Source: Candidatus Omnitrophota bacterium (lineage in GTDB: Bacteria; Omnitrophota; Gorgyraeia; Duberdicusellales; Duberdicusellaceae). From it: a stretch of DNA of 64,000 bases. Shown here piece after piece: positions 1 through 64,000 of this stretch. The notes below the pieces were generated by a model. It searched no databases and was not told where the DNA came from. It saw only the letters and a list, made by a program, of their open reading frames with translations. The stretch's first letter is position 1. Each line of letters opens with the position of its first letter. Location of the stretch: contig JAGGSQ010000042.1 of the NCBI GenBank assembly GCA_021159015.1, positions 557 through 64,556 on the forward strand, read 5' to 3'. The translations under genes and the position numbers were made by a program.

Positions 1-548
1 ACCTTTCCAGCAGAAGCCTCTGCCTTGAAATATTCCCTTGGCTGGTTCAGGCCACGCAGACGGCAGAAAAAACCTCCCCAAATAGTACGGCAGTAAGCAT
101 TAAAACGCTTTACTGCTTCATTATAACGCATACGCTCTACCGCAATTCTGTTTTCCGCACCCTCCAGCTGTGCTTGTAAACCTAAAAAGTTTTGGTTGGC
201 TTTAAGCTGGGGATAATTTTCACTAATAACCATAAGCTTGGATAAGGCAGCAGTAATCTGATTGGCTGTTTTTATTTTATCGGTTATACCGGCAGACTTT
301 GCCCACTGGCTCCTGAGGCGGGTTATCTCCATAAGTGTCTGATTTTCATGCTTTGCGTAGCCTTTTACGGTACTGACCAGATTCGGTATAAGGTCATTGC
401 GTCTTTGCAGCTGATTTTCCACTTGTGCCCAGGCATTATTAACTTCTTCGTCTAAGACTACCGGCACATTAATATTTTTTATGAACCATCCTCCTCCCAA
501 AACTATAACTGCCGCCACAATTAAGAATAGCCCCCATCCTTTACTCAT
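1..548 (-). CDS. LemA family protein (3' end runs off window start)
   Basis: Reverse-complement translation from ATG at 546-548 gives MSKGWGLFLIVAAVIVLGGGWF...NAWAQVENQLQRRNDLIPNLV...ENYPQLKANQNFLGLQAQLEG..., a typical LemA N-terminal TM plus conserved core. It was not in the ORF track because it is truncated by the window edge. Confidence 0.75.
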   Translation of the reverse strand, partial: MSKGWGLFLIVAAVIVLGGGWFIKNINVPVVLDEEVNNAWAQVENQLQRRNDLIPNLVSTVKGYAKHENQTLMEITRLRSQWAKSAGITDKIKTANQITAALSKLMVISENYPQLKANQNFLGLQAQLEGAENRIAVERMRYNEAVKRFNAYCRTIWGGFFCRLRGLNQPREYFKAEASAGK

Positions 549-581
549 ATAACCCCCCTCTTGGTTATTTGCTCTCTTTTA

Positions 582-1331
582 CTACCATCCTCCCGAAGCT
601 CCACCGCCACCGGAAAGCCCGCCGCCAAATCCTCCAAAAGAGCCAAAGCCTCCCCCAAAACCTCCTTCTCCTTCTGACCAGAATCCACCTCCTAGAGGAA
701 AAAAGAAAAAAGGGAAGAAAAATCCCCGCCCCATGAATAAAAGAAAGAATAGAAGAACAAAAATCAAGCGCAAAGCCGAAGGCTTATGTTTAACAGAAGA
801 AAGAGGTAGGGGAGTTGAGGAAACTTTCTGAGAAGAAAAATCTAAACTATACTCTCTGGCTACCAGTTTTACTACCTCTATAAACCCCGCAAGCAACCCC
901 TGGGAAAAATCCCCCTGCCGGAAATAAGGAAGGATATTCTGTTCAATTATCTCTTTAGCTAAAACATCAGGAATTGCTCCTTCCAGGCCATAGCCTACTT
1001 CTATTCTTACCTTCCTCTCCCGCAAAGCTACTAATATCAATACGCCGTTGTCTTTGCCTTTTTGCCCCACTCCCCACTGTTCAAATAATTTAACGGCATA
1101 AGTCTCAATATCGTAAGGATAGATTTGAGGAAGAATCGCTACAGCAATCTGGGCGCCGCTTTTCTCTTCCAGCCAACTGGCAGCTAAACTCATTTCTCTT
1201 TTTGCCTCCTCAGACAGGACTCCGGCATAATCGTTTATAAAACCGCTATAAGAAGGAAACTTAGTTGCCCCTAATAACATAGAAGGCAAAAAGCAAACCA
1301 AAGATAAAAGATACCAGCTTAATCTTCTCAT
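582..1331 (-). CDS. TPM-domain protein (YgcG/TLP18.3 family) with signal peptide and Gly-rich C-terminal tail
   Basis: 249 aa. The N-terminus is a signal peptide, followed by a TPM phosphatase-like core (GVLILVALRERKVRIEVGYGLEG) and a C-terminal TM plus G/F-rich tail. TPM genes are classically adjacent to lemA. Confidence 0.75.
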   Translation of the reverse strand: MRRLSWYLLSLVCFLPSMLLGATKFPSYSGFINDYAGVLSEEAKREMSLAASWLEEKSGAQIAVAILPQIYPYDIETYAVKLFEQWGVGQKGKDNGVLILVALRERKVRIEVGYGLEGAIPDVLAKEIIEQNILPYFRQGDFSQGLLAGFIEVVKLVAREYSLDFSSQKVSSTPLPLSSVKHKPSALRLIFVLLFFLLFMGRGFFFPFFFFPLGGGFWSEGEGGFGGGFGSFGGFGGGLSGGGGASGGW

Positions 1332-2095
1332 AGTCTGTCTATAATATAAGCCATCTTCTCTATCTCTTCCAGGTAATCTTTTAAAAATAGTTCTATGTCC
1401 CGGCCGGATATTTTCTCATCATTCTTTTTGTCTCTCAACAAAGCAATAAAAAGCTCTGCCTTTATGCCGAAGACTTCCTCCAGTCTTACTACAACTTTCT
1501 CTTTATGGGCCGGAGGAGTAATATCTTTAAGGCGTAAGAGTGAGCGGAAGACAGGAAAAAGGGAATTAAAGGAGCGCTTTAATATCGCTTCAATTCCCTT
1601 TTTCTTTAGCCCTTTTTCTAAGTAAGTCTGGCGGATACGGATAAGTTTTCCCTTTAATTGCTCCTCGCAAAAAAGCCGTAGATATTTCTGGTCTATAACA
1701 ATTCCTGAGAAGATATCCTCTCCATATAAAAGCAGGTAGTTATCTTTTATCTCTAAGAACTCTATGGGAAAAGTATCTTTAGAAGTATCAATATGCGCAC
1801 GACTTAAGATAAGAGGAGCAGAAATATTCTTCCTGCGTCCTCCCGCTATCAGTTTAAGATTTTTCTTTAAATCCTCCAGCCTCACCCTCTTAAATACCGC
1901 CAAAATATTAATATCGGATACCCCCGCAACAAAGTCTTCTCCCGTAGCACTTCCGTAAAGCATTAAAGACAAGAGGTTGTCCGCGTTGAGGCGGATAAAA
2001 TTTTCTAGATAAGGTCGAAGCACTTTCTTCACCACAGGATTTAACTTCTCCAAGTTCGTAATATTATCCATTACGCCTCCTCTTTGTAAACTCAT
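1328..2095 (-). CDS. nucleotidyltransferase-domain protein (pol-beta superfamily, variant GS...DxN motif)
   Basis: 255 aa. The motif LYGSATGEDFVAGVSDINILAV fits hG[GS]-x11-D-h-[DE], but the second acidic residue is replaced by N. The C-terminal ~150 aa are helical. A 4-nt overlap with the downstream TPM gene suggests an operon with TPM and lemA. The true start may be the internal Met at 2071. Confidence 0.5.
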   Translation of the reverse strand: MSLQRGGVMDNITNLEKLNPVVKKVLRPYLENFIRLNADNLLSLMLYGSATGEDFVAGVSDINILAVFKRVRLEDLKKNLKLIAGGRRKNISAPLILSRAHIDTSKDTFPIEFLEIKDNYLLLYGEDIFSGIVIDQKYLRLFCEEQLKGKLIRIRQTYLEKGLKKKGIEAILKRSFNSLFPVFRSLLRLKDITPPAHKEKVVVRLEEVFGIKAELFIALLRDKKNDEKISGRDIELFLKDYLEEIEKMAYIIDRL

Positions 2096-2183
2096 TCTAT
2101 CAAAACCGCTCTTGTCTTACAACCCAAGAACTCACCTTGCCTTTTATGTCTTCTAGAACAATATAAAGAATTGTCTTAACCTC

Positions 2184-2203
2184 TGTCCACCGACAGGTGG
2201 ACA
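2184..2203. promoter_or_regulatory. perfect 20-bp palindrome TGTCCACCGACAGGTGGACA, ~90 bp upstream of the NTase-TPM-lemA unit
   Basis: Read directly in the sequence. It is an 8-bp stem with a 4-nt loop, or a dyad operator. On the plus strand it is followed by A6 and on the minus strand it is preceded by T5, so it is not a canonical intrinsic terminator for either direction. Confidence 0.3.
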
Positions 2204-2227
2204 AAAAAGGGTTAATAAAGAAGGGCT

Positions 2228-2686
2228 CTATTCTTTGACTACGAGGACAGGACAGGGAGCCTCGCGGAAGATTCTTTCTTCTTCGTCGTAGAATGAGTCT
2301 TTGCGGCTTAGGGCTTCCTCTAATTCCCCCATCACCAACAAATCAGCCCCAAGCTCTTGCGCCTTTTTCACTACTTCCTCATGTACTATGCCCCGCAAAA
2401 GATAAGTACTTACCTTAATATTCCTTTTAGCCGCCTGTTTCTCTAAAAACCTAAGAAATTTTTTTCCATCATTTATCAGGTCCTGTTCATATTCCTGCTC
2501 TTCCTTCTCCACAAAAACCTTGGCTTTAGTAAGCTCTGCCAAAGTCTTCTCATCTACTACATAAACCCCCGATAGCTCCCCTCCCGTAAGCTCAGCCAGA
2601 GACAAAGCATAACGCAGGGCTAAAAATGACTCTTCACTGCCATTAAGATAAAGAAGGATTTTCCTAAACTCAGGCTCATTTGCCAT
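2228..2686 (-). CDS. universal stress protein (UspA family)
   Basis: 152 aa. It shows the Usp fold signatures: VVDEKTLAE, GADLLVMG and a C-terminal PCPVLVV. It lies directly downstream of V-ATPase subunit D with a 1-nt gap. Confidence 0.75.
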   Translation of the reverse strand: MANEPEFRKILLYLNGSEESFLALRYALSLAELTGGELSGVYVVDEKTLAELTKAKVFVEKEEQEYEQDLINDGKKFLRFLEKQAAKRNIKVSTYLLRGIVHEEVVKKAQELGADLLVMGELEEALSRKDSFYDEEERIFREAPCPVLVVKE

Positions 2687-2687
2687 T

Positions 2688-3311
2688 TTATTCCCCCCTC
2701 ATTTTCTTTTTAATGAGTTTCTGAATGAAAAAACTCTCCCTTTCCTGCTCCTGCAAGAAAGCTTCTATATAGGAAATTGTTTCTCCGTAATCGGGCAAAT
2801 ATATTTTCTCTAAAGCATTTACCCGCCGCATAGTTTTTTTCACTTCTCGTGCCAGACGTAAAATGCTTACACGGTACTGAGCATATAAAGCTAGGTGATT
2901 TAAGCACTCTCTAAACTTGGCCATTGCCTCATCTACAGCCAGGCTTATTCTATAAGGGAAATAGAAAGGGGCAGTAGCAGACGAAGATATATTTAGGCGC
3001 GGCAAATCAACTCCCATTACTTTGTGAGAACCGATATTCACCTCATATCTTATATTAGAAGCACAAGCCAATTCTCCTAAAGACAACCGGCCCTCTTTAA
3101 CAATTGCTTGCTGCAGAGCACCATAGGCAGCTTCTAGAGCTTGGCCGAATTCACTTTCGGCCTTTTTAGCTCTTTCTTTCAAATTAAGCAGCTCGGCAAT
3201 AAGTATTTCTCTTTTATCTTCTAAGAGGCTGTGGCCTTCGGAAGCAAAAGCAAAGTTTCTTTTAGTTTTTAATAAATTAGTTTTAGTAGGCGCCAGCTTA
3301 TACTTAGCCAT
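2688..3311 (-). CDS. atpD: V-type ATP synthase subunit D
   Basis: 207 aa with the N-terminus MAKYKLAPTKTNLLKTKRNFAFASEGHSLLEDKREIL typical of the V/A-ATPase D (rotor stalk) subunit. Its ATG lies 2 nt after the atpB terminal TAA. Confidence 0.9.
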   Translation of the reverse strand: MAKYKLAPTKTNLLKTKRNFAFASEGHSLLEDKREILIAELLNLKERAKKAESEFGQALEAAYGALQQAIVKEGRLSLGELACASNIRYEVNIGSHKVMGVDLPRLNISSSATAPFYFPYRISLAVDEAMAKFRECLNHLALYAQYRVSILRLAREVKKTMRRVNALEKIYLPDYGETISYIEAFLQEQERESFFIQKLIKKKMRGE

Positions 3312-3313
3312 AA

Positions 3314-3508
3314 TTATCGGCCATAATATTTCTCTATTTCCTCTCCCGTTATGCGATGCAGCTCTTCTTTAGGCAGGATGGACAAGACTCTCCAGCCTAA
3401 ATCAAGACTTTCATAAATACCTCTTTCTTCTTCATAATCCTGAGAAAGAAACTTTTTCTCAAAAGCCTCACCAAATTTAAGGTAAATATGATCTAAGGGA
3501 GTTAGCTC
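3314..3508 (-). other. atpB: in-frame continuation of atpB (C-terminal 64 codons plus TAA), separated from the main ORF by the TAA at 3509-3511
   Basis: Same reading frame as 3509..4696, no other stop, and it ends TAA at 3314-3316 immediately before the atpD ATG. The translated content matches the conserved B-subunit tail. Confidence 0.7.
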
Positions 3509-4696
3509 TTATTCTCCAATTACCGACGCCAGTGCCCGCACGTCTTTAGTTTGAGAATAGGCAGCAAAGAGCTGGCTGGCCAGATGGGGATGGTCAGAGC
3601 GGGTTTTACCTTCTCCTACATTGTCTTTCATTAAGCGTGAGAGAGAAGGAAGTCCCGCAATAGGAGGATAAACTCCTTTTTGAGCCAGTTCTCTTTCCAG
3701 AACAATCTGCCCCTCCGTAATATAGCCGGTTAAATCCGGCACGGGATGCGTAATGTCATCATTGGGCATAGTAAGGATAGGAAGTTGAGTGATAGAGCCC
3801 GTAGCACTAGCTACCAGGCCGGCTCTTTCGTATAAGGAAGCCAGGTCACTATAGAGATAGCCCGGATATCCTTTGCGCGCGGGAACTTCTCCCCGCAGGG
3901 TAGAGACCTCTCTCAAAGCCTCGCAATAATTGCTCATATCTGTCATAATCACCAAAACATGATAATTCTTACGGAAAGCTAAAAACTCTGCCAAAGTAAG
4001 AGCGGAACGCGGCGTAGCCAGGCGTTCAATGGAAGGGGCATCGGCCAGGCTTAAAAAAATGGCTACCCTCTCCAGAACGCCGCTCTGGCGGAAATTGTCA
4101 ATAAAAAAGCGGGCCGTATCATATTTTATGCCCATAGCGGCAAACACCACGCAAAAGTTAGAATCTTCATCTACGATTTTTGCCTGACGCACAATCTGCG
4201 CGGCCAGGCGGTCGTGAGGAAGACCGGCGCCGGAGAAAATGGGCAATTTTTGCCCTCTTACCAAAGTATTCATAACATCAATGGCAGAAATCCCTGTCTG
4301 GATAAACTTCTCCGGATAGGTACGCGCTGTAGGGTTAATAGCTAAGCCGGAAACATCTCTCCGTTCCTCTTCCTTACCTAAGCCAAAACCATCCTGAGGA
4401 CGGCCCAGCCCGTCAAAGATTCTTCCCAGCATCTCTTCCGAAACTCCTAAATCTAAAGGCCTCTCCTTAAAAATCAGACGAGAGGACTTAAGACCTAAAT
4501 TGGCTGTACCTTCAAAAACTTGTACTACAGCTGCACCTTTTTCTACTTCTAAAGTTATGCCTAGACGCCTGTGGCCTTCCTCGTCAATTACTTCCACCAG
4601 CTCGTTATAGCCAACATCGTGGATATTTTTAATAAAAACCAACGGGCCTACTATCTCATTTAGGCCACGATATTCCTTCTCACCTCTAACGCTCAT
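3509..4696 (-). CDS. atpB: V-type ATP synthase subunit B (non-catalytic); ORF ends at an in-frame TAA and the conserved C-terminus continues in frame to 3314
   Basis: 395 aa ORF, homologous throughout to V/A-ATPase B. It stops after ASVIGE. The next 64 codons in the same frame (ELTPLDHIYLKFGEAFEKKFLSQDYEEERGIYESLDLGWRVLSILPKEELHRITGEEIEKYYGR) are the canonical B-subunit C-terminus. Confidence 0.85.
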
Positions 4697-6453
4697 TCTG
4701 CTAGTTCTTTTATTTCTTCTTTCATCTCTTCATATATTTCATCTAGCCTTCCCAAGTCCTCATTGGCGACAGAAAATTTCATGCGAGTTATCTTGCGATA
4801 AGCCGCTATCTTCTTCAGAAACACTAGCGGTACCCCCGCGCGTATTGCCTCTAGACCCCGACGATAGAATTCTACTATTATCTTAAGCATTTTAAACTGT
4901 TTGAGAGCGGGGGTGTAAGTATCTATCTTATCAAAAGCATTCTGCTGCAGAAAGGCAGTCTTGAACAAAAGTGCCGTCTCTAGAATAAGCTTCTGAGTAT
5001 CAGGCAGAACATCCGGCCCTACCAGTTTTACCACACTTTGAAGTCTGGCTTCCTTCTGCATCAATTCCATAATACTATTGCGATAGTCCAACCATTCTTT
5101 GCTGATATTTTCTGCATACCACGCTGCAATATCAGCGATATATTCCGAATAACTCTCCATCCAACTGATAGAGGGATAATGACGGGCATTAGCCAAATCT
5201 CTATCTAAAGCCCAGAAGGTGCGGATAAAACGTTTGGTATGTTGAGTTACGGGCTCTGAGAAATCCCCTCCGGGAGGCGAAACAGAACCAATAATTGTAA
5301 CCGAAGCCTCCCTTCCGGAAAGAGTCTTAACCATTCCCGCCCGCTCGTAAAATTCTGCTAAGCGTGTAGGCAGGTAGGCGGGAAACCCCTCATCAGCCGG
5401 CATTTCCTCCATTCTCCCGGAAAGCTCCCGCAACGCTTCGGCCCAGCGCGAGGTAGAATCAGCCATAACTGCTACATTGTATCCCATATCACGAAAATAT
5501 TCCGCAATGGTAATTCCGGTATAGATAGATGCCTCGCGCGCCGCTACCGGCATATTGGAAGTATTGGCAATAAACACAGTGCGCTCCGTAAGGGGGCGGC
5601 CGCTGCGGGGATCTATAAGTTTAGGAAAGCTCATTAGTACATCGGTCATCTCATTGCCTCTCTCGCCGCAGCCAATAAAAACTACAATATCCGCATCAGA
5701 CCATTTAGCCAATTGATGCTGAATCATAGTTTTACCCGTACCAAAACCGCCGGGAACCGCTACACACCCTCCTTTAGCTACGGGGAAAAGTATATCAATC
5801 ACACGCTGGCCGGTAATTAAAGGATATTTTAAGGCCAGCCGCTGGCGGTAAGGACGTCTTATGCGTACCGGCCAGCGCTGAAACATAAAAAGAGGAATCT
5901 CTCTATTTTCTTCCTTCAACACGGCTATGGTATCATCTAAAGTATAGTCTCCTTCGGAAACAATTTTTACTACTTCCCCCTCTACTTGCGGTGGCACAAG
6001 AATGCGATGTTCCACCAGCCCTGTCTCAGGCACTCTGCCGATTATCTCTCCTCCTCTTACTCTTTTGCCGCAAGAAACCTCCGGTATAAAGTGCCACTTC
6101 TTTTTGCGTACCAAGGCAGGAAAATGGACGCCTCTTTTTATATATTCTCCCTCTTTTTCTCTTATTAAATCCAGAGGCCTTTGCACCCCGTCATAAATAG
6201 TACTTACTAACCCGGGACCTAATTCTACCGAAAGAGGCATACCTGAACCATAAACTACAGCGTCCGGACGCAGGGAAGTAGTATCTTCATAAACCTGGAT
6301 TACCGCTCTATCTTCCTCCAAGTGCACCACCTCACCAATGAGGCGTTCGTTACCTACCTCTACTAACTCAAACATTTTGGCGGCCTGCATCTGGTAGCAT
6401 TCTACTACCGGCCCGCTCACTCTCCTTACTCTGCCAACAATATTAAGCTCCAT
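4693..6453 (-). CDS. atpA: V-type ATP synthase catalytic subunit A
   Basis: 586 aa with Walker A (PGGFGTGKT) and the non-homologous region typical of V/A-type A subunits. No intein is present. Its TGA stop overlaps the atpB ATG (ATGA). Confidence 0.95.
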
Positions 6454-7075
6454 AGAGTCTCTCGTAGACTATCTTTCTTATTTCGTTATAGGCCCGCCTC
6501 TGGCGTTGAGAGAAAGTATTATCAAATAAAACCCTTCCTTCTTTCTCTTCTACCACAGCTCCTAAATCTGAATAAACATCAGAAAAAACCACCTCTATCT
6601 CTTTCAAAAAAGAAAAAGACTGCCTTAAAAATTCCTCTAGCTCCGTTTTAAACTCCTCGCCCAGAGCTTCTTTCTCATAAGAGGAAACAATCACTCTTAT
6701 TCTCTCCTGGCCTAAAACCTCCACGCCTTCTTTAGCCAGCTGCTTAAGAGTGTCGCGGTAAAGAGGCCCGTGGCGGAAATTTTCTTTTTCCTCTTCTAAA
6801 GAAACCAGAACCTCCCTAAATACCTCTTCAAAACTAGATAGTCTAGCCCTTTTCTCCGCCAGTCTTAGATAAGATAAAACGCTTTTTTCTTTCTCCTGCC
6901 TGAGCTTATCTATTTTTTTTTGAAAGAGCTCTTCTTTTTCTTTGAGTTTTTCTTCTGCCCCTTTGAGTATAGACTCTGCCTTTTGCCGGGCCGCTTCCAC
7001 TATCTCCTCTGCTTCTTTCTTAGCAGCAGTTTCAATCTGGCGGCAGATTACTTCAACACTATTCTCACTGCTCAT
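6443..7075 (-). CDS. atpE: V-type ATP synthase subunit E
   Basis: 210 aa, E/K-rich with a coiled-coil N-terminus, in the position between F and A. Overlaps atpA by 11 nt. Confidence 0.75.
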   Translation of the reverse strand: MSSENSVEVICRQIETAAKKEAEEIVEAARQKAESILKGAEEKLKEKEELFQKKIDKLRQEKEKSVLSYLRLAEKRARLSSFEEVFREVLVSLEEEKENFRHGPLYRDTLKQLAKEGVEVLGQERIRVIVSSYEKEALGEEFKTELEEFLRQSFSFLKEIEVVFSDVYSDLGAVVEEKEGRVLFDNTFSQRQRRAYNEIRKIVYERLYGA

Positions 7076-7087
7076 ATTTCTTTCTCT

Positions 7088-7393
7088 CTATACTGATATC
7101 CCAATACTATCCTTTATCAATTCATCTATATTCTTTCTCTTTCTCTCTTTCCCCCTAAAAGACCTAATTTCCACCACAATAGGAAACCTGCCACTATAGA
7201 GGTGAATATTTATCTCCTCCCGCACCACCTCTGCCAACTCCTCGCTAATTAATAAGATTCCCACATCTTTAAGTAAAAGCGAGGAGGGGAAAAGATTCTT
7301 TATATCTTCCCTATTTTTCACTTCATATACCTCTACTCCTGCAAGCTTAAATCCTAAAGCTGTATCTCTATCCAGTAAAGCGTAAATTCTCAT
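7088..7393 (-). CDS. atpF: V-type ATP synthase subunit F
   Basis: 101 aa. MRIYALLDRDTALGFKLAGVEVYEV is typical of V-ATPase F. Confidence 0.8.
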   Translation of the reverse strand: MRIYALLDRDTALGFKLAGVEVYEVKNREDIKNLFPSSLLLKDVGILLISEELAEVVREEINIHLYSGRFPIVVEIRSFRGKERKRKNIDELIKDSIGISV

Positions 7394-7734
7394 TAAATCC
7401 GGCCGAGAATCATTATAGAAATAATTAAACCGTAAATGGCAATCCCTTCCGCCAATCCTACAAAAACTAAAACCTTGCCTGTAATCTCCGGCTTCTCGCT
7501 AATTGCCCCTACCGCAGCCGAGCCCACATAACTCACGGCAATTCCTGCCGCTAAAGAACTCAAGCCCGTAGCAATAGAAGCCGCCAAAAATCCCCACTTA
7601 ACTATGCTGCTATCTACTCCTCCTGCCGCGGCGGCCAGGCTCTTATGGGCAATAAAAATAAGACCCGCCAAAAAAGCCGGCAAAAAAGCTGCCCAAAACA
7701 TTTGTTGCTTCGTGACTCTTTTCTTCTTAGCCAT
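7393..7734 (-). CDS. atpK: V-type ATP synthase subunit K (proteolipid c-ring subunit)
   Basis: 113 aa hairpin proteolipid with Gly-rich helices and a conserved carboxylate in GLAEGIAIYGL. Confidence 0.85.
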   Translation of the reverse strand: MAKKKRVTKQQMFWAAFLPAFLAGLIFIAHKSLAAAAGGVDSSIVKWGFLAASIATGLSSLAAGIAVSYVGSAAVGAISEKPEITGKVLVFVGLAEGIAIYGLIISIMILGRI

Positions 7735-7757
7735 ACTGCCTCCTTCTTTTTAAACAC

Positions 7758-9698
7758 TCAAGATTCCTCTACCCTTAAGGGTTTGAATTCTTCTCCCTGG
7801 CGGTTAAAAAAACGAGAGAAAAACTCGTAATATTCAAGTCTTAGTACCTGGATAGTAACTACCAGTCCTTCTAAGAAAATTATAAATATATTGCCGAAGA
7901 CTATTACTAATCCTGAGCCCCAACTATTGCCGGAAGCCTTTCTTATTATATCAGCCAAGCTAAATATTGCAACGAAGAGGCCGATATGGGCTAAAGAAAA
8001 GGCGGCTATGCGGATAAAAGATAGCGTGTTAGTCAAATACCCCAAGAATATCTCAAATATCTCCATTAATTTTTCAAAAATATAAGCCAGAGCAGATTTT
8101 TTCTCTTTTTCTTCCTCACCGCCTTTCTGTATTAAAAACCTCTCGCCTAAAAAAACCATCAAACTCAAGAACAAAATTATGCCACAAGCATCAAAGAAAG
8201 GATTCCTCAAGCCTGCTATGAATCTAACTACTACCCCTAAAGAAGCCCAATAAATTACACCCGAAATTAATCCGGCTTTGTCAAAAAACAAACGGCGGTA
8301 ATCTCTAAATCTTAAATTATTAATTATGTTAATTATTATTCCGCCGGAAATAACCAGTACCCCAAAAGCAACCGTAAGTTTAAAAAGATAGCTTATGTTT
8401 TTAAGAGGCCTAAGCCAGAAAGCCGGTAGCACATTCTCAAAGCCAAAAAAGCTTCCGTAAAATAGGCCAAAAACTGCTGCCGCCATACCGGCTAAACTAA
8501 TAATAACACCGCTCTTTTTTATAATTTCCTTTTTCTGACGCCGCAGTAATAAGCCAGCCAACAGCAGCACTATACCCTGACCTAAATCGCCAAACATCGC
8601 TCCGAACATAAGCACAAACAACACTGCTACAATTAGCGTGGGGTCAATCATACCATAAGCAGGCACACCGTATATTTTTACCAAATTTTCAAACGGCGAT
8701 AAGAAAAAGGGGTGGGAAAACAATACCGGCACCCTCAGGCGCCCTTTCTTTACCAAAGAAATATCAGAAGCAGGGAGGCTTTCATAAAACAATCTCTGCC
8801 CGCAAATTCTCTCAAGAGCCACTCGCAATATCCTTTCCTTTTTCTCCGCTACCCAGCCAGAGATAAAATAGACATAATCGCTATGCGAGAAATACTCTCG
8901 CGCCTGCCAGAAAGCCTGCCATTTTTTCACAGAGAAAAAAACTGCTCTCATCTCAACCTCTATTTCTCGGCGCCAAGCCTCTATTTTCTCCTGCTCTTGT
9001 CTTAGTTTTTCCTCCAGATGCCTAATCTCTGATTCTATCTCCTGCTTCAATAAAGAAGTATCCTTAGGAGGGGTTTTTATTCTATTTAGTGCATACTTAT
9101 TAACGAGAGTATCTAGAAATTCTTGGTCTTTCTTCATTATTACCAATACAAAGCGTACTATTTCCCCATCTTGAAAATAAGGAACCAAAAGATGAATCAA
9201 AGAGGAAATTTCACGTTGAAAATTCTCCCAGTATCTGGCCTTTATTTCATATAAAGATATGTATATATAGGAATAACGGCGCGCCAGATTCATTTCCCAG
9301 CTGGGAAGCATTTTTATCTCGGTATAAATTTCCTCTTTTTCTTTCTTAAGACGCTCTATGCGTTCCTTCTCTAAAAGAAGCGGCCCTGACTTTTCCTCCC
9401 AAAAAACAACTTTTTTCTCTATCTGGGCCATATCTATATCCCTAAGCGCCTTGCCTTGAGGAGGCAGAAGCCTAATTTCTAATCTCTCAGCCAGACCTTC
9501 AATTCTCCTCTTTAGCTCGGCACATTTTTCTCTTTCGGCTGCGGTTGGCTCTTTATGAAGAAGAGATAAATCTTGGCTCACTTCTTTTATATCTAGAAGC
9601 TGAATTAGACCCAGTTTTACTAAAGAATCAGTAACTTTATCTATATCCTCTTTCAGAACCATCATATTTACTTCCCGCATGGGGACAAAATTCAGCAT
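7758..9698 (-). CDS. atpI: V-type ATP synthase subunit I (a-subunit, stator/proton channel)
   Basis: 646 aa with an N-terminal soluble coiled-coil half and a C-terminal multi-TM half that includes the conserved Arg-containing helix (LSFIRIAAFSLAH). Confidence 0.85.
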   Translation of the reverse strand: MLNFVPMREVNMMVLKEDIDKVTDSLVKLGLIQLLDIKEVSQDLSLLHKEPTAAEREKCAELKRRIEGLAERLEIRLLPPQGKALRDIDMAQIEKKVVFWEEKSGPLLLEKERIERLKKEKEEIYTEIKMLPSWEMNLARRYSYIYISLYEIKARYWENFQREISSLIHLLVPYFQDGEIVRFVLVIMKKDQEFLDTLVNKYALNRIKTPPKDTSLLKQEIESEIRHLEEKLRQEQEKIEAWRREIEVEMRAVFFSVKKWQAFWQAREYFSHSDYVYFISGWVAEKKERILRVALERICGQRLFYESLPASDISLVKKGRLRVPVLFSHPFFLSPFENLVKIYGVPAYGMIDPTLIVAVLFVLMFGAMFGDLGQGIVLLLAGLLLRRQKKEIIKKSGVIISLAGMAAAVFGLFYGSFFGFENVLPAFWLRPLKNISYLFKLTVAFGVLVISGGIIINIINNLRFRDYRRLFFDKAGLISGVIYWASLGVVVRFIAGLRNPFFDACGIILFLSLMVFLGERFLIQKGGEEEKEKKSALAYIFEKLMEIFEIFLGYLTNTLSFIRIAAFSLAHIGLFVAIFSLADIIRKASGNSWGSGLVIVFGNIFIIFLEGLVVTIQVLRLEYYEFFSRFFNRQGEEFKPLRVEES

Positions 9699-10723
9699 AT
9701 CACCAGCCTCTCTTTCTGAGTCCTATCTAAACCATAAAGACAGGAGTAAAAAATAGATATTACATTTTTCGTTTCTAAGTACTTGAGCACCAAAAAGGCT
9801 ACTACTACTGCTATACTAAAGGGATAGCCTCCTAGAGCCGCCCTGGCTCTCTGCATAAGAATATAAAAAAGTAAATATTCTATTTCTCCCCCCGCCGAAG
9901 AAGCCAACAGAGAAGGCTCCCCGGACCTTATCTGTAATTTACTTAGAAAATATTCCAGAAGGTCTGAGCTATCTTTTAAAAATGCCTCTTGCATATCTTC
10001 TTTTTTAATCCGGCCCGTCTCGCTGATAAGATGATGCTGAAGAAATTCTTTGCTGCCACGGTAATATTTTCTCGTCCGCAAGATAAAAGAAACGTTGGCT
10101 ATATCTATTTCCAATCCCCAGATTTTCATAAGCGCCGCTCTTTCTGAAAGAGGCAAAGTTTTAATAAGGGAAACGGTGCGCTTCAAATAATCCTTTTCCA
10201 AAGCCCATTCTAAATAAAATAAATTATTAAACTGTTGAAAATCACTTTTAGCTTCCACCAGAGCCTTCATATAGGGAGTATCTTTCAGGAGGAGAATAAA
10301 GTCATTAATATTTGCTGCCCGCGGCAACTTCTCAGTATCAAAATGAAAACAAATATCTGAACTTACCCAGGATACCCCACCTGCTTTGTCTTTATTAAAC
10401 CAGACCCGCAATATGGCCTTTAGCTTATCTAAATCATATCTCTCCAGAAACATTTCCACTATTTTTTTCTCTCTCCCTTTTAAATGCTTAATTAATTCCT
10501 TGTGTAAAGTTATGTCTTTCTCCCAAATAATTCTTTCCCTTTCTTCTGGCTCCATTTCTGAGGCAAACATTTCTTCATAATACGTACCGGCCAATTGCAA
10601 AGCAAGCTCTGATATGTTCCCAGCTTTAAGAAGAGACTTTAACTGCTCACAGGAAAGAAGACGGCTTTCTTTAGCTTTGACCTTGGAAAAAATAAAACTA
10701 TAGCGGGCTGGTCCAGCCATCAA
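9692..10723 (-). CDS. atpC: V-type ATP synthase subunit C (d-subunit)
   Basis: 343 aa, helical, overlapping atpI by 7 nt. Its operon position and size fit V-ATPase C/d. Confidence 0.7.
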   Translation of the reverse strand: MMAGPARYSFIFSKVKAKESRLLSCEQLKSLLKAGNISELALQLAGTYYEEMFASEMEPEERERIIWEKDITLHKELIKHLKGREKKIVEMFLERYDLDKLKAILRVWFNKDKAGGVSWVSSDICFHFDTEKLPRAANINDFILLLKDTPYMKALVEAKSDFQQFNNLFYLEWALEKDYLKRTVSLIKTLPLSERAALMKIWGLEIDIANVSFILRTRKYYRGSKEFLQHHLISETGRIKKEDMQEAFLKDSSDLLEYFLSKLQIRSGEPSLLASSAGGEIEYLLFYILMQRARAALGGYPFSIAVVVAFLVLKYLETKNVISIFYSCLYGLDRTQKERLVIC

Positions 10724-11031
10724 ACTCCTAATATTTTTTTAAACACTGCTTCAACAATCTGCTTTTTCTGTCCCCTAAAAACCTCTTTTACTCTATCTAT
10801 TTCATCTTTAACTCTTTTTTGGTAGGCGTTTTTCTTGTTCTCTAAGTCAGCTTCCATCCTGGTTATAGCTTCTTTTTCTTGCTGCAAGAGTAATTTTGCT
10901 TGCTCACTTTCCATCTCGGCTGCCCTCTTTTGAGCCTGGTGAATAGTTTCTTTTGCTTTTGCTTCCGCCGCAGCCTTGATTTGCCGCACTTCTTCCTCCT
11001 TCTCTAATATCTGTTTTATCTCTTTATCCAT
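10720..11031 (-). CDS. V-type ATP synthase subunit G/H (peripheral stalk, coiled coil)
   Basis: 103 aa, E/K/A/Q-rich predicted coiled coil (EKEEEVRQIKAAAEAKAKE...). It is the first gene of the operon and overlaps atpC by 4 nt. Confidence 0.6.
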   Translation of the reverse strand: MDKEIKQILEKEEEVRQIKAAAEAKAKETIHQAQKRAAEMESEQAKLLLQQEKEAITRMEADLENKKNAYQKRVKDEIDRVKEVFRGQKKQIVEAVFKKILGV

Positions 11032-11045
11032 TCTCCCTGCCCCCT

Positions 11046-11294
11046 TTAATATATTTTTTCATACTTACCTTTATCTACCCGTTTTAATTTATGGAATCCC
11101 TTCTCTTTAGCCTTCTGATCAAAGCCACTCCGGGAAAACCCCACCGAAAACGGCGCATATACTTTTACTACTTCATTACCACAACGGGGACAATATTTCA
11201 ATACCGCCCTCTTCTTCTCAAATATTTCAAATCCTTGCCGACAATACTCACAACTTTTTTCTCTTTCCTTGGCCCGGTAACAATATATTGGCAT
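11046..11294 (-). CDS. FmdB-family zinc-ribbon protein
   Basis: 82 aa with paired CxxC motifs (CEYCRQ ... CPRCG). Confidence 0.65.
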   Translation of the reverse strand: MPIYCYRAKEREKSCEYCRQGFEIFEKKRAVLKYCPRCGNEVVKVYAPFSVGFSRSGFDQKAKEKGFHKLKRVDKGKYEKIY

Positions 11295-11299
11295 AACAG

Positions 11300-11971
11300 T
11301 TAATAATCAGGGCGAGGACCAAAAATAGCTCTTCCTAAACGTACTAAATTTGCCCCTTCTTCCACCGCCACCTTGAAGCTAGAGCTCATACCCATAGAAA
11401 GATATTCCATTTTTACACCTTCTAAAGACAGCTTTCTAATTCTTTCAAATATCTGGCGCATATTTCTGAAATAAGGACGCATTTCCTCTTTCTCTAAATT
11501 AGGCCCCATAGTCATAAGGCCCTTTACCTGAATATTGCCTAAAAGCGAGAGTTTCTTCACAAAAGTCTCTGTTTCTTCAGGAAAAACGCCATTCTTCTGA
11601 GACTCCCTAGCGATATTTACTTCTACTAAGACATCTATTCTTTTTCTTGTTCTCTTAAGCCTTTCGTTAAGAGCTACTGCCAAATCCCAGCTGCTTAATG
11701 TCTCTATCATATCAAATAATAAAATTGCCTTATTGATTTTGTTTTTCTGCAGGCGCCCAATAAAGTGCCAGCGAGAGGCTTTCTTTTTTATCGCCTGCTT
11801 ATGAATTAAGGCCTCCTGCACATAATTCTCTCCTATTATATCTATGCCACTTTCTATAGCTGTTTCTATCTCCTGCACCAGGCGCCCTTTTACAGCAGCC
11901 TCTACTATAACCTCGGCAGGTAGACTACTGCGAATATCTTTTATCTTTTTCCTTATCTCTTCTGCCGTCAT
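11300..11971 (-). CDS. yggS: YggS-family pyridoxal-phosphate homeostasis protein
   Basis: 223 aa single-domain alanine-racemase-N-like TIM barrel. The C-terminal motif MGMSSSFKVAVEEGANLVRLGRAIFGPR is typical of YggS. Confidence 0.85.
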   Translation of the reverse strand: MTAEEIRKKIKDIRSSLPAEVIVEAAVKGRLVQEIETAIESGIDIIGENYVQEALIHKQAIKKKASRWHFIGRLQKNKINKAILLFDMIETLSSWDLAVALNERLKRTRKRIDVLVEVNIARESQKNGVFPEETETFVKKLSLLGNIQVKGLMTMGPNLEKEEMRPYFRNMRQIFERIRKLSLEGVKMEYLSMGMSSSFKVAVEEGANLVRLGRAIFGPRPDY

Positions 11972-13842
11972 TTTCCTAAAATTTTCTTTAAGTGCTCTCT
12001 AACAATTTTATCATTCTCCAGACACTTTAAAAAACTCTTTTTTCTCTGCCACACCTTAAGCTCCTGCGGCAAACTATCGGCGCTTATCTGCCTAACATAC
12101 CCTCCTTGAAGTAAAGAGCCCAGGAATCTTTTGTGTTTAGAACTTTGAGAGGCGGCTGAAAACAAATCTATAACAAAGGTATCTCTAGAAGAAGCAGCTT
12201 CTGTAATCATAGATATAGAATCAGCCGAGACAATTAAGCCACTTGATAAAGCTCTTATGCCGGAAGCAGCGAAATCATAGTTCTTTTCATTGGCTATAAG
12301 AAGAAACAGCGTATGGCTGAAATGAGAAAACTCCTCTTTCAGTTTCTCTTCCAGCCACAGCGGCGTACGGCGGGAAGTAGTAATGAGCAGCCCTGCTCTT
12401 TCAGATAGGGAAAATGCCTTAAGGCTCTGGATAAACTTCTCACATTCCTTCTTACTTCTTTCAGAAGCGGACTTTTTTAAGGGAGCACCTATAAATATTC
12501 CTATTTTCAAAGAGAAATCCTTCTGCTGCCAGAGATAATTGCGTAATCTATCCCCTGCTTTTTCCTCTTTTTCTGAAGAGATAAAATGCAGGGCTCCTTT
12601 TATCCGCAACACATTTTTCCTCTGAGAAAACTCATCATGCTCAGGAATAATTATTAAATCGTATCTCTTCCTTGCACTATTAGGCCGTAATATCTGAAAG
12701 GTCTTAGCGCCCATAAATAAAGCAACCAAGCGCGCCAGGCTCGCTGTGGTAGAACCACAGCTAATAAAGATATCTCCGTAATGAAAAACTGCATTAAAAC
12801 TTTTGCCCAATATTATTTTCAATGCCCAAAAACCTAAATTAGAAGGAGAACGCAACAGGAGATTAACAATATCCAACACCACTTTCTGCCCTCGCCTGAG
12901 TCTTAACTCAATTAGTCTCACTTTTGCAGGCCTAACTTGGGAAATAATCTCTGCTAAAGACAAAGCTTGGTGTCTGTGTCCGGCTTTTGTGTCACTAAAT
13001 ACTACCAGCTGGACGTCTTTGGCTCTTTTAAAGCGCTTATAAGCCCACAAGAATCCGATAGGGTTATCACGAATAAATTCTTCGAAACAACGGTTGAGGT
13101 AATTTGCTACAGGAGAAAAATCTTCTTCTTTTTCCAAAGCTACTGGCCTAAATAATTTTATTAAATGTTTAGTGCCCTTGCGTTTTACTACCACCGGAAT
13201 AATTTTTCTCTTAAAACGCCAGGCCAGACGCAGAGGACCTATAGGCACAGGCACCTGACGAGAGAAAAAAGCGGCGTAAATTTTAGCCCTGCGTGCCCCA
13301 TGATCAAACACTAAGCCCAGATTAATGTTCTGACGCATAATCCGGCTTAAGCCTTTTAAGTCGTCCTCATAAATAATCTTAAGGTTGTATCGCCGACGAA
13401 TGAGATTGACGAATTTATCTAAGGCCTTGTTTTTCTGGCGACGTACAATAATGGCGTAAGGAATATTGAGAGCGAAATAACTATTCACTAGCTCCCAACC
13501 TCCCATGTGCACCCCTACAAGAATACGGCGTCCTTCTTTAAGCTCTTGCCATGCTTCCTTCCCTTCCTCTATTTCCACTTTTTCTTTGAGGCTCTCTCCA
13601 TCCGTATATCGCAAGCGTAAAAACTCCCAGAAACCCAAGGCACTCTCAAAAAGATTCTCGTAAGCTATTCTTTCAATCTTTTTCATAGCTAAATCAGGAA
13701 AAGCCAGACGCAGATTAGCTATTATTAAGAATTTGCGGCGGCAAAATATATAATAAAGAAAGCTCACACCGCGCAAGACAAAATAGCTTACTGACCAGGG
13801 CAAAATATAAACTATTCTAGAAATAAGATCTAAAGAGTTCAT
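11968..13842 (-). CDS. lipid A biosynthesis acyltransferase (LpxL/HtrB family) fused to a C-terminal ELM1/DUF1022-like domain
   Basis: 624 aa. The first ~300 aa have N-terminal TM helices and the lauroyl/myristoyl acyltransferase fold (HMGGWE, region around FDHGARRAKIYAAFF). The last ~320 aa resemble the bacterial Mito_fiss_Elm1-type domain. The gene follows waaA-lpxK with overlapping stop/start. Confidence 0.6.
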   Translation of the reverse strand: MNSLDLISRIVYILPWSVSYFVLRGVSFLYYIFCRRKFLIIANLRLAFPDLAMKKIERIAYENLFESALGFWEFLRLRYTDGESLKEKVEIEEGKEAWQELKEGRRILVGVHMGGWELVNSYFALNIPYAIIVRRQKNKALDKFVNLIRRRYNLKIIYEDDLKGLSRIMRQNINLGLVFDHGARRAKIYAAFFSRQVPVPIGPLRLAWRFKRKIIPVVVKRKGTKHLIKLFRPVALEKEEDFSPVANYLNRCFEEFIRDNPIGFLWAYKRFKRAKDVQLVVFSDTKAGHRHQALSLAEIISQVRPAKVRLIELRLRRGQKVVLDIVNLLLRSPSNLGFWALKIILGKSFNAVFHYGDIFISCGSTTASLARLVALFMGAKTFQILRPNSARKRYDLIIIPEHDEFSQRKNVLRIKGALHFISSEKEEKAGDRLRNYLWQQKDFSLKIGIFIGAPLKKSASERSKKECEKFIQSLKAFSLSERAGLLITTSRRTPLWLEEKLKEEFSHFSHTLFLLIANEKNYDFAASGIRALSSGLIVSADSISMITEAASSRDTFVIDLFSAASQSSKHKRFLGSLLQGGYVRQISADSLPQELKVWQRKKSFLKCLENDKIVREHLKKILGK

Positions 13843-14812
13843 TCTCTATACGTGAAAAGAAATCTTTTTCTGCCTCAATAACTAACTCTACTTCTGCCAC
13901 TACAATATTCAAACCCGAAGGATAAACGCGGGCTTTATCTTTGGCCGTTATTACTAAATTGCCTATTCCCTTTTCTTTGCAAATCCTCTCAATTCTTTTC
14001 CATTCTTTCTGGCTCAACAAGGTATGGTCAGGATAGATAAAGCTTTCCTTTATCTGAATTCTCGCCCTCTCCAGAAGAGCAATAAAGCCTTGAGGCCAGC
14101 CAATCGCCGTTAATACTGCTGCCTCTTCTAAAGATTTAGGAGAACCATCCTTAATATCTACGAATTTTTTTAACTGATAGGAAGCAAAGTATAGGCAAGC
14201 GCGGGGATTTATGCCTTTAATAAAGTTAATAATAACGCCTCTTGTCTCACTATCTGCCTCTCTCACCACAATGATATTTGCTCTCTTTATTGAAGCCAAT
14301 GGCTCCCGTAAAGGACCTGCCGGCAAACAGGCTGCTGCTAAATCCTGGCGCGCATTCAATAAAACTATGTCCAGGTTACGATAAAGACGGCGATACTGAA
14401 AACCATCGTCCAAAATTACCATCTTACTCTTTCTTGCGGCTTTCCTCGCTAAAGCCAGCCGATCCTTGCCGCTAAATATTCTCACCTTTTGAGGCAGGCT
14501 TTCTTTCAAAAGAGACTCCTCATCATACCCATAGCCGCGTCGCAATATAGCGATACTCAGACTGCGGTTGAAGTAACGAGCTAATTTTATTACCAGGGAA
14601 GTTTTCCCACTACCGCCCCAGCTGATATTACCAACAGAAACAACAAAAGCCTTGCACCTTTGAGGTTTAATCCACCTCTGCTGATAGAGAAAATTTCTCA
14701 TAAATACCGCCATACAATACAAAAAAGATAAAGCTTTCAAAAAACCATAGAGGATAAAATATTTCTTTTTCTTTCGGATAACTTCCAGATATATTTTTTT
14801 TATTCTATCCAT
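13817..14812 (-). CDS. lpxK: tetraacyldisaccharide 4'-kinase
   Basis: 331 aa with P-loop VSVGNISWGGSGKTS and LpxK-wide similarity. It sits between waaA and the acyltransferase. Confidence 0.85.
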   Translation of the reverse strand: MDRIKKIYLEVIRKKKKYFILYGFLKALSFLYCMAVFMRNFLYQQRWIKPQRCKAFVVSVGNISWGGSGKTSLVIKLARYFNRSLSIAILRRGYGYDEESLLKESLPQKVRIFSGKDRLALARKAARKSKMVILDDGFQYRRLYRNLDIVLLNARQDLAAACLPAGPLREPLASIKRANIIVVREADSETRGVIINFIKGINPRACLYFASYQLKKFVDIKDGSPKSLEEAAVLTAIGWPQGFIALLERARIQIKESFIYPDHTLLSQKEWKRIERICKEKGIGNLVITAKDKARVYPSGLNIVVAEVELVIEAEKDFFSRIENELFRSYF

Positions 14813-16059
14813 TCTTTAAGTTGCTCCAGTGAATCTCGCATTTTTTTTGCTTCCCCTTCCACTATCCTTTTAGCCTTCTGCCCCCGTCTAAGCCGCAGAG
14901 AGGAATCTTTTATTAACTCATCTAAAACTTTCCTTAATTCCTGTGCAGAACTAACCTGCCAAGCAGCTTTATTTCTAATAAAAAGGCCCGCCTCATCTCG
15001 AAAGTTATCCATATGAGGACCAAAAACTATAGGACGGCCGAAGAAAGCTGGCTCAATAATATTGTGTCCTCCTATAGGAACAAAACTCCCTCCCATCAAT
15101 ACTATATCTGCCTGCGGATAAAAATAAAGCAGCTCACCCATCTTATCAAGCACAACTATGTCTGCAGCGGAAGAATAGTTTTGACTCAGTCGGACCGCTT
15201 GCCAACCTAATTTCTCCCCTGCCGACAGAATCTCTCCTGTCCTCTCTATATGTCGGGGGCAAATCATGATTCTCAGAGAGGGAAAAACTGTTTTTAACTG
15301 GCTAAAAATCTTTATAATCATTGTCTCTTCCGGAGAATGCGTACTTGCCGCCAACAGAAGTAAACTCTGGTTATCTTTTCGGATAGAGTCGCATATATTT
15401 CTCACTTGTGTTAACTTATTAGGGTTAAGGCTTGGTTTAATAAACTTTATATTTCCCATAACAGATATTTTGTTCTTTTTAACTCCCAGAGCTACAAAGC
15501 GGCGTTGGCTAATTTCGTCTTTGGCAAACACAAAATCAATCATAGCAAAATAATCTCTCAGGAATACCTTTACTTTCTGATAATTGATAAAACTTCTCTC
15601 CGAGATGCGACCGTTAATAATTATAATGGGAGTATTATTTCTCTGGAGGAAATAAAAGAGATTGGGCCAAATCTCCGTTTCTACGGCTATAAAAATACGA
15701 GGGTTTAATGCCTTTACTAATCTCCGAGAAAAAAAGCTTAAATCCAGAGGCAAAAGCATTACTTTAGCTAAAGAAGAGAAATTGGCTTGGGCTACTTTTA
15801 AACCAGAAGAGGTAATAGTAGTTATGATTAAAGGCAGAGAAGGAAAACTCTCTCGCAAAAATTCAACTATCCCTCGCAAGGCAATAACTTCTCCTACACT
15901 TACAGCATGAAGCCATATAGGAGAAGAGATTTGTTTCTCAATTGAAAAAGAAAGTAGACGACGGCAAAATCCTGCCGCCCGGCGTTTAATAATGTAACGC
16001 CATATTAAGAAAGGAGTAAAGACTAATATAAGTATATCGTAAACTATTCCTTTCCACAT
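14800..16059 (-). CDS. waaA: 3-deoxy-D-manno-octulosonic acid (Kdo) transferase
   Basis: 419 aa with the N-terminal membrane anchor and the motif HAVSVGEVIALRGIVEFL characteristic of KdtA/WaaA. Confidence 0.85.
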   Translation of the reverse strand: MWKGIVYDILILVFTPFLIWRYIIKRRAAGFCRRLLSFSIEKQISSPIWLHAVSVGEVIALRGIVEFLRESFPSLPLIITTITSSGLKVAQANFSSLAKVMLLPLDLSFFSRRLVKALNPRIFIAVETEIWPNLFYFLQRNNTPIIIINGRISERSFINYQKVKVFLRDYFAMIDFVFAKDEISQRRFVALGVKKNKISVMGNIKFIKPSLNPNKLTQVRNICDSIRKDNQSLLLLAASTHSPEETMIIKIFSQLKTVFPSLRIMICPRHIERTGEILSAGEKLGWQAVRLSQNYSSAADIVVLDKMGELLYFYPQADIVLMGGSFVPIGGHNIIEPAFFGRPIVFGPHMDNFRDEAGLFIRNKAAWQVSSAQELRKVLDELIKDSSLRLRRGQKAKRIVEGEAKKMRDSLEQLKEWIE

Positions 16060-16060
16060 A

Positions 16061-16927
16061 TCAAGCGCGCGGATGTGCTCTATCGTAAATTTTTCTTAAG
16101 CGTTGGGTAGTCAAATGAGTGTAAATTTGTGTAGTAGCTATATCAGAATGCCCTAAAAGTTCCTGCACGCTGCGCAGGTCAGCGCCGCGATTAAGCAAGT
16201 GGGTGGCGAAAGAATGGCGGAAGGTATGCGGTGATATTTTCTTAGTTATACCGATCAACTTTGCCCGCCTGCTTATAATTTTTCTCACTCCCACTGCCGA
16301 GAGACGCTTTTTGAAACGATTCACAAAAAGAGCCGGAGAGTGGTCACCACGGCAGGAAAGGTATTTCTCTAACGCTTTCTCTGCTGGTTCTCCCAGCGGT
16401 AAAATCCTTTCTTTTTTTCCTTTACCTCTTACTTTTATAACCCCTCCTATCAAATCTATATCGTTACGGTTAAGAGTAAGCATTTCTGATATACGCATGC
16501 CGCAGGAATAAAGAATCTCCATAATAGCCTTATCGCGCCGGTCTATTTCTTTCTCCTCCGGTAAAGAATCTATAAATTGAGCAACTTCTTTTTCTGTCAA
16601 AAAACTAGGAAGCTTTTTTTCTATACGAGGATAAGGTATGCTGGAAGCAGGATTGCTTTTAATAAAACCTTCTTTCACTAAGAATCTAAAGAAACTTTTG
16701 AGAGTAGATATTTTACGAGCAATAGTACGCTTACTTAAATGTCTTGCTGCCAGGTTAGCCAAAAAGCGCCTAAAAGTAAAATAATCTATTTTCCCCACAT
16801 CAGTACGGACAAACTGAGAAAATTCTTCTAAATCTTTACGATAGTTAAGAAGAGTATAATAAGAATAGTTTTTTTCTAATTCTAGAAAAGAGAGAAATCT
16901 TTTTATATACCGTTCAAAATCAAGCAT
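16061..16927 (-). CDS. xerC: tyrosine recombinase XerC/XerD family
   Basis: SAM-like N-domain plus a catalytic domain with R...HxxR...Y (HTFRHSFATHLL, LGHSDIATTQIYTHL). The ORF-track start at 16987 adds 20 poorly conserved residues that overlap topA, so the internal Met (MLDFERYIKRF) at 16927 is the likelier start. Confidence 0.8.
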   Translation of the reverse strand: MLDFERYIKRFLSFLELEKNYSYYTLLNYRKDLEEFSQFVRTDVGKIDYFTFRRFLANLAARHLSKRTIARKISTLKSFFRFLVKEGFIKSNPASSIPYPRIEKKLPSFLTEKEVAQFIDSLPEEKEIDRRDKAIMEILYSCGMRISEMLTLNRNDIDLIGGVIKVRGKGKKERILPLGEPAEKALEKYLSCRGDHSPALFVNRFKKRLSAVGVRKIISRRAKLIGITKKISPHTFRHSFATHLLNRGADLRSVQELLGHSDIATTQIYTHLTTQRLRKIYDRAHPRA

Positions 16928-18902
16928 TCTCGGACTCAGGCAATTTAGTAGTGGTATAACGACATTTAGGAAAATTAGAACAGCCATAAAAAACCTGTCC
17001 TCGCCGATTGCGCCGCTCTACTAATTCCCCTCCACATCCTTCTTGAGGACATCTAACTCCTGTAGTCAAGGGACGAGCATACTTACAGTGAGGATATCCG
17101 GAGCAACTGACAAATCTTCCCTTTCTTGACCAACGTATCACTAAAGGGCGCCCGCACTGAGGACATTTCTCTCCCGTGGAAATAAATTCTTTCTTAACTT
17201 CCCGGCCCGCTTTTTCAATCTCTTCTTTAAAGCCGGGGTAAAATTCCTCTATAACCTTTCTCCAATCTACATCTCCCGCCTCAACTCTATCTAATTCTTC
17301 CTCTAAATGAGCTGTGAAATTTTCGTCTAAAACGTCGGGGAAGAACTTTTCCAATAATTTGACCACAATTTTCCCCAGTTCCGTAGGAACAAAACTTCCT
17401 TTTTCTCTAATTATATAATTGCGCTTTACTAAGGTAGCAATGGTAGAAGCATAAGTAGAAGGACGGCCGATACCTTTCTCCTCTAAGAGTTTCACCAGAG
17501 AAGCATCATTAAAACGAGCCGGGGGTTTAGTTGTATGTTCTTCTATATCTATACGTTTAGCCGCAATTGTCTCTGACTCCCGTAAAGAGGGCAATAAAAC
17601 TTCTTTTATCTCTATAGGCCAAACCCGCTGAAAGCCGCTGAATATTGCCTTAGACCCTCTGGCTACTATCTCATAATCGCCCCCATGCAGTTTTGCCTGT
17701 TGAGTTTCTATTTCCAGCTCCCTCATAAAGGAAGCTATGAAACGCCTCCAGATAATTTCATAAATACCGGCTGTTTCTTTGTCCAGAAACTTTCTCGTCT
17801 CCTCCGGGTATATATCTAAATGAGTAGGACGGATACATTCGTGAGCTGCTTGCACTTGCCCTTTAGTTTTAAATTTATATTCGCCAGCCGCCAAGAATTT
17901 TTCTCCCCATTCATTTCTAATAAATTCTTTAACCTTTCTCCTGGCACTCTCTGAAACAAAGAAAGAGTCAGTCCGCATATAAGTAATAAGCCCCAGAGCT
18001 TCTCCCTGAGGCATATCTATACCTTCATAAAGACGCTGAGCGATAAACATAGTACGGCTGGCAGGAAGGCGAAAACGAGAGAATGCTTCCTGTTGAAGGG
18101 TTGAGGTGATAAAGGGAGGCTGAGGACGGCGCCTGACTATTTTCTTAACAAAAGAATTTACCACAAATTTTTTACCTTCCAATACTTCCTTAACCGCCAC
18201 TGCTTTTTCCTTATCGCGAAACTCTACATTTTTACCTTTATATTTAACAATCCTTCCCTTAAACTCAATGCCATCCTTTACAAACACCACATTGAGATAA
18301 TAATACTTTTGTGGTCGAAAAGCTTTGATAGCCTCTTCGCGTTGAACAATAAACTTAAGAGCCACGGATTGAACTCTGCCGGCTGATAGTCCCCGCGAGA
18401 CTTTCTTCCATAAAAAAGGAGAGAGTAAATATCCTACCAGCCGGTCCAGGACCCTTCTTGCCTGTTGAGCAGAAACTTTATGATAATTTATATCTTGCGG
18501 GTTATTGAAAGCTTCTCTAATTGCTTCTTTAGTTATTTCATGAAAGATTACGCGTAGAAATTTCTTGTCTTTTATATCTTTTTTCTTCTCCAGAGAATTC
18601 TTTATATGCCAACTAATAGCTTCACCTTCTCGGTCTGGATCAGTAGCAAGATAGATAGCGCCGGCTGACTTTGCTTGGCGCGAAATTTCCCTAAGGGTTT
18701 TAACCTTTCCCTTCATAACTCTATATTCTGGCTCAAACCCATTATCTATATCTATACCTAATTTTTTCTGCGGTAAATCTACTATATGCCCCATAGAAGA
18801 GATGACGAAAAAACCTTTACCCAATATTTTATTTATAGTCCGGGCTTTGGTAGGAGATTCTACAACTACCAGGTTTTTCTTACTTTCTTTTCTATCTTTC
18901 AT
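16920..18902 (-). CDS. topA: DNA topoisomerase I with C-terminal zinc ribbons
   Basis: 660 aa with an N-terminal TOPRIM (VVVESPTKARTINKILG), the catalytic Tyr region and two C4 zinc ribbons (CPQCGRPLV..., CPQEGCGGEL...). Confidence 0.9.
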   Translation of the reverse strand: MKDRKESKKNLVVVESPTKARTINKILGKGFFVISSMGHIVDLPQKKLGIDIDNGFEPEYRVMKGKVKTLREISRQAKSAGAIYLATDPDREGEAISWHIKNSLEKKKDIKDKKFLRVIFHEITKEAIREAFNNPQDINYHKVSAQQARRVLDRLVGYLLSPFLWKKVSRGLSAGRVQSVALKFIVQREEAIKAFRPQKYYYLNVVFVKDGIEFKGRIVKYKGKNVEFRDKEKAVAVKEVLEGKKFVVNSFVKKIVRRRPQPPFITSTLQQEAFSRFRLPASRTMFIAQRLYEGIDMPQGEALGLITYMRTDSFFVSESARRKVKEFIRNEWGEKFLAAGEYKFKTKGQVQAAHECIRPTHLDIYPEETRKFLDKETAGIYEIIWRRFIASFMRELEIETQQAKLHGGDYEIVARGSKAIFSGFQRVWPIEIKEVLLPSLRESETIAAKRIDIEEHTTKPPARFNDASLVKLLEEKGIGRPSTYASTIATLVKRNYIIREKGSFVPTELGKIVVKLLEKFFPDVLDENFTAHLEEELDRVEAGDVDWRKVIEEFYPGFKEEIEKAGREVKKEFISTGEKCPQCGRPLVIRWSRKGRFVSCSGYPHCKYARPLTTGVRCPQEGCGGELVERRNRRGQVFYGCSNFPKCRYTTTKLPESENA

Positions 18903-18905
18903 CCC

Positions 18906-19988
18906 TCAAACACAACGCACAAATACCTTTCCTGTTTGTTCTTTAATTAAGCCCTTAAATTGTAAATCCATAAGAATCTTGCTCAATTCCATTATATCAA
19001 ATCCAGACTTAAGACAAAGAGTATCTATATCCGTACCCTCAGGTGTAATAAGACTATAAAGCCTTTCTTCTGCGGAAGAGAGACTAAGATTATTACTCTT
19101 TGGGGCTCGCGAAGAAGGTAGCACCCATTTAAATTCCGACAAAATATCATCTATGTTTTCAACCAGCTTTGCTCCTTCTTTTATTAAACTATTAGTCCCA
19201 TTACTCGTAGGAGAATTAACCGGCCCTGGTACGCAAAATACCTCTCTTCCTTCTTCAAGAGCAAAGTTAGCCGTAATTAAGGCACCGGAATGTTTTGCTG
19301 CCTCTACTACTAATACGCCTCGGCTTAGACCACTAATAATACGATTGCGGCGAGGAAAATTATATCGCTGGGGAGAAGCAAAAAGAGGAAATTCTGAAAC
19401 AAGCAGCCCCCCTTTTTTTATTTTTTCTGCCAGAGGAATATTACTAGGGGGATAAATATTAAGAAGACCACTGCCTAAAACCGCTATTGTTTCTCCTTCT
19501 TCCAGTGCCCCTTGTGCTGCAGCCGTATCTATACCATAAGCAAGCCCTGAAACAACTACTACGCCTCGTCTTGCTAATTGACAGGAAAAACTTCTGGCAA
19601 CATTTAATCCATAAAAAGAGGCTCGCCTGGAACCTACTACCGCCACGCATTCTCTCTTTAGCAGATCTTTTTCTCCCTGGGCATAAAGCAAAAGAGGCGG
19701 GTTACTTATCTGACGCAATAAAAAGGGATAACTTTCATCAAAAAAAGTAACAATATTTATCCCTTCCTTCTCTACTAATTCAACTTCTCTTCTGAATTCT
19801 TCACTCTCTCTCAAATCCGCGATGTGCACCAGTTTTTTCTCTTCCGCCGGCAACAAAGAACAAAGCCGAGAACGGCTCAACTTAAAAAGAGCATTTTCTG
19901 AACCGGCCTGAGACAGAATCTGTTTGGCAGTGCCGACATCAACCGCGGCAAAATTTAATAGCAGATAGGCTTTTGTGTCTATATTCAT
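18906..19988 (-). CDS. dprA: DNA processing protein DprA (Smf)
   Basis: 360 aa with a Rossmann-like DprA core (AVVGSRRASFYGL, SGLAYGIDTAAAQGAL) and a C-terminal winged helix. smf-topA adjacency is widespread. Confidence 0.85.
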   Translation of the reverse strand: MNIDTKAYLLLNFAAVDVGTAKQILSQAGSENALFKLSRSRLCSLLPAEEKKLVHIADLRESEEFRREVELVEKEGINIVTFFDESYPFLLRQISNPPLLLYAQGEKDLLKRECVAVVGSRRASFYGLNVARSFSCQLARRGVVVVSGLAYGIDTAAAQGALEEGETIAVLGSGLLNIYPPSNIPLAEKIKKGGLLVSEFPLFASPQRYNFPRRNRIISGLSRGVLVVEAAKHSGALITANFALEEGREVFCVPGPVNSPTSNGTNSLIKEGAKLVENIDDILSEFKWVLPSSRAPKSNNLSLSSAEERLYSLITPEGTDIDTLCLKSGFDIMELSKILMDLQFKGLIKEQTGKVFVRCV

Positions 19989-20059
19989 ATTCGCCGATTT
20001 ATGCGCCTATTTTATCAGTAAGCTTTTGCCAGTTAAAGTAATTTTTCTAGAAAGGAGGG

Positions 20060-21406
20060 TTAATTCGGCTCAAGTTCTATCCAAAAAGGACGGAAGTTTA
20101 CTCTCTGTAGTATTTTTTCTGCTATTTTTACTACTTCTTTATCATAACGTCTGCCGGCGCCGCTCTTTAGTTCATCTAAAGCTGCCTGCACTCCTAAAGC
20201 AGCTCTATAAGGACGCATAAGGCTCATTGCCTCTAAAACATCACTTACGGCAATGATGCGTGCTTCTTTCGTTATCTCTGCTCCTTTAAGGCCGCGGGGA
20301 TAACCAGAGCCATCGATCCTTTCGTGATGCTGATAGACTGCCTCTGCCAAAGGGAAAGGAAAATCTATATCTTTCACTATTTCATAACTGCGCAGAGGAT
20401 GTTTCTGAATGAGACGATACTCCTGGTAAGTAAGGTGGGCCGTTTTACTTAAAATATCAAGAGGAATAGCTATCTTACCAATATCATGCAATTCGCCCGC
20501 CATTCTAATTCCCAGCGCCCTTTTGTCGTTCCATCCCATCTCGCGGGCAATCATCTCTGAAATCAACCCCACACGGTTAGAGTGCCCCACGGTATAAGGA
20601 TCACGCATTTCCACCACTTTAGCCAAAGCCCGTACCGTATCAGTAGTCATTCTCAGTTTTTCTTCCTCCCAATTAGCCAAAGCCGTCATATCACGCGTTA
20701 TGCCCATCAGACCGATAATCTTGCCCCGATGATTAAAACGCGGAATTTTAGTAGTAAGAACCCTATTCCAGGTGCCGTTAGGCAAGAGTGTACTCTCTAC
20801 TTTTCCCACTATAGGCTTGCCACTTTTTATAACCCATAAGTCGTCCTCATACATTTTTCTTGCCTGTCCATAAGGAAAGAAATCGAAGTCAGTTTTACCT
20901 ATTACCTCTTCTGGCCTTAAACCCATCCCTTGGGCGTGAAATTTATTTACTTTGACTAAGCGGCAACTCTTGTCTTTAAAATATATGGCATCAGGTATAT
21001 TGTCCAGGAGGCTCTGCAGCATTTCTCTTTCCTCATTCAGACGATTTTCTATCTCTTTATGTGCAGAGATATCCTCTACCAGGCCTTCTTCATATATATC
21101 TCCATTCTTCTTGGTTACTTCAGCTGTGATTGCTACCCATACTATACCTCTATCTATTCTCTTGAGAGGCGCTTCAAAAAACCTAACCTTACTTTCTTTC
21201 TCCAGAAGGCGGCGGAACTTGCGGCGGTAATTGGAAGCAGCAAAAAAATCTTCTAGCTGGCCAAACAGAGGCCGTTCCGCAGAGTTAAATCCTAAAATAT
21301 TCGCCAAAGACTTATTTATTTTAAATATGCCTTTTTTCTTTTTCCAAAACTGGCGAAAGAGCCCTACGCCTAGATTATCAAGAAGCTTAAGGTTAAACCT
21401 CTCCAT
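20060..21406 (-). CDS. PAS/PAC sensor HD-GYP phosphodiesterase
   Basis: 448 aa with PAS-like N-terminal modules followed by an intact HD-GYP domain (HDIGKIAIP, HHERIDGSGYPRGL, SDVLEAMSLMRPYRAAL). Confidence 0.85.
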   Translation of the reverse strand: MERFNLKLLDNLGVGLFRQFWKKKKGIFKINKSLANILGFNSAERPLFGQLEDFFAASNYRRKFRRLLEKESKVRFFEAPLKRIDRGIVWVAITAEVTKKNGDIYEEGLVEDISAHKEIENRLNEEREMLQSLLDNIPDAIYFKDKSCRLVKVNKFHAQGMGLRPEEVIGKTDFDFFPYGQARKMYEDDLWVIKSGKPIVGKVESTLLPNGTWNRVLTTKIPRFNHRGKIIGLMGITRDMTALANWEEEKLRMTTDTVRALAKVVEMRDPYTVGHSNRVGLISEMIAREMGWNDKRALGIRMAGELHDIGKIAIPLDILSKTAHLTYQEYRLIQKHPLRSYEIVKDIDFPFPLAEAVYQHHERIDGSGYPRGLKGAEITKEARIIAVSDVLEAMSLMRPYRAALGVQAALDELKSGAGRRYDKEVVKIAEKILQRVNFRPFWIELEPN

Positions 21407-21908
21407 CTTTCTTAATAATTTCCTCTATTTTTATCGCTGTTTCTTCTATAGTCAAACCAGTAGTATCAAGCCTCAATTTTATTTTATCATAAAAAGGCTT
21501 CCGCTGCCTCAATAATTCTTTAATACGAGCCAGAGGATCAGAGACATTCAAAAGAGGACGGAAGGTCTCATCTCTCGTACGTGCGTAAATCACCTCTGCG
21601 CTTGCCTCTAAGCATATAGGAATGCCGCTTTTTCCCATTATCTTTATATTCTCTTCCTTTAACACAATTCCCCCTCCACAAGCTACCACCAAACCACCCC
21701 GTTTAGCCACCTCACCTAAAGTCTGTGTCTCTAACTTCCGGAAATATTCTTCCCCTTTTTTCTTAAATATATCTACTATCGTTTCTTTTTCTTTATCTTC
21801 AATCAAAGCATCCAAATCGATAAAATCAAGCTTCAAGCGCTGAGCCAGCACTTTTCCTGCACTACTTTTGCCTGTCCCCATAAATCCCAACAGATAGATA
21901 TTATCCAT
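21393..21908 (-). CDS. aroK: shikimate kinase
   Basis: 171 aa with P-loop LGFMGTGKSS and the shikimate kinase fold. Confidence 0.85.
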   Translation of the reverse strand: MDNIYLLGFMGTGKSSAGKVLAQRLKLDFIDLDALIEDKEKETIVDIFKKKGEEYFRKLETQTLGEVAKRGGLVVACGGGIVLKEENIKIMGKSGIPICLEASAEVIYARTRDETFRPLLNVSDPLARIKELLRQRKPFYDKIKLRLDTTGLTIEETAIKIEEIIKKDGEV

Positions 21909-21914
21909 ATAAAG

Positions 21915-23033
21915 TTAATATTTTTTAAGAGAGTTGATGTATTGACGGTAAGAGGCCCTCAGTTCGGTAAGCGTATCGGAAGAAAATTTTTCCAGAAAGC
22001 TGTCTGTTAAAATGAAAGCCGTCATTGCTTCGGCCACTACGCTACAGGCATATACCGCCGCAACATCAGAACGAATAGAAGGCGCCTTGGCTTTCTTTTT
22101 CGTAGTTACATTAACTGACATAATACCTCTCTTCAGGGTAGCTATAGGCTTCATGGCAATTCTTAAAATAATCGGCTCACCGGTAGAAATACCTCCTTCT
22201 ATACCGCCGGAATTATTGGTTTTATGGAAAAAACCGCGTCTTTTACTGTAATATATACTATCGTGGGTATCTCTGCCACTGCGACGGGCATAATCAAATC
22301 CTAAACCTATTTCTACTCCTTTTACGGCAGGAATAGACATTAAAGCAAAACTAAGCCGGCTGTCCAGACGCCTATCCCACTGCATAAAACTGCCTATACC
22401 TGCCACTACCCCTTCTGCTCTTATTTCTATTATCCCTCCTAAAGTATCCGAGCGGTTGCGGGTTTCTTTAATTAACTGCTTTAACTTAGGAAGGCTCTTT
22501 CTCTCAATTCCATAATAATATTTCCTTCCCGAAGAAGAAGTGCTGTTGCTGAATATAAAGGGGCCAAATTCTCTAATAAAACTGCTTACTTTTATCCCGA
22601 ATAGCTCCAGAAGCTGGCGACACAGTGAACCAATCACTACGCGAGACGCTGTCTCACGCGCCGAGGCTCTTTCTAAGATATTGTTTATATCTTTCTCACT
22701 GTACTTTAAAAGACCGGCCAAATCAGCATGTGCCGGCCGCGGTACAGATATCCTCCTGATATTATCCGGCAAGAAAGGTCTAAGGCGAGCATCTTTGTTT
22801 CTGATTAAGAATCCTATAGGGCTGCCTAAAGTTACCCCTCTCCGCAATCCTGAGATAAACTCTACTTTATCTCTTTCTATATTCATCCGCCCGCCACGTC
22901 CCCAACCTGCCTGACGACGTGATAGTTCCTTATTAATCAAATCTTTTGAGATTCTAACACCTTTGGGAAATCCTTCCAGTATCCCTACCAACGCTTGGCC
23001 ATGTGATTCCCCTGCCGTCAAAAATCTCAACAT
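21915..23033 (-). CDS. aroC: chorismate synthase
   Basis: 372 aa. The N-terminus MLRFLTAGESHGQALVGILEGFP is the AroC signature. Confidence 0.9.
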   Translation of the reverse strand: MLRFLTAGESHGQALVGILEGFPKGVRISKDLINKELSRRQAGWGRGGRMNIERDKVEFISGLRRGVTLGSPIGFLIRNKDARLRPFLPDNIRRISVPRPAHADLAGLLKYSEKDINNILERASARETASRVVIGSLCRQLLELFGIKVSSFIREFGPFIFSNSTSSSGRKYYYGIERKSLPKLKQLIKETRNRSDTLGGIIEIRAEGVVAGIGSFMQWDRRLDSRLSFALMSIPAVKGVEIGLGFDYARRSGRDTHDSIYYSKRRGFFHKTNNSGGIEGGISTGEPIILRIAMKPIATLKRGIMSVNVTTKKKAKAPSIRSDVAAVYACSVVAEAMTAFILTDSFLEKFSSDTLTELRASYRQYINSLKKY

Positions 23034-23043
23034 ATATACCTCC

Positions 23044-23901
23044 TTAGATTCCTACTATTCCTAGGTTATGCAAAATCCTAAAAATATAATCAGAATAAAA
23101 GACCACTCCTGTTGTAGCTAAAGACAAATAAGGCAAATAAGGCAGAAGATGAGACCTGCGAAAAATAATGGCATATACACCGTAGAGCAAAGCCAGGAAA
23201 GGAGCAAGGAAGAAAATCAATATAGCCTTTTTAAATCCCAAAAACGCTCCCAATACTGCCATGAAATCAACATCTCCCAATCCTAATGCTTCTGTTTCTC
23301 CTTCTAGAGACTCTTGCCTCTTAAGTCGCAAATAAAGTAAGAGAAGAAAATCTCCTAGCATCTTAAAAAAATAGGCAAAACCTACAGCAATAAACATTCC
23401 TTGAAAACTCAAAAACAGAGGAATATTGCTAATTTTTTCTAAAGAGCCGCTACGGATAAGCTGATAGCTCCTTAGAGTGAATAACACCAAAGCTAAACAA
23501 ACCGCAACCATAGGAAGATAAGAAGGAATAGCGCGGTAATCTATATCAATAACAGATACCAGAAGAGAAAAAGAAAGTAAAGAGACTGAGACAAAAAAGT
23601 CAAAGCTTAGGCCAAACTTTAAGTAAGAAAAAAGAAAGATAAGGCCGGTTATCAACTCTATGAGAAAGTAGCGAAAAGATATTTTATGAGAGCACCAGCG
23701 GCACCTTCCACGCAGAATTATGTAACTAACAAGGGGAATATTGTCGTACCACGCAATAGGTTTTTTGCAATAAGGACAAAAAGAGCGTGGCTGGATAATA
23801 GAAATATTCTGAGGGAGACGCCAAATGCAAACATTGAGAAAGCTCCCTATACAAAGTCCGAAAATAAAAACTAAGATGGGCAGATGACTAATTCCTGACA
23901 T
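23044..23901 (-). CDS. pilD: prepilin peptidase (A24 family, type IV pilin leader peptidase/N-methyltransferase)
   Basis: 285 aa, polytopic, with an N-terminal tetracysteine zinc site (CPYCKK...CRWC) and the conserved Asp in GDVDF. It is embedded between aroC and aroE. Confidence 0.8.
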   Translation of the reverse strand: MSGISHLPILVFIFGLCIGSFLNVCIWRLPQNISIIQPRSFCPYCKKPIAWYDNIPLVSYIILRGRCRWCSHKISFRYFLIELITGLIFLFSYLKFGLSFDFFVSVSLLSFSLLVSVIDIDYRAIPSYLPMVAVCLALVLFTLRSYQLIRSGSLEKISNIPLFLSFQGMFIAVGFAYFFKMLGDFLLLLYLRLKRQESLEGETEALGLGDVDFMAVLGAFLGFKKAILIFFLAPFLALLYGVYAIIFRRSHLLPYLPYLSLATTGVVFYSDYIFRILHNLGIVGI

Positions 23902-24745
23902 ATTTTAAGATAGCGCGGTAAAGAACGGTTTCTTTACCTTCCAGATTTCTATCCAACCATATCTCCAAAGAACGCAGACCTTGATAAATTAGCATCCACA
24001 ACCCGCTCACAACCCTTGCTCCCTTACGGCGGGCAACCTTTAGAAGTTTTGTCTCTAAAGGATTATAAACCAAATCATACACTAAGACTCCTCTTTTTAT
24101 CAGTGCCGCGGGAATAGCTAAAGGGTCGGAAGGATGGAGCCCTAAAGGCGTAGCATTTATAATCAGGTCCAAAGAGGGAAGATTTTTTTTATTTACGGTT
24201 TTAAGATTCTCTACCTGAGTATGAGAGAAGAAGTTTTTAAGACGACGCCTCAGCTTCTGTGATTTTTTATAATTTATGTCATATATACCTAAAAAATCTA
24301 TCTTTTCTTTCAAAAGATACATGCTTATGGACTTAGCTGCCCCTCCTGCTCCCACTATCAAACATTTCTTTCCTGCTGGATTGAAAGAAGCCTTTTCCTT
24401 AAGAGACTTAATAAACCCTTCGCCATCAGTATTGTAGCCAATTAAATGTCCCTGCTTAACCTTAATAGTGTTAACAGCGCCTATTTTTTCTGCTAAGGGA
24501 TCAATGCGATACAAAAAATCCCTAACTCTTTCTTTATAAGGGAAAGTAACATTCACACCCCTTAGGCCTAAAGCAAGAATACCTCCTGCAGCCTCTTTCA
24601 ATCTATAAGGCTCTACTTCAAAGAGAAAATATTCGGCATAAATATTCTCTCTCTGGAAGAAGTAATTATGCATAAGGGGAGAGAAAGAATGCAAAAGTTT
24701 GCGTCCTACAAGCCCAAATATATCTTTTTTATTTACGGTCTTCAT
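23888..24745 (-). CDS. aroE: shikimate dehydrogenase
   Basis: 285 aa with NTDGEGF and the NADP-binding motif GAGGAAKSI. Confidence 0.85.
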   Translation of the reverse strand: MKTVNKKDIFGLVGRKLLHSFSPLMHNYFFQRENIYAEYFLFEVEPYRLKEAAGGILALGLRGVNVTFPYKERVRDFLYRIDPLAEKIGAVNTIKVKQGHLIGYNTDGEGFIKSLKEKASFNPAGKKCLIVGAGGAAKSISMYLLKEKIDFLGIYDINYKKSQKLRRRLKNFFSHTQVENLKTVNKKNLPSLDLIINATPLGLHPSDPLAIPAALIKRGVLVYDLVYNPLETKLLKVARRKGARVVSGLWMLIYQGLRSLEIWLDRNLEGKETVLYRAILKYVRN

Positions 24746-25212
24746 CTACCCAGAATTAACTGCCAGAACATATCCCAGTAATTTTCTTTAAAGCGGCAGA
24801 ATATTTCGTAATTATCACATAAAATATCCTCTATTTCGCTACGGCTATAAGGAACTTTTATGCTCTGCCCTAAAGAAATAGGTTCGCTTTTATAGCCATA
24901 AATTAAATGCCAAAACCAGGCCCAGTCTGATGGCGTAAAGCTAATAAAAGGCTCTCCTATATATGACTTTAGCTGTGTCTCTTTGAGAAAAAGGGGAGTT
25001 TTCATAGGACGTGCCCCCTTAAAATCAGAGGCTACATTATGCTTAAAAATTTGCCAGCGCAATTTAAGGTTAGCAATAAAATTGTCAATTCTTCTTCTTA
25101 AATTAAAGGAAGAGGCCGGGCTCTCTAGATAAGATACTCCTTTTATTGCCCCCATAATCAGAAGAACCCCCACCCCTGTCCACAAAATATCGCTTATTAT
25201 ATGCTTCCGCAC
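24742..25212 (-). CDS. hypothetical membrane-anchored protein
   Basis: 156 aa with an N-terminal TM helix and a Trp/Tyr-rich C-terminal half. No motif recognised. It overlaps aroE by 4 nt. Confidence 0.4.
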   Translation of the reverse strand: MRKHIISDILWTGVGVLLIMGAIKGVSYLESPASSFNLRRRIDNFIANLKLRWQIFKHNVASDFKGARPMKTPLFLKETQLKSYIGEPFISFTPSDWAWFWHLIYGYKSEPISLGQSIKVPYSRSEIEDILCDNYEIFCRFKENYWDMFWQLILGR

Positions 25213-25246
25213 TCTTGCTTCCTCTCTAAAACAAACTTAACAAATA

Positions 25247-26746
25247 TCAGATTATCTTATCTAACGCTTCCAAATAAGCTTTGAGGGAAGCTTCAATAAT
25301 ATCAGTAGAAGATGCGAGCCCCGAGGAAGTTTTCTTCTTGTATTCAATCTCAACCCGCGCCTGGCCTAAGGCATCTTTGCCTGAAGTAACCGCTTCCAGT
25401 TTAAATTGTAAAAGACGCGGCCTAAACCCTACTACTTTGTCTACAGCGCGGAAACATGCGTCTACCGGCCCATCTCCCTGGGAGTTTGTAACTATAACTT
25501 TATTCTGGTATCTGAGTTTGACCTCTGCCTCTGGCTCTATCTTTGTGCCACTCAAAACCTTTACCTCTAAAAGAGTAATCTTTTTCTTACGCGGTTTTAT
25601 GTCCTCCTCTACAATTGCCACTAAATCATCATCATAAACCTCTTTCTTCTTATCAGCGAGCTTTTTAAACTCGCGAAAAACTTTCTCAATCTGGCTCTTC
25701 TTTAAATTAAAACCCAATTCCTTCAGCCGCTGCGAGAGAGCATGGCGCCCCGAATGTTTTCCCAGAACCAGACCTGAATCAACAATTCCTATCTCACGCG
25801 GGTCCATTATTTCATAAGTAGTCCTCTTCTTTATTACGGCATCCTGGTGAATGCCTGATTCGTGGCGAAAAGCATTCTTACCCACAATGGCTTTGTTAGG
25901 AGGAACCAAAAATCCCGTAAGAGAGCTTACCAACTTAGAAGTTTTATAAATCTGGCGCGTATTTATCTCTGTAAATACACCAGAAAATATATCGCGGCGA
26001 GTTCTAATGTTCATAACAATTTCTTCCAGGGAAGCATTGCCGGCTCTCTCGCCAATACCGTTGATTGTACCGTGTACTTCTTTTGCCCCGGCTAAGACTG
26101 CGGCTAAAGAATTAGCTACCGCCAGACCTAAGTCGTTATGGCAGTGGACGGCTATCTTAGCCCTACCAATATTAGGAACATTCTCTAATATACCTTTAAT
26201 TAACCTTTCGAATTCTTCCGGATAAGTCCACCCTACGGTATCCGGAATATTAACTGTAGAAGCCCCCTGCTTAATAACTTCTTCTACTACCCTATAGAGA
26301 AATTCCGGCTGGGTACGGGTAGCATCTTCAGGAGAAAACTCTACATCATCGCAAAGACGCCGCGCATACCTAACGGCCTGCTTGGCTAACCTAATTATTT
26401 CATCTTCGGCTTTACGGAACTTATACTTTAGGTGTATCTTGGAAGTAGCCAAAAACACATGAATCCTCTTTTTTTTGGCCGGCGCAAGAGCGCGGGCTGC
26501 TGCATCTATGTCTTTCTTTAAAGAGCGGGCTAAGGCGCAAATGACCGGACGGCACACCTTCCTGGCAATAGTATAAACAGAGCGGAAATCGCCTTCACTG
26601 GAGATAGGAAAACCGGCTTCAATTATATCTACACCCAGCTCTTGTAATTGATGAGCTATTTCCAATTTTTGCGCTTCATTCAGAGATGCCCCCGGCGCCT
26701 GCTCCCCATCCCGCAAAGTAGTGTCAAAAATAAATATTTTCCTCAT
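25247..26746 (-). CDS. leuA: 2-isopropylmalate synthase / (R)-citramalate synthase family
   Basis: 499 aa with the DRE-TIM motif TLRDGEQ, the HxH site (HCHND) and a C-terminal LeuA-dimer regulatory domain. It cannot be separated from cimA on sequence alone. Confidence 0.85.
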
Positions 26747-26749
26747 AAT

Positions 26750-27772
<1,023 letters not shown>

Positions 27773-27783
27773 TTACCTTAATG

Positions 27784-28377
27784 CTATTCTCCCGCTTTAA
27801 AATTACCCTTCTTCACTAAATCTATTACTACTCCGGTAATAACCTTATCTATTTTACCTCTATTAACCATTTCCTGCAGCTCTTTTTTAACCTCCTCCTA
27901 CCCCAGAGCTTTACGATAAGGCCTGTCTGTAGTTAAGGCATCATAGATATCGGCTACGGTAAGAATTCTTACCTCTAACGTCTTTATATCATTTTCCAGT
28001 TTATTAATAATCTCCTGAAAGGTACCGGCTAGGCTTGCTACTTCGCCTTTCTCGCGTGCTAAATTAGCAATGAAGCCTTTATTTACGCCGCCGGATGTCA
28101 ACTCTTTCGCTTGAGTACTGAGGATAAATAATTTCTCAAATATTCTACGAATATTAGCAAAAAAAAGTAGAGCGCCGCTGGTCAAAATGAGTATAATCAA
28201 CTCCAGCTGCACCTTAGAAAAAGGAATCAAGACAGATTGTCTGGTATAATTTGATACAAGATAGAACAAGATATAAAGAAGAATAAACAAGGGAAGAAAG
28301 AAAAGAGCTACAAATCCTATTGAGAATAATTTAAAAATATAGCTTGACTTATAAGAAAATTTATATTTCTTCCCCAT
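27784..28377 (-). pseudogene. degraded membrane HAMP-HD-GYP gene (core HD-GYP deleted, in-frame TAG at 27898-27900)
   Basis: The 159-aa ORF is 2 TM helices, a HAMP-like segment, then only the terminal HD-GYP motif TVADIYDALTTDRPYRKALG. After the TAG the same frame continues 37 codons (EEVKKELQEMVNRGKIDKVITGVVIDLVKKGNF...), matching the usual HD-GYP C-terminal extension. The HD and GYP core motifs are absent. Confidence 0.55.
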
Positions 28378-28408
28378 TTTATCTCTCTTACTGATAACCC
28401 AAAAACAG

Positions 28409-28437
28409 ATTATATAGCCTTTTTTTCTCTAAAGCAA
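28409..28437 (-). promoter_or_regulatory. sigma70-like promoter (TTGCTT-N17-TATAAT) upstream of the HAMP-HD-GYP remnant
   Basis: Read on the minus strand: -35 TTGCTT at 28437-28432, a 17-nt spacer and -10 TATAAT at 28414-28409, about 30 nt upstream of the ORF start. Confidence 0.3.
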
Positions 28438-28470
28438 GTGAAATGAAATATCACTGGCAGCAGAAAGACC

Positions 28471-29031
28471 TCAGTGCGGTAGAGTACCGGTGGATTTCCT
28501 TATAGAATATTCAACGTAGCCAGCGAGAACCTCTTGTATTTTTGCCGGCGGCGGAACAACAAAATAATGCGACATAATAGCATGGGCCATTTCATGAGCC
28601 AGCATAGGCATAGTCATGTCCGCCAAGGAAATAAATATAGTATCAGTAGAATGTATATAAAGAGAAGGTAGATCTGGTTTTTGCCCTTCGAAGTTCCTGA
28701 AAACATCTTCTTTTAGAGCTTGGCGGGTAGGGTATACCACAATTTTTCCATGATAGCTATATATGTGTATATCCAAAATGTCCGAAACATCCAAATATAA
28801 AGCGTCTAACGATTTCGCAATGATACTATCAGGAGTAGCAGGAGAGTACTCTATATCTCTCTGAAGAAGGTAATTGGCATTAATTTTATAGGCAAACTCG
28901 CTCCTGTCACAGCCAGAAAAACAAACTAAGGTAAAATATTTGCCTACAATTTCTTCTGCGGCTAAAGAAGCTGTATAAAAACAAAAAAATATACCTCCTA
29001 TTAATACTAAATAAATCCTCTTGTACATCAA
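28471..29031 (-). CDS. secreted hypothetical protein with HExxH zinc-metallopeptidase-like motif
   Basis: 186 aa with an N-terminal signal peptide and HEMAHAIMSHYF near the C-terminus. No wider family recognised. Confidence 0.4.
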   Translation of the reverse strand: MMYKRIYLVLIGGIFFCFYTASLAAEEIVGKYFTLVCFSGCDRSEFAYKINANYLLQRDIEYSPATPDSIIAKSLDALYLDVSDILDIHIYSYHGKIVVYPTRQALKEDVFRNFEGQKPDLPSLYIHSTDTIFISLADMTMPMLAHEMAHAIMSHYFVVPPPAKIQEVLAGYVEYSIRKSTGTLPH

Positions 29032-29577
29032 TTAAGTTCGAAAAAAACTCAGTATTTCCTCTATTGCTTTTATCTGTCTTTCTATCTCGGGACTCAGTGG
29101 CCCAGATTTTAACAAAGAAGAAAGAGCTGTAAACTCCTTCTGCAGAAACAATATCTTGTCTTTCAAGATAGTATTCATATCTACTAATGCCTGAGAAAGA
29201 TTCTTAAGTTGGTCATTACTACGCGTGTTAAAATTGAGGTTCAACTCCCCTTCTTTAAGACGATCTATCTCTTTTTTAAGCCGATACAAAGGCCCGGATA
29301 TCTTGTGGGAAATCAATAAAGTCAGGATAATCACGGCGAGAGAAGCAAAAACACTTACCCAAAGAATAATCTGAATCACTACCGGTAAGATAAAATCTGA
29401 AGTACTCTTGACGTAGACATGAGTATTTTCTATAGCTACAGTAGTAGAATTTCGCAGAAAGAAAAGAAGCAGAACAGCAATAAAAGCAGAGGAAAGAACA
29501 ACGATATATGCAAATTTAATAATAAATTTTGTCTGAAAACTTTTGTCAATAAAGTAGTGGCGTCTTTTATTATCCAT
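29032..29577 (-). CDS. membrane protein with two TM helices and a HAMP domain
   Basis: 181 aa: TM1, a ~25-aa loop, TM2, then HAMP (ISHKISGPLYRLKKEIDRLKEGELNLNF...LSQALVDMN). It has no output domain. Confidence 0.5.
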   Translation of the reverse strand: MDNKRRHYFIDKSFQTKFIIKFAYIVVLSSAFIAVLLLFFLRNSTTVAIENTHVYVKSTSDFILPVVIQIILWVSVFASLAVIILTLLISHKISGPLYRLKKEIDRLKEGELNLNFNTRSNDQLKNLSQALVDMNTILKDKILFLQKEFTALSSLLKSGPLSPEIERQIKAIEEILSFFRT

Positions 29578-30208
29578 TACTGCCTCCTTCTTGTATTCCT
29601 AATAATTTATAATTTATTTTTATCTTTGCATTCTGACGGAGAGAATTTATCCAACTAGTGAGCGCTTTCTGTTGTTTCTGACGAAAAAGAATAAATTTTA
29701 TTTGTCCGTATATTTCTTCCAAGCTCTTCTTACCAAAGCTCTCTTTATGATTCTCAAAGTAGTCTCTTACTTCGTTCTCAGTAACCTTTATTCTCCCGGA
29801 CAACTCCTTTATTTTTCTGTCTATTATTAACTTAAGCAACGTCTGCTCCCAGAAAAACTGCACATCTTGCAAGAAGCTAGGGTCTTTATCTAAGCCGTCT
29901 CTTTCTGCTTCTAAAAGGATGAGCTTACGATTGATAAAAGAATTAATTAACTTCTTCTTATCAGCAGGAGAAAGCTGCCTCTCTCTGGCAAGACGCAAAA
30001 GAGAAGTATCTACTTCCTGTTTAGTTATCCTAAGCTTGCCTATAGAAATAGCCGTCTCTTTATGAGAGCATTGACAAGCCCAGAATCCGCCTGCCATAAC
30101 AAATACAAGCAATATTAATATTGCCTTCCTCATCTCGTTCCTCCTTTTTATGTTTTTATTATATGCCGGCAGCGGCAAAGCCACAACAAATAAATCCTTA
30201 TGCAACAT
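29570..30208 (-). CDS. SurA N-terminal-domain chaperone-like lipoprotein
   Basis: 212-aa ORF. The internal Met at 30133 starts a lipoprotein-type signal (MRKAILILLVFVMAGGFWAC). The rest resembles the SurA_N/PpiD chaperone domain without a PPIase domain. The annotated N-terminal extension runs into the IS hairpin. Confidence 0.5.
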   Translation of the reverse strand: MLHKDLFVVALPLPAYNKNIKRRNEMRKAILILLVFVMAGGFWACQCSHKETAISIGKLRITKQEVDTSLLRLARERQLSPADKKKLINSFINRKLILLEAERDGLDKDPSFLQDVQFFWEQTLLKLIIDRKIKELSGRIKVTENEVRDYFENHKESFGKKSLEEIYGQIKFILFRQKQQKALTSWINSLRQNAKIKINYKLLGIQEGGSNG

Positions 30209-30233
30209 TTTGCTTCGTAAGCAAAATGTTGCA
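30201..30233. repeat. 33-nt perfect hairpin TGCAACATTTTGCTT-CGT-AAGCAAAATGTTGCA (copy 1, downstream end of the transposase)
   Basis: 15-bp perfect stem with a 3-nt loop. It is identical over 36 nt (including the 5' TTA) to copy 2 at 31198-31230. Confidence 0.9.
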
Positions 30234-31121
30234 TTACACTATCTCACTATGCAGCCAGCGGTAAACCGTCACTCTGTCCACGCCCAACTTCTTTGATATT
30301 TCCAAAATAGAATATCCTCTGGCTAACAACTGCTCTACCAAATAAACCAAAGCTTTTCTGTTTTGAGGAAGACGGGGAAGCTTTCTCCCTTTAATTCTCT
30401 GCATCTTTTTCTCTATTTCCCAAAGATTACTAAATAATTTACTCGACCCCAAAAACATCTTCTTATTTCTTCTCGCCCATTTAATTACTTCTTCATAGAG
30501 CTTTTTTATTGACTTCTTCCCTTCCATTGTTCTGATACTAAAAGATATTTTGCTCATATCTTTGACAAACTTTCTATAGGCAGCCTTAGCTTTTTTGGTG
30601 CTAGAAGGATATACCTCTTCTAAAATTGGCAAAGGGTTAACAAATGAGCTCTTTACATTCTTGACGTATATATCCAAAGAATGCCAATGATATTGAAAAG
30701 GAGAAGTAACTATTCTGGCCCGGTAAGCATTAAGATGTATATACAAAGAGATGGTAAGAAAATAATCTGCATCGTTGCATAGCGCTGCTCTATATCTTCC
30801 CGAAAAAACATGTCCTTTTCTTTCGTATTTGCTGTTAAAGTATAAAGCGTATCTTTTGAATAATTCCTGCATTGCTTTTGACAAGAGATTGTTTCCTGTG
30901 CGAAGCAAGATATGTAAATGATTGGTAAGCAGAGAGAAAGCATATACCTCCAATGAGAACTTAGCAGAAGACTCTTTAAGAAGAGAAATAAACTTAAGAT
31001 AGTCTGACTCCTCCAAGAATACTTTCTCTTTTCCGGGAGCCCGCTGAGTAATATGATATACTCCCCCCTCTATTATAATTTTATTCTGCACTCTTAATAT
31101 CCTCTTCTTGCCTCTATCCAT
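30234..31121 (-). CDS. IS200/IS605-like Y1 (HUH) transposase, RAYT-like, with C-terminal helix-turn-helix extension
   Basis: 295 aa. The N-terminal ~140 aa carry the Y1_Tnp hallmarks (YHITQR, the HUH motif HLHILL and GHVFSGRYRA with the catalytic Tyr region). The C-terminus carries an HTH (ISKKLGVDRVTVYRWL). Identical hairpins flank the gene. Confidence 0.75.
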   Translation of the reverse strand: MDRGKKRILRVQNKIIIEGGVYHITQRAPGKEKVFLEESDYLKFISLLKESSAKFSLEVYAFSLLTNHLHILLRTGNNLLSKAMQELFKRYALYFNSKYERKGHVFSGRYRAALCNDADYFLTISLYIHLNAYRARIVTSPFQYHWHSLDIYVKNVKSSFVNPLPILEEVYPSSTKKAKAAYRKFVKDMSKISFSIRTMEGKKSIKKLYEEVIKWARRNKKMFLGSSKLFSNLWEIEKKMQRIKGRKLPRLPQNRKALVYLVEQLLARGYSILEISKKLGVDRVTVYRWLHSEIV

Positions 31122-31163
31122 ACTGCTTACTTACAAAATCTTACGTTAGGCTCCATTACTAGC

Positions 31164-31191
31164 ATTATACAGAAATTAGACTTTATTGCAA
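31164..31191 (-). promoter_or_regulatory. sigma70-like promoter TTGCAA-N16-TATAAT for the Y1 transposase
   Basis: Read on the minus strand: -35 at 31191-31186 and -10 at 31169-31164, about 45 nt upstream of the ATG and 7 nt from the hairpin foot. Confidence 0.4.
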
Positions 31192-31197
31192 TGGTTA

Positions 31198-31230
31198 TGC
31201 AACATTTTGCTTCGTAAGCAAAATGTTGCA
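31198..31230. repeat. 33-nt perfect hairpin (copy 2, upstream end of the transposase, 36 nt downstream of the tpsA stop)
   Basis: Identical to copy 1, including the 5' flanking TTA. Confidence 0.9.
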
Positions 31231-31266
31231 AATAATATGCCGCAGGAGATTGTTTGCTATTGGCGC

Positions 31267-34200
31267 TTACGACGGTGCGGGAAAAGGAGGTAAAGATTGT
31301 TGATAAAATGCAGTTTTACGCTTTCTCTTCTCTTTCTTCTTTTGGTCTTCGTAGTACTGGTAGAATTTGTTCTTGTCTTTGAGTTTGAGGCTGTTTTCAA
31401 TAAATTCATAAGCTCCCACATCTAAGCGTATGTCGTCAAAAGCAGAAGTATCAGTGGGAGTTAAGGGATGATAAGCATAAAATAAAGGTGTGGCCGGTTC
31501 AAAGGAAGCGAAGCGATAACCGCTAAGAGATTCGAAATAATCTTCCTTAACCTTTGCTGCTTCTTGCTGGTAACGGGGATTGTTGTAAAACTTATGGCGG
31601 TATTGGGCAATGAAAGGTTTATGCCTGCTTACTACCAACTGTGCGAGCCGCTGGTAATCAGCATTACTCTTAGGAGACCAGATTTGCTTGGTGTTAAAAT
31701 AGACAAAGCCCGGAGGATTTAAGGGCTGGGGGAAGCGAGTAGGTATAAGTATAGGGGTATTTAAAGGCGTAATTGTTCCCACTAAATTGCCATAAATTTC
31801 TCTAGTGGGATAGGTAATGGAGAGGTTAGAGATATCTAAATACAGGTCTCCTTTAATAGAGACATTTAAGGGTGTCCCCACAGGGCTAATCTTTCCATTT
31901 GGCGCATTTAAAAAAGAATCCTTTACTGCTGCCACATGCGGACCCGCATTTTCGGCAAGGATCGAACCATTTTCTGCTGTCAGGCGGACACCTGATTTTC
32001 TGGACTGGACTGTTCCGGTAATGGTTATATCCCCAGCAGGAGTTAAGAGATTTATAAAGCCGTCAGAGATAATGCGGTTTATAACAATCGGACCATGAAC
32101 TGTCAGGCCTATTCTGCCACCAGCAGAGATATTATTGAAAGTAACACCATCCATCTCCTCAAGGTATAAATCGTTCCCTGCTACCGCATTAATCGTATTT
32201 GCCCATATGTCAATATCGCCGTTAAAAACGGACATATCTCCTATATTATCCTCAGCCTTTAAATCTACCAAATCACCGCGAATATAGTTGGTATCAGCGG
32301 GGTCAACAAACAAATCGTCACAGATACTGCCCGAGGCGGCATTCAGGTAAACATCACTATCCCCCTTAGCCTGGATATCTCCGACAAAAAGGTCTGAATG
32401 TGTTGTAATATGAATGTCTCCTCCCTCATTGTCCACATGTTTGGCATATAAACCTCCGGTATTGTCTATCACAATGTTCCCCATCCGGGAATTGTCAGCA
32501 ACAAGCATATTTGACCTCGTATCAAGGTCTATACCTTTTTGTGCGTCAATATGAAGTTCATCAGCTGCCACATCGCGGGCAGGAACACCATCCTGCGTAA
32601 TAGAGCCCTGTTTTGCCGTCAGGAAAACATCATTTTTTGTGCCGGCATCTATCCATATTGCCTTAATTCCTGAAACAATGCTAGTTAAACTGATATCATT
32701 GGCATCATTATCCGTGAAAGATGTCTCAACATCTGTGGCGGTTATTTTTCCAAGCGCACTTATGGTTACCGAACCATTGGAAGCTATAACTTTGGAAAGG
32801 TCAATATCATCCCTATCGTAAAACGTTATATTCCCCGCCTTTTTGGAGCGGGCAGTCAAACTGTTTACATCATTATTAAAGTGAAGCATTGTTATATTTC
32901 CGGCCGCAGTCGCAAAAAGGCCTGAAGAATTGACAAAGGCATTGCTTTGTATTATGTCTCCCTTGCCGCTTCCGTCATAATCAGCATTTATATATATGTC
33001 GCCTGCTGTAATAATATTGCCGGAGACCTGTTTAAAGTCACTGCCTGAGTTTAATGTAATAATCCTACCTGCACCACTACTGGTAATATTTGCATAAACT
33101 GAAAGAATATCGTCGTCTCCTCCATCTTCTGCCGCCAACAACGTTATATTTCCACCCGAAGAAACAGGGCTCAATACATTAAGAGGAGAAGCCGCAGATA
33201 TATTAAGCTTTCCCCTGGTATTCACTGCTGAAAATCCATCATTATTAAGATCTAAAAGGTTCAATGTTCCGGTATTGGCAATACCAACGGCATTATCAGT
33301 ATTTACTACGTCAAGGTTCACCACAGTTGTTTCTATAGCATCATTTTCTCCAATACCCGACTCAGCCCTGAGTTTCAAATCTTTCGCCGTAATATTATTG
33401 GAATTGCCATTTGCATCAGTAATTGCCCCATATGCCCTTATATCGGCATTTGTTCCGCAAGATACTGAATCTACTGCTATTTTCCCCAATGCCGTAAGCT
33501 TCAGCGCCTGACCTACAGACACATTGCCTAAAGTGACATTATCCTTTTCACCAATAAAGGCACTGCCAGATACATTAGAAAGGTTTAATGTATCTACACC
33601 TATATCCAGCCAATTCAACTCTCCGGCAGAACCAACATTGTTTGCCTTCATAATGTTCAATGTGCCTGCCGTAAGATATTTACCATCGTTTGAGGTATCG
33701 ATTATGTCCCCATCCGCATTAAGTGTAACAGCATGAGAACCGGCATTAACTGAGCCGTTTAGTCTGATATCATCAGAGGACCTAAGAGACACATCTCCCG
33801 AAGCTGTTATAGTGTAATTACTGAAAAGATTTAAATTGCCACTGGTAGTAGAAATATTTATGCTTCTTGCAGATATATCTTTTAAACTCAATGCCCCACC
33901 AGAAGAAACCTCACTTATATAAATATCGCCGGCACCATTATTAACTGCAACATAAGAAATTCTGGTATCTAAAGCATCGTTGCCTGCCGCCCCAACATTG
34001 CCTGCATTATTCATTATTAATCCATCCGCCCAAATATAACTTGTGTTATCTGTATCCAAAATATCCGCTCCTGCCGGATTAAGTCGAACAAGCTTGCCCT
34101 TCGCATTGAGATTGGCTCCAAAAACCATATTTCCTTTAGAAAAGAAATCAACGTCATCGCCTGCAGACGTATCTCCTATAATAGAGAGGCTGCCCATACT

Positions 34201-37200
34201 GTATATTCGCAACCCTTGTGCTATATCTGAAACACCAACATTCAAATCTTTATTAGAGAAAAGATTGGCGCTTCCCGCATTAGTATGCATATTTAAAACT
34301 CCATTGGCATCAGTGAGTTCTACATCCAAAGCACCGGCATTGCCTAACGGATTTCCAATAGAGTTAAAGGCATTAAGTTCTATATTGTCCGCATAGATAT
34401 TTGTAGTGGAGTCGTCCAGCCAATCAAAAATGGAGCCGGTATCTGCTTTTATCCATGCCTTCTGCCCGCTATTTATCACATCTAAATAAATATCTCCAAG
34501 TGGTTTCTCCAGATAAATATCGCCGGAAGCCCTGGCTGTAACATAAGGCTTGTCCCCGCTCAGTGCAATTCTAACGGGTGAACGCACCGTCCCTATCTGC
34601 CCATTTGAGGCCTCCAAGATAATACCATTAGAAGCAACCATATTTGAGAAAGCGTCGGGTCTAGGATTAAAGATTCTCCCGCCTACCTTCACTCTAACCC
34701 TGTCTCCAGCATTCAGGGCATAAACATTTATGTCATGTTCGGACCCGAGGAAGATATGCCCGGTTGCAGTAAGGAAGACATTTTCTGAGGCATGCACATC
34801 CAAGTCCTCCCTGCGGTGAATAACAAGCTGGTTTGCGCCCCATTCCAAATCGTCGCGTTCGGCTGAAGCAATGGCAAGCTTTATTTCATCTATCTCAGCA
34901 TCAGTATAATTCTTAGAAAAGACAAAGATTAAATCGTCTTTATCTTTGCCTATTTCCCCGCCGGCAACCACAGTAACATTTCGCCCGACTATATTGGGGT
35001 CTTCTATGGATAATGTAGTATCTTTTGTTAAAACAAAACTTGGCAGCCCGCCTTCCAGCTGTTTCTGGGTCCAGAAGTAACCACTGCTTAAATCATCTTT
35101 CTCTTTGTCTGAAAGGGAATACGAGAAATCGGGGTCAAAATCCGTCTGCCCCCACGTCCGATACTTATCCGTCATATCATTTTCTAAATCCTTAATGTCT
35201 TTATCACTCCAGCCGGATTTTTTCAGGCTGTCTCTCTCGCTCTGAGAATAATGAAATTCAACATTCGGGTCATATGCGTCCCAGGAATATGTGCCGTCGG
35301 AATTTCTCTTCAAGTTGCGTTCCTTACTCCAATAGCTTTTATATGCCTCGTTCATAGTATTACTGTAGGCATCCCATTGCGACTGCTTTTTATTTTCAGC
35401 ACCGGCGCCGGTAAGCTGCATATCATTCCACAAAGCAAGCAACTCACTTTTTGTACGGGTATCGGCCTTTTCATTTGAGTTGGCATCTATAATATCGCCA
35501 GGGGCAAATATATTCACGTCACCGGAAGCAGAAACCTTATGTATGGCAAGGTCTCCGGAAACCTCCATAAGGTTTATATCCCCTTTAGCGGATATTACGT
35601 CTATTACTCCTCCATTTGCCGCATCGGTATCAACGCGCAAGACATCCAATGGAGCACCAATAGTGCCGGTTTTAGCCTCTAAGTAGATATTTTTCCCTTT
35701 TATAATAGAAATGCTATTCGAAAGAAGCAGATTATCGTTTGCTATCAACCCCACAGAACCACTCCCCGTAACAAGATTGGTAACGAATAAATCGCCGTTG
35801 GGAGATTCAATATATATGTTCTTGCCGGCAAGAGCATTGAGAGTATTGCCTCCTGAATGGGTTATCTTAAAATACATATCTTTTTTGCCAATACTGCCAT
35901 TATTGGCCATTAGATTTATTTCGCCGCTTTTTACGCTTGAAAAACTGGATTTTGAAAGTATACTGCCGGCAGATGAGGTCAAATTTGTGACTCCCCCTAC
36001 ATTATTGAGGTTGCCTCCCAACCGGATATCACCGACACTATTTACAGAAACCTGGCCGCGGTCATATCCAATAAAGGACACATCTATTGGCAGATCGGCC
36101 TTGACGGAATGATAGTTGTATGTATTAGTCCCTTTATCCCAGATTTGAGTACGTCTCCACCAGGTCTTCTTTGCCGGATATGGGGGATGCCACCAGCTTC
36201 CCGGATGCCAATACCAGTAGGTCCCTTCAGAATCGTCCTGGTGAATCAGGTCGTTTTTAGTCGTAACCGTCAACCTCTTATAGGTATAGTCTGCCGCATG
36301 CTTTTGGCCTACAAAATCTCCCTGAGGAAGTTCGTCCCCCGATAAAATTCTCGTCTTAGGATACCCGCTTACATAATCACTGCTTGAAAAATGCCTTTCG
36401 CTCACCGGGATGAACCCTAAGAATTTGTCATGTTCTTTATACCATTTTTTTATGGTCTGGGACGAAGTCGCCTTGCCCGTCATCCAGAAATAGCGCATAT
36501 TCTCAAGTGGCTGATAAATTGCATCTCTGCCAGTCGCTATAGATTTTAACTGCGTGGCAACCGTACTGTTTACGCCGCTATTGGTAAAAATGCGGATTTG
36601 GTTGCCAAGACGTTCATATCTGGTTACAAACGAAAGCCCTGTCCCGTTGTCCTTTGCCTTGTCGATTAAAATCACCTGGCCTTCAGCGCCTCCTGTATCC
36701 ACATCTTTAAGAACAACGGGGAGGCTTGTCTGATTATCAATATTTATCCTCCCATACCCGTCCAAAACGTTAATCTTACCATCTCCGGTACTGACAATTC
36801 TGCCGGAAATAAATACCAAACCGCCTCTTACCTGCGCACCCAAAATCCGTATTTCGTTATCCCGGGCATCCAATTCAGCGGATATTCCGCCAACTACCAC
36901 CCTGCGGCTTGGGTCAAGGCTTTCATCAACCTTCAATATCTGCACAAAACGTTTGCCGGTTCTATTCGCCTCATTATAGGCCGCCTCAACATCGGCCTGA
37001 GTAATAACAATAGCTTTATCCGGCAGGCCGCTCTGTATGACACCATTTATATTTACTGTATCGGCATTTATGTAAATATTGTTCCCAGCTATCTGAAAAC
37101 TATTTGAAGGAGATTGGCCTTTATACGCAGGCTTAACCGGCCAATTATTTTCATAGGCCTCGGCAAGATACTTAAACCCCGCCGCGGGATTCGGGCCAAT

Positions 37201-40200
37201 GTTATAAAGCGTCTCCGGAGAATCAAATATAAAGTCCCCTCCCGCCGACAATTGTATGGTATCCGCGCGTATGCTGGATGTAGCAATGATACTTCCTGTA
37301 TCATTGCTGATGGAAACCATACCATTAATATTGTTAATAGGCCCGGATATAAAAAGCGCCGGATCCGATAAATCCGGAATATTATCAGGATTGTATACGC
37401 CTGAATTTTTATCAAAATTATTCTTTACTTCAATAAGAGGAGGCAAAGAATCCTGGGCATCCTGCAAAGTAAAGTTGACAACAGTACCTACCGGTGCGCC
37501 GTCATTTAACGCGCTTATTCCAGAAGAGTCTCTTACAACGTGATTGTTAAACTTGATTTTTCCGCCCAGGTCATCGGGAATAGTAAGGCTGTCCAATTTT
37601 ATAGGCAAAGGAGAATTGTTTATTATTCTAATTTTGACATCTCCGGGAGCAATAATCTCTCCTGTCCCGACAAGATAATCTCCCCAAATATTCACATCTC
37701 CGGAAGCGGCATAAGCCGGGTTTACCTTTATTATGTCCACATACTCGTCATTGCCCTGGCTGTTTAACTGGGCTTTCAAAATATTTATGCGGGTGTTTAT
37801 ATCCTGTGCCAGTTCCGAGTTTGCACCATATTGATTTTTCAAATTTTCCAGCCGGTCTATTTCCTGCTGTATATTGTCAACTATACGCTGGTCTGTAAGA
37901 ACCGTCCATGAAATTCCTTCGCTCTGCTGATCAGGGACAAGAATCCTAAGCCTGTTTTCCCCGTTATAAACAGCCCAAAAACCATTTTCGGCATCATAAC
38001 CAATTGTATAGCGCCCCTTGGTGCCATCATCCTTTTTATAATAGGGATTAAACATATTCGTCCCAAAGGTAAGGAATAGATCTCTATAAATCCCTGTTTC
38101 TAACTTTCCTTCCAAGATAATACTCCCTTTACCCTCATTAACAGAATGTCCACCTAATGTATCAAAGGCACCATCAGCATCGGTGCCAAAAAGTTCTATC
38201 AGCTTCTCCAAAGCATACCTTGAGGCATCGCTGGCCTTGCCGTTGCCGTTGGCAAAAAGTAATCCCTTTGCAGCATTTATATACATATGGCTTCCAGAAG
38301 CTATACGGGAACCGCTCTTTATATTAATCCCCGCATTATGCCTCGCAGTAGCATCTGCAGTCGGAGTACCACTATAAGCAAAAGCTGTTTTGTTAAATAC
38401 ATCCGTGTTGGCTTTTACACTAAATAAACTCACCGTATCCGTATCTGCACCTGCCATAAGATACATCTGTTTGGAAGCAATAACCTCGCTGTTATTTCCA
38501 AAGATAAGAGTATCATCAGAATCTGCCAGTGCTTTCGATTCGCCCTGTCCTGCTGATGCCAAACCATAAGTAGAGGTATTTGCCTGCGCTTTCATATCTG
38601 CATTGGTTCTGGCAAAAAACTTAACATCCCCCAAAGACTTCAAAAATGCCCCGTCTCCTATATTAATGGAAGCATCTACAGGTTGAGCCGTAATAAAACT
38701 TTCTGATTTTGCCAAAGAAATAAAACCTGCTGCATCCAATTTTACTTTGTCATATAGATACAAATCGTTCAGAGCACTTACCTCAATATCAGATGTGGTA
38801 TCTGCGTCATCATGCATCTGGATTTTTGCATTATTCCCTATATTAACTTTTGTATGAACAGAGACGTCTGTCTTGCCGCTTGCAGCCGCTCCGTTAAAAA
38901 CCCCTCCTGAACCCGAAATAGCATTATAGTCTGACAACCATGGTTTCCAAACCGTAGTGGATGCACCTATCTTTACAGAATCTGATTTAATCTGTGTATT
39001 GCTGCCTATATCCACCGTTGTAAGGGCGTTCGCTTTATTGCTCGACCATGCTCCAGACTTACCAACTACGCTAACAGCCGAACTGTCAGTCTTGCTGTTA
39101 AACTTGGTTTCCTGATCCGCCTTTACATCAAATTCATCAGATTCTATTTTCTTTCCATTGCCTCCAGAACCGATATACCCTTCAGTAGTGCTCACATTTA
39201 CAGTCTCAGCTTTGGCTGCAACACCTGACAACGCCCCTGCCGTCTTGGCAAAAGATTCGGCATAAGCATCGCTTTTACCTTCAGCATAAACACTTATTTT
39301 GCCGGCATCTATATCAACCTCTTCCCCTATGCCAGCAGTAGTCTCAATATTTGCTTTTGCACTGCTAAATGCACCGCCTATCCCCAACAACCCAAGAGCA
39401 AAACCGCCGGCATATGAATCAATATCAGTGGAATCGCTGCTGGTTATAGAAAGATTGTTTTCTATGTCAGCACTTGAACCGTCGCCCATATAGGCAAATG
39501 TCCTGCTCATAGATCCGGAAGACGATTTGTTTAATTCAGACTCAACAGAAACGTTATTTATATCACTCTTGACATCGGTCCCCTGAACATCATCAACATA
39601 GCCGTCAACCTTATTTGCGCTGGCCTGCTCCTGCGAATATGAAGCCGTATTGCCTGATTCATCACGGCTGTCTCCCGATAAATCCGCACCGGCCAATACA
39701 ATTGAAACAGCCCCTGTAATACCACATGCCAGACCGCCTGATGCGGATATCACCTTTGAATTGACAGATTTCTCAGAAACAGCTCTAATCTCCAGATTAT
39801 CTGCCGTTACAGTATTGTTTGTTCCCAAATATGCGCCGGTATCGGTGCGAATTACATCGACATCGACTCCGGCTCCTACACCAAGCCCTATACTTAAAGC
39901 TCCTCCCCCTGTCTTACTGGAAACATTCACAGTATCCTCTGCTTTCACAGAAGAATCACTGCCAGCATCAATATTTACACCATCCTTGGTATAAACATGT
40001 GTTTTTGAAGTAACAACATTTACAGAAACAGAGCCGGCAACCCCGGTCAGCCCACCGCCTGCCCCGGCAACAGTAACCGAATCTATTGTCTCCGAAGAAT
40101 CGGCATTTATATCCACATCTTTTGCGGATTTGAGATTCGTATTTGAATCAGCGTGGGATTCTGTAAAATTATTAATAGTAACAACCGAAACAGCCCCGCC

Positions 40201-43200
40201 GAAACCAGCTACCCCTAAACCAACACTGGCGCTACCTGTCTTTGCGTCAACTGTACTTCTGTCAGAAGAAAAAAGCCTTATATTATTGCCGGAATCCAAA
40301 TGTGCATCGCTTCCCACATATACGTCTGTGGAATTAGATAAACACCTTACAGAAACAGAACCCGCCATACCACCAACCAGGCTTCCTGCCAGAGCGGCTG
40401 TCGCCACCTCTGTATCTTCCCGTGAAAGAGCCTGAACGGTTATATCGCCGCCGGATTTTACAACAGAGCCGTTCCCTATATGCGCCCTGGTATCTTTTGC
40501 AAAGATCCCAGTATCCACCGAACCTCCGACACTTGTAACAAGACCCCCCGATAGGGTATTAGCAGACGAAACCAAACGAGTATGGTCTGCCGCCAATACA
40601 TAGACTTCCTGGCTGGAGACACTGTGTTCATTTGCATTTATACTGACATTATTTCCTATATAAGCGTTGGTATCAGTTTTTATGATTTCAACTCCCACGG
40701 CACCGCTAACATTTCCCGTGCCTACAGAGAGGCCGGTTGTGTCAGAAAGGATGTCCTCTGTCGCAAATGCAGTAACAAAAACTCCATGCCTGGCGCTTGT
40801 TTTCTTCACGTCATCAGTTATCGGTGTAAGAGGATCGCCATCATCTGCCAATTCGCCTGTATAAACATCCATTGAATCATACAGGCCTTTCGCGCGCACA
40901 GTTACATTGTCAGCAATATAAGACCGGGTATTGCTCGTAATCACATTTACGTTCAATGAGCCTCCAACACCAAGCACTCCGCTAACTCCAGCACTCCCTG
41001 CAATACTTTTAAGAGCCGTGTCATCTTTAGCATTTACCATAAAACTTCCATCCGTATCAACACTCGCCCCGTCTTTTATACACGCTATTGTATTATTGTT
41101 TAAAGAATAGACAGCTGCCACAATTCCTTGGCCCGCTCCGGCCGCTACGCCAAAACAGATAGAACTATCATCAATCTCTTCGCTTGAATCAGCGTCAATC
41201 TTAATGCCTTTAAGAGCATTTACACTGCTTCCCTCCCCAAAATAAGCCTCCGTTGTCTTTGCTACGACACAGGCATTGTAAGAAGATCCTACGCCCTCCA
41301 AAAGGCCTCCGGCACCGCCGCCAATAACAGAATTAATATTGGAATCGCTGACCGCTCTAACATTGACAGTGTTGCCATCGGTACATGAAGCGTTGACAAC
41401 AGCGTTTTTATTAATATGGGCTTTTGTCTTTGAATCAATAACTGTAATTCCGTTTGAACGAGCCGATCCCATAAATACAGCCGCGCCACCGGATATAGAG
41501 ATAGTATCAGCCTGCTCGTCTTCATCTGCCTCCACGAGTGTCTGTTCTGCAGCCTTCGTCTTAGCGCCATCTTCAATATACGCCTCTGTTGAATTGCTCA
41601 AGATATTAGCCGCAAATGCCCCTGAGAGTCCGCCCTGAAAAGCAACGGATAATCCGCCAGCGTTAATTCTGGTATGGCTCGTATCCGATGCACGGACAAT
41701 CAGATTGCGCCCGGCCTCAACAACAGCCCCGGAGCCAATAAAGGCTTGGGTACTGGACAATGGGTGCTGTGAACCATCGGCATCAACATCAGAAGAGGGC
41801 TTTACGGCATTGTTTTTATCGCCAAATTCCTGTGAAACATTCTCTGTGCTTTTATACCCCTTGCTCCAGTGGGTCTTGCCATCACTTTCAAATCCATTCT
41901 CTTCTTCCTCGATAGGATTAAAATCTAAAACTGAATCCGCATATTCGATAGAATCTCCGCTTTCTCCATTTGCACTGCCGCCCAATGAATCGCGCGCATC
42001 ATAGTTCAATCCACCGCCTACAGCAGATATTGAGATAGACCCCGACAAGCCCGACATAATTCCTGCGCCAACTGAACCGGTATAAGAATCGACCAATTTA
42101 TCCGTATGCGCATCAACAAGAATATCCTCGTAGGCCTTTACCTTTGATGCATTTCCAATATGAGCAGTGGCGGAGTTTCTCAATATATTAACATCCGCCG
42201 CGCCTCCGGCACCTATTCCAGCAGCCACTCCGCCGCCACCAACTTTGGAAGAAATATGTGCAGAATCATTTGACCTAACTTTTACATACTGTCCGGACTT
42301 GTAAAAAGAATTGTCCTGATTTATCTCGGCTCTATCCCCTATTTTCGATTGTGTGGTTGATTTAATGATATCCACATTGATAGAACCGGAAACCCCTACT
42401 AATCCCGCCGCGCCTCCGGCAATAACTATTGGCTCAATATCTTCAACAGCATCCGAAAAGACATCGGTTATCCCTGAAGCGTTGGTTAGTGCATCATCGC
42501 CGATTGAAGACCTCGTAGAATTAGCAATAACATTTACAGATACAGCACCTCCGACTCCGCCGCCTATACCAAAGGCGCCATTGCCAACAGTAACATCAAT
42601 ATAACTGTCATCTTTGGACTTTACTAAAAGATCCCCATCTGTATCAACTTTTCCTTTGTCCGCAATATATGAATGGACCTGATTGGCAATTACATTGGCT
42701 GCAATAGCTCCTCCTACTCCCGCGATACCGCCCACTGAAAGATTCATTATTATATTGTTTACCTGGTCAGAGGAAACCGCACTAATGGAAACATTGCCTT
42801 TTGATTTTACAATATTTTTCTGATCCGCTCTGCGGGCTTCATCAGAACCCCCGATAAACGAACGAACATTTTTTGTAATGATATTAGTAGCTATGCCACC
42901 GCCTACTCCAACTTTAACAGCACCAGCAACTACACCAGTTAAACTCAGCACACGGGAATGGTCTAAGGAATTCAAATATACCTCTTGAGAAGAAGACGCA
43001 CCGTTATTATTTTCGTTAAGTTTTACATCATTACCTATTGAAGCCTCGGTGGTGGTAGTAATTGTGTTAATTGCTCCGGATCCCGTAACACCGGCCACAA
43101 TTGCGCCTCCCACACCTGTCGTGACAGAAAAGATATCTTCTGTTGAAGACGCCGTAAGAGATACTCCTTTCATTTTTCTGGTCTTTTTGCCGTCCTCGGT

Positions 43201-46200
43201 TACAGGTGTGCGAGTCTGGTTGTATGAAGTAACAGAATCCACCATCTGGTTCCATTTATCTACCGCCCCGCCTACAAAGGCAATATCAGAATTTCCATCA
43301 ATTTCACCTGTGTAAACATCCATATCATCGCCATTGCCCCTTGCATTTACCACGGCATCATCGGCAATGCGCGCATAAGTATGTTTAACCAACGTATTTA
43401 TTGAAACGGAGCCGCCTACTGCGGCCGTTCCAGCAATATTTCCATTGCCTGAAAGCGAATTTATCAGCGAATCATCTTCGGAAAAAATTCTTATATTGCC
43501 GTCAGAGTCCACTACCGCCCCTTCGTCTATTAAAGACTCAGTGCTATTAACGATAGTATTTGTACTTATGACCCCTCCTACAGCGGCAACTCCAGCTCCC
43601 TGAAGAGATACGGCTCCTGAATTAATATCATCGGCAACATTTGTAACGATATCTATCTGCTTTTTAGCACTTACTCTTGCACTTTTGCCAATAGAAGCCT
43701 TGGTATCTTTAACAACAGTATTCACAACAGCTGTCGCACCTATTCCTGCTGTCGCTGCCGCCCCGCCTGTACCGCCCAAAGCCGTAAGAACAGTCTTGCT
43801 GTCCGCCTCAACAGTAACGGATTGATCGTTCCCTTTATAGGCATTATCCTGATTAACTTCAGCCCCACTGTCTATATAAGCGTAAGTGCCTGTATTTATA
43901 ACGTTTAAAAGCAGTGACCCAGCGACCGCTGCCGTACCTGCCCCGCCAAGGCTAACTGTTGCGTCAATAATACGTTCCGAAGATTCGGCATTTACACTTA
44001 CTAGTTTTTTTGCGTCAATCCTGGCATTATCACCAATAAAAGCGCGCGTGGTGTTATTAGAAAGCATAAACGCCCCTGCTCCGCCTACCGCCGCAGTACC
44101 AGCTCCCATAGCGCTCCCAGCACTCATATTAACAGTAAGCGCATCCTTAGCAAGCACATTTACCTCACCTTTTGATTTCACCTCAGCTCCATCGCCTATA
44201 TACGCAGCGGTATCAGTAAGGGGTTCATTAGAAGTCTGGTTCATATCTCCAGAAACGGATATCGAACTTTTATCTTCTATAAAATCTTCAATGCTGGTGG
44301 TATTTCCATTGCTATCGGTAAATTCTATATCCCCAATACTGCCAAACTGACCACTAATGCCAGCCTCTCCTTTTTGATCAACATAATCCCCAGTGGAAAC
44401 ATCATTGCCTTCGGTATCTTTTCCTGTAAGATGGTTTTGTACATCATCTTCAAACTTTGCTCCCACAGAAACAACAGAGACAGCACCTGCCACCGCGGCT
44501 GTGCCTGCTCCTGTTCCAGCAATTGAAAGAGAATCTATTACCTTCTCGGAATCTGACCTTACAAGGACACCATCCGCATCTGTAAGACCATCCTCGCTGT
44601 AAACCTTAGCATCCGCATCTATGTTTGCTATTACGCGGTTTTTCACCACCGTTAAATCCAAAGATCCCCCGACACCGGCTGTGCCTCCGGCGGCAGCCGC
44701 ACCTGATATACCAAGAACTTTCACTTTGTCAGATGAAGATACCTCAATGCTTTGCCCGCTAACGGCAAAAGCGCTGTTCTGATTAAGCTCAGAATTGCGC
44801 CCTATACGGGCATGGGTATCCACATCCATAATTCTAAGTACCAAAGAACCCGCCACGCCAGCTGTCCCAGCACCAGTCCCTCCCACCGCAAAAGAATCAA
44901 TATTTTCTTCTGAATTAGCAGCTACACTTGTTTTATGCCTGGCATTGCTTTCAGTAAAATCTCCTAACTCCGCCGTAATGTCATTTTCAAGTAATACCGC
45001 TGTAAGAGACCCCCCGACTCCAGTGGTGCCGCCTCCGCCAATAATGCCAGAAAATTGGAAAATCCTGCTTTCGTCGCTGGCACTAATTCTGATATCATTG
45101 CCTGCTTCCAAAATAACACGGTCATCTTTATTGTCTGTCGAAACAGTAAAGGCGTGCGTATCGCTCTTTATTAAGGCAAAACTTACTGTCCCGCTTACGC
45201 CTGCTGTCCCTGCTCCGGAAAGACCCGCCATCATGGAACTAATTCTTTCCAGAGAATCAGCTCTAATTCCGATATCCTTTCTTGCCTTAACCTTTGACCT
45301 TTCATCTACCCATGCGCTTGTATTCTTGAATATAGCACTAGTATCAGCCGACCCTCCCACACCAGCTGTTCCGCCGCCTGTAACAACTCCGCCATATCCG
45401 TTTACTCCAGTGTAATCAAAGGCATTTATCTCTACTGACTGATCCGCACCGGCATCAGAAGTGTCATTAATAACTGCATCTTTGCCTATATAGGCTGAAG
45501 TATTATTTACAACAATATTGACTGAAAGCGTGCCTGCAACTCCGGCAGTGCCGCCGCCTGATCCTCCGACGACAACATTGCGAAGATCTTCGGTTGCAAA
45601 AGCATTAATGTTAAGCCCCTTAAACTGTTTTGTCTTTTTGGTAGCATCTGTCAATTCGCCAATTCCAAAACTGAAATTGTTCCCGTCAGGAAGCGTAACC
45701 GTCAAATCAAGCGTGGGCACATCTATATCTCCGTCATACACATCAGAAGAATCTCTTTTGGCTTTAGCTACAACATAAGCCCCATCTGCAATAAACGCTT
45801 TAGTGTTGTTAACAATAGTATTTGCCGCAACGGACCCTCCTACTCCGGCAGTACCGCCGCCTGCACCGCTTCCCACAAACAGGTTTGAATCAGTATCGTC
45901 CTGGGCTAAAAGCAGTATATTTCCATCCGATTCCACATCAGAATAACTATCTATAAAGGAAAGTGTATTGTTAACCACCACCAAGGCCGAGGCCGCACCT
46001 GCAATACCAGCGGTACCACCGCCGGCAGCTCCCGCCGTAATAGAAAAAACATTTTCTTTAGACGTAGAGCTTATATCAATATGTTTTTTCGCGATAACCT
46101 GAGCATTTTTCCCTATATAGGAGTTTGTATGTTTTACCAACACATCCACATCACCTGAAGCACCGACACCGGCAGTGCCGCCGCCTGATGCAGATCCTCC

Positions 46201-49200
46201 AATCCCTAATATTCCAGTATCATTTTTTGCGCGTAAAACAACCGATTGTGCGCCGTCAGCATCTGCATTACCAACCACATTTATCTTTGCATTATCTCCA
46301 ATATATGCTTCAGCAGTCGATACAACTGTCTTTTCATTAACAGCACCGGCAACTCCCGCTTTCCCCCCACCTGAACCAGCGGCAGAGAAAATTTTTAAAT
46401 CATCGTCAGCGCGGGCATCAAGCTGAATGCCCTCCACATTGTGCAATTCAATAGTAATCGGATCACTTCCCTTTGCCTTCGCTGTTACATCCGCCAATTC
46501 ATCAATGTAGGCTTTTATATTCTTTACTATATTAGCATTAAACGCAGAACCACCCACTCCGGCTGTGCCGCCGCCTGCAGCCGCACCTGCAACTCCGATT
46601 ATATCTGTATCGTCATCCGCATCAGCAAGGAGGTTTTTCTCGGTGCGAACCTTTGCCCTCTTTCCAATAAAAGAAGAAACATTGTTTGTTATCGTATAGC
46701 TTTCTCCTGCTCCTGTTAAACCTATCTTTCCCGCACCGCCAAAAGCGGCTGAAACAGGAATGATATTGTCGTCAGAAGACGATATCAAGGAAATGTTGCC
46801 TTGCGCTGTTATATCGGTATCGTCTCCCAAATAGGCAAGAATATCATTGTCCACTATGCCAAAATCTACAGCTCCGCCAATACCAACCTTCCCTGCTCCC
46901 ATAATTGCGACTGCTGCAGAAATGATTCTGTTGTAATTGTCTGCATTAACAAAAATGTTGTCTGCGGAACTAACTTTAGTGGATTTCGCCAAAGCTGCGA
47001 GGGTATCGTTTGAAATCCAATTCGTATTTGCCGCACCAGCCAAGGCGACTTTCTGCGAGCCACTTCCTCCTCCCGATATGGAAACGAGGGAATTCCCGGA
47101 ATCAGCATATATGTCTACATCCTTAGAAACTGTCAAATCAACCGCTTCAGCAAAAGCCTTAGTTGTTTTTGTAATATGGTTATGAGAAAAAACTCCCCCT
47201 AAACCAACTGTCTTTGCACCTGCTGCAGCAGCAGCAACTGAAAGCATCGTGGAAAGATTCTTTGCATTTATAATCACATCATTGCCGGCTGTAACATCTA
47301 CTCCATCAGATATATATGCCTGAACATCATCTGTAGCAAAATTTAAACCTGCATCGCCGGAGACTCCAAGCCCAAATTTAGAGCTGCTTTTTTCATTATC
47401 ATTGTTTTCTCCTGTTGCCTGGCCGCCGCTGGAATTGCCGCCTTTTATCTTAGCCCATATACTCTTAAAAAGGTTGCCCAGTTTATTCTTTATTCCAAAC
47501 TGTGCACCCGCAGCTCCAGCCAGAGAAAAACTGTAGCTATCATCCTTTGAAGAGGCATTCAGTATTAAATCATGACCGGCGTTAATCTCTCCTTTACTCA
47601 ATGACGAATCTTCCACATTACCTATAAATGCTTTGGCAACATTATCTATATCATTCCATGAAACACCGGCACCTATTCCAACGGTATCGCTTTTTGCCAC
47701 TCCTGCAACCACGTTAATGACAGAAACCTCGTTCTTAGCTTCAATATCCACATCATGTGACGCAGAGAGATCGGCGGTATCCTCCACATAAGCAAGCGCC
47801 GTATTCTCCAAATCAAGAGTATTAAAGGCTCCTGTGATGGTAAATTTATCAGAGTTCCCTCCGGCTTCGGCGACACTCAATTTTCTGTGGTGCGCTTCGG
47901 CATTTACCTTGATATCGTTTTTATCAGAAGTTTCGGAGGGATTCTTTTTCGCGTTTACTGCGGCGCCGTCTTTAATAGACGCTTTAGCGGTATTTCTGAA
48001 AACCCCTCCTACATATGAGCCTCCAACAGAACCTTCGCCGGTTGTCCCAAAACCTAAAGAAAAAATAGAAAAAAGCCCCGCGATATCAATCTCATCAATG
48101 GAACTATAGGCATTTACCAGGACACTCTGCTCAGGGCCATAAAATGCACTATCGGTATTTACCTTAGCCCCTTCATCTATATAAGCGTTAGAGATATTAT
48201 CGAGGTTTACAAAGGTTACCGCGCCAGCAATGCCAAGTTTGTCTCCACTTCCGCTGCACTGCGTATAAGTAGTGGATATCCTATTGGCAACACCAAAATT
48301 CAGGTTCAGGTAATCACTTAAAGTATTTAATGTCGTCCCTACTGCTTCAGAGATCGTTCCCACTCCAAAATCCCACACATTTTCAATAAACTCTCCCGTT
48401 GTATCGCCACTGTTGAATGTAGGCCAGTCATAGTCAAAACTCCATCCCTCAATCCACGTCATCTGGCTGGGAACAATCGATTCAGAAGAGACTGTAAGAG
48501 ATTTAGAGGCGTCGACTTTCGCATTCTTTCCTATATAAGCATCCGCTTCATTGTTATAGTCGCCGAAAGCAACCGCTCCTCCCACAGCAATAGTCCCGTC
48601 ACCGGCCGAACCAGACGCACTTATCTGATAATTGTCCTCGGCCCTTGAAGAGACATCAATATCTCCGGAGGCATCAACATCCGCACCGTCGGCTATATGA
48701 GAATCGGCTTTATTCTGGCTTTTTACAAAAGTTACTGCGGCAGCAAGGTCCAATTTTGCATTACTCTTTTCTTTGAGTTTTTTCTTCTTTATTTTCTCAT
48801 ATGTCTTGTTGGCAAGCGTCCCAACAACAGCCTTATTTTGCACGGGGTTGGTTGCCATGGCGGAAGTAGTAGCCTTATTTTTTACATTTATGGAATTCGC
48901 ATTGACAACAATATTATTAACTGATGAGACAGTGCCATTTAATGAAGCAGTGGCACTAGAATCCATATCACTAAATACCACAGAGGCGGCTGCACCAAAC
49001 TTGGAAGATTCCATATCAAATGTGCCCGAACTTACAAGAAAATTATTGTTATTTGACGCTATCACATTCACATCTTTTGCTTTTACAGAAACATTATCTT
49101 CAACAATTGCCCTGGAATTAGAAATTCCTTTCCCGTAAGTAAAACTGATATCCACACCTTTGCTCGAGGCAGAGCCCGCATAAGTCTTAAGTTTAAGCGT

Positions 49201-51072
49201 ATTGCTGGTGGCAGCCGCAACGGAAACAGAATTACCGGCATTTATCTTAGCTCCGCTATTTACCAGTGACTCGGCAACCGCCTCTGAACGGCCATATGCC
49301 ACACCCAAATACAAACCAATTGTAGTCATCTCCGCATTGGAATATGCCTGACTACCAATTATTATATCGTTATCGGCACTAAGAGTTGCCCCATCTCCTA
49401 TCTCTACCTTCGATTTAGCAGAAGATAAAACCGCCGCACCAAAAGCAGAAAACTCCAAGATAGCACTCTCATCTATATCATAACCAAGTTCACCCGGCAG
49501 GGATGAAACATCTTCACCAAGCTCCACCAACTTCGCCGTAGATGCCGTAGACGTAAGAGATATATTATTCGCTTTAATAAATGAAGAATCGCCTATATTA
49601 ATGCTGGCCTCGCTTGCTTTGAGTTTAAATCCCGGGGTTGCCGCCCATATCAAATCAACAATGTCCTTAGCAGAAAGAACCACATCCCCCCCAGAATAAC
49701 CGTTGTCAGCAAACGCAAGAAGATATACCCCATTTCCTATATTAATAGTAGGCGCGGAAAACTTGATATCGCCTGAATCCCCCTTTGAGGGCATAGATAA
49801 ATGGGCATTTTTTGTATCTCCGCCGGTAATATCCCTACTAGAAATAACGATATTATCAGAAACATTTATTGATTCGTCAGCCTGATAAATAATATCTGCA
49901 CCATAAGAGTATATATCGCCTGTAATATTTACCACATCCGGGTCAATCACAAAATTACCATTCATACCTGTATTGGAAGAAAGGTCGACCTTCAGACCAT
50001 CGATACCTACTCTCCCTTCAGCGCTTATATCAAGATTTCCTCCCTTGCCGTTAATTCTGCCGCCTTTTGCAGAAATTCGCACATTTCCGAAAATAGATGT
50101 ATCTCCAGCTGAAAAAACCCTGATATTCCCGCCGGAAAACTCTAATCCCCCATCGGCCTTAATAAAAGCATCCTTAGTTAAAACTGTATCTTGGCAGGAA
50201 TCAATAGACACTTTCCCGGCTTTCCCATCGCCGCTGGAACTCACATCAATAAGGCCCGAATTAACAGCAATACCGGCACTACCTACAAGTTTTATCACAC
50301 CATCTTCTTCTACAATCCGGGCTGCCTCAACTATGCCTTTCTTGTTTACTACCTCCTCTATCAGAGAGAATGCCTCCTCTTTGGGAATAGTAACTGTACC
50401 CGGCTTTCGGTCCATCCTGGGAATAACAAAATTTATCAGGCCCTGCTCATCAAAGCTCATACCGAAAGCAGTGGCACCGGCAATTACTACCTCTCCTGCC
50501 TGGGCAATAATTTCTCCTTCATTGGAAACCAAGGGAGAGACTAAAACCACAAAGCCGTTATTATCTACTTTGATACTTCCCCTGTTGACAACATAGGAAG
50601 GAACAAAACCTTGTTTCAGATTAAAGTTATATCTTCCGGCAAGAAAATCATCATTGGATATATCCAGGGTAGAAGCAACCAGCCCAGCAGCATCAACCCG
50701 CGCTGTTCTTCCAAAAAGAATTCCATTGGGATTGACCAAGAAAAGCCTGCCGTTGGCAGTTAATGTTCCAGATATGTTTGAGGGATCAGCCCCCACAACT
50801 CTGTTTAAGGCAACTGATGAAGAAGAAGGCTGGTGAAAATGGACGGCCTCCGGTCGGGCAATGCTGAAGGAATTATAATCAACAATGAGTTTAGCAGAGG
50901 AAGTATTGACATTCAAAGTATTAGTCTGGGACCTGTCAAAATTCGCAGATCCGGCTACTACTTCTTCTCCTTCAGGGAGACTATAGGAAGTAAACGGGTA
51001 AGCTAAAAGAATGAAGCTGAAAACAAAGATAAAGAAATTGTCCTTCTCTTTTCGATTGGGCTTCGTTTCCAT
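31267..51072 (-). CDS. giant two-partner-secretion exoprotein (TpsA / filamentous-haemagglutinin-like adhesin), 6,601-6,608 aa
   Basis: A single uninterrupted 19.8 kb ORF. The N-terminus is a signal peptide plus a TPS (haemagglutination activity) domain with the conserved motif LFLVNPNGILFG. A tpsB gene lies immediately upstream. The body is beta-helix-like repeats. The start is ATG at 51072 (the ORF track uses GTG at 51093). Confidence 0.85.
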   Translation of the reverse strand: METKPNRKEKDNFFIFVFSFILLAYPFTSYSLPEGEEVVAGSANFDRSQTNTLNVNTSSAKLIVDYNSFSIARPEAVHFHQPSSSSVALNRVVGADPSNISGTLTANGRLFLVNPNGILFGRTARVDAAGLVASTLDISNDDFLAGRYNFNLKQGFVPSYVVNRGSIKVDNNGFVVLVSPLVSNEGEIIAQAGEVVIAGATAFGMSFDEQGLINFVIPRMDRKPGTVTIPKEEAFSLIEEVVNKKGIVEAARIVEEDGVIKLVGSAGIAVNSGLIDVSSSGDGKAGKVSIDSCQDTVLTKDAFIKADGGLEFSGGNIRVFSAGDTSIFGNVRISAKGGRINGKGGNLDISAEGRVGIDGLKVDLSSNTGMNGNFVIDPDVVNITGDIYSYGADIIYQADESINVSDNIVISSRDITGGDTKNAHLSMPSKGDSGDIKFSAPTINIGNGVYLLAFADNGYSGGDVVLSAKDIVDLIWAATPGFKLKASEASINIGDSSFIKANNISLTSTASTAKLVELGEDVSSLPGELGYDIDESAILEFSAFGAAVLSSAKSKVEIGDGATLSADNDIIIGSQAYSNAEMTTIGLYLGVAYGRSEAVAESLVNSGAKINAGNSVSVAAATSNTLKLKTYAGSASSKGVDISFTYGKGISNSRAIVEDNVSVKAKDVNVIASNNNNFLVSSGTFDMESSKFGAAASVVFSDMDSSATASLNGTVSSVNNIVVNANSINVKNKATTSAMATNPVQNKAVVGTLANKTYEKIKKKKLKEKSNAKLDLAAAVTFVKSQNKADSHIADGADVDASGDIDVSSRAEDNYQISASGSAGDGTIAVGGAVAFGDYNNEADAYIGKNAKVDASKSLTVSSESIVPSQMTWIEGWSFDYDWPTFNSGDTTGEFIENVWDFGVGTISEAVGTTLNTLSDYLNLNFGVANRISTTYTQCSGSGDKLGIAGAVTFVNLDNISNAYIDEGAKVNTDSAFYGPEQSVLVNAYSSIDEIDIAGLFSIFSLGFGTTGEGSVGGSYVGGVFRNTAKASIKDGAAVNAKKNPSETSDKNDIKVNAEAHHRKLSVAEAGGNSDKFTITGAFNTLDLENTALAYVEDTADLSASHDVDIEAKNEVSVINVVAGVAKSDTVGIGAGVSWNDIDNVAKAFIGNVEDSSLSKGEINAGHDLILNASSKDDSYSFSLAGAAGAQFGIKNKLGNLFKSIWAKIKGGNSSGGQATGENNDNEKSSSKFGLGVSGDAGLNFATDDVQAYISDGVDVTAGNDVIINAKNLSTMLSVAAAAAGAKTVGLGGVFSHNHITKTTKAFAEAVDLTVSKDVDIYADSGNSLVSISGGGSGSQKVALAGAANTNWISNDTLAALAKSTKVSSADNIFVNADNYNRIISAAVAIMGAGKVGIGGAVDFGIVDNDILAYLGDDTDITAQGNISLISSSDDNIIPVSAAFGGAGKIGLTGAGESYTITNNVSSFIGKRAKVRTEKNLLADADDDTDIIGVAGAAAGGGTAGVGGSAFNANIVKNIKAYIDELADVTAKAKGSDPITIELHNVEGIQLDARADDDLKIFSAAGSGGGKAGVAGAVNEKTVVSTAEAYIGDNAKINVVGNADADGAQSVVLRAKNDTGILGIGGSASGGGTAGVGASGDVDVLVKHTNSYIGKNAQVIAKKHIDISSTSKENVFSITAGAAGGGTAGIAGAASALVVVNNTLSFIDSYSDVESDGNILLLAQDDTDSNLFVGSGAGGGTAGVGGSVAANTIVNNTKAFIADGAYVVAKAKRDSSDVYDGDIDVPTLDLTVTLPDGNNFSFGIGELTDATKKTKQFKGLNINAFATEDLRNVVVGGSGGGTAGVAGTLSVNIVVNNTSAYIGKDAVINDTSDAGADQSVEINAFDYTGVNGYGGVVTGGGTAGVGGSADTSAIFKNTSAWVDERSKVKARKDIGIRADSLERISSMMAGLSGAGTAGVSGTVSFALIKSDTHAFTVSTDNKDDRVILEAGNDIRISASDESRIFQFSGIIGGGGTTGVGGSLTAVLLENDITAELGDFTESNARHKTSVAANSEENIDSFAVGGTGAGTAGVAGSLVLRIMDVDTHARIGRNSELNQNSAFAVSGQSIEVSSSDKVKVLGISGAAAAGGTAGVGGSLDLTVVKNRVIANIDADAKVYSEDGLTDADGVLVRSDSEKVIDSLSIAGTGAGTAAVAGAVSVVSVGAKFEDDVQNHLTGKDTEGNDVSTGDYVDQKGEAGISGQFGSIGDIEFTDSNGNTTSIEDFIEDKSSISVSGDMNQTSNEPLTDTAAYIGDGAEVKSKGEVNVLAKDALTVNMSAGSAMGAGTAAVGGAGAFMLSNNTTRAFIGDNARIDAKKLVSVNAESSERIIDATVSLGGAGTAAVAGSLLLNVINTGTYAYIDSGAEVNQDNAYKGNDQSVTVEADSKTVLTALGGTGGAAATAGIGATAVVNTVVKDTKASIGKSARVSAKKQIDIVTNVADDINSGAVSLQGAGVAAVGGVISTNTIVNSTESLIDEGAVVDSDGNIRIFSEDDSLINSLSGNGNIAGTAAVGGSVSINTLVKHTYARIADDAVVNARGNGDDMDVYTGEIDGNSDIAFVGGAVDKWNQMVDSVTSYNQTRTPVTEDGKKTRKMKGVSLTASSTEDIFSVTTGVGGAIVAGVTGSGAINTITTTTEASIGNDVKLNENNNGASSSQEVYLNSLDHSRVLSLTGVVAGAVKVGVGGGIATNIITKNVRSFIGGSDEARRADQKNIVKSKGNVSISAVSSDQVNNIIMNLSVGGIAGVGGAIAANVIANQVHSYIADKGKVDTDGDLLVKSKDDSYIDVTVGNGAFGIGGGVGGAVSVNVIANSTRSSIGDDALTNASGITDVFSDAVEDIEPIVIAGGAAGLVGVSGSINVDIIKSTTQSKIGDRAEINQDNSFYKSGQYVKVRSNDSAHISSKVGGGGVAAGIGAGGAADVNILRNSATAHIGNASKVKAYEDILVDAHTDKLVDSYTGSVGAGIMSGLSGSISISAVGGGLNYDARDSLGGSANGESGDSIEYADSVLDFNPIEEEENGFESDGKTHWSKGYKSTENVSQEFGDKNNAVKPSSDVDADGSQHPLSSTQAFIGSGAVVEAGRNLIVRASDTSHTRINAGGLSVAFQGGLSGAFAANILSNSTEAYIEDGAKTKAAEQTLVEADEDEQADTISISGGAAVFMGSARSNGITVIDSKTKAHINKNAVVNASCTDGNTVNVRAVSDSNINSVIGGGAGGLLEGVGSSYNACVVAKTTEAYFGEGSSVNALKGIKIDADSSEEIDDSSICFGVAAGAGQGIVAAVYSLNNNTIACIKDGASVDTDGSFMVNAKDDTALKSIAGSAGVSGVLGVGGSLNVNVITSNTRSYIADNVTVRAKGLYDSMDVYTGELADDGDPLTPITDDVKKTSARHGVFVTAFATEDILSDTTGLSVGTGNVSGAVGVEIIKTDTNAYIGNNVSINANEHSVSSQEVYVLAADHTRLVSSANTLSGGLVTSVGGSVDTGIFAKDTRAHIGNGSVVKSGGDITVQALSREDTEVATAALAGSLVGGMAGSVSVRCLSNSTDVYVGSDAHLDSGNNIRLFSSDRSTVDAKTGSASVGLGVAGFGGAVSVVTINNFTESHADSNTNLKSAKDVDINADSSETIDSVTVAGAGGGLTGVAGSVSVNVVTSKTHVYTKDGVNIDAGSDSSVKAEDTVNVSSKTGGGALSIGLGVGAGVDVDVIRTDTGAYLGTNNTVTADNLEIRAVSEKSVNSKVISASGGLACGITGAVSIVLAGADLSGDSRDESGNTASYSQEQASANKVDGYVDDVQGTDVKSDINNVSVESELNKSSSGSMSRTFAYMGDGSSADIENNLSITSSDSTDIDSYAGGFALGLLGIGGAFSSAKANIETTAGIGEEVDIDAGKISVYAEGKSDAYAESFAKTAGALSGVAAKAETVNVSTTEGYIGSGGNGKKIESDEFDVKADQETKFNSKTDSSAVSVVGKSGAWSSNKANALTTVDIGSNTQIKSDSVKIGASTTVWKPWLSDYNAISGSGGVFNGAAASGKTDVSVHTKVNIGNNAKIQMHDDADTTSDIEVSALNDLYLYDKVKLDAAGFISLAKSESFITAQPVDASINIGDGAFLKSLGDVKFFARTNADMKAQANTSTYGLASAGQGESKALADSDDTLIFGNNSEVIASKQMYLMAGADTDTVSLFSVKANTDVFNKTAFAYSGTPTADATARHNAGINIKSGSRIASGSHMYINAAKGLLFANGNGKASDASRYALEKLIELFGTDADGAFDTLGGHSVNEGKGSIILEGKLETGIYRDLFLTFGTNMFNPYYKKDDGTKGRYTIGYDAENGFWAVYNGENRLRILVPDQQSEGISWTVLTDQRIVDNIQQEIDRLENLKNQYGANSELAQDINTRINILKAQLNSQGNDEYVDIIKVNPAYAASGDVNIWGDYLVGTGEIIAPGDVKIRIINNSPLPIKLDSLTIPDDLGGKIKFNNHVVRDSSGISALNDGAPVGTVVNFTLQDAQDSLPPLIEVKNNFDKNSGVYNPDNIPDLSDPALFISGPINNINGMVSISNDTGSIIATSSIRADTIQLSAGGDFIFDSPETLYNIGPNPAAGFKYLAEAYENNWPVKPAYKGQSPSNSFQIAGNNIYINADTVNINGVIQSGLPDKAIVITQADVEAAYNEANRTGKRFVQILKVDESLDPSRRVVVGGISAELDARDNEIRILGAQVRGGLVFISGRIVSTGDGKINVLDGYGRINIDNQTSLPVVLKDVDTGGAEGQVILIDKAKDNGTGLSFVTRYERLGNQIRIFTNSGVNSTVATQLKSIATGRDAIYQPLENMRYFWMTGKATSSQTIKKWYKEHDKFLGFIPVSERHFSSSDYVSGYPKTRILSGDELPQGDFVGQKHAADYTYKRLTVTTKNDLIHQDDSEGTYWYWHPGSWWHPPYPAKKTWWRRTQIWDKGTNTYNYHSVKADLPIDVSFIGYDRGQVSVNSVGDIRLGGNLNNVGGVTNLTSSAGSILSKSSFSSVKSGEINLMANNGSIGKKDMYFKITHSGGNTLNALAGKNIYIESPNGDLFVTNLVTGSGSVGLIANDNLLLSNSISIIKGKNIYLEAKTGTIGAPLDVLRVDTDAANGGVIDVISAKGDINLMEVSGDLAIHKVSASGDVNIFAPGDIIDANSNEKADTRTKSELLALWNDMQLTGAGAENKKQSQWDAYSNTMNEAYKSYWSKERNLKRNSDGTYSWDAYDPNVEFHYSQSERDSLKKSGWSDKDIKDLENDMTDKYRTWGQTDFDPDFSYSLSDKEKDDLSSGYFWTQKQLEGGLPSFVLTKDTTLSIEDPNIVGRNVTVVAGGEIGKDKDDLIFVFSKNYTDAEIDEIKLAIASAERDDLEWGANQLVIHRREDLDVHASENVFLTATGHIFLGSEHDINVYALNAGDRVRVKVGGRIFNPRPDAFSNMVASNGIILEASNGQIGTVRSPVRIALSGDKPYVTARASGDIYLEKPLGDIYLDVINSGQKAWIKADTGSIFDWLDDSTTNIYADNIELNAFNSIGNPLGNAGALDVELTDANGVLNMHTNAGSANLFSNKDLNVGVSDIAQGLRIYSMGSLSIIGDTSAGDDVDFFSKGNMVFGANLNAKGKLVRLNPAGADILDTDNTSYIWADGLIMNNAGNVGAAGNDALDTRISYVAVNNGAGDIYISEVSSGGALSLKDISARSINISTTSGNLNLFSNYTITASGDVSLRSSDDIRLNGSVNAGSHAVTLNADGDIIDTSNDGKYLTAGTLNIMKANNVGSAGELNWLDIGVDTLNLSNVSGSAFIGEKDNVTLGNVSVGQALKLTALGKIAVDSVSCGTNADIRAYGAITDANGNSNNITAKDLKLRAESGIGENDAIETTVVNLDVVNTDNAVGIANTGTLNLLDLNNDGFSAVNTRGKLNISAASPLNVLSPVSSGGNITLLAAEDGGDDDILSVYANITSSGAGRIITLNSGSDFKQVSGNIITAGDIYINADYDGSGKGDIIQSNAFVNSSGLFATAAGNITMLHFNNDVNSLTARSKKAGNITFYDRDDIDLSKVIASNGSVTISALGKITATDVETSFTDNDANDISLTSIVSGIKAIWIDAGTKNDVFLTAKQGSITQDGVPARDVAADELHIDAQKGIDLDTRSNMLVADNSRMGNIVIDNTGGLYAKHVDNEGGDIHITTHSDLFVGDIQAKGDSDVYLNAASGSICDDLFVDPADTNYIRGDLVDLKAEDNIGDMSVFNGDIDIWANTINAVAGNDLYLEEMDGVTFNNISAGGRIGLTVHGPIVINRIISDGFINLLTPAGDITITGTVQSRKSGVRLTAENGSILAENAGPHVAAVKDSFLNAPNGKISPVGTPLNVSIKGDLYLDISNLSITYPTREIYGNLVGTITPLNTPILIPTRFPQPLNPPGFVYFNTKQIWSPKSNADYQRLAQLVVSRHKPFIAQYRHKFYNNPRYQQEAAKVKEDYFESLSGYRFASFEPATPLFYAYHPLTPTDTSAFDDIRLDVGAYEFIENSLKLKDKNKFYQYYEDQKKKEKRKRKTAFYQQSLPPFPAPS
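39300..49000 (-). repeat. intragenic tandem-repeat region of tpsA: about 70-80 degenerate 38-48-aa units with a Gly-rich core (GGGTAGVGGS / GAGTAAVAGS) followed by NxxxNxTxAYIGxxAxV
   Basis: The units run from about aa 700 to 3930 and are most regular between about 43.3 and 46.6 kb. The antisense frames therefore produce runs of PTPAVPAP-type spurious ORFs. Confidence 0.7.
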
Positions 51073-51161
51073 AAGCCAATAGACAAAACACACTATCCGT
51101 TACTTCGGCAGCTCGGCTATCCGTGGTATTAAACTTACCTTTAGATCCGCAGCTTTGCGTC

Positions 51162-51177
51162 CCCAGGTTGCCCTGGG
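51162..51177 (-). other. intercistronic RNA stem-loop between tpsB and tpsA (CCCAGG-GCAA-CCUGGG on the transcript, GNRA-type loop)
   Basis: Inverted repeat cccagg ttgc cctggg in the 200-nt tpsB-tpsA spacer. No U-tract follows it on the transcribed strand. Confidence 0.25.
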
Positions 51178-51295
51178 TTTGCCTTTTCGGAACTGATTTT
51201 CAACAATAATAGTATATTATATATGCCATCGATTTCCTATTTTGTCAAGGGAAGCCAGAAAATCTTTTTAAAGGTTTTTATTAAGTCTGCCTCAG

Positions 51296-53086
51296 TCAAT
51301 ATTTCCATTTTAGTTCTACCCAGACTTGATAAGAATCGTTATCCGAAGATTCAGGTCCTCCCCAAGGGTATCCTATTTCTGCCCGGAAAGAAAATCTATC
51401 CGTGGGGTTAAATCTCAAACCAAAGCCGTAGCCTTTAAGAGTTCTGTTTTTTTCTCCGGCTAAGATTCTGTTCAGGCGGACAGTTGCCCAATCGTAAAAT
51501 ACCACTATCCTTAAAGCATCATATAGATTAATATTTTTGGATAACGGAAGCTTGGCCGTTTTAGGAAGAAAATAAGGAGGGAAGGACCACTCCAAGGAAG
51601 TGCAGTAGCCTTTATCTCCGGAATATTCTGCAGGAGGATACCCCCGCACAGTAGCCGGACCGCCTATCTGAAACTGCTCCGAGGCAACCAGACTGTAGCC
51701 GGAAAGTTGGAACGAGTTCTTCCAAAGAATGCTCGATGAGAAAGGTCCCGGCTGAAGCCGGAAATAATTACCTGTCCATTTTAAGAATTCGCCTCCTGCT
51801 CCGACCCGGGAAGAGGCAGGGTCTTTGGCACTCAGCGCTCCCCACATTCGGGGAACACCGGCATCCAATTCCAGGGTAAAGATGTTTCTTCCCCAGGCGT
51901 CAGTGAAATCTACATCCAGGCCGGTTTTTAAGACCCGGACCTCGTCTCTTGAAGACTCCACCCCCAATAAATAGTTGCGTATATGTTTGTAGTCAAAGCC
52001 CAAATTGAGACTTAAATCCAAATTTCTCTCATCTATAAGAGTCTTGCTCAGAAATAAACCAGCGATTGTAGCTTTACCTCTTGCTTCCACATCTTCAAAT
52101 TCCTGGCCCAATTTCAGTCGGCTCCTTAAAAAATAACCGCCTACCTCCAAGGTAGGATTAACCGGAAAAGAATAGCGCCACTGTTTCAACATCAAAGCAG
52201 CAGCTTCTGACTGCTGAAACTTAAAATACAACTTGTCATCAAAGCCCAAAAGATTATTGTGTTCAAAAACTAAAGAGCCTCTGTCCTTTTCTATATAGCG
52301 GGAACCAAAATTATCATATTCAAAACCTACATGGATAGGAAGTCTATCTTTTACCTTAATTATTATATCGGTTGTGCCCGGCTCTTTACCTGGCCGAAGC
52401 ACGGCCCGCGCAAAGCGGTCAGGATGTTCGTTAATATAGGTAAGAGAACGTTGAAGGTTTGAGTAATCAAGCGGCTTGCCGGGTTGGACATTTAATTTTT
52501 TTTTCAAAAGGGAAGTGCGGAAATAACGGTTGCCTTCTATCTTCAGGCTTCCTGCCTTGCCTTCAATAACCCTGATAATCAAGACTCCCTTCTTAATTGT
52601 TTGGGGAGGGATATAGGCCCAGGAAGTAAGGTAACCTTTCTTGCGATACTCATCAGTAATCAAGTCAGCTATCTTCTGCATATCGAAAAGAGAGAGCTCT
52701 TTGCCTTCGTACTGAGAGGTTATATTCTGAATGTCCTTTTCTTTAATTAAAGTTGCTCCTTCCACTTTGATTGTTTTAATTAAAACTTTGGGGCCTACTT
52801 CCTTAGGAGAAATTTCTTCTACTTTTGCTTTTTCCGCCTTTTCTTTCTTTTTCTGGATTCTTTCTTTGAGCTTCTTCTCTTTCTCCTGCATCTTCTCCTG
52901 CTGCAGGATGCCGCCGGCGGTCTGAGAAGAAGATACCTGAGCTAAGGAAGACAGTGGAAAAAGGAACAAACCTACAATTACCAAACTTCCTATATATCTA
53001 CACTTTTTCATATTGACCTGCTGTATGACCATAGTATCAATGGTATCTTCTACTATCAAGCTATTCTTTCCTACTTTATTCAACAC
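51296..53086 (-). CDS. two-partner-secretion outer-membrane transporter TpsB (ShlB/FhaC family, POTRA plus 16-strand barrel)
   Basis: 596 aa with a signal peptide (MKKCRYIGSLVIVGLFLFPLSSLA from the internal Met at 53011), a K/E-rich linker, POTRA-like segments and a C-terminal beta-barrel ending in an aromatic residue (ELKWKY). The TTG at 53086 has a GAAGGGG RBS 4 nt upstream. It sits directly upstream of tpsA. Confidence 0.85.
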   Translation of the reverse strand: MLNKVGKNSLIVEDTIDTMVIQQVNMKKCRYIGSLVIVGLFLFPLSSLAQVSSSQTAGGILQQEKMQEKEKKLKERIQKKKEKAEKAKVEEISPKEVGPKVLIKTIKVEGATLIKEKDIQNITSQYEGKELSLFDMQKIADLITDEYRKKGYLTSWAYIPPQTIKKGVLIIRVIEGKAGSLKIEGNRYFRTSLLKKKLNVQPGKPLDYSNLQRSLTYINEHPDRFARAVLRPGKEPGTTDIIIKVKDRLPIHVGFEYDNFGSRYIEKDRGSLVFEHNNLLGFDDKLYFKFQQSEAAALMLKQWRYSFPVNPTLEVGGYFLRSRLKLGQEFEDVEARGKATIAGLFLSKTLIDERNLDLSLNLGFDYKHIRNYLLGVESSRDEVRVLKTGLDVDFTDAWGRNIFTLELDAGVPRMWGALSAKDPASSRVGAGGEFLKWTGNYFRLQPGPFSSSILWKNSFQLSGYSLVASEQFQIGGPATVRGYPPAEYSGDKGYCTSLEWSFPPYFLPKTAKLPLSKNINLYDALRIVVFYDWATVRLNRILAGEKNRTLKGYGFGLRFNPTDRFSFRAEIGYPWGGPESSDNDSYQVWVELKWKY

Positions 53087-53104
53087 CCCTTCACCCTCTC
53101 TTTT

Positions 53105-53581
53105 TTAATACCCCATAGCAATCCGTCCCGTCCGGACTAGCTGTTTTATTTCGAAATTCTCAATCTCGGAAAGAAAACCTTTAGTCTGGCGGTTGTCGCC
53201 TACAAATTCTAACACTAAAACGTTATTCTTTTCTGACACAATACGTACATCATACTTAGATTTAATCTCTTTTAGGATGCGGCGGCTGTCTTTTTTGTCA
53301 AGAACAATTTTGGCCAGAATGAGTTCTCTATCTATGTGCTCTCTCTTGGTCAGATCAATTACCGTAACTACATCAATAAGCTTATTTAGCTGCTTTTTAA
53401 TCTGTTCCAAAATTCTTTCGTCTTCGGCATTAACCACCAGAGTAATACAAGAAATAGTAGAATCCTCTGTAGTTCCTACTGCCAGCGAATCAATATTATA
53501 CCCCCGCGCCGAAAACAAAGAAGAGACTCTTGCCAGAACGCCAAATTTGTTTTCTACTAAGGCTTGGATAGTATGTTTCAT
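53105..53581 (-). CDS. ilvN: acetolactate synthase small (regulatory) subunit
   Basis: 158 aa with an ACT domain (IQALVENKFGVLARVSSLFSARGYNIDSLAVG). Its start overlaps the ilvB stop. Confidence 0.85.
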   Translation of the reverse strand: MKHTIQALVENKFGVLARVSSLFSARGYNIDSLAVGTTEDSTISCITLVVNAEDERILEQIKKQLNKLIDVVTVIDLTKREHIDRELILAKIVLDKKDSRRILKEIKSKYDVRIVSEKNNVLVLEFVGDNRQTKGFLSEIENFEIKQLVRTGRIAMGY

Positions 53582-55248
53582 TAGGCCAATTCTCCAATCA
53601 TACGGTCAATACTGGCTCCCGCCGGAACCATAGGAAAGACATTTTCTTCCTCTTCTATCCAGAAATCTGCCAAAACCGGCCCTTTATATGCAATAATTTC
53701 TTTAATTGCCTTTTTTATGTCTTTCTCTTTTTCAATACGCATAGCTTTCACTCCAAAGCCTTCTGCTACCTTTACAAAATCAGGATTATCCAAAGGCGTA
53801 GCCGCATACCGCTTTTTGTAAAAAAGCTCCTGCCACTGCCGCACCATACCTAAATAATTATTATTGAGAATTATAATTTTGACCGGAATTTTATAAGTAG
53901 CAACAGTGGCCAGTTCCTGGATATTCATCTGTATTGAACCATCACCGGCAATGTCAAAAACTAAACGTTCCGGACAAGCAATACTGGCTCCAATTGCGGC
54001 CGGAAATCCAAACCCCATCGTTCCCAGACCTCCTGAAGTAATAAAAGTACGAGGAAACTTGAATTTATAAAACTGGGCTGCCCACATCTGATTCTGCCCT
54101 ACTTCGGTAGAAATTATCGCCTCTCCCCTAGTTTGACTAAATATTTCTTCAACTACCGCCTGGGGTTTTATTCTCAGTGAGCTTTTACGGTAAGAAAGGG
54201 GGTATTTCTTTTTATTCCGCTCTATTTCCTTAAGCCATTCTTTGCTCTGGGCTGGTTTTTTGATTAACTCCAGCATCTCTCCTAAAATATTGCCCACATC
54301 TCCCACAATAGGAATGTCAGCTTTTACATTCTTGCTGATAGAAGTAGGGTCTATGTCTATATGAATAATTTTCGCCTGCGGTGCAAAAGCATCAAGCTTA
54401 CCCGTAACGCGGTCGTCAAAACGACAGCCTATGGCAATTAAAAGGTCGGAGTTTGTTATCGCCCGGTTAGCATAGACTGTCCCATGCATACCTGGCATCC
54501 CCAGAAACAGCTCATCTTCAGCCGGATATGCCCCTAACCCCATAAGGGTAGTAGTAACCGGCGCCTGAATTTTTTTGGCAAACTCAAAAAGCCGCCCTGA
54601 GGCTCCTGAAGTAATCACTCCTCCCCCCGCCATAATAACGGGGTGTTTAGACTTCTCAATCGCCCTAAGAGCTTTTTTAATTTGCCCCGGATGCCCATAA
54701 TAAGTAGGCCTATAGCTGCGTATAGAAATATTTTCCGGATAAGAAAATTCCGCCTCCCCCATTTGCACATCTACCGGTAAATCAACAAGAACCGGCCCGG
54801 GACGGCCAGAAGAAGCAATATAAAAAGCTTCCTTAAAGACACGCGCTAGATCTTCTGTATTCTTTACTAAATAATTATGTTTGGTAATCGAGCGGGTAAT
54901 GCCAGTAGTATCTGCTTCCTGGAAAGCATCGTTGCCAATTAAGGAAGTCCTTACCTGGCCAGTCAAAGCCACTATGGGAATAGAATCCATATAAGCATTG
55001 GTAATACCGGTAACCAAGTTAGTAGCGCCGGGGCCGGAGGTAGCCACGCAAACACCTGTTTTGCCGGAAGCTCTGGCATAGCCATCCGCAGCATGGGCAG
55101 CAGCCTGCTCATGACGAGTAAGATAAAACTTTATCGGTGCGTCGTACAAACAGTCAAAAAACGGCAAAAGTGCCCCACCCGGATATCCGAAGATAACTTC
55201 AACTTTTTCTCTCTTGAGCGACTCTATAATTATTTCTGAGCCTTTCAT
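53581..55248 (-). CDS. ilvB: acetolactate synthase large subunit (biosynthetic)
   Basis: 555 aa thiamine-pyrophosphate enzyme with a TPP-binding motif (GDGS...NN). Confidence 0.9.
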
Positions 55249-55320
55249 CGCAAAGCAATTATATCATTTTAAACCCAAAGACAAAAGATTTTTCTTTGTA
55301 CCCTGGAAGAAGCATTTTTA

Positions 55321-56799
55321 TCACTTTCTAAGCTGCTTAACTAACTTTTTTGCCAGATTCAACGCCTGAGCAGCGGTTTTTATATTGCCGAGGGCTTGCT
55401 CTTCTTCAATTTTACGCAGGATTTCACCTACTAAAGGAGAAGGATTAATGCCGGTCCCCCTCATAATATCAAAACCATTAACTAGCCGCGGCAAAGTATT
55501 CTTACGTTTGCTCTCCCAGTACTTTTCCCAGAGAGAAAAAAACAATCTCCTTTGACGCCTCCTTCTTTTCTTGTCTATCAAAGGCCCGCGTGTAGCATCT
55601 AAATCAGCCAGGGAAAGCAGAATTACGGCGGGTGAGTCTTCTTTCGCGGCACGAAAGAAACGAAAAACTGCCCGCGGCGATAAAGACAAATTGTCGGTAA
55701 GATAACCAGGGCGTAGATGAAAATAAACTAAGTTAGCTAAGAAACTTTCTTCTCTTTTGGACAGTTTAAGACGCTGGGAAATCTGACAGGCAAAATCACG
55801 CCCAATTTTCTCATGCTCCCAAAAAATAAGCTTACCTCTTCTTTTCCTTTTAGCCTGTGGCTTTCCCAAATCATGCAGAAGGCAGGCTAGTTTAATAAGC
55901 TGGCGGCGCGTATGCCGGGGAGAAATCTCATAACTAAGATATCCTAAGGCTTCTCCTCTCTGAAAGAAATTATGCCGTAATAACTTCTCCAATTGCCTTA
56001 AAGTTTCCAAAGAATGTGCCCACACATCTAAATGGTGATAAGGACCCTGCTTAAGACCGCGGCAAAGCTTAACTTGAGGAAATAGCTCATCCCAAATAAA
56101 TACCTTATCCATTTTTATAGCCAATCTCCCTGCAGACTCAGAAGAAAAAATTTTAAACAATTCCTCACTTATTCTTTCGCCGGCTACTTTACTTAAGAGC
56201 TGACGCTGTCGGTAAATTTCTTTAAGCAAAGACGGGGCTAGTTTAAAGCCGTATAAAGCAACCAAACTAAAAGCCCGCAATATTCGTAAAGGGTCATCTA
56301 GCAAGGCATCTTTATAAGAAAGGCGCAAGGTTTTTTTCTTGAGATCTATAAAAGCCTGCTCATCACCTAAAAGTTTCATCTCTCTAAAGTCCTTAATATC
56401 CAAGCCTAAGCTATTTATAGTAAAATCCCGTTGTTTTAGGTCTTCCGCAATATCTTTCGCCCGCAGGAGGCTAAAGTCATAATGAAGTATGCGCCCCTTA
56501 TATTTTTTTACTACGCGGGCATTCTTCTTTATCTTTCTATCCAAAACAACAAAACTTCCCCCGATAGCCGCCGAAAATTTGCGCGCCAAGGAAAACACAT
56601 TGCGGTTAAGAGCAAAGTCAAAGTCTCTGGCCTCCAGAGAACTTTTAAGAAAAAAATCCCGCAAAAAGCCTCCTACTAAATAAATATTAATACGGTAAAG
56701 CTCTGCTATTTTTTTTAAGCGGCGCAGATAGGGAATCTTTTTAATCTCTCTCTTCAAATCTCGCATTTCTCTCTGTGCAACATTTTGCTTACGAAGCAT
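55321..56799 (-). CDS. cca: CCA-adding tRNA nucleotidyltransferase / poly(A) polymerase family with HD domain
   Basis: Pol-beta head (IYLVGGFLRD...RDFDFAL) plus an HD motif (LHDLGKP). The first 11 codons of the ORF-track call are encoded by the degenerate hairpin copy, so the real start is probably Met-12 at 56766. Confidence 0.8.
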   Translation of the reverse strand: MLRKQNVAQREMRDLKREIKKIPYLRRLKKIAELYRINIYLVGGFLRDFFLKSSLEARDFDFALNRNVFSLARKFSAAIGGSFVVLDRKIKKNARVVKKYKGRILHYDFSLLRAKDIAEDLKQRDFTINSLGLDIKDFREMKLLGDEQAFIDLKKKTLRLSYKDALLDDPLRILRAFSLVALYGFKLAPSLLKEIYRQRQLLSKVAGERISEELFKIFSSESAGRLAIKMDKVFIWDELFPQVKLCRGLKQGPYHHLDVWAHSLETLRQLEKLLRHNFFQRGEALGYLSYEISPRHTRRQLIKLACLLHDLGKPQAKRKRRGKLIFWEHEKIGRDFACQISQRLKLSKREESFLANLVYFHLRPGYLTDNLSLSPRAVFRFFRAAKEDSPAVILLSLADLDATRGPLIDKKRRRRQRRLFFSLWEKYWESKRKNTLPRLVNGFDIMRGTGINPSPLVGEILRKIEEEQALGNIKTAAQALNLAKKLVKQLRK

Positions 56800-56808
56800 T
56801 TTGTTGCA
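56776..56808. repeat. solo degenerate copy of the 33-nt hairpin in opposite orientation (TGCAACATTTTGCTT-ACG-AAGCATTTTGTTGCA)
   Basis: It matches the reverse complement of copies 1 and 2 except that one arm reads ATTTTG instead of AAAATG, so the stem carries a 4-nt bubble. It lies in the 42-nt gap between the metallophosphoesterase stop and the cca ATG. Confidence 0.75.
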
Positions 56809-57270
56809 TTAAGAAAGGGCTATAATCTCCGCCCGCAGGTTGCTGATATCTACTACTGCCAGCGTAGGTCTGCCGCTCAGATAACCGCACACCTCGCCGG
56901 GATTAACCAGAAGCTTCCCTTTCTCCCTTCTTATTTCCGGATGATGAGTGTGGCCAAACACAAGGATATCCCCTTCCCTATCCTGAAATTCATGCATAAG
57001 GACAATCTTTCTGCCTTCTTTAGAAATTTCTAAAGGCGCCGCTTGGATACGTCCTTCTGAGTTCTTCCTCAGCCCTTCTTTCTCACCGTCATTATTGCCA
57101 AAAACTCCCCACCAGGGACAACGCAATTTTCCTAAAGGTTTAAGAGAAAAAGGAGCGATGAAATCGCCCGCATGCAAAACCAGTTCTACTTCTTTCTGAT
57201 TAAGAAAATTAACTGCTTTCTCAATAAGAGGTAAATTATCGTGGGTATCAGAAATAAGACCAATCAGCAT
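56809..57270 (-). CDS. metallophosphoesterase (YfcE/MJ0936 family)
   Basis: 153 aa with the motifs ISDTHDN, HAGD, GNND and GHTHHP. Confidence 0.8.
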   Translation of the reverse strand: MLIGLISDTHDNLPLIEKAVNFLNQKEVELVLHAGDFIAPFSLKPLGKLRCPWWGVFGNNDGEKEGLRKNSEGRIQAAPLEISKEGRKIVLMHEFQDREGDILVFGHTHHPEIRREKGKLLVNPGEVCGYLSGRPTLAVVDISNLRAEIIALS

Positions 57271-57671
57271 CAGTAAGAAACAGCAGCGTGGTTGAGTACC
57301 TCTTCCTCAACATATATAGGCGATTTTGTCCTGACAGCCAAAGCAATGCTATCGGAAGGACGAGCGTCTACTTCTATAATTCTGCCGTCTTTACTCCTTA
57401 GTATCAGCAGAGCATAAAAAGTCCCATTCAATATTTTATTAATAATAATTTTTTCTACTTCAGCTTCTAAATCTTTAATAACTGCCTTAAGTAAATCATG
57501 CGTGAGGGGGCGGGGAGGTGTAAAACCTCCCAGATGCATACGGATAGCTAAAGCTTCATTCGTACCAATAATAATAGGCAGAGCTCGCGAGCCAGACTTT
57601 TCTTTCAGTACTATCATCTGCTCTTGTTTTTTCTCATCAATAATAATCTTAGAAAGCTCAACCTCAACCAT
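57270..57671 (-). CDS. bifunctional nuclease (BFN/DUF151) domain protein
   Basis: 133 aa. The pattern ...ALPIIIGTNEALAIRMHL... matches the BFN family. Confidence 0.65.
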   Translation of the reverse strand: MVEVELSKIIIDEKKQEQMIVLKEKSGSRALPIIIGTNEALAIRMHLGGFTPPRPLTHDLLKAVIKDLEAEVEKIIINKILNGTFYALLILRSKDGRIIEVDARPSDSIALAVRTKSPIYVEEEVLNHAAVSY

Positions 57672-57676
57672 CAGGT

Positions 57677-58144
57677 TTATTTTTTAGTAAGTTTCTTATT
57701 GATAACATCCCTTAACTCTTTCATAAATTGATTAACATCGCGGAAACTGCGGTAAACGGAAGCAAAACGCACATAAGCAACATCATCCAGTTTTGCCAGT
57801 TTCTCCATAACCATTTGACCGATAAATCTGCTTTCTATCTCCCGGTCAAATTTCTTCTGAATCTCTTTCTCAATCTCGTCAATCAACGCTTCTATTCTGT
57901 CAATACTGATAGGCCGCTTCTGGCAGGCATGAATTATACCTTGGGTAATTTTACTACGAGAATAAGCCTCACGGCGGCCATCCTTTTTAATAACCATAAG
58001 GGGAATTTTTTCAATGTATTCATAGGTAGTAAATCGCCGTCCACAATTCAGACATTCACGGCGGCGGCGTATAGAAGAATTATCTTGTGTAGCGCGGGAA
58101 TCAACTACCTTATCTTCATTATGGCCACAATAAGGGCACTTCAT
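57677..58144 (-). CDS. nrdR: transcriptional repressor NrdR
   Basis: 155 aa with an N-terminal zinc ribbon (MKCPYCGH...[12 protein letters not shown]) and an ATP-cone. Confidence 0.9.
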
Positions 58145-58171
58145 AGTTTTATTATAGCAAAAAAGTTCTAC

Positions 58172-58642
58172 CTAAGAAATTTTTTTAAGACGGCGCACCT
58201 TTATTTTTGCCTGGCGCAGAAAATCGCGCGCCATTTTATCGGGATATTCGCCCTCAATTACAATCTCTTTTATGCCGGCATTAATTATCATTTTAGCACA
58301 AATTATACAGGGAGTCACAGTTACATACAAAGTAGCCCCTTTGGTAGATACACCATGAAGAGCACATTGAATTATAACATTTTGCTCTGCGTGCAGGCCG
58401 CGGCATAATTCATGACGTTGGCCTGAAGGAACTCTAAGTTTCTGCCGCAAGCACCCTGTAACCTCACAATGAACAATATCAGAAGGAGCACCATTATAAC
58501 CAGTAGCCAAAATTCTTCTGTCCCTTACCAGAACCGCTCCCACCTGGCGCCGCAGGCAGGTAGAACGCCGCTTTACCAGATGAGCCAGCTGCATAAAATA
58601 CTCGTCCCAGCCTGGACGCTCAATTATTTTCTTGCTTTTCAT
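58172..58642 (-). CDS. dCMP deaminase (ComEB-like cytidine/deoxycytidylate deaminase)
   Basis: 156 aa with the zinc motifs HAEQNVI and [12 protein letters not shown]. Confidence 0.8.
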
Positions 58643-59891
58643 ATATCATATTAATATCAGAATATAAAGGAAAACTAGTCGTAAGTTTAGCTACCTCTTT
58701 CAGGAATATTTCTGCTGGTGCTTCTTTTTCTTTAAGGCGGCGGTAAATAATCTCAGCTATTTTTTCTGCTTCTTTTTCTTTCATGCCTCTGGCGGTAATC
58801 GCAGGAGACCCTATTCTGATACCGCTGGCTATCATAGGCGGCTGGGGATCAAAAGGAATAAGATTCTTGTTGACGGTAATATTTATCTCTTCTAAAGTTT
58901 GTGAAGCCTTTTTGCCACTAACTTCTAGCGAACGTAAATCTAAAAGCAAAAGATGGGTATCAGTACCGCCTGAGACCACCCTTACTCCCAAGCTTTTAAA
59001 TTTATCAGAAAAAGCTACGGCGTTCTTAGCTATCTGACTTTGGTATTTTTTAAACTCCGGCTGCAAAGCTTTACCAAAAGCTACCGCTTTAGCCGCAATC
59101 ACATGCATAAGAGGACCGCCTTGAACTCCAGGAAACACCGCAGTGTTTATCTTCTTGCCCAGCTCTTTCTTAGCTAAGATAAACCCTCCCCGCGGACCGC
59201 GTAGAGTCTTGTGCGTAGTAGAAGTAACTACATCCGCATAAAGACAAGGATTAGGATAAATCCCTGCTGCTACCAGTCCCGCAAAGTGTGCCATATCTAC
59301 AAGTAAGTATGCTCCCACTTTATCCGCAATCTCCCGAAATTTCTTAAAGTCAATAATACGAGGGTAAGCTGAAGCGCCAGCGATAATAAGTCTGGGACGG
59401 TGCTGTTTAGCTTTGGCTTCAATCTCGGAGAAGTCTATAAGTTCAGTCTCTTTGTTTACTCCGTAAGCAACCACATGGTAAAACTTGCCAGAGAAATTCA
59501 GAGGGTGCCCGTGAGAGAGATGACCGCCGCAGGCTAAGTCCATAGCCAGAATGGTATCGCCTTTTTCCAGAAGCGACATCATCACGGCCATATTAGCCTG
59601 CGTGCCGGAATGCGGCTGCACATTGGCATATTCACAGCCAAAAAGTTTCTTCACTCTTTCCCGTGCTAAATCTTCTGCCATATCTACATATTTACATCCC
59701 CCATACCAACGCGCCCCAGGATAGCCCTCGGCATATTTATTAGTAAGTACGCTGGCCTGAGCTTCCATAACCGCAGGATAAGTAAAGTTCTCAGAAGCAA
59801 TAAGCTCAATATGCTCCCTTTGGCGTCTTAACTCTGCTTTTATAGCCTCAAATACTTCCTTATCTTCCTGAGCTAAATATTTAAAGTCCAT
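58620..59891 (-). CDS. glyA: serine hydroxymethyltransferase
   Basis: 423 aa with the PLP-Lys region ([15 protein letters not shown]) and SHMT-wide similarity. Confidence 0.95.
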
Positions 59892-60330
59892 ATCCTGCCT
59901 CCACTTTTTTTATTTGATTAATCCTTCTCTTATGACGGCCTCCTTCAAAAGGCGTTTTAAGCCACAAGGAAACCATTTTCTTAGCCAGGACTGGTTTTAC
60001 AAAATCTGCCCCCATTACTAAAACATTCGTATCATTATGCAGGCGAGAGAATCTTGCTCCTTTCAAATTATGAACCAAACCTGCTCTTATGCCTTTTACT
60101 TTATTGGCAGTAATTGCGGAACCAATACCAGTCTTACAGATAACAATAGCTCGCTGTGCTTTTTTCTGGCGTACTAAATTGCTAGCGCGAAAAATATAAA
60201 CGGGATAATCTACACTCTCGGAAGAAGAAGTACCTACATCTATAACCTTATAGCCTTTATATTTTAGGTACTTCTTTATAACTTCTTTCAGCTTATAACC
60301 CCGATGGTCTGAGCCCAACGCAATAATCAT
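59881..60330 (-). CDS. rpiB: ribose-5-phosphate isomerase B
   Basis: 149 aa RpiB/LacAB fold ([16 protein letters not shown]...). It overlaps glyA by 11 nt. Confidence 0.85.
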
Positions 60331-60358
60331 TATTCTCCTCCTAGTGGAAAGACTTTTA

Positions 60359-61408
60359 TTATAACTTTTTTCCTATATTTTCAACAGCTTTTTTTATCAA
60401 ACTATATACTTCCTCATATGCCTCCAAGCCTCCCCCTAAAGGATCGTAAATATCAATCTTCTCTTTCAAAAAATAATTAATGTGAAAAAGGCGCAAATGG
60501 ATATCTTTGTCTAAAGAAGCAACTATATCTTTGTGTTTTTCTTCCATGACAATAATTAAATCTGAACCCTTAATTAATAAAGGGCTCAGTCGGCGCGAAC
60601 GATGCAATGCCGCGTCAATACCTTCTCGTTTAAGAACTTCTATCGCTAAAGAAGAAGCAGGCATATTGTCTATCGCAAACACGCCAGCCGAAACAACTTC
60701 TACTTTATCTTTAAGCTGGGGACGCCTTTTATTAAGGTATTCGCGCAATAAGTATTCAGCTATTACTGAACGGCAGGTATTACCACTGCAGACAAAGAGA
60801 ACTCTTCTTTTTTTTACCTCTTTCTCTACCGCGGCGGCAATAATCCCGCGGCGGATAATCTTATTGCCAGCAGAGATATCAACTATGGTAGAGGATATCC
60901 CCTTAAGAGGCTGACTAGCAGTAACAACTAAATCTACTTTGTTCCCAAAAACACTGAAAACTTCCTCTGCCTCCTTAGCTGGCGCCTCTCCACTTAAATT
61001 CGCTGAGGGCATAACTACCCAGACGCCGCTGCGGCGAATAATCTGCCGGGTAAGGGGAAAGTTGGGGTTTCTCATGCCGATTTTCTTACCTTCCTTTCCT
61101 TCCACAATTAGAGTTAAAGGGCCTGGCCAGAACTTCTCGATAAGCCGGTAAACGTAAGGTTTTTGTGGTGAAGCCAAATAGTAAAAGCTTTTAGCATCGG
61201 CAATATGCAGAGTAAAGGGCTTATTAAGAGGACGCTCTTTTATCTCATAGAGGCGCCTGATAGTTTGAGGATTATCTCTGTCAGCGGCCAGACCATAAAC
61301 TGTTTCCGTAGGAAGAACCACAATTTTCCCCCGGCGTAAAAGAGTAGATGCCTTATCTATAATCTCCTCAGGTCTCTCTTCTCCTATTTTTAACCATTCC
61401 GCTGCCAC
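60359..61408 (-). CDS. fusion protein: L-threonylcarbamoyladenylate synthase (YrdC/TsaC domain) plus low-molecular-weight protein tyrosine phosphatase
   Basis: 349 aa. Residues 1-200 are a YrdC-like fold (VLPTETVYGLAAD). Residues ~205-349 are an LMW-PTP with the CX5R P-loop (VCSGNTCRS) and the DP motif (IYDPLGGG). Confidence 0.75.
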   Translation of the reverse strand: MAAEWLKIGEERPEEIIDKASTLLRRGKIVVLPTETVYGLAADRDNPQTIRRLYEIKERPLNKPFTLHIADAKSFYYLASPQKPYVYRLIEKFWPGPLTLIVEGKEGKKIGMRNPNFPLTRQIIRRSGVWVVMPSANLSGEAPAKEAEEVFSVFGNKVDLVVTASQPLKGISSTIVDISAGNKIIRRGIIAAAVEKEVKKRRVLFVCSGNTCRSVIAEYLLREYLNKRRPQLKDKVEVVSAGVFAIDNMPASSLAIEVLKREGIDAALHRSRRLSPLLIKGSDLIIVMEEKHKDIVASLDKDIHLRLFHINYFLKEKIDIYDPLGGGLEAYEEVYSLIKKAVENIGKKL

Positions 61409-61410
61409 GC

Positions 61411-61878
61411 TTAATTTTTAGTCTTTAACAGTTTGAGAAAATGGTTGGTTTTTTCCTGATAATTCTTCTTCGCCAAAGAAATAATACGCATAGCGAAAAT
61501 AGCCGCATTCAACGGCCCAGCACCTCCCACCGCCATAGTAGCTACCGGTACGCCTTTAGGCATCTGCAAAATAGAAAGCAAAGAATCTACGCCTTTAAAA
61601 ACCTTAGTAGGAATGGGCACGCCTATTACCGGTAAGAAAGTCTGAGCTGCCACTACCCCCGGAAGAGCCGCAGCGCCACCGGCGGAAGCAATTACTACTT
61701 TTATACCTCGTCTAGGCAGAGATTTTACATACTTCTCTAAGAGCTCACTGTCGCGATGGGCGGAAAGAATCTTTAACTCATAATCCACGCGACATTCCTC
61801 AAGCAAAGATAAGGTCTTTTCCCAATAAGGCAAATCGGACCTGCTCCCTAAAATTATAGAAATAAGCACGGTTTTCAT
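61411..61878 (-). CDS. purE: N5-carboxyaminoimidazole ribonucleotide mutase
   Basis: 155 aa with the PurE fold (GSRSDLPYW...AGGAAALPGVVAAQT). Confidence 0.9.
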   Translation of the reverse strand: MKTVLISIILGSRSDLPYWEKTLSLLEECRVDYELKILSAHRDSELLEKYVKSLPRRGIKVVIASAGGAAALPGVVAAQTFLPVIGVPIPTKVFKGVDSLLSILQMPKGVPVATMAVGGAGPLNAAIFAMRIISLAKKNYQEKTNHFLKLLKTKN

Positions 61879-61885
61879 ATCCCCC

Positions 61886-63160
61886 CTAATTTTTCTTTAA
61901 AGCTTTATCGGCTATATCGCGCCGGAAAAACATATTTTCAAAATGTATTTTCTCTATAGCATGATAAGCTTTTTGTTTAGCCTCAGCAAGACTCTCTGCC
62001 AGAGCGCACACATTAAGCACTCTCCCTCCATTACTCAAAAGCCTGCTTCTTTCTTCATCAAGTTTTGTGCCGGCGTGAAATACAAAGGCGTCTTCTTCTG
62101 CCGCCTCTATCCCTCTTATTTCTTTTCCCTTCTCATAATTCCCCGGATATCCTCCCGAAGCCAGAACCACACATACGCAAGCTCTTCTATCCCACTCAAG
62201 ACTTACTTCTGAAAGATGTCCCTGAGCAGTTTTTACTAAAGCCTCCAGTAAATCCGATTTAAGCCGCGGCAGGACAGCCTGTGTCTCAGGATCGCCAAAC
62301 CTCACATTAAACTCTAAGACATAGGGAATACCTTCTTTTATCATCAGGCCCCCATAAAGCAAGCCACGGTAAATAGCTCCTTTCTTCCTCAAGCCTTCAA
62401 TAAGCGGTTTAAAAATCATATCCTGTGCCCTTTGCATAATCTCGCCTTCTAATACCGGAGCGGGAGAATAAGCACCCATGCCTCCTGTATTAGGGCCTCT
62501 ATCTCTCTCGTAGGCGCGCTTGTGGTCCTGAGAAGAAGCTAAAGGAACTATAGTCTCTCCATCGGTTAAAACGAGGAGTGAGGCTTCTCTGCCTGCTAAG
62601 AAATCTTCAATCAAAATTCTCTCTCCGGCTGAACCAAACTTTTTCTTAACCATTATCTCTTCTACCGCCTCCTCAGCTGCCTGATAGTTATCTACAACAA
62701 ATACTCCTTTCCCTGCCGCCAAACCATCGGCTTTAATTACAGCAGGATATTTTCTCTGACGCAAATATTTAAGGGCGGAAACAGAAGAGTTAAACACTTT
62801 AAAAGCGGCGGTGGGAATACCCAGGCTCTGCATAAGTTCTTTGGCATAAATCTTGCTGCCCTCCAGGCGGGCAAGCTCTCGAGAAGGACCGAAGGCAAGA
62901 ACCCTCTCTTTTGACAACTCATCCACCAGCCCTCCTACCAGCGGCGCCTCCGGGCCAATAACTACAAAGTCTATGTGATTATTGAGAACGAAGTTTGCTA
63001 CTGCTTTCGGTTCTTTAATATTGATATCTACGTTCTCTCCTAAAAAAGAGGTGCCGCCGTTGCCGGGGGCAAAATACAGCCTGCCGCATTGCGGCGATTG
63101 TTTGATTTTCCACCCCAGACAATGTTCTCTTCCTCCTGAACCAATAATTAAAATATTCAT
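61886..63160 (-). CDS. purD: phosphoribosylamine-glycine ligase
   Basis: 424 aa with the ATP-grasp fold (MNILIIGSGGREH...). Confidence 0.9.
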   Translation of the reverse strand: MNILIIGSGGREHCLGWKIKQSPQCGRLYFAPGNGGTSFLGENVDINIKEPKAVANFVLNNHIDFVVIGPEAPLVGGLVDELSKERVLAFGPSRELARLEGSKIYAKELMQSLGIPTAAFKVFNSSVSALKYLRQRKYPAVIKADGLAAGKGVFVVDNYQAAEEAVEEIMVKKKFGSAGERILIEDFLAGREASLLVLTDGETIVPLASSQDHKRAYERDRGPNTGGMGAYSPAPVLEGEIMQRAQDMIFKPLIEGLRKKGAIYRGLLYGGLMIKEGIPYVLEFNVRFGDPETQAVLPRLKSDLLEALVKTAQGHLSEVSLEWDRRACVCVVLASGGYPGNYEKGKEIRGIEAAEEDAFVFHAGTKLDEERSRLLSNGGRVLNVCALAESLAEAKQKAYHAIEKIHFENMFFRRDIADKALKKN

Positions 63161-63196
63161 AGTTAAAGCTATTTAAAGCACCCCTATTTTACATAA

Positions 63197-64000
63197 TCAT
63201 AAAGACTCCACAATCTTCTTATACGCATCTAGAATATTGCCGGCAGTATATCTCCAATTGTATTTCTGTTCAATTCTTTTTCTGGCCCTCTCTCTAATCT
63301 TATCCTTTATCTCTGCTTTCTTCTCCCAGGCTAACAATATCCCCTCTGCTAAAGCTTTATGGGAACCCGGCTCCACTAATATTCCACATCCGCCTAACAT
63401 ATTTCTTACCTCTCCTACACAACTTGCCACTACAATTTTACCTACTGCCATATATTCGATAATCTTCAGAGGACTCTTACAACGGGTAACTTCGGTATAT
63501 TTAAAAGGGGCTACACAAATATCTGCCGCCGCGATATAGAAAGGTACTTCTTCATGAGGTATGGCGCCGGTAAAAATAACCTTCTCTTCCAAGCCTAGAT
63601 CAAATACTTGCTTTTGCAACTCATTCATCAGAAATCCTTCTCCTACAATTAGAAACTTCAGATGCGGGCTCTTATGCAGAACAATATTTGCAGCCCTAAT
63701 TAAAATATCTACATACTGAGCGCCATGCAATTGCCCTATATATAAAACCATTCCCCCTTCTATGCCATATTTGTCTCTTACCCATTGTCCGTCAATATCA
63801 AGCCTGAACTTTTCTAAATCCGCCCCCACCGGTGCGTCAAAAATATAATTTTCCTTCACGCCGAATTTACGGCTCATATTTTTTAGATGACTGCTAGCAC
63901 AAGATACAGAGTCTGCCAGCACCGGCAGCCATCTCTCCAGAAGCTTGAAAGAGACCCCAATGAATCTGGAATGTAAGCCTCTGCCACAGGACTCATACCA
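63197..64000 (-). CDS. glycosyltransferase family 4/1 (5' end beyond window)
   Basis: The GT-B C-terminal domain is present (EEKVIFTGAIPHEEVPFYIAAADICVAP...PLKIIEYMAVGKIVVAS). The frame stays open upstream of the ORF-track GTG to the window edge, so the gene is N-terminally truncated here. Confidence 0.7.
   Translation of the reverse strand, partial: WYESCGRGLHSRFIGVSFKLLERWLPVLADSVSCASSHLKNMSRKFGVKENYIFDAPVGADLEKFRLDIDGQWVRDKYGIEGGMVLYIGQLHGAQYVDILIRAANIVLHKSPHLKFLIVGEGFLMNELQKQVFDLGLEEKVIFTGAIPHEEVPFYIAAADICVAPFKYTEVTRCKSPLKIIEYMAVGKIVVASCVGEVRNMLGGCGILVEPGSHKALAEGILLAWEKKAEIKDKIRERARKRIEQKYNWRYTAGNILDAYKKIVESL

Follow-up and report, generated by a model that had tools for sequence, protein, structure and literature searches.

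A TAA codon private to one assembly interrupts the subunit B gene of an Omnitrophota V/A-type ATPase operon

Introduction

Does a stop codon inside a conserved gene record an error in the sequence, a recent mutation, or a way of decoding that a standard translation overlooks? The question is raised by atpB, the gene for the B subunit of a V/A-type ATPase, in a 64-kb stretch of DNA from a hydrothermal-vent Omnitrophota bacterium (the window, by which we mean the whole stretch analysed). A preliminary description of the window listed three options for the TAA that interrupts this gene: a sequencing or assembly error, a recent nonsense mutation, and site-specific readthrough. In our analysis the last of these is strongly disfavoured, whereas error and recent nonsense mutation both remain. 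The change itself is one G-to-T substitution, private to the window's assembly, in an otherwise normal atpB. Its explanation is ordinary.

The interrupted atpB gene and its operon

Translation of the minus-strand frame from 4696 to 3314 gives 395 codons, a TAA at 3511..3509, 64 more sense codons and a second TAA at 3316..3314. The one uninterrupted ORF of ∼460 codons expected of a subunit B is therefore absent from the window, with the premature TAA (3509..3511, minus strand) standing at codon 396. The 5′ part of the gene (3509..4696, minus strand; 395 codons plus the premature TAA), as delimited by the ORF list, translation and Pfam, covers the N-terminal beta-barrel and the nucleotide-binding domain and runs ∼37 residues into the C-terminal domain, and its product matches PF02874, PF00006 and then positions 2–38 of PF22919 (V/A-ATPase C-terminal domain). 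The in-frame tail (3314..3508, minus strand; 64 sense codons plus the natural TAA) encodes the remainder of that domain, reads ELTPLDHIYLKFGEAFEKKF...EIEKYYGR, and matches PF22919 at positions 40–101 (E=4.7e-18). Because one match covers positions 2–38 and the other 40–101, the stop replaces exactly one residue and leaves the frame unchanged. The domain order of a V/A-type ATPase subunit B (beta-barrel, alpha/beta nucleotide-binding domain, V/A C-terminal domain) is present across the two pieces.

These results bear out the preliminary description, which had reported an ORF ending at an in-frame TAA and had recognized the C-terminus of a B subunit in the 64 same-frame codons beyond it; its coordinates and frame reconstruction were correct. 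It had also described the frame as running exactly to the start of atpD, which is accurate to within 2 nt, the atpD ATG (3311) lying 2 nt past the natural atpB stop.

The closest known counterparts of the B protein are the V/A-type B subunits of Enterococcus hirae (NtpB, PDB 3VR2 chain D) and Thermus thermophilus (PDB 3A5C/3W3A). Once Glu is put in place of the stop, the window's protein aligns with NtpB from end to end (residues 7–458; E = 2e-169). The NtpB residue aligned to the stop is the Ser of GESALS, where the window's clade has an invariant GEEELT.

The neighbouring genes, all on the minus strand, form the usual V/A-type set. The gene for the V-ATPase D subunit, atpD (2688..3311; Pfam PF01813), follows atpB and has no Shine-Dalgarno-like motif within the 15 nt before its ATG. 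The gene for the catalytic A subunit, atpA (4693..6453; identified by Pfam), precedes atpB, and its TGA overlaps the atpB ATG as ATGA. Genes for the E, F, K/c, I and C/d subunits, together with a 103-aa ORF without a Pfam match, occupy 6443..11031, and all are intact. By Pfam, the operon is complete for a V/A-type ATPase (C/d, I, K/c, F, E, A, B, D), and comparison with sister contigs revealed no private disruptive changes in its remaining genes. The 103-aa ORF lies at the head of the operon (10720..11031, minus strand) and may encode a G/H-like stalk subunit. An 82-aa ORF, also at the operon head (11046..11294, minus strand), has a weak zinc-ribbon match (PF09723) that falls below the curated cut-off.

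Codon 396 in other assemblies and homologues

The disabling change in the window's atpB is evident against intact orthologues. Ten conspecific contigs from several samples align gap-free to the window at 98.0–99.94% nucleotide identity; nine come from JGI sample 3300017593, ENA ERZ23499370 and ERZ23499350, and Logan SRR14000033 and SRR14000037, and the tenth from the JGI metagenome Ga0180301. SRR14000033 is counted among deep-sea hydrothermal datasets (PMC12202869). All ten contigs read GAA (Glu) at codon 396, as does every relative, which directly confirms the proposal that a single G-to-T change turned GAA into TAA. At least 22 contigs on record encode full-length variants of atpB.

Protein comparisons point the same way. 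The read-through B protein, used as a query, matched thousands of V-type B subunits; among the matches listed, names that specify a taxon are Omnitrophota or Omnitrophica, with one assigned to the PVC group. Its 90%-identity cluster holds seven variants, each of 460 aa with Glu at 396, and the closest of them differs from the window's atpB at two positions only, 382 and 396. All 126 homologues that we aligned have Glu at position 396, within an invariant GEEEL motif, so the position was rightly described as a conserved Glu. At position 382 every one of them has a basic residue (Lys, His or Arg). The homologues are 459–471 aa long and none is truncated or split. The comparison with relatives that the preliminary description had suggested thus finds the stop neither in the ten conspecific contigs nor in the 126 homologues. 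The atpB tail differs from the sister contigs at synonymous positions only, with no amino-acid change, which indicates that no decay has followed since the stop arose. In this species the V/A-type ATPase operon is clearly intact and subject to purifying selection.

Exact protein look-ups found neither the 395-aa truncated product nor the window's atpA, which carries a private Thr-514, on record. Since both look-ups were empty, the window's own assembly is absent from these collections, and the missing TAA allele there carries no weight alone. An exact 41-mer scan for an independent TAA allele, with K at the variable base, gave no match in GTDB representatives and one match in JGI metagenome contigs, which reads GAA. 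The best related loci in GTDB representatives are in Omnitrophota MAGs that are only ∼73% identical.

In JGI sample 3300017593 at least five separate contigs cover the operon (L001, L003, L005, L006 and L009 among them) at 99.5–99.9% identity. This multiplicity points to strong heterogeneity among strains or to an assembly pooled from many sub-samples.

Recoding, readthrough and split genes

TAA ends 23 of the 53 window ORFs of at least 120 aa, including atpD and a 6608-aa gene, and across the 56.6 kb compared no other gene carries an in-frame stop relative to the population. The earlier argument that TAA is a true stop elsewhere in the window, making genome-wide recoding unlikely, therefore stands. 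We discard a change of genetic code on the same two grounds, stop-codon usage and the lack of any other interrupted gene, as far as a 64-kb window allows.

A B subunit that is naturally split, with the 64-aa piece made separately, would be consistent with the intact tail, as would genome-wide reassignment of TAA; the intact tail is the one observation in favour of either. Against them stand the unsplit homologues and, for reassignment, the stop-codon usage just described. The first in-frame ATG, GTG or TTG available to start a downstream piece is a TTG 42 codons past the stop, leaving 22 aa, and a split gene or reinitiation is rejected on the absence of a nearby in-frame start. We regard both ideas as barely credible.

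The sequence that bears on programmed readthrough or hopping is GGAGAATAAGAGCTA. On either side of the stop is a Glu codon (GAA-TAA-GAG), and a single tRNA-Glu could read both, so that matched take-off and landing codons are present, and the downstream frame is intact; in these two respects the site is like known cases of tRNA hopping or programmed readthrough. Such a take-off/landing geometry was reportedly worked out for stop-hopping in E. coli reporter work by Weiss et al. in 1987. The TAA might accordingly be real and partly bypassed, by near-cognate readthrough or by peptidyl-tRNA-Glu hopping from GAA to GAG, with some near-full-length B as the product. The likeness is one of local sequence only, and the GAA-TAA-GAG geometry follows from mutation of the middle codon of an EEE motif, which makes it a coincidence of sequence. 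The conservation expected of a programmed site is lacking in all ten conspecific contigs and all 126 homologues. A 131-nt stretch spanning the stop and its downstream sequence shows no stimulatory RNA structure: its minimum free energy is −26.6 kcal/mol, and that of shuffled sequences averages −25.9 (z = −0.22). The RNA sequence 3′ of the stop is also present in relatives with GAA. The 64-kb window contains no tRNA genes, and hence no suppressor tRNA gene. Moreover, a hop would remove two residues of the invariant EEE motif. TAA is generally the least leaky stop in bacteria.

We consider it very unlikely that the atpB TAA is a recoding signal. That a real TAA is partly bypassed appears highly improbable, and the narrower claim, that a low level of bypass at GAA-TAA-GAG leaves the strain with some functional B subunit, a shade more so; even bypass and the other readings of this section taken together amount to a slim chance. 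If bypass did occur, it would be a natural stop-hopping rescue of a core bioenergetic gene in an uncultivated bacterium.

Private variants across the window

The remaining question, error or recent mutation, was approached through the other differences that set the window apart from its relatives. Two further exact-protein look-ups extended the comparison to the whole window, giving 26 sister loci; 56.6 kb of the window is covered by three or more of them. In those 56.6 kb the window has no indels and 11 private single-nucleotide variants (SNVs). Eight of these are transitions, six of them synonymous, and they fall in small clusters (4912/4914, 24164–24236 and 58055/58058). Clustered private transitions of this sort are the signature of real strain variation or of recombination tracts.

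The other three private SNVs are transversions, and all are non-synonymous: E396* (3511), H382Q (3551) and N1667I (46094). The first two both lie in atpB, with H382Q 40 bp upstream of the stop; at codon 382 (3551..3553, minus strand) the window reads CAA (Gln), and all sister contigs read CAT (His). The third is an AAC-to-ATC change (Asn to Ile) at codon 1667 of the giant gene discussed below, and belongs to the same odd class as the atpB pair. For comparison, non-synonymous transversions make up 6 of the 171 private SNVs in two sister lineages that have diverged naturally (L010 and L026). At that rate, three or more among 11 private SNVs would be expected with P ∼0.006, and under random placement two of the three would fall within 40 bp of each other with P ∼0.004. 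The stop belongs to a small, distinct class of variants that look unfiltered by selection, and it probably arose together with H382Q in one local event. Such a pattern fits either an error of consensus or amplification or a very fresh mutation.

Two other sources of the atpB pair were rejected. Recombination from a divergent allele would require a donor with these residues, and both are absent from all 126 homologues. Mutagenesis of the diversity-generating retroelement type does not fit either, as the changes are G>T and T>A on the coding strand and are not adenine-specific.

A separate patch of variants distinguishes the window from its nine closest contigs at the 3′ end of atpA (4912..4972) and at 8307 in atpI. 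The L010 lineage (98% identical) has the same variants at 4945, 4963, 4972 and 8307, and the patch is synonymous except for Ala514Thr. It looks like a short recombination tract between strains.

Sequence error or recent null allele

We favour the view that the stop is a technical artefact (an error of consensus, low coverage or amplification) and not a mutation, with a probability of roughly 0.55. A single local error during sequence production would have brought in both the TAA and the CAT-to-CAA change 40 bp away, and the organism itself would have GAA at codon 396 and make a normal 460-aa B subunit, as in every other assembly of the species. Several observations favour an artefact: the odd changes are all transversions, two of them are clustered, and these two strike an invariant and an always-basic residue. 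The closeness of the pair suggests one local event, for example a poor segment of a read. All other assemblies are intact, and comparable noise is seen in one sister contig, L006. The case resembles internal-stop pseudogene calls or consensus errors in MAGs and single-cell genomes, in which one substitution likewise disrupts a conserved gene that is intact in conspecifics, is private to one assembly and is followed by no further decay. Against such ordinary cases, the only unusual detail of the window is the second private non-synonymous transversion 40 bp away.

Some features sit less well with an artefact. Elsewhere the window is very clean, free of indels and poor in private SNVs, unlike a generally error-prone assembly, and de Bruijn-graph assemblers working at normal coverage seldom let an error from a single read into a long contig. 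Two linked SNVs inside one k-mer length are equally compatible with a real haplotype, and very young real mutations are likewise enriched for non-synonymous changes.

The clean assembly also favours the alternative, a real, very recent nonsense mutation in a strain or cell lineage, with atpB a fresh null or pseudogene allele encoding a 395-aa B. The other private SNVs resemble genuine strain variation, which implies a distinct strain; the two linked changes could represent one multi-nucleotide mutation event; and the intact tail and operon suit a very recent origin. Omnitrophota have V-type, F-type and Rnf systems in varying combinations, and only some have V-type ATPases (PMC10066038), so loss of the complex might be tolerated. 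Yet the other contigs are all intact (the ten aligned, and the at least 22 on record with full-length variants), and the residue hit is invariant, in a gene plainly subject to purifying selection. That all three odd changes are transversions, two of them clustered, suits an error better than a spontaneous mutation. An ATPase-deficient strain would also need to be abundant enough to assemble into a contig of at least 64 kb, and the further decay or relaxed selection expected of a pseudogene after the lesion was not found, the tail changes being synonymous only. We therefore hold a real null allele to be a serious but tentative second reading.

The sister contig L006 (JGI 3300017593 Ga0187538_158447) aligns to window positions 13128..13794 and 2139..2577, with dense private mismatches towards both ends. 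Near the contig end, within a cluster of mismatches, a private transversion introduces a stop (window position 13793), and the contig diverges completely beyond window position 2577. This pattern looks like contig-end noise or a chimeric join.

Consequences of the stop

Were the stop real, the B product would lack ∼65 of the ∼100 residues of its C-terminal helical domain (about two thirds). Translation of atpD, whose ATG lies 2 nt beyond the natural atpB stop and is preceded by no Shine-Dalgarno-like motif, would probably become uncoupled from that of atpB, and atpD expression would probably fall. The V-ATPase complex would most likely be non-functional, and tolerance of its loss would depend on other ion-motive ATPases in the genome. 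A real stop would mark a natural V-ATPase knockout strain in a hydrothermal-vent Omnitrophota population, mildly useful for studying whether the complex is dispensable there.

The biological weight of the atpB stop is little, and it should be treated neither as recoding nor as evidence of a lineage without a working V-ATPase. Its value is for annotation, where atpB can be flagged as 'internal stop, private to this assembly, verify with reads'.

A giant ORF and its neighbours

The 6608-aa ORF (31267..51093, minus strand) is intact and has no Pfam match in either half. Sister contigs contain it as well, with a called length of 6601 aa. In Omnitrophota, giant ORFs are reported to be common (PMC10066038). 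Directly upstream is a gene for a 596-aa ShlB/FhaC-type transporter with POTRA domains (PF03865, PF08479; 51296..53086, minus strand), and the transporter and giant ORF together resemble a two-partner secretion (TpsB-TpsA) pair. A Y1-type (IS200-like, PF01797) transposase gene, as labelled by Pfam on sister contigs, directly follows the giant ORF at 30234..31121 on the minus strand.

Follow-up and report, generated by a model that had tools for sequence, protein, structure and literature searches.

A composite block carrying a two-partner secretion cassette lies between ilvN and ilvC in a Candidatus Omnitrophota species

Introduction

How did a 25.3-kb run of minus-strand genes come to lie between ilvN, which ends at 53105, and ilvC, which starts at 27763, in the genome of a Candidatus Omnitrophota bacterium (assembly GCA_021159015.1, contig JAGGSQ010000042.1)? 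The question was addressed in a stretch of 64,000 nucleotides (the window). The original prediction described a ~25 kb block with a two-partner secretion system splitting the two genes, and its coordinates and gene content were borne out (Table 1). Its view of the interval as an assortment of envelope, secretion and mobile genes held for the content, yet not for the miscellaneous character, since three of the small genes belong with tpsB and tpsA to a single five-gene cassette.

Table 1. Features of the ilvN-ilvC interval and its flanks (positions in the window).
Feature	Position	Strand	Evidence or remarks
ilvB	53581-55248	-	Pfam TPP_enzyme_N/M/C
ilvN	53105-53581	-	Pfam ACT_AHAS_ss/ALS_ss_C; left flank of the insertion, with ilvB
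tpsB	51296-53086	-	Pfam POTRA_2 + ShlB
tpsA promoter-like element	51216-51248	-	Sequence; alignment with L098 leader
c-di-GMP-I class (GEMM-I) riboswitch aptamer	51103-51192	-	cmscan, Rfam
tpsA ORF	31267-51093	-	Conserved ATG 51072, giving 6601 aa; Pfam TPS, E=1e-31
tpsA	31267-51072	-	Pfam TPS; NCBIfam adhes_NPXG, LktA_tand_53
REP-like palindrome, copy 1	31197-31231		16-bp stem, 3-nt loop; repeat search
Y1_Tnp + HTH gene	30234-31121	-	Pfam Y1_Tnp + HTH_23
REP-like palindrome, copy 2	30200-30234		ATGCAACATTTTGCTT-CGT-AAGCAAAATGTTGCAT; overlaps transposase stop codon
SurA_N-like gene	29570-30133	-	
2TM/HAMP-like gene	29032-29577	-	
HExxH gene	28471-29031	-	
HD-GYP remnant	27784-28377	-	
ilvC	26750-27763	-	Pfam KARI_N/C
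leuA	25247-26746	-	Pfam HMGL-like/LeuA_dimer; right flank, with ilvC

Results

The locus comparison covered conspecific strains and relatives at or below ~77% IlvB identity, including the closest relatives by IlvB (77%) and by IlvC (83-84%) and two IlvC subtypes. In all seven Omnitrophota relatives ilvN is directly followed by ilvC (gaps of 9-112 nt), and the split is therefore derived. Genes ilvB-ilvN-ilvC(-leuA) are contiguous in L089, L091, L092, L103 and L104, while L090 and L105 have an additional gene between ilvB and ilvN, with ilvN and ilvC still adjoining; the synteny on the 3' side is the same in relatives (leuA, small ORF, aroE, prepilin peptidase, aroC). Among diverse bacteria, ilvN was located at most 400 nt upstream of ilvC in 61 of 76 loci, in agreement with the usual adjacency on which the original prediction relied. 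The junction comparison that it proposed thus supports reading the block as an insertion into the ancestral ilvB-ilvN-ilvC-leuA order. The block was found in every conspecific strain looked at, and no integrase, tRNA gene or border repeats marking it were detected.

The genes tpsA and tpsB had also been described as less AT-rich than their flanks. In terms of bulk GC this was true of tpsA (0.44 vs. 0.413 ± 0.028), yet its GC3 (0.372) was that of the background (0.380 ± 0.035) and the small genes of the block were more AT-rich (GC 0.35-0.38). The higher bulk value is due to codon position 2 (GC2 = 0.437), the protein being rich in Gly, Ala and Ser, while GC3 and synonymous-codon distance fell inside the background range. 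The tetranucleotide distance of tpsA (0.0316) was reproduced by back-translating the protein with host codon usage (0.0331 ± 0.0006), so the deviation is explained by amino-acid content, and the proposed composition check did not identify the block as foreign. TpsB homologues numbered 541 at E ≤ 1e-10 and, among the matches listed, every one with a named source belonged to Omnitrophota/Omnitrophica; homologues with 53-81% identity are common across the phylum, and the cassette is therefore best regarded as native to it and relocated.

The cassette comprises tpsB, tpsA and genes for a SurA_N-like lipoprotein, a 2TM-HAMP protein and a small zincin. The same five genes were found in L095, where lpxB and fhs flank them, and in L101, where the neighbours are nadE and gdh; the accessory genes there are 41-57% identical to those described here. 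TpsB is an Omp85-type transporter of a two-partner secretion system, through which TpsA would reach the cell surface as a long filament. A signal peptide and an NPNG-bearing TPS domain were recognized in the 6601-aa TpsA, and LktA_tand_53 repeats (NCBIfam), 34 or more in number, occupy approximately residues 660-3960. A stretch of ~2600 aa has no annotation, and the C-terminal motif of ~72 aa (YAYHPLTPTDTSAFDD...) is conserved, being also present in L095 and L101. The protein is assumed here to be an adhesin. The third cassette gene encodes a lipoprotein with a chaperone-type N-domain and without a PPIase domain (Pfam SurA_N_3, below threshold), 41-45% identical to the L095 and L101 orthologues; a profile of the three orthologues matched the chaperones HP0175 and Cbf2 (E=7e-6). 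The fourth encodes a small two-TM protein with a HAMP-like linker (50-57% identity to its L095 and L101 orthologues; weak HAMP and histidine-kinase linker matches), and the fifth a 186-aa exported mini-zincin (HEMAH), a metallopeptidase-fold protein. The chaperone-like lipoprotein would escort TpsA in the periplasm, and the zincin would trim or release it.

The flanks of conspecific strains are 98.5-99.9% identical, yet three tpsA alleles were found, encoding 6601, 2360 and 3465 aa, with 30-47% identity in their alignable C-terminal parts. The strain-variable segment extends from 31482 to ~52490, and all three alleles rejoin at 31481. The left breakpoint with respect to L093 lies near 52490, within tpsB: in 100-nt windows, identity is 96-100% over the first ~200 codons of this gene and 50-70% from ~52490 onwards.

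The riboswitch aptamer upstream of tpsA, on the same strand, had gone unmentioned in the original prediction. It was a full-length match (1-80/80) with 70.9 bits vs. a gathering score of 59 (E=9e-15), and 30 nt lie between its end and the tpsA ATG. Of the Rfam models, the GGC variant matched best, and we know of no published ligand for it; at the variant G position of the model, the canonical A is found here (GGGACGCAAAGC). The promoter-like element consists of a -35 TTGACA (51243-51248) and an AT-rich -10 region (TATATAAT; 51216-51223); its -35 block CTTCCCTTGACA is kept in the L098 allele, the -35/-10 spacing is ambiguous, and the element is absent from the promoter scan calls. Only this allele carries the riboswitch, which is absent in L093, L095, L096, L097 and L101 and degenerate in L098; the cassette does not have it as a rule. 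An expression platform was not definable, as RNAfold gave no clear alternative structures. Since only 30 nt separate the aptamer from the AUG, with no terminator in between and no Shine-Dalgarno sequence at the tpsA ATG, this c-di-GMP-I-class riboswitch would gate tpsA expression most likely at translation initiation; our guess is that high c-di-GMP would switch expression on. Other c-di-GMP signalling genes are one for a PAS-HD-GYP protein in the window (20060-21406) and a GAF-HD-GYP gene that sister strains have in intact form.

The Y1 (HUH) transposase is RAYT-like, has a C-terminal HTH and scored 52 bits with NCBIfam REP_Tyr_transpos, below the cutoff of 80. All conspecific strains have its gene between tpsA and the accessory genes; the L095 and L101 cassettes lack it. 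Palindrome copy 1 is located between the tpsA stop, 36 nt away, and the transposase gene; the pattern gave two matches vs. 0 expected, the two transposase-flanking copies being the only ones in 64 kb. The transposase gene, bracketed by these identical palindromes, would have landed between tpsA and the accessory genes. The reading frame that ends 20 nt before the ilvC start is a pseudogene remnant of a 484-aa TM-HAMP-GAF-HD-GYP phosphodiesterase, with an in-frame 861-nt deletion (junction 27973, blastn) that leaves nothing of the GAF domain and little of the HD-GYP domain, and a TGG-to-TAG change at 27898-27900; the gene is intact in L108, L109 and L110. A TATAAT is found upstream of the remnant (~28405-28410). 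This c-di-GMP phosphodiesterase gene abutting ilvC is the third part of the block, dead in this strain.

Discussion

Taken as a whole, the locus is probably best explained by the opening of an ancestral ilvB-ilvN-ilvC-leuA operon between ilvN and ilvC in this species, by a composite block native to the phylum and not foreign (two-partner secretion cassette, RAYT-like transposase and GAF-HD-GYP gene), together with filament export, riboswitch gating and allele exchange. The alternative that the island was gained by horizontal transfer, is foreign in composition and is transcribed by read-through from the ilv promoter, adhesin expression thereby tracking branched-chain amino-acid status, appears quite unlikely. 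The absence of a terminator between ilvN and tpsB, part of the original prediction, was confirmed, as no terminator-like site was detected by the scan there or between tpsB and the riboswitch, and the bulk GC of tpsA is above that of the flanks; read-through from ilvBN into tpsB may itself occur. The reported 18-nt gap to ilvN, with a good Shine-Dalgarno sequence, applies only if tpsB starts at GTG 53086; homologous TpsB proteins start at the signal peptide (MKKCRYIG...SLAQ), that is at ATG 53011, which is the more likely start from the sequence and leaves a 93-nt gap containing a promoter-like site. Synonymous-site composition and the Omnitrophota affiliation of TpsB relatives argue against the island as well, as do the riboswitch and the conserved -35 element in the tpsB-tpsA interval. 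At ilvB, an extended -10 element (TGaTATAAT) lies ~9 nt before the ATG and no leader peptide, attenuator, T-box or other Rfam element was found, so no amino-acid sensor is visible; since tpsA is equipped with its own RNA switch for c-di-GMP, the sequence shows no link between the filament gene and amino-acid status, contrary to what had been proposed. It is very unlikely that the position of the cassette is ancestral for a deeper clade, with loss in the sampled relatives and secondary ilvN-ilvC adjacency elsewhere. Such a history would fit the presence of the block in every conspecific strain, and part of the block may be old, since L090 carries what looks like an orthologue of the GAF-HD-GYP gene (52% identity) within its own ilv operon; however, the spacers between ilvN and ilvC are short and clean in the relatives from both IlvC subtypes, the two genes are close together in most of the distant bacteria, the cassette occurs at three other housekeeping loci (L095, L096 and L101), and no ilvN lies upstream on the contigs where TpsB is closest (80-81%).

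That TpsA is a toxin-delivery protein (a CDI CdiA-type effector or an LktA-type cytotoxin) rather than an adhesin, strain variation being toxin-immunity diversification, seems unlikely. LktA of Fusobacterium is a leukotoxin, and TpsA carries the LktA_tand_53 repeats that define its family; CDI systems typically show strong allelic diversity at their two-partner secretion locus, as is found for tpsA. As in cdiBAI, there is a TpsB/TpsA pair with striking diversity within the species and recombination-based exchange in conserved sequence. Omnitrophota are, moreover, suspected predators or epibionts (10.1101/2023.11.21.568195). However, no VENN/PT-VENN motif, DUF637 or toxin domain was found in any 660-aa segment of TpsA, and downstream of tpsA there is no small ORF of immunity type, the 145 nt past its stop containing a palindrome. 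In contrast to CdiA, which has its variable toxin there, the extreme C-terminus of TpsA is its most conserved part (~99% identical among alleles, with the motif common to L095 and L101), and it is the TpsA body and the 3' two-thirds of tpsB that vary. Finally, it is extremely improbable that the arrangement or the alleles are artefacts of metagenome assembly, i.e. chimeric joins in repetitive DNA. One assembly, L004, does look chimeric (inverted 93-nt end, ~290-nt gap in tpsB, and 99.0% identity on one side of that gap vs. 99.98% on the other), but the ilvN-tpsB junction and the full island were independently assembled from JGI, ENA, NCBI and Logan data with 99.97-100% identity, no DNA-level tandem repeats were found in tpsA, and for each other allele there are two or more assemblies or long contigs (L093 and L094 for one, L108 on a 99-kb contig).

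Among known systems, lktBAC of Fusobacterium necrophorum also has a TpsB-type transporter gene directly upstream of a very large TpsA, and LktA likewise combines a TPS/NPNG domain at the N-terminus with long arrays of LktA_tand_53, a 53-residue repeat. LktA has ~3200 aa, and the predicted TpsA described here is twice that size; the SurA_N-like lipoprotein, 2TM-HAMP protein and zincin take the place of lktC, and the riboswitch leader and the Omnitrophota host are further differences. A filamentous beta-helical adhesin secreted by the type Vb route would be common to this locus and Bordetella FhaB/FhaC. In Bordetella, the periplasmic chaperone Par27 and the maturation protease SphB1 act on FhaB, and by analogy a SurA-like chaperone and a dedicated protease may act on TpsA; unlike in Bordetella, their genes are physically within the cassette and there is no BvgAS-type control, and the protease is a zincin of 186 aa whereas SphB1 is a subtilisin autotransporter. 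The single-domain Y1 HUH transposase gene with the same perfect palindrome on both sides is reminiscent of REP/RAYT elements, from which it differs in the number of palindrome copies, the sub-cutoff score and the extra HTH.

In Clostridioides difficile (zincin PPEP-1/Zmp1), the large surface adhesin genes CD2831/CD3246 likewise have a cyclic-di-GMP riboswitch in their 5' leader; the protease gene has its own riboswitch of opposite action, whereas none was found for the protease gene here. Bacillus thuringiensis Bc2-cap has such a riboswitch in the 5' leader of an adhesin gene too (PMC4933901). These are sortase-anchored Gram-positive proteins, whereas the tpsA product would be a two-partner secretion substrate, and no papers linking a c-di-GMP riboswitch to two-partner secretion were found in a literature search. 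Giant genes of Omnitrophota, whose very long ORFs are predicted to target other cells, have been described without mention of two-partner secretion, TpsB or riboswitches, and TpsA is far below the record protein sizes given there (West-Roberts et al. 10.1101/2023.11.21.568195; 10.64898/2026.06.07.730766).

Within this species, strains would swap the stretch that runs from mid-tpsB to 215 nt short of the tpsA stop by homologous recombination in its conserved ends, and would in this way come to encode filaments that differ strongly although the chromosome is otherwise near-identical.

Gene content and position of the block

The sequence features assigned to the region are collected in the table below. 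The block of about 25 kb between ilvN and ilvC, which the original prediction had placed at 27784-53104, was located exactly, and adjustments at the gene level concerned start codons only. The tpsA start is most likely the conserved ATG at 51072 (product of 6601 aa), which is the start taken by public gene callers and agrees with the homologue on comparison contig L098. For tpsB, ATG 53011 may be the start instead of GTG 53086, since homologous TpsB proteins open directly with a signal peptide.

Features of the ilv-leu region and of the block inserted in it (window coordinates)
Feature	Coordinates	Strand	Evidence
ilvB	53581-55248	-	Pfam
ilvN	53105-53581	-	Pfam
tpsB, POTRA_2 and ShlB transporter	51296-53086	-	Pfam
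tpsA, 19.8-kb ORF	31267-51093	-	TPS secretion domain in first 400 residues, E=1e-31
Y1 transposase with HTH	30234-31121	-	Pfam
SurA_N-like protein, weakly HAMP-like membrane protein and HExxH protein (small genes of the island)		-	Pfam
Short ORF with HD-GYP C-terminal motif at its end (island)		-	Pfam
ilvC	26750-27763	-	Pfam
leuA	25247-26746	-	Pfam

Origin of the split operon

The IlvB homologues identified the organism as Candidatus Omnitrophota. A search of genome-collection contigs with IlvC recovered nothing above 70% identity (Clostridia) and no close relatives, and was uninformative on close synteny. Omnitrophota relatives were chosen by IlvB (73-77% identity; L089, L090, L091 and L092) and by IlvC (83-84% identity; L103, L104 and L105). 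In all seven, ilvN was followed directly by ilvC (gaps of 9-112 nt), and the order downstream of ilvC (leuA, a small ORF, aroE, a prepilin peptidase gene and aroC) was that of the window. In a broad bacterial sample that drew on loci from the IlvC genome-collection search, 61 of 76 loci had ilvN upstream of ilvC at a distance of no more than 400 nt. The expected adjacency of the two genes was thus confirmed, and the block lies between genes that are neighbors in all the relatives. Since ilvN and ilvC adjoin in these relatives and every conspecific contig carries the insertion, the split is derived and fixed in the species. The search recovered no relative at genus level.

Other insertions were observed in the same operon: a GAF-HD-GYP gene between ilvB and ilvN (L090:11840-13144), a PDDEXK_3 gene at the same junction (L105:5301-5705), and a DUF3352 gene between ilvC and leuA (L091:13271-15214). 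These gene orders indicate that the ilv-leu operon of Omnitrophota has independently and repeatedly admitted single genes, so that operon-splitting as such is ordinary.

The window IlvC (336/337-aa type) was 83-84% identical to those of L103-L105, the next nearest being from Thermotoga and Thermoanaerobacter (70-73%), and just 60-65% identical to the 329-aa type of L089-L092, while IlvB identity was similar for both groups. The two IlvC types may reflect an old xenologous ilvC replacement within the phylum. Arrival of ilvC together with the island had been suspected from its identity to four Omnitrophota relatives (60-65%) as against Firmicutes (67-70%), and was rejected because the same 336-aa type (83-84%) occurs inside contiguous ilvBNC-leuA operons of other Omnitrophota.

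Composition of the block

A less AT-rich composition had been noted originally for tpsA and tpsB. The bulk GC of tpsA was indeed higher, but GC3 and codon usage were host-like rather than foreign: GC3 of the island genes was 0.33-0.43 (background 0.380 ± 0.035), and the synonymous-codon distance of tpsA was the lowest in the window. The GC excess resided in codon position 2, as a consequence of a Gly-, Ala- and Ser-rich protein. The tetranucleotide distance of tpsA was strongly deviant (0.032-0.038 vs. 0.015 ± 0.001); back-translation of TpsA with host codon frequencies reproduced it (0.0331 ± 0.0006 vs. 0.0316 observed), so that this deviation is also an effect of protein composition. Beyond the amino-acid content of tpsA, the GC, tetranucleotide and codon-usage comparisons gave no atypical signal of the kind anticipated for an island.

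No tRNA gene was found in the window, the island borders showed no shared repeat of 12 nt or longer and no target-site duplication, and no integrase marks the block, the only mobility gene being an internal RAYT-like Y1 transposase. Homologues of TpsB were numerous (53-81% identity), and all listed matches with a source name belonged to Omnitrophota. Judged by composition and homology, the block is not foreign. As a caution, a deviant GC or tetranucleotide signature of a giant repetitive gene can be a pure effect of amino-acid composition and not evidence of foreign origin.

The transposase matched PF01797 above cutoff (44.6 bits) and NF047646 below it (52 bits, cutoff 80). A perfect 35-nt palindrome stands on either side of the gene; no third copy was found elsewhere in the 64-kb window, nor any copy in the non-conspecific loci examined. 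All conspecific strains carry the transposase gene between tpsA and the small accessory genes; it is absent from L095 and L101, two other Omnitrophota contigs that carry the secretion genes elsewhere. The REP-like palindrome at 31197-31231 (16-bp stem, no U-tract) occupies the place of the tpsA terminator of these two contigs, and may act as a 3'-end stabilizer or terminator of the tpsA transcript.

The two-partner secretion cassette

TpsB matched PF08479 (POTRA_2, 6e-23) and PF03865 (ShlB, 3e-29), each above cutoff, and tpsA lies 203-224 nt downstream of tpsB. TpsA has a signal peptide and an N-terminal TPS domain (PF05860, 111 bits, cutoff 33.5; TIGR01901, 86 bits) with an NPNG motif at residue 114. 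Beyond this domain there was no Pfam match in the 6601 residues; searches with 3000-aa chunks missed even the TPS domain, and segments of about 660 aa were required. At least 34 LktA_tand_53 repeats were detected with NCBIfam at residues ~660-3960, the 53-residue model NF012206 scoring 114-188 bits (cutoff 50) in five consecutive 661-aa segments, with 5-8 repeats in each. These arrays place TpsA in the Fusobacterium leukotoxin family of filamentous proteins. No tandem repeats were found in tpsA at the DNA level.

A role in contact-dependent inhibition (CDI) would call for a VENN pre-toxin motif, a variable toxin at the C-terminus and an immunity gene downstream, and the locus does not show this set of features. 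Neither a VENN motif, a PT-VENN domain nor a recognizable toxin domain was found in TpsA. Moreover, conservation is highest over its last ~72 residues (YAYHPLTPTDTSAFDD...), whether the alleles or the L095 and L101 proteins are compared, which is the opposite of the pattern in CdiA, where the C-terminus is variable.

In L095 and L101, tpsB and tpsA (1325 and 1726 aa, respectively) are accompanied by orthologues of the small genes (41-57% identity), all three in unchanged order, and the cassette is set among unrelated housekeeping genes, between lpxB and fhs in L095 and between nadE and gdh in L101. In each of these contigs, tpsA is followed by an intrinsic terminator and a TATAAT before the accessory genes begin. 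The first accessory protein is a lipoprotein whose profile matches the N-domains of the chaperones HP0175 and Cbf2, and the second has two transmembrane helices and a HAMP-like linker. For the third, the predicted structure places the HExxH motif on a zincin fold (AF2 pLDDT of 39 from the single sequence and 91 from a 61-sequence alignment). This family comprises 536 representative clusters at E≤1e-3; a PDB sequence search with its profile returned no match.

The search of metagenome contigs with TpsB yielded six loci, mostly short. In a complete Omnitrophota genome (CP070797.1; L096:11725-12755), tpsB is followed by a 344-aa tpsA that consists of the TPS domain alone; accessory genes are absent from this truncated cassette, and atpE and thrS adjoin it. 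A c-di-AMP (ydaO-type) riboswitch (74.8 bits) was observed at L095:545-698, where it precedes a gene for a P-type ATPase that has a PTS_EIIA_2 domain.

The tpsA leader

An aptamer of the c-di-GMP-I clan (GEMM-I, CL00126) was found at 51103-51192 on the tpsA strand, ending 30 nt before the ATG, with a conserved -35 TTGACA and an AT-rich -10 region upstream. The best Rfam model was the GGC variant RF03167 (70.9 bits vs. a gathering score of 59, E=9e-15, model positions 1-80 of 80). This variant, going back to Weinberg et al. in 2017, reportedly has G for the canonical intercalating A in GGGACGC[A/G]AAGC. The window has A at the model's distinctive G (GGGACGCAAAGC) and keeps the G in AAGGCAAACC, which, going by the Vc2 riboswitch, we take to be the canonical c-di-GMP pocket. 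Given this A and the canonical-looking pocket, the aptamer is filed under class I generally and not under the GGC variant.

No terminator was detected downstream of the aptamer, and RNAfold of the leader gave no convincing ON/OFF alternative and no clear expression platform. The tpsA AUG (window 51060-51080) is not preceded by a Shine-Dalgarno sequence and forms part of the loop of a 5-bp hairpin (GGCUU/AAGCC) that is kept by compensatory changes in L098 (AGUUU/AAGCU); the L093, L095 and L101 alleles have strong AGGAGG sites instead. The lack of a terminator, together with an AUG of this kind, leads us to favor an action of the riboswitch on tpsA translation initiation. By analogy with other riboswitch-controlled adhesins, our guess is that the switch would be ON at high c-di-GMP.

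The riboswitch was absent from L093-L097 and L099-L102. L098 carries the closest tpsA allele possessing a leader (TpsA N-terminus 80% identical), and its leader (L098:1741-1985) aligns position by position with that of the window (51060-51295). The two share the promoter, the start region and the AAAGGTAAGTTT block, and the GEMM-I core of L098 is mutated (e.g. GGCAAACC to GGTAAATG), so that it looks like a decayed riboswitch. The whole leader is deleted in L097 (83% identical). Among the alleles compared, the riboswitch is allele-specific. No paper joining a c-di-GMP riboswitch to two-partner secretion was found in a literature search, and preprints on giant genes of Omnitrophota (10.1101/2023.11.21.568195; 10.64898/2026.06.07.730766) do not mention two-partner secretion systems.

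Transcription of the block

As originally described, a scan detected no terminator-like site between ilvN and tpsB, and there was none between tpsB and the riboswitch either, so that read-through from the ilv promoter is possible. If tpsB starts at 53011, the ilvN-tpsB gap is 93 nt long and contains a promoter-like TTGATA-17-TACTAT with a TG. The further proposal, that read-through would tie adhesin expression to branched-chain amino-acid status, is unsupported, as no sensor of these amino acids is seen in the sequence. A perfect extended -10 element (TGaTATAAT, 55254-55264, minus strand) stands only ~9 nt before the ilvB ATG, too close for an attenuator to fit, and upstream of ilvB there was no match to any Rfam family; this arrangement implies a leaderless or near-leaderless ilvB mRNA. 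Any read-through transcript would still pass the riboswitch before tpsA. Downstream of the block, transcription of ilvC-leuA now probably starts from the HD-GYP gene promoter (TATAAT near 28405-28410).

Allele exchange among strains

In conspecific contigs with flanks 98.5-99.9% identical to the window, tpsA encodes 2360 aa (L093, L094 and L106) or 3465 aa (L108), and these proteins are just 30-47% identical to the window allele and to each other. LktA repeats are absent from the 2360-aa allele. Compared with L093, identity per 100-nt window was 95-100% from ilvB through ilvN and into tpsB for ~600 nt, dropped to 50-70% near 52490, and regained ~99% at 31481, 215 nt before the tpsA stop; L108 regained identity at the same point. 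These breakpoints delimit an exchanged unit that takes in two-thirds of tpsB (its 3' part) together with the intergenic leader and nearly all of tpsA, consistent with replacement of a cognate transporter-substrate pair as one piece through recombination in conserved ends. In contig L004 (JGI 3300016457, 10247 nt), 93 nt at one end are inverted and tpsB is interrupted by a gap of ~290 nt (window 51978-52291). Identity differs across this gap (99.0% vs. 99.98%), and the contig probably joins two co-occurring strains in a chimeric assembly close to the recombination breakpoint.

Phosphodiesterase genes

An intact 484-aa GAF-HD-GYP gene (PF13487) ends 20 nt before ilvC in L108, L109 and L110. In the window, L106, L107 and L111, an in-frame deletion of 861 nt directly joins the HAMP region with the terminal portion of the HD-GYP domain; the window copy thus misses 287 codons, has a TGG-to-TAG internal stop after the junction, and lacks an intact catalytic domain. 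The intact protein is 52% identical to the product of the GAF-HD-GYP gene within the L090 ilv operon and just 37% identical to a PAS-HD-GYP paralogue of the window, values which suggest that the gene may have been in the ilv operon before the secretion cassette arrived. The paralogue (20060-21406, minus strand) is a second, intact c-di-GMP phosphodiesterase gene of 448 aa, 5 kb downstream of leuA, and its position is kept in all conspecific strains.

Functional reading

By its sequence, this is a bona fide type Vb (two-partner) secretion locus of the LktA family. New about it are the three conserved accessory genes, the presence of the riboswitch on a single allele, the occurrence of three alleles and the polymorphic phosphodiesterase nearby. 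The locus resembles FhaB/FhaC with its helper chaperone and protease, and in regulatory logic it is close to adhesins of Clostridioides and Bacillus under c-di-GMP riboswitch control, a parallel that extends to a small zincin, which could release the adhesin. Taken jointly, these features could describe a self-contained attach-and-release module of an ultra-small, host-dependent bacterium, although we regard it as improbable that all steps of this reading hold together. The c-di-GMP riboswitch would turn on the giant TpsA filament, the zincin of the cassette would free it, and the neighboring GAF-HD-GYP phosphodiesterase would tune the local signal. Exchange of the tpsB(3')-leader-tpsA unit would alter both the partner cell bound and the c-di-GMP responsiveness of the filament, and loss of the phosphodiesterase in the window strain would lock the switch in the high-c-di-GMP state.

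Within one species the locus offers a natural allele series, in which TpsA has 6601, 2360 or 3465 aa, the riboswitch is intact, decayed or missing, and the phosphodiesterase is complete or carries the deletion; metagenomes would allow these states to be compared with host range or habitat. The Omnitrophota, abundant nanobacteria that have not been cultivated, are presumed to live on other cells or prey on them. The conserved five-gene cassette is a concrete, testable candidate attachment system for the phylum, and the riboswitch a putative second-messenger input to it.

Follow-up and report, generated by a model that had tools for sequence, protein, structure and literature searches.

A probable REPtron/TIRtron-type unit in an Omnitrophota bacterium: a RAYT-like Y1/HUH gene with a C-terminal HTH domain flanked by palindromic repeats

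A transposase gene of the Y1/HUH type lies between two identical hairpins in a 64-kb stretch of Omnitrophota DNA (64,000 nt, termed the window), next to a giant gene encoding a TPS-domain protein. The arrangement raises the question of whether this is an insertion sequence delimited by its two ends, or a resident chromosomal gene accompanied by repeats that its product recognizes. The reading favoured here, with a probability of roughly 0.7, is a REPtron/TIRtron-type unit, in which a single-copy, chromosomally fixed RAYT-like Y1/HUH gene with an HTH domain is flanked by cognate palindromes, a few extra copies of which lie at the 3′ ends of other genes. The features of the locus are listed in Table 1.

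Table 1 Features of the Y1/HUH module and its surroundings, in window coordinates
Feature	Position	Strand	Description
Gene-downstream palindromic repeat	30200..30234	−	33-nt core at 30201–30233; with the A30200–T30234 pair, a 16-bp stem
Y1/HUH protein gene	30234..31121	−	295 aa, C-terminal HTH; RAYT-like, TnpA_REP subclass 2.1-like
C-terminal three-helix HTH domain	30249..30368	−	Residues ~252–291; Pfam, model helices, family conservation
Catalytic Y1/HUH core	30672..31079	−	Residues ~15–150; invariant alignment columns, Pfam/NCBIfam matches, model
Sigma-70-like promoter of the Y1 gene	31164..31191	−	TTGCAA, 16 nt, TATAAT
Gene-upstream palindromic repeat	31195..31230	−	15-bp perfect stem, 3-nt loop
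Giant TPS-domain gene	31267–51093	−	6608 aa, PF05860 TPS domain
Solo repeat copy	56776..56808	+	Imperfect; no transposase gene near

Read on the plus strand, both flanking hairpins have the sequence TGCAACATTTTGCTT-CGT-AAGCAAAATGTTGCA, which is exact at 30201–30233 and at 31198–31230. An earlier note on this DNA, made from the sequence alone, had described them as identical 33-nt perfect hairpins in the same orientation, with a 15-bp stem and a 3-nt loop, each preceded by TTA, and every part of this description holds at both copies. The TTA at 31195–31197 forms part of the conserved foot of the gene-upstream repeat, which is separated by 36 nt from the stop codon of the TPS gene, as also described earlier, and by 6 nt from the −35 hexamer of the Y1 gene; in homologous loci the upstream repeat holds the same position relative to the Y1 gene. 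The TAA stop codon of the Y1 gene (30234–30236) adjoins the downstream hairpin directly, T30234 being common to both, and it is this thymine that forms the extra A–T pair with A30200. Folded computationally as single-stranded DNA, the two hairpins have energies of −16.8 and −16.3 kcal/mol (z = −8.8 and −7.5).

A fuzzy scan of the 64 kb found no hairpin copies beyond these two perfect ones and a single imperfect one, which the earlier note had missed. This solo copy has a 7-bp base and a 5-bp top separated by a 3 × 3 internal loop, and it carries its loop in inverted form compared with the two flanking copies. It directly abuts the stop codon (56809–56811) of a metallophosphoesterase gene (56809–57270, minus strand), upstream of a gene for a CCA-adding-enzyme-like protein, and a 99%-identical strain (L005) keeps it in the same place. 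REPIN doublets did not occur in the window. The window hairpins were not called in a terminator scan because no T-run follows them, and an Rfam search of 29900–31500 returned nothing meaningful.

Assemblers can create or flip palindromes, and the inverted loop in one strain could be taken as a trace of this. A chance palindrome or an assembly artefact is nevertheless refuted as a reading, and its probability is negligible: 100 dinucleotide shuffles gave zero matches to the 33-nt hairpin, the same hairpin–gene arrangement is present in independent JGI and Logan assemblies, and ten homologue lineages show it again, each with other sequences.

The open reading frame between the hairpins encodes the 295-residue transposase that had been proposed and is the only Y1 gene in the window. 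It matches Pfam Y1_Tnp (PF01797) over residues 22–129, with an E-value of 1.9e-11 and a score of 44.6 bits against a 23-bit cut-off. The HUH motif is H68-L-H70 (30912–30920), and the catalytic tyrosine is Y127 (30741–30743), followed at +4 by N131 in the signature Y127-I-H-L-N131. Across a 34-sequence alignment of homologues, H68, H70, Y127 and the Y-x3-N pattern are invariant, and the segment Y144-x-W146-x-S148, which contains the conserved serine S148, is invariant or nearly so. The C-terminal HTH, conserved across the family, matches HTH_23 (1e-6, residues 264–291) as well as other HTH families, and its three helices span residues 252–267, 272–279 and 283–291 in the predicted structure. This domain had been called atypical for IS200 TnpA; it is, but it is also the defining trait of TnpA_REP subclass 2.1, or TIRYT, proteins (PMC6006769, PMC3733652). 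The promoter previously assigned to the gene is present on the minus strand with 10 of 12 consensus matches, and its function is predicted from these matches.

Among NCBIfam models, the top match is the REP-associated tyrosine transposase (NF047646, REP_Tyr_transpos) at 52.3 bits, which does not reach the equivalog cut-off of 80 bits. An AlphaFold model of the protein (pLDDT 84) gave as its top Foldseek match 4ER8_A, the E. coli RAYT bound to REP, with E = 2.7e-5, a target TM score of 0.70 and an rmsd of 2.2 Å over 138 columns; the TnpA proteins of IS608 and ISDra2 fit the model worse, at 4–7 Å. The likeness to RAYT was found by structure comparison, sequence searches of the PDB being insufficient: phmmer and the family profile reached neither RAYT nor IS608.

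Approximately 300 full-length homologues were found, mostly in Omnitrophota. In all ten homologue lineages examined (P0002, P0003, P0004, P0008, P0012, P0045, P0051, P0082, P0100 and P0112; 41–54% identity), the Y1 gene is flanked by lineage-specific palindromes, one lying 60–190 nt upstream at the promoter and the other at or near the stop codon. Relatives that carry the transposase thus carry hairpins as well, contrary to one outcome that the earlier note had named as speaking against its proposal. The stem base ATGCAACA...TGTTGCAT is common to many of these palindromes, and an exact 31-nt GCAAC...GTTGC span is kept in 5 of the 10 lineages and in the window itself. Between lineages the inner stem varies by compensatory substitution, with TGCTT/AAGCA in one case and CTGTT/AACAG in another; pairing holds in 80% of cells, seven pairs are altered on both sides, and the observed covariation score was matched by none of 500 shuffles. 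The foot at the hairpins is (T)TA/TAA-TGCAAC. The two flanking hairpins have a direct arrangement in the window and in L010, L033 and L045 but an inverted one in L035, L046, L048 and Velamenicoccus archaeovorus, and their relative orientation flips even in a 99%-identical strain. The flanking hairpins are almost certainly the cognate DNA of the Y1/HUH protein.

The precise bracketing of the Y1 gene by same-orientation hairpins, together with a Y1_Tnp domain containing HUH and tyrosine, would also suit an autonomous IS200/IS605-type insertion sequence. Its 1.03-kb hairpin-to-hairpin segment would then excise and insert as a single-stranded circle, with the hairpins as left and right ends. Like IS608 and ISDra2, the module combines Y1/HUH chemistry with hairpins near both gene ends and an adjoining foot, and a distant relative has a TPS/SurA-like operon without the module, so that the module arrived at the window locus at some time. 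The 1.02-kb hairpin-to-hairpin contigs found in Logan assemblies could be taken as excised circles or as a sign of multiple copies; this was rejected, since a 33-nt repeat breaks a de Bruijn graph at k = 31 and the contigs are most simply read as such breaks. Unlike an insertion sequence of this type, the module is not multicopy, has no second context and has no tnpB. One Y1 gene is found in the window and one per homologue locus, the exact 295-aa protein occurs at this locus alone, and identical proteins always share a single context (12 contigs for P0012, 21 for P0045 and 8 for P0051). The last two, which are 76% identical, both keep the synteny pilin–Y1–CvpA–NIF3–DnaG–RpoD. Solo hairpins occur without the gene, and the two flanking copies in the window are identical, with no distinction between a left and a right end, while the relative orientation of such copies varies between lineages. 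The protein also differs, with 295 aa against approximately 130–155 aa for the small TnpA, Y-x3-N in place of the class 1, IS200-type signature Y----Q (PMC6006769), and a predicted fold nearer the monomeric RAYT than IS608 TnpA, for which the rmsd is about 7 Å. An autonomous insertion sequence is therefore improbable. The earlier note had left the choice between IS200/IS605 and RAYT with REP hairpins; the Y1/HUH enzyme stands, and the second option is favoured over the first by the single fixed locus, the solo hairpins elsewhere, the RAYT-like fold and the tyrosine signature. The module adds a new example to the known REP/RAYT-type arrangements and does not amount to an active insertion sequence; its Y1/HUH gene is probably domesticated.

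Dispersal of the hairpin was followed outside the window. The complete genome of V. archaeovorus contains approximately 12 copies of its own cognate hairpin, 8 of them in loci without a Y1 gene. The count for the source strain is at least four. Three copies lie within the 64 kb, and the metagenome of the sister strain, which is 99% identical, has at least one further solo copy (L007). Exact and degenerate scans of the GTDB representative genomes gave 0 matches, which implies that the collection lacks the source species; a metagenome scan found only three loci, all in one sister-strain sample, and gave no match in the source sample, 3300017593. Canonical REPs number tens to hundreds of copies, compared with approximately 4–12 here. 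On these counts the hairpin is low-copy, and a genome-wide scatter of hundreds of hairpins unrelated to transposase genes, the other outcome named as speaking against the proposal, was not found. Ongoing dispersal of the hairpin is weakly supported because copy number is low relative to canonical REPs.

A further reading concerns the role of the palindromes, which might be mainly double-stranded DNA operators or RNA-level elements rather than transposition substrates. The HTH would bind the inverted half-sites TGCAACA/TGTTGCA and autoregulate the gene, and the hairpins would be 3′-end RNA stabilizers, terminators or translation dampers, with the Y1 domain in another single-stranded DNA role. 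Several features would fit. The best-conserved parts of the repeat are two outer half-sites of 7–8 nt at fixed spacing, with an inner part that is often unpaired; in several lineages the upstream copy touches or overlaps the −35 box, at a fixed 16-nt distance from TATAAT; and stop codons adjoin or fall within the downstream and solo copies. In L010, L035 and L045 the hairpin 3′ arm (TTGCAT) lies exactly 16 nt before a perfect TATAAT, a spacing read directly from the sequences and missed by a strict promoter scorer whose threshold for the −35 box is four matching positions out of six. In some homologues TATAAT stands 6–7 nt ahead of the ATG. The intrinsic terminator at the equivalent place in the distant relative is in keeping with this reading as well. 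The inner stem, however, shows compensatory substitutions that an operator with two outer half-sites would not need. Palindrome covariation is also expected for a dimeric double-stranded operator and so is no proof of hairpin extrusion. The lack of a T-run and of terminator calls also counts against this reading, and the invariant HUH motif and tyrosine argue for retained DNA cleavage. Taken as a whole, a mainly operator- or RNA-based role is unlikely, although it is compatible with the REPtron/TIRtron-type unit rather than exclusive of it.

For that unit, in which the Y1/HUH protein would be an endonuclease/ligase acting on single-stranded DNA, a mechanism can be proposed by homology. The repeat, when single-stranded, for instance on the lagging-strand template, would fold into the hairpin; the Y1 domain would recognize hairpin and foot ((T)TA-TGCAACA), and the HUH-bound metal and Y127 would cut and rejoin DNA beside it. 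This reaction may occasionally copy or move hairpin units while the gene stays in place. The HTH is likely to contribute recognition of the palindrome half-sites as duplex DNA and, because the upstream copy lies on or beside the −35 box, is likely also to autoregulate the Y1 gene. For the downstream copy, which is fused to the stop codon, the probable role is that of a hairpin at the 3′ end of the RNA.

Compared with the E. coli RAYT/REP system, the module shares a single-copy, vertically kept gene with cognate flanking palindromes and with additional copies at other genes' 3′ ends, and, on the model, its best structural match. Perfect and imperfect palindromes are both present, as in the two REP groups, perfect and bulged or imperfect, that have been described (PMC8266576). 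The protein differs in its length, 295 aa with a helical linker and HTH as opposed to approximately 165 aa, and in its score below the NCBIfam equivalog cut-off. Strict REPtron criteria comprise a 5′ GT[AG]G foot and the contact residues W94, Q95 and R104 (PMC6006769). The GT[AG]G sequence is absent from every hairpin foot, and the W and Q residues that contact GTAG are replaced, the equivalent segment in the 34-sequence alignment being KGHVF(C/S)G, without W-Q.

Another close counterpart is TnpA_REP subclass 2.1 (Quentin et al. 2018, PMC6006769), which corresponds to TIRYT/TIRtron (Di Nocera et al. 2013, PMC3733652). Its criteria are a C-terminal HTH (HTH_23, HTH_28 or Bac_DnaA_C) and a conserved serine motif after the tyrosine (PMC6006769), and the window protein combines both with a RAYT-like Y1/HUH core. 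As in that subclass, inverted repeats with no relation to GTAG REPs stand on both sides of the gene, and moderately abundant families of such repeats are possible. Beyond its own clade, the protein has its nearest relatives among Y1 plus Bac_DnaA_C proteins: in a profile search that found 45,121 cluster representatives, 7 of 10 proteins sampled from the next-nearest tier (approximately 175–195 bits, 310–325 aa) carry Bac_DnaA_C. The module differs in lacking the GGGGWSAS motif of most published TIRs, which has no match on either strand between 30100 and 31330. This motif is not strictly defining for a TIRtron, because Di Nocera et al. list unrelated, partly self-complementary TIRs beside the majority that share it (PMC3733652). 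A second difference is that the Omnitrophota clade, whose probable kinship with subclass 2.1 is drawn from domains and profile search, has clear conserved hairpins in fixed positions, at the promoter and the stop codon, whereas Quentin et al. reported no REP-like secondary structures beside subclass 2.1 genes (PMC6006769). Hairpins beside subclass 2.1-like genes are the new point.

Tentatively, and with the odds rather against it, the clade may be the first tie between an HTH-bearing, subclass 2.1-type TnpA_REP and a true hairpin (REP-like) family, in which the repeat is also built into host expression, its foot supplying TAA stops for adjacent genes and its 3′ arm a −35 box 16 nt from TATAAT. 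In that case, the HTH would read the duplex for regulation and Y1 would process the folded single strand, a two-mode recognition not described for RAYTs. The HTH-bearing branch of RAYT-like HUH enzymes is large and uncharacterized, and the 33-nt hairpin with its conserved ATGCAACA base is a candidate DNA substrate for it, in a system small enough for in vitro tests. Annotators should refrain from labelling the Y1 gene and its ~300 Omnitrophota homologues as active insertion sequences, and should enter the hairpins beside stop codons as repeat units instead of terminators.

The position beside the giant gene, tpsA, had been taken to suggest an insertion hotspot or co-mobilization. This link was rejected: Y1 homologues occur in unrelated genomic contexts, and the syntenic site in the distant relative is empty, which makes the position beside tpsA incidental. 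The module accordingly says nothing about the biology of the giant TPS protein. In that relative, the TPS gene is followed by an ordinary intrinsic terminator and then directly by the SurA-like gene.

The 295-residue Y1/HUH transposase gene and its two flanking hairpins, with a probability of roughly 70%, form a unit of the REPtron or TIRtron kind (a transposase gene with its cognate palindromic repeats), ordinary in type and a new case in a little-studied phylum. The layout described in the earlier note was recovered, with two identical, perfect 33-nt hairpins (TGCAACATTTTGCTTCGTAAGCAAAATGTTGCA on the plus strand), each preceded by TTA, an intervening transposase gene with a promoter-like site of its own, and the neighbouring giant TPS-domain gene (tpsA) 36 nt away.

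Features of the Y1 module and its surroundings in the window
Feature	Position	Strand	Remarks
SurA_N-like gene	29570–30133		Downstream of the module; strong AGGAGG before ATG
Hairpin at the Y1 stop codon	30201–30233	plus	Exact 33-mer
Y1 gene, 295 aa	30234–31121	minus	Between the two hairpins; TAA stop directly adjoins the hairpin
Promoter-like TTGCAA-16-TATAAT	31191–31164	minus	6 nt past the hairpin
Hairpin upstream of the Y1 gene	31198–31230	plus	Exact 33-mer
Giant ORF, 6608 aa, TPS secretion domain	31267–51093	minus	Stop 36 nt before the upstream hairpin
Third, solo repeat copy	56776–56808		Loop inverted; three positions differ in one arm; missed by the earlier note

The 33-mer, with up to three mismatches allowed, was matched in none of 100 dinucleotide-preserving shuffles. 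Folded as single-stranded DNA, the two flanking copies form perfect stems of 15–16 bp with a 3-nt loop (−16.8 and −16.3 kcal/mol; z = −8.8 and −7.5). The solo copy, which adjoins the stop codon of a metallophosphoesterase gene and has a CCA-adding-enzyme-like gene on its other side, forms a hairpin interrupted by a 3x3 internal loop (−9.1 kcal/mol); a fuzzy scan of the 64-kb window revealed no copies beyond these three. A strain with 99% identity (locus L006) has an upstream hairpin that differs only by its inverted 3-nt loop (ACG to CGT; window 31213–31215, L006 64–66) and a downstream hairpin with one stem mismatch (L006 1055, window 30224), which makes the identity between the window's flanking copies a strain-specific trait. 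The differences point to the repeat copies undergoing gene conversion or loop flip-flop, though they could also stem from assembly.

The protein is composed of a Y1_Tnp domain (residues 22–129, Pfam E-value 1.9e-11) and a C-terminal HTH_23 domain (residues 264–291, 1e-6), and its top NCBIfam model is the REP-associated tyrosine transposase, at 52 bits, under the 80-bit equivalog cut-off. An alignment of 34 homologues shows no variation at H68 and H70 of the HUH motif, Y127, H129, N131 and S148, and the HUH-to-Tyr spacing of 59 residues falls inside the usual range quoted in PMC6006769. The AlphaFold model built from this alignment (mean pLDDT 84.3, pTM 0.77) shows a Y1 core, a helical linker and a three-helix bundle at the terminus. 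Among PDB structures, Foldseek matches it best to the REP-associated tyrosine transposase of E. coli in complex with a REP hairpin (4ER8; target TM 0.70, 138 columns superposed at an rmsd of 2.2 Å), and the TnpA proteins of IS608, ISDra2 and IS200 come next at 4–7 Å; sequence-only PDB searches reached neither the RAYT nor these TnpA structures. By homology, the HUH/Tyr site would cut and rejoin single-stranded hairpin DNA.

A word-indexed search returned 315 matches, the best 120 of which are nearly all full-length proteins of 277–338 residues with 39–54% identity, their named sources being mostly Candidatus Omnitrophota and including BU251_08390 of Velamenicoccus archaeovorus. An exhaustive profile search collected 45,121 cluster representatives at E ≤ 1e-3, of which 3,163 reach E ≤ 1e-30, with a big tier of 310–325-residue proteins ranking beneath the tight clade; 7 of 10 proteins sampled from this tier carry Bac_DnaA_C beside Y1_Tnp. 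This is the architecture of TnpA_REP subclass 2.1 of Quentin et al. (2018), defined by a C-terminal Bac_DnaA_C, HTH_23 or HTH_28 domain and a serine motif after the tyrosine, and equated by those authors (PMC6006769) with the TIRYT/TIRtron group of Di Nocera et al. (2013; PMC3733652). The window's protein is an HTH-bearing RAYT-like enzyme of that type; the extension, which the earlier note called atypical, is indeed so for IS200 TnpA but typical of this described RAYT-like subclass. The repeats lack both the GT[AG]G foot of canonical REPs and the GGGGWSAS of common TIRYT repeats, and the W/Q positions that contact GTAG in canonical RAYTs are replaced.

At the loci of ten homologue lineages, the flanks of the gene were inspected, and all ten have one palindromic repeat upstream and another at, or a few nucleotides from, the stop codon. 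A 31-nt span from GCAAC to GTTGC is kept in the window and five other loci (L010, L029, L033, L035 and L045), its base usually ATGCAACA...TGTTGCAT. The same layout is built from different sequences in V. archaeovorus (TAATGAGAC...GTCTCATTA), a WOR-3-labelled MAG (AAATTACACA...TGTGTAATTT) and around homologues P0082 (TTTACAAA...TTTGTAAA) and P0012 (GAAACA...TGTTTC). The two flanking copies have no conserved relative orientation: the window, L010, L033 and L045 have direct repeats, whereas L035, L046, L048 and V. archaeovorus have inverted ones. Most relatives' hairpins are imperfect, with a 7–9-bp base, a 2–5-nt internal loop, a 3–5-bp top and a 3-nt loop, the form that the solo copy also takes; the perfect stems beside the Y1 gene of the window are exceptional. 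Across 19 distinct aligned copies, 80% of cells are paired (31–45% in slid registers) and both sides have changed in 7 of the 16 pairs, as in A-T to G-C at the stem base or TGCTT/AAGCA versus CTGTT/AACAG at the top; none of 500 shuffles matched the observed covariation score. This covariation supports, without proving, a hairpin, but a dimeric operator could give the same symmetry. Upstream of the V. archaeovorus gene, three hairpin units (one perfect, two degenerate; L008 2711–2990) form a small REP cluster resembling those around E. coli tnpA_REP, and a lone arm lies ~650 nt downstream (4517–4532). Within the P0003 coding region, a perfect palindrome with a 14-bp stem (L010 3582–3612, TTTTACAAAATTAT-ACG-ATAATTTTGTAAAA) is not an insertion, because it encodes the conserved peptide FTKLYDNFVK.

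The Omnitrophota clade thus clearly has REP-like hairpins, unlike the subclass 2.1 genes of Quentin et al., near which automatic and manual searches found no REP-like sequences (PMC6006769). Di Nocera et al. had already noted full self-complementarity in some TIRs, which form families of moderate abundance (PMC3733652), so the window's arrangement fits the TIRtron concept. Among the papers searched, none joins Omnitrophota, a transposase and palindromes; the novelty is modest: an HTH-bearing RAYT-like clade gains a clear hairpin partner, and the placement of the repeat on promoter and stop codon is conserved. The Y1 and HTH recognition modules are both testable on a 33-nt substrate.

The earlier note left open whether the module is an IS200/IS605 insertion sequence or a RAYT with REP hairpins. 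The exact protein is confined to this locus: two JGI contigs carry it amid the same genes, and it is also on two 1.02-kb Logan contigs that end inside the hairpins; tblastn found no second Y1 gene in the 64-kb window. Identical copies of homologues P0012 (12 contigs), P0045 (21) and P0051 (8) always occur in a single context; P0045 and P0051, 76% identical, have the common neighbourhood pilins-Y1-CvpA-NIF3-DnaG-RpoD and therefore reflect vertical inheritance at a fixed site. Hairpins also occur without a Y1 gene, one in the window and one on another contig of the sister strain's metagenome (L007), where it precedes a tRNA gene and follows a gene at a distance of 19 nt. In V. archaeovorus, whose genome is complete, exact matches to the cognate hairpin number 7; with variants and lone arms, the total is ~12 hairpins in 1.97 Mb, 8 of them in loci lacking a Y1 gene, a copy number below that of classical REPs. 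When the gene is single and stays fixed while its cognate palindromes are dispersed, the pattern is that of a REPtron and not of an insertion sequence; together with the 4ER8 match, this upholds the RAYT-like option and disfavours the other. Three Logan contigs (L003, L004 and L034; 1019–1024 nt) span the Y1 gene exactly hairpin to hairpin. Their interpretation as excised circles was rejected; probably the simplest explanation is that the de Bruijn graph (k = 31) broke at the repeat, which is longer than k (33 nt in the window).

The position beside tpsA had suggested an insertion hotspot or co-mobilisation, of which there is no sign. The homologues' neighbours are unrelated (two-component regulators, glycosyltransferases, NADH dehydrogenase, pilins and sugar-nucleotide enzymes), and a distant relative (L051), whose SurA_N-like product is 44% identical, provides the kind of empty site that the note had proposed seeking. 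There, a TPS-domain gene is followed after 140 nt by the SurA_N-like gene and a HAMP gene, and a classical intrinsic terminator (GGGAGGCC...GGCCTCCC and T7; L051 5861–6000) occupies the place of the Y1 module (window 30134–31266). Accordingly, the operon junction is conserved and the module is a lineage-specific newcomer to it. The module's GC content shows no contrast with neighbouring genes. The operon of TPS giant gene, SurA_N-like, HAMP-like and 186–188-residue genes is kept in distant Omnitrophota-like genomes. Within the giant gene (window 38600–49750), many direct-repeat families (D1–D5, D7–D9; 24–65 nt, 60–96% identity) are as expected of a repetitive beta-helical exoprotein. Elsewhere, a 159-residue ORF (27898–28377, minus) is a version, shortened by an in-frame internal deletion (~861 nt), of a 484-residue GAF/HD-GYP-like protein; L001 and L002 have the deletion too, and the protein is intact in the 99%-identical strain (L006 2902–4356).

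The hairpin-promoter and hairpin-stop layouts are observed, and from them we infer functions. In L010, L035 and L045, the upstream hairpin closes its 3' arm with TTGCAT, and a perfect TATAAT comes exactly 16 nt later, just 6–7 nt ahead of a plausible ATG; in L046, TTGACA-16-TATACT directly follows the hairpin. Judged from sequence, the former arrangement suggests leaderless mRNAs, and annotated starts that may lie too far downstream in L010 and L045 and, for P0002 in L029, too far upstream. E. coli REPs near stop codons can lower translation of the upstream gene. In the window, L045 and V. archaeovorus, the Y1 gene's TAA adjoins or belongs to the hairpin, and at many solo hairpins of V. archaeovorus (CP019384) and a related MAG (L018–L028) the terminal TAA/TTA of the unit TAATGAGAC...GTCTCATTA closes adjacent frames of 145–399 codons, one copy (L019 5431–5467) serving both strands at once. 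Such use suggests that the repeats are inserted at gene 3' ends or selected for this position.

Follow-up and report, generated by a model that had tools for sequence, protein, structure and literature searches.

A giant two-partner-secretion protein with LktA-type repeats and its gene neighbourhood in an Omnitrophota genome

The tpsBA locus and its neighbours

The 64,000-nucleotide stretch of Omnitrophota DNA analysed here (the window) holds a gene cluster that is an insertion between ilvBN and ilvC. Its features are as follows.

51296..53086, minus strand: TpsB outer-membrane transporter, 596 aa, upstream partner of tpsA (ShlB, PF03865, E 3e-29; POTRA_2, PF08479, E 6e-23)
51103..51192, minus strand: c-di-GMP-I-GGC riboswitch aptamer in the tpsB-tpsA spacer (Rfam RF03167, 70.9 bits, gathering threshold 59, E 8.7e-15)
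31267..51093, minus strand: giant TpsA reading frame, 6,608 codons open from GTG
30234..31121, minus strand: IS200-like Y1/REP-associated tyrosine transposase-like gene with a C-terminal HTH (PF01797, E 1.9e-11; HTH_23)
29570..30208, minus strand: accessory gene 1, SurA-N/PPIase-chaperone-like envelope protein, 212 aa (SurA_N_3, E 5.8e-5)
29032..29577, minus strand: accessory gene 2, 181-aa protein with a HAMP-like domain and two transmembrane (TM) segments (sensor-kinase TM2-HAMP match, E 2e-7)
28471..29031, minus strand: accessory gene 3, signal-peptide protein with HExxH...QE-L-GYVEY, 186 aa, a putative small zinc metallopeptidase
27898..28377, minus strand: 159-aa reading frame with TM segments and a HAMP-like region, its last 27 aa matching the C-terminal HD-GYP motif

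A preliminary description of the giant gene had mentioned neither the TpsB partner (named ShlB/FhaC/HecB family protein by NCBI) as part of the unit, nor the riboswitch, the accessory genes and the ilv insertion site. LPS genes also occur in the window, and the envelope is thus diderm.

The riboswitch model was matched in full (positions 1-80), and the aptamer lies just upstream of tpsA, 10 nt from its GTG and 31 nt from its ATG. In a second strain it was 100% identical despite differing flanks. Rfam searches revealed no riboswitch in six other family loci, nor did a pattern search in 90 loci, most of which end before the 5' end of the gene; because the element was unseen in the other family loci scanned, this mode of regulation would be lineage-specific. 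The ligand of this GGC variant and the direction of switching are inferred. Adhesins, pili and an adhesin-releasing metalloprotease are known targets of c-di-GMP riboswitches (PMC11477304; PMC7266159). The window also contains a PAS-HD-GYP gene. The PAS-HD_5 protein at 20060..21406 was 52% identical over 27 aa to the 159-aa reading frame (BLASTP, E 9e-7). The latter is possibly the remnant of a truncated c-di-GMP phosphodiesterase, and its membership of the tpsA unit is uncertain.

The transposase-like gene (NF047646, 52 bits, below cut-off) separates tpsA from the accessory genes, and is missing at this position in two other Omnitrophota loci, L006 and L021. In both of these, homologues of accessory gene 1 follow the giant gene in synteny (49% and 31% identity, respectively), as do those of accessory gene 2 (54% and 40%). 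Accessory gene 1 also matched an EpsD-family PPIase (E 4e-6, below cut-off), and accessory gene 2 resembled only the TM2-HAMP parts of sensor kinases. No family matched accessory gene 3, which is likewise syntenic and keeps its HExxH...QE-L-GYVEY motif in all three Omnitrophota copies. That is, the three accessory genes are syntenic across three Omnitrophota genomes.

Integrity and architecture of the giant protein

Public gene calls place the start of tpsA at an ATG (51072), giving a protein of 6,601 aa (MCD6134585.1). Eight other JGI/ENA contigs, from independent assemblies, carry a protein of identical length (99.985% identity, no gaps). BLASTP aligned the second strain over 6,571 aa at 94.2% identity, with gaps at 3 positions, and a MAFFT alignment of aa 1067-6601 contained 11 gap positions and no frameshift. 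The two strains differed at 606 synonymous and 383 nonsynonymous positions, for a pN/pS of 0.195 overall and 0.12-0.33 by region. We concluded that the giant reading frame is intact and under purifying selection.

The preliminary description had allowed that the repeats might be mis-assembled. An artefact or non-coding pseudo-gene, produced by repeats that collapsed or expanded, would suit the highly repetitive character of the gene and a short-read Logan contig that ends just before it. This candidate is effectively refuted, and we give it almost no credence: the eight further contigs agree in length and sequence, the 94%-identical strain is free of frameshifts, with gaps at about 10 positions in >5,500 aa, and the pN/pS is that of a constrained gene. 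Moreover, the repeat units are ~30% identical at the protein level and therefore too diverged to collapse.

Within the protein we recognised the following parts.

50974..51072, minus strand: putative Sec signal peptide region (METKPNRKEKDNFFIFVFSFILLAYPFTSYS/LPEG), a basic n-region and then a hydrophobic core, judged by eye
50248..50934, minus strand: TPS secretion domain, aa 54-282 (PF05860, E 9.7e-32; TIGR01901, E 1.2e-24)
38767..48747, minus strand: LktA_tand_53 repeat stalk, aa 783-4109 (NF012206, 40 stretches, E down to 6e-84)
34204..37926, minus strand: family-wide conserved module, ~1,240 aa, aa 4390-5630, a decorated beta-helix
37759..37884, minus strand: helical hairpin opening the module, aa 4404-4445 (AF2 helices at model residues 5-23 and 28-46, pLDDT 52-73)
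36100..36288, minus strand: long beta-hairpin arm, aa 4936-4998, with the aromatic tip PGSWWHPP (AF2 strands 537-564 and 573-599, pLDDT 60-84)
35044..35451, minus strand: helical-bundle insert in the module, aa 5215-5350, with conserved W/Y/D positions (AF2 helices, model residues 816-949)
31834..34203, minus strand: distal variable beta-helix, aa 5631-6420 (AF2 pLDDT >85 for aa ~6180-6420)
31270..31833, minus strand: C-terminal tail, aa 6421-6608 (Y-x-Y-H-P ... Y-x-F-I-[DE], then a Lys/Arg run and a Pro-rich end)

The TPS domain was called a textbook one with an NPNG motif in the preliminary description, and both profiles agree, as does a pattern search that placed NPNG at aa 121; together with the adjacent TpsB, the domain bears out the assignment of the protein as a TpsA exoprotein. 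The Gly-rich repeats had been put at aa 700-3930; they are present, but their limits are about aa 783-4109, and the non-repetitive segment given as aa 3930-4400 shrinks to about aa 4110-4390. Custom HMM phasing resolved ~48 stalk units, whose period is most often 53-54 aa; they are grouped in three ~815-aa super-repeats (aa ~1500-2300, 2300-3120 and 3120-3900) that are ~31% identical to one another (BLAST, E 1e-48 to 1e-76). Pfam searches of all segments yielded no Fil_haemagg match, so the repeats are rightly described as unlike 19-residue FHA repeats, and the possibility that they are ordinary Fil_haemagg_2 repeats was not borne out. They are not, as had been supposed, poorly described, since NCBIfam catalogues them as NF012206 (LktA_tand_53).

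Beyond the stalk, what had been listed as a coiled coil, a Trp-rich region and the first part of a second repeat class proved to be one conserved module, and the architecture, thought unusual, is normal for the LktA-repeat family. At least 947 cluster representatives (50% identity) contain the module, as do at least 336 species genomes, nearly always in giant proteins; relatives of the giant TpsA are mostly in Proteobacteria, and a TpsB gene adjoins the giant gene in 38 related loci. In its AlphaFold model (pLDDT 80) the module is a decorated beta-helix, and nothing in the fold is enzyme-like. The supposed coiled coil (aa 4400-4430) is helical, but is predicted as a hairpin. The Trp-rich motif (aa 4950-4980) is present at the tip of the predicted long beta-hairpin; its residues are not conserved across the family and are identical in the two strains, and judged from sequence the motif is lineage-specific. 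The second beta-helical class (aa 5050-6400) is real but is broken by the helical insert. Foldseek gave only weak similarities, to long-hairpin secretin pores, none of them significant (E>=0.24), and the only resemblance to ShlA-type or pore-forming domains was the generic beta-helix.

The distal beta-helix has about 28 aa per coil (AF2) and a pN/pS of 0.33, and is common only to close relatives and to repeat regions of other TpsA-like proteins. The C-terminal tail (AF2 pLDDT <50), formerly held to be unique, recurs in at least four other proteins (P0213, P0129, P0109 and, in part, P0004), always at the extreme C-terminus. It is also the part most diverged between the two strains (pS 0.6); over the C-terminal ~530 aa pS was 0.35-0.60, versus ~0.03-0.28 elsewhere. 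Such a pattern of C-terminal divergence is also known from polymorphic toxins, and it counts against reading the protein as an adhesin. A pattern search for VENN-type motifs and Pfam searches of all segments for toxin, pretoxin, PT-VENN and DUF637 domains were negative, in keeping with the earlier statements that no VENN, pretoxin or toxin module is present and that CdiA/FhaB landmarks are lacking beyond the TPS domain. No lectin, Ig or cadherin domain was recognisable in the giant TpsA. The variable tails of relatives contain Big_9 (Ig), cadherin-like, C-type lectin, FG-GAP and RTX domains, and none of about 17 scanned held a toxin domain.

Function of the giant TpsA

The locus probably encodes a type Vb two-partner-secretion system for the export of a giant filamentous adhesin, a member of the LktA-repeat family, which is large, already named and barely studied. 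The preliminary description had leaned towards an adhesin or fibre rather than a CDI toxin, and the negative toxin and VENN searches, with the adhesion domains in relatives' tails, point the same way. Secretion, filament length and adhesive function may be pictured from the domains and models. Sec would export the protein, its TPS domain would dock onto the POTRA domains of the neighbouring TpsB barrel, and the chain would be threaded outward and fold as a right-handed beta-helix of great length. The 54-residue repeats, about 3,300 aa in all, would form a stalk of roughly 60-90 nm in a whole protein of about 100 nm (from ~27-28 aa and 0.48 nm per coil). Past the stalk would stand the conserved ~1,240-aa 'head' with its helical hairpin, aromatic-tipped beta-arm and helical bundle, then the distal beta-helix, which varies by lineage, and lastly a short C-terminal domain, basic and rich in Pro. 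The c-di-GMP-I-type riboswitch would gate synthesis, tying production to a cyclic-dinucleotide (sessile/attached) signal. In Omnitrophota, the three co-transcribed envelope proteins would have accessory roles, probably helping transit, processing or release. The fibre most likely attaches an ultra-small, probably host-dependent cell to surfaces or partner cells.

LktA of Fusobacterium necrophorum, the sole characterised protein with NF012206 repeats, is described as a leukotoxin, and this counts against the adhesin reading. Like that TPS-secreted leukotoxin or the ShlA-type TpsA haemolysins, the fibre might be a cytolysin-like effector serving a predatory or parasitic lifestyle, delivering a membrane-damaging element (the aromatic-tipped hairpin or the C-terminal domain) to host or prey. 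The shared repeat family, the predicted Trp-tipped arm with its weak, non-significant likeness to secretin pores, and the proposal that Omnitrophota, with their large surface proteins, are host-dependent or predatory (PMC10066038) would agree with this. We nevertheless regard it as unlikely, because the Trp-rich residues vary across the family, likeness to ShlA-type or pore-forming proteins stops at a generic beta-helix, relatives' tails carry adhesion domains, and c-di-GMP-type control suits attachment better than attack, without excluding attack.

The last ~190 aa could hide an effector, and a CDI-like or polymorphic toxin with a downstream immunity gene would equate the stalk, module and distal beta-helix with the FHA-1, RBD/YP and FHA-2 regions of CdiA. 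The parallel order of parts, the variable tails of the family, the heightened divergence of the C-terminal ~530 aa and the small reading frames 3' of tpsA fit such a toxin. The C-terminal domain is not hypervariable, however, its motif recurring in distant proteins and in one TpsA that lacks the module; the downstream genes encode envelope proteins conserved at 31-54% identity across Omnitrophota, unlike cytoplasmic immunity genes; and with neither VENN, pretoxin or toxin matches nor orphan CT/immunity modules found, we think it quite improbable. We place equally little weight on a structural coat or fibre devoid of specific adhesion or toxicity (such as a spacer, a sheath or a protective cover of S-layer type around a nano-sized cell). 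Beta-helix makes up almost all of the protein, no binding domain is recognisable in it, and giant Omnitrophota proteins have been proposed as coats (PMC10066038), but the TPS pathway and the lectin, cadherin or Ig tails of relatives suggest binding, and riboswitch control suggests conditional rather than constitutive production.

Comparison with known systems

The closest known proteins are those with LktA repeats (NF012206, 'tandem repeat-containing filamentous protein'), which share the ~53-aa Gly-rich repeat scored in 40 stretches here. In the prototype, the lktBAC operon of F. necrophorum, a TPS partner gene lies alongside, as at tpsA. LktA is 3,241 aa long, and the giant TpsA is twice that length; LktA is not reported to have riboswitch control or the accessory genes seen in Omnitrophota. 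Module-sharing proteins of Halanaerobium (P0216) and Cyanobacteriota (P0126) bear the NCBI name 'leukotoxin LktA family filamentous adhesin', and other relatives are named as FHA N-terminal domain proteins. The N-terminus here is a classical NPNG-type TPS domain (TIGR01901), and no other N-terminal adhesin model matched.

With Bordetella FhaB/FHA the protein has in common a TPS domain with TpsB, a long beta-helical shaft, the proposed adhesin role, and C-terminal Pro-rich and extreme-C-terminal elements that could stay periplasmic. Maturation of FhaB needs periplasmic chaperones and proteases, a dependence that the SurA-N-like and HExxH genes here recall. In contrast, the giant TpsA lacks Fil_haemagg or 19-residue FHA repeats and has no similarity to FhaB outside the TPS domain. 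CdiA resembles it in TPS export and in the order of stalk, non-repetitive centre, second beta-helix and short C-terminal domain, but the giant TpsA is without FHA-1/FHA-2 Pfam repeats, a VENN/PT domain, a recognisable toxin or an immunity-like gene.

The giant adhesin LapA of Pseudomonas is under c-di-GMP through LapD/LapG, with a HAMP-containing inner-membrane partner. In C. difficile, the adhesins CD2831/CD3246 and the metalloprotease PPEP-1 are under c-di-GMP riboswitches (PMC11477304). In these systems a surface adhesin of very large size goes with a dedicated protease, secreted or periplasmic, and production or retention of the adhesin is tied to c-di-GMP; the tpsA cluster likewise brings together a riboswitch and genes for an HExxH and a 2TM-HAMP protein. 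It is type Vb, whereas the Lap and C. difficile adhesins use type I or sortase routes, and its proteins showed no sequence homology to LapD, LapG or PPEP-1; any functional link would be one of analogy only.

Giant reading frames have been published from the same phylum (genes of >20-85 kb; West-Roberts et al., bioRxiv 10.1101/2023.11.21.568195; Seymour et al., PMC10066038). They too would encode very large surface-associated proteins with a proposed role in cell-cell contact, but they are rich in TM helices and contain SecA-like, dockerin or discoidin domains, whereas the protein described here is a classical TpsA. The terms haemagglutinin, two-partner, TPS and filamentous were absent from the Omnitrophota papers searched, as were ShlB and LktA from the part of them searched for these names. 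The giant TpsA thus adds an Omnitrophota member to the named LktA-repeat adhesin family rather than a new type of system and, if our favoured explanation is true, that member is a cyclic-dinucleotide-regulated filamentous adhesin.

The giant gene and its secretion partner

The locus is built around a giant two-partner secretion gene, tpsA, and the gene for its presumptive transporter.

51296..53086, directly upstream of tpsA: tpsB, with matches to ShlB (PF03865, 102.9 bits) and POTRA_2 (80.9 bits)
31267..51093, minus strand: tpsA, 6,608 open codons counted from GTG

Public gene calls start tpsA at the ATG at 51072, which yields a protein of 6,601 aa. This product is deposited as MCD6134585.1 under the name 'filamentous hemagglutinin N-terminal domain-containing protein', and the contig belongs to a Candidatus Omnitrophota MAG. 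The 6,601-aa protein was also found, at 99.985% identity and with zero gaps, on eight further JGI/ENA contigs. The protein of a second strain (locus L011) was 6,594 aa long; its BLASTP alignment to TpsA spanned 6,571 aa at 94.2% identity and had 3 gap positions. Codon comparison of the two strains over aa 1067–6601 counted 606 synonymous differences against 383 nonsynonymous ones (pN/pS 0.195). The preliminary description had asked for a check against repeat mis-assembly, and the ORF was upheld by the identical-length copies and by the second strain; moreover, with just ~30% identity between them, the repeat units are too dissimilar for assembly collapse. We concluded that an assembly artefact is effectively excluded.

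Divergence between the two strains was uneven along the gene. Over the last ~530 aa (31270–32850, minus strand) pS was 0.35–0.60 and pN reached 0.18, whereas pS over the rest of the gene was mostly 0.03–0.28. Because divergence is far higher at this end, the comparison suggests that tpsA is a mosaic gene, with recombination or faster turnover at its 3' end. The second-strain copy of the gene (contig CAZQVU010000002.1, 96% identical) belongs to a MAG that bears the label 'uncultured Planctomycetia bacterium', and other cluster members are labelled Deltaproteobacteria or archaea; such labels probably reflect misbinning or misclassification of Omnitrophota-like contigs.

The N-terminus of TpsA showed the hallmarks of type Vb secretion. 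A signal peptide, judged by eye from the translation, precedes a TPS domain at aa 54–282 (PF05860, E 9.7e-32) with an NPNG motif at aa 121 (pattern search). TIGR01901 also matched the N-terminus (86 bits, cut-off 29), and was the only NCBIfam match in the N-terminal 400 aa. The adjacent tpsB encodes an Omp85-type protein with POTRA domains, and the TpsA passenger is a predicted extended right-handed beta-helix. A TpsB gene adjoined the giant gene in 38 related loci that were fetched. Pfam searches with two 3,300-aa halves of TpsA returned nothing, the TPS domain included, whereas pieces of 400–1,100 aa recovered this domain; the empty result is an artefact of the way very long queries of biased composition are scored. 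Elsewhere in the window, V/A-type ATPase subunit genes accompany lipid A and Kdo genes (LpxK, KdtA and a lipid A acyltransferase-ELM1-like fusion) at 582–10723 and 11968–16059 on the minus strand. The lipid A and Kdo genes indicate that the envelope is diderm and contains LPS, which fits a TpsB in the outer membrane.

Repeat stalk, central module and C-terminal tail

Glycine-rich repeats form a long stalk behind the TPS domain. The NCBIfam model NF012206 ('LktA_tand_53, tandem repeat-containing filamentous protein') matched four consecutive TpsA segments at 131–276 bits (cut-off 50), with 6, 12, 15 and 7 stretches, 40 in total. An iterated HMM that we built delimited ~48 repeat units over aa 783–4109 (38767–48747, minus strand), and HMM phasing gave a modal spacing of 53–54 aa, with some units of 60–62 aa and larger insertions. 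The preliminary description had held these repeats to be unlike those of FHA, which was borne out: no Fil_haemagg family, neither the 19-residue FHA repeats nor Fil_haemagg_2, was found in any scanned TpsA segment (Pfam, E ≤ 0.1; the scan took in aa 5101–6229, with a second pass over the end regions only). Its implication that they are undescribed did not hold, as they are the catalogued NF012206 class.

Above the single unit, and unremarked in the preliminary description, the stalk contains three super-repeats (aa ~1500–2300, 2300–3120 and 3120–3900) at offsets of 808–820 aa, each a block of ~815 aa and ~15 units. The three blocks aligned end to end at ~31% identity (E 1e-48 to 1e-76), which argues that the stalk grew when a ~15-unit block was triplicated in the distant past. 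Insertions such as D-x-DVYTGE-I/L-D also recur at equivalent positions of the three super-repeats.

The region that follows the stalk at first appeared to be an orphan, as a word-index search with aa 3900–5100 returned one partial Omnitrophota protein, but an exhaustive HMMER search overturned this view. Searching aa 4150–5349 against 1.84 billion cluster representatives detected at least 947 proteins at E ≤ 1e-3, of which 323 reached E ≤ 1e-30. Nearly all were 4,000–7,500 aa long and carried the match in their C-terminal third, typically at residues ~2,700–5,700. When the 149 best matches were mapped onto TpsA, conservation began sharply at ~aa 4390 and stopped at ~aa 5630; these bounds define a module of ~1,240 aa, which TpsA, itself longer than 4,000 aa, carries in full length and likewise in its C-terminal third. 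Among the same 149 matches, most full-length relatives had LktA_53 repeats upstream, the sequence beyond the module varied from ~250 to 2,500 aa, and the Trp-rich residues were not kept.

A species scan (one genome per species, 7-sequence alignment) located module relatives in 336 species genomes. Those of Thalassospira were 44–45% identical, and others occurred in Methyloversatilis, Hydrogenophaga, Thauera, Pseudomonas, Stutzerimonas stutzeri, Pseudoxanthomonas, Marinobacter, Desulfobacterota, Limnochordia, a cyanobacterium, Gemmatimonadaceae and other Omnitrophota. Sources that give them a name use either 'leukotoxin LktA family filamentous adhesin' or else 'filamentous hemagglutinin N-terminal domain-containing protein'. 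The module itself had no match in Pfam, NCBIfam or PDB sequences, profile search included. Thus a ~1,240-aa block lies in nearly a thousand giant proteins without a counterpart in these collections, and such proteins are annotated by their N-terminal 300 aa alone; with the module delimited, a widespread class of type Vb adhesins could be better annotated. Because the class includes cultured, tractable hosts (S. stutzeri, Methyloversatilis, Thauera and Thalassospira), its function could be tested there.

AlphaFold2 gave a confident model of aa 4400–5599 (26-sequence alignment; mean pLDDT 80.3, pTM 0.64), with the following predicted elements.

aa 4404–4445: helical hairpin
aa 4866–4889, 4936–4963 and 4972–4998: three-stranded long arm, with PGSWWHPP at its tip
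aa 5215–5350: helical bundle insert
between hairpin and arm, between arm and bundle, and then to the end of the model: beta-helix coils

The hairpin corresponds to the coiled coil, and the tip of the arm to the Trp motif, of the preliminary description, which had listed a non-repetitive segment, a coiled coil, a Trp motif and a second repeat class as separate zones. These elements are present, but they largely belong to one conserved module. A similarity to DUF2345 (VgrG C-terminal repeat) at aa ~5421–5520 fell below the cut-off (E 0.007) and was judged to be generic beta-helix similarity.

For aa 6150–6608 (459 aa), AlphaFold2 predicted a beta-helix to ~aa 6420 with ~28 aa per coil (pLDDT >85); over the last ~190 aa confidence fell to pLDDT <50. 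This tail had been thought unique, yet the last ~200 aa (31270–31833, minus strand) have counterparts at the extreme C-terminal end of four other proteins.

P0213: protein of another Omnitrophota
P0129: a further tail-sharing protein
P0109: 5,835 aa, with a TPS domain
P0004: 1,901-aa TpsA without the module, sharing the tail in part

The shared motif reads (Y/F)-x-Y-H-P-[LI] ... D-x-Y-x-F-I-[DE], followed by a Lys-rich run. It occurs, too, at the 3' end of the giant gene in the Omnitrophota locus L021, and its bearers are otherwise different TpsA proteins.

Riboswitch, accessory genes and genomic setting

Three things around tpsA were missing from the preliminary description: a putative riboswitch upstream of the gene, a set of accessory genes downstream and the genomic position of the whole cluster. 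They are listed here with the other features of the surroundings.

53105..55248: ilvB-ilvN, flank of the cluster
51103..51192, minus strand: c-di-GMP-I-GGC riboswitch aptamer (Rfam RF03167, clan CL00126)
30234..31121, minus strand: IS200-like Y1 / REP-associated tyrosine transposase-like gene with a C-terminal HTH, between tpsA and the accessory genes
29570..30208, minus strand: SurA-N / PPIase-chaperone-like gene, first of the accessory trio
29032..29577, minus strand: gene with two TM segments and a HAMP-like domain, second of the trio
28471..29031, minus strand: signal-peptide gene with a conserved HExxH...QE-L-GYVEY motif, third of the trio
27898–28377, minus strand: 159-aa ORF with TM and HAMP-like regions, its last 27 aa matching an HD-GYP C-terminal motif
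25247..27763: ilvC-leuA, flank of the cluster
20060–21406, minus strand: PAS-HD-GYP (PAS-HD_5) gene, 7 kb from the 159-aa ORF

The aptamer matched RF03167 at 70.9 bits (gathering threshold 59, E 8.7e-15) over model positions 1–80 of 80. It lies within the 200-nt tpsB-tpsA spacer on the same strand as tpsA, and its downstream end is 10 nt from the GTG and 31 nt from the ATG. In the second strain the aptamer was 100% identical, and the flanking spacer differed by substitutions and an indel. Folding (z −1.5) showed neither a clear terminator nor an alternative structure that would sequester the RBS, and the sole terminator-like match was on the opposite strand. A sigma-70 promoter seen by eye in the spacer (TTGACA ... 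TATAAT) was not supported by a scan, as its spacing fell outside 16–18 nt. No riboswitch was found elsewhere in the family at six loci (Rfam) or 90 loci (pattern), most of which lack the 5' end of the gene; the riboswitch therefore appears to be lineage-specific, with its absence elsewhere shown for few loci.

Riboswitches of the c-di-GMP-I class control motility, biofilm and adhesin genes (PMC7266159), and in C. difficile they control two adhesins together with the metalloprotease that releases them (PMC11477304). Our literature search found no paper establishing the ligand of the GGC variant. The PAS-HD-GYP gene in the window indicates that this genome has c-di-GMP turnover genes. A riboswitch before a giant TpsA gene would provide a testable link of second-messenger signalling to attachment in uncultured, probably host-dependent nanobacteria.

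The accessory trio follows the giant gene directly and in the same order in two other Omnitrophota genomes, at 31–54% identity (L006, 9247–10946; L021, 14823–16455), and is absent from the proteobacterial loci of the family. Its conservation suggests dedicated handling of the fibre. The Omnitrophota fibre would come with its own chaperone-like protein, and the HAMP protein and the HExxH peptidase may be a pair that processes or releases it; by analogy with LapD/LapG or PPEP-1 the three genes may form a chaperone, processing and release set. The Y1 transposase-like gene, which is not at this position in L006 or L021, appears to have inserted between tpsA and the accessory genes in the window.

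Together with five small genes, tpsB and tpsA make up a ~25-kb cluster (27898–53086) that splits ilvBN from ilvC-leuA. Because these genes normally stand together, the arrangement suggests that the cluster is an insertion; the related loci L006 and L021 have different neighbourhoods. The 27-aa end of the 159-aa ORF was 52% identical to the C-terminal motif of the PAS-HD_5 protein, and this ORF looks like a truncated remnant of a c-di-GMP phosphodiesterase at the edge of the inserted cluster.

Adhesion, toxicity and known systems

On the best-supported reading, the tpsA product would be a giant filamentous adhesin, secreted by the type Vb route, of the LktA-repeat family and tied by its riboswitch to a cyclic dinucleotide. 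The rise of a beta-helix is 0.48 nm per coil; with 27–28 aa per coil, TpsA could reach a length of ~100 nm, a sizeable fraction of the diameter of an ultra-small cell.

An alternative is that TpsA acts on other cells as a cytolysin or toxin, and LktA, the sole studied protein with these repeats, is indeed described as a TPS-secreted leukotoxin, a caveat to adhesion. In TpsA, pattern search found no VENN-type pretoxin motif (ELYN/NEALV-type included) in the C-terminal half, and Pfam matched no PT-VENN, pretoxin or toxin family. No immunity-like gene lies directly downstream, where the Y1 transposase-like gene and then conserved envelope proteins follow. The preliminary description had likewise reported no pretoxin motif and no toxin or immunity module, and these searches agree with it. 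Among relatives, one member of alignment A5 and the Alkalinema locus had variable tails with Big_9, cadherin-like, C-type lectin and FG-GAP domains, and two Desulfobacterota had tails with RTX Ca-binding repeats; seven of ten long tails had no Pfam match, and none had a toxin domain. Because the tails of relatives carry adhesion-type domains and no toxin domain, the comparison favours adhesion. We regard a cytolysin, a toxin and an inert coat as quite improbable, each to a similar degree.

A more specific proposal builds on the adhesin reading. The module may be an undescribed head, for receptor binding or secretion arrest, of a giant-TpsA clade in more than 300 species, large and uncharacterised, which in Omnitrophota would have become a self-contained attachment device responsive to a cyclic dinucleotide: the riboswitch would gate synthesis, the SurA-N-like chaperone would escort the 700-kDa chain, and the 2TM-HAMP protein with the secreted HExxH peptidase would process or release the fibre. 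We offer this only tentatively, as a proposal rather more likely to be wrong than right.

The protein (under a generic database name), its repeat class and its secretion system are already known, and its architecture is the usual one in a large family. The published accounts of giant genes in Omnitrophota that were searched made no mention of haemagglutinin, two-partner, TPS or filamentous, nor, where these were looked for, of ShlB or LktA. The novelty is descriptive: it lies in the bounds and fold of the module, in the arrangement of the stalk as super-repeats, in the riboswitch and in an accessory trio specific to Omnitrophota. No new principle is involved, as adhesins secreted by the TPS route, repeats of the LktA type and adhesins under c-di-GMP control are each known.

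TpsA resembles CdiA and FhaB in its order of stalk, conserved centre, second beta-helix and short C-terminal domain. In CdiA and FhaB, the C-terminal part is kept in the periplasm until a trigger arrives. However, TpsA differs from CdiA in having no FHA-1/FHA-2 repeats, VENN motif or adjacent immunity gene, and from FhaB in lacking the 19-residue repeats; features that may hint at an FhaB-like C-terminal prodomain, retained in the periplasm and removed by proteolysis, are the Pro-rich, basic extreme C-terminus and the nearby chaperone-like and HExxH genes. By every sequence criterion tested, TpsA thus falls outside both CdiA and FhaB. If the proposed attachment device were real, it would be a type Vb analogue of LapA/LapD/LapG or CD2831/PPEP-1 logic by which nano-sized cells attach to, and detach from, hosts.
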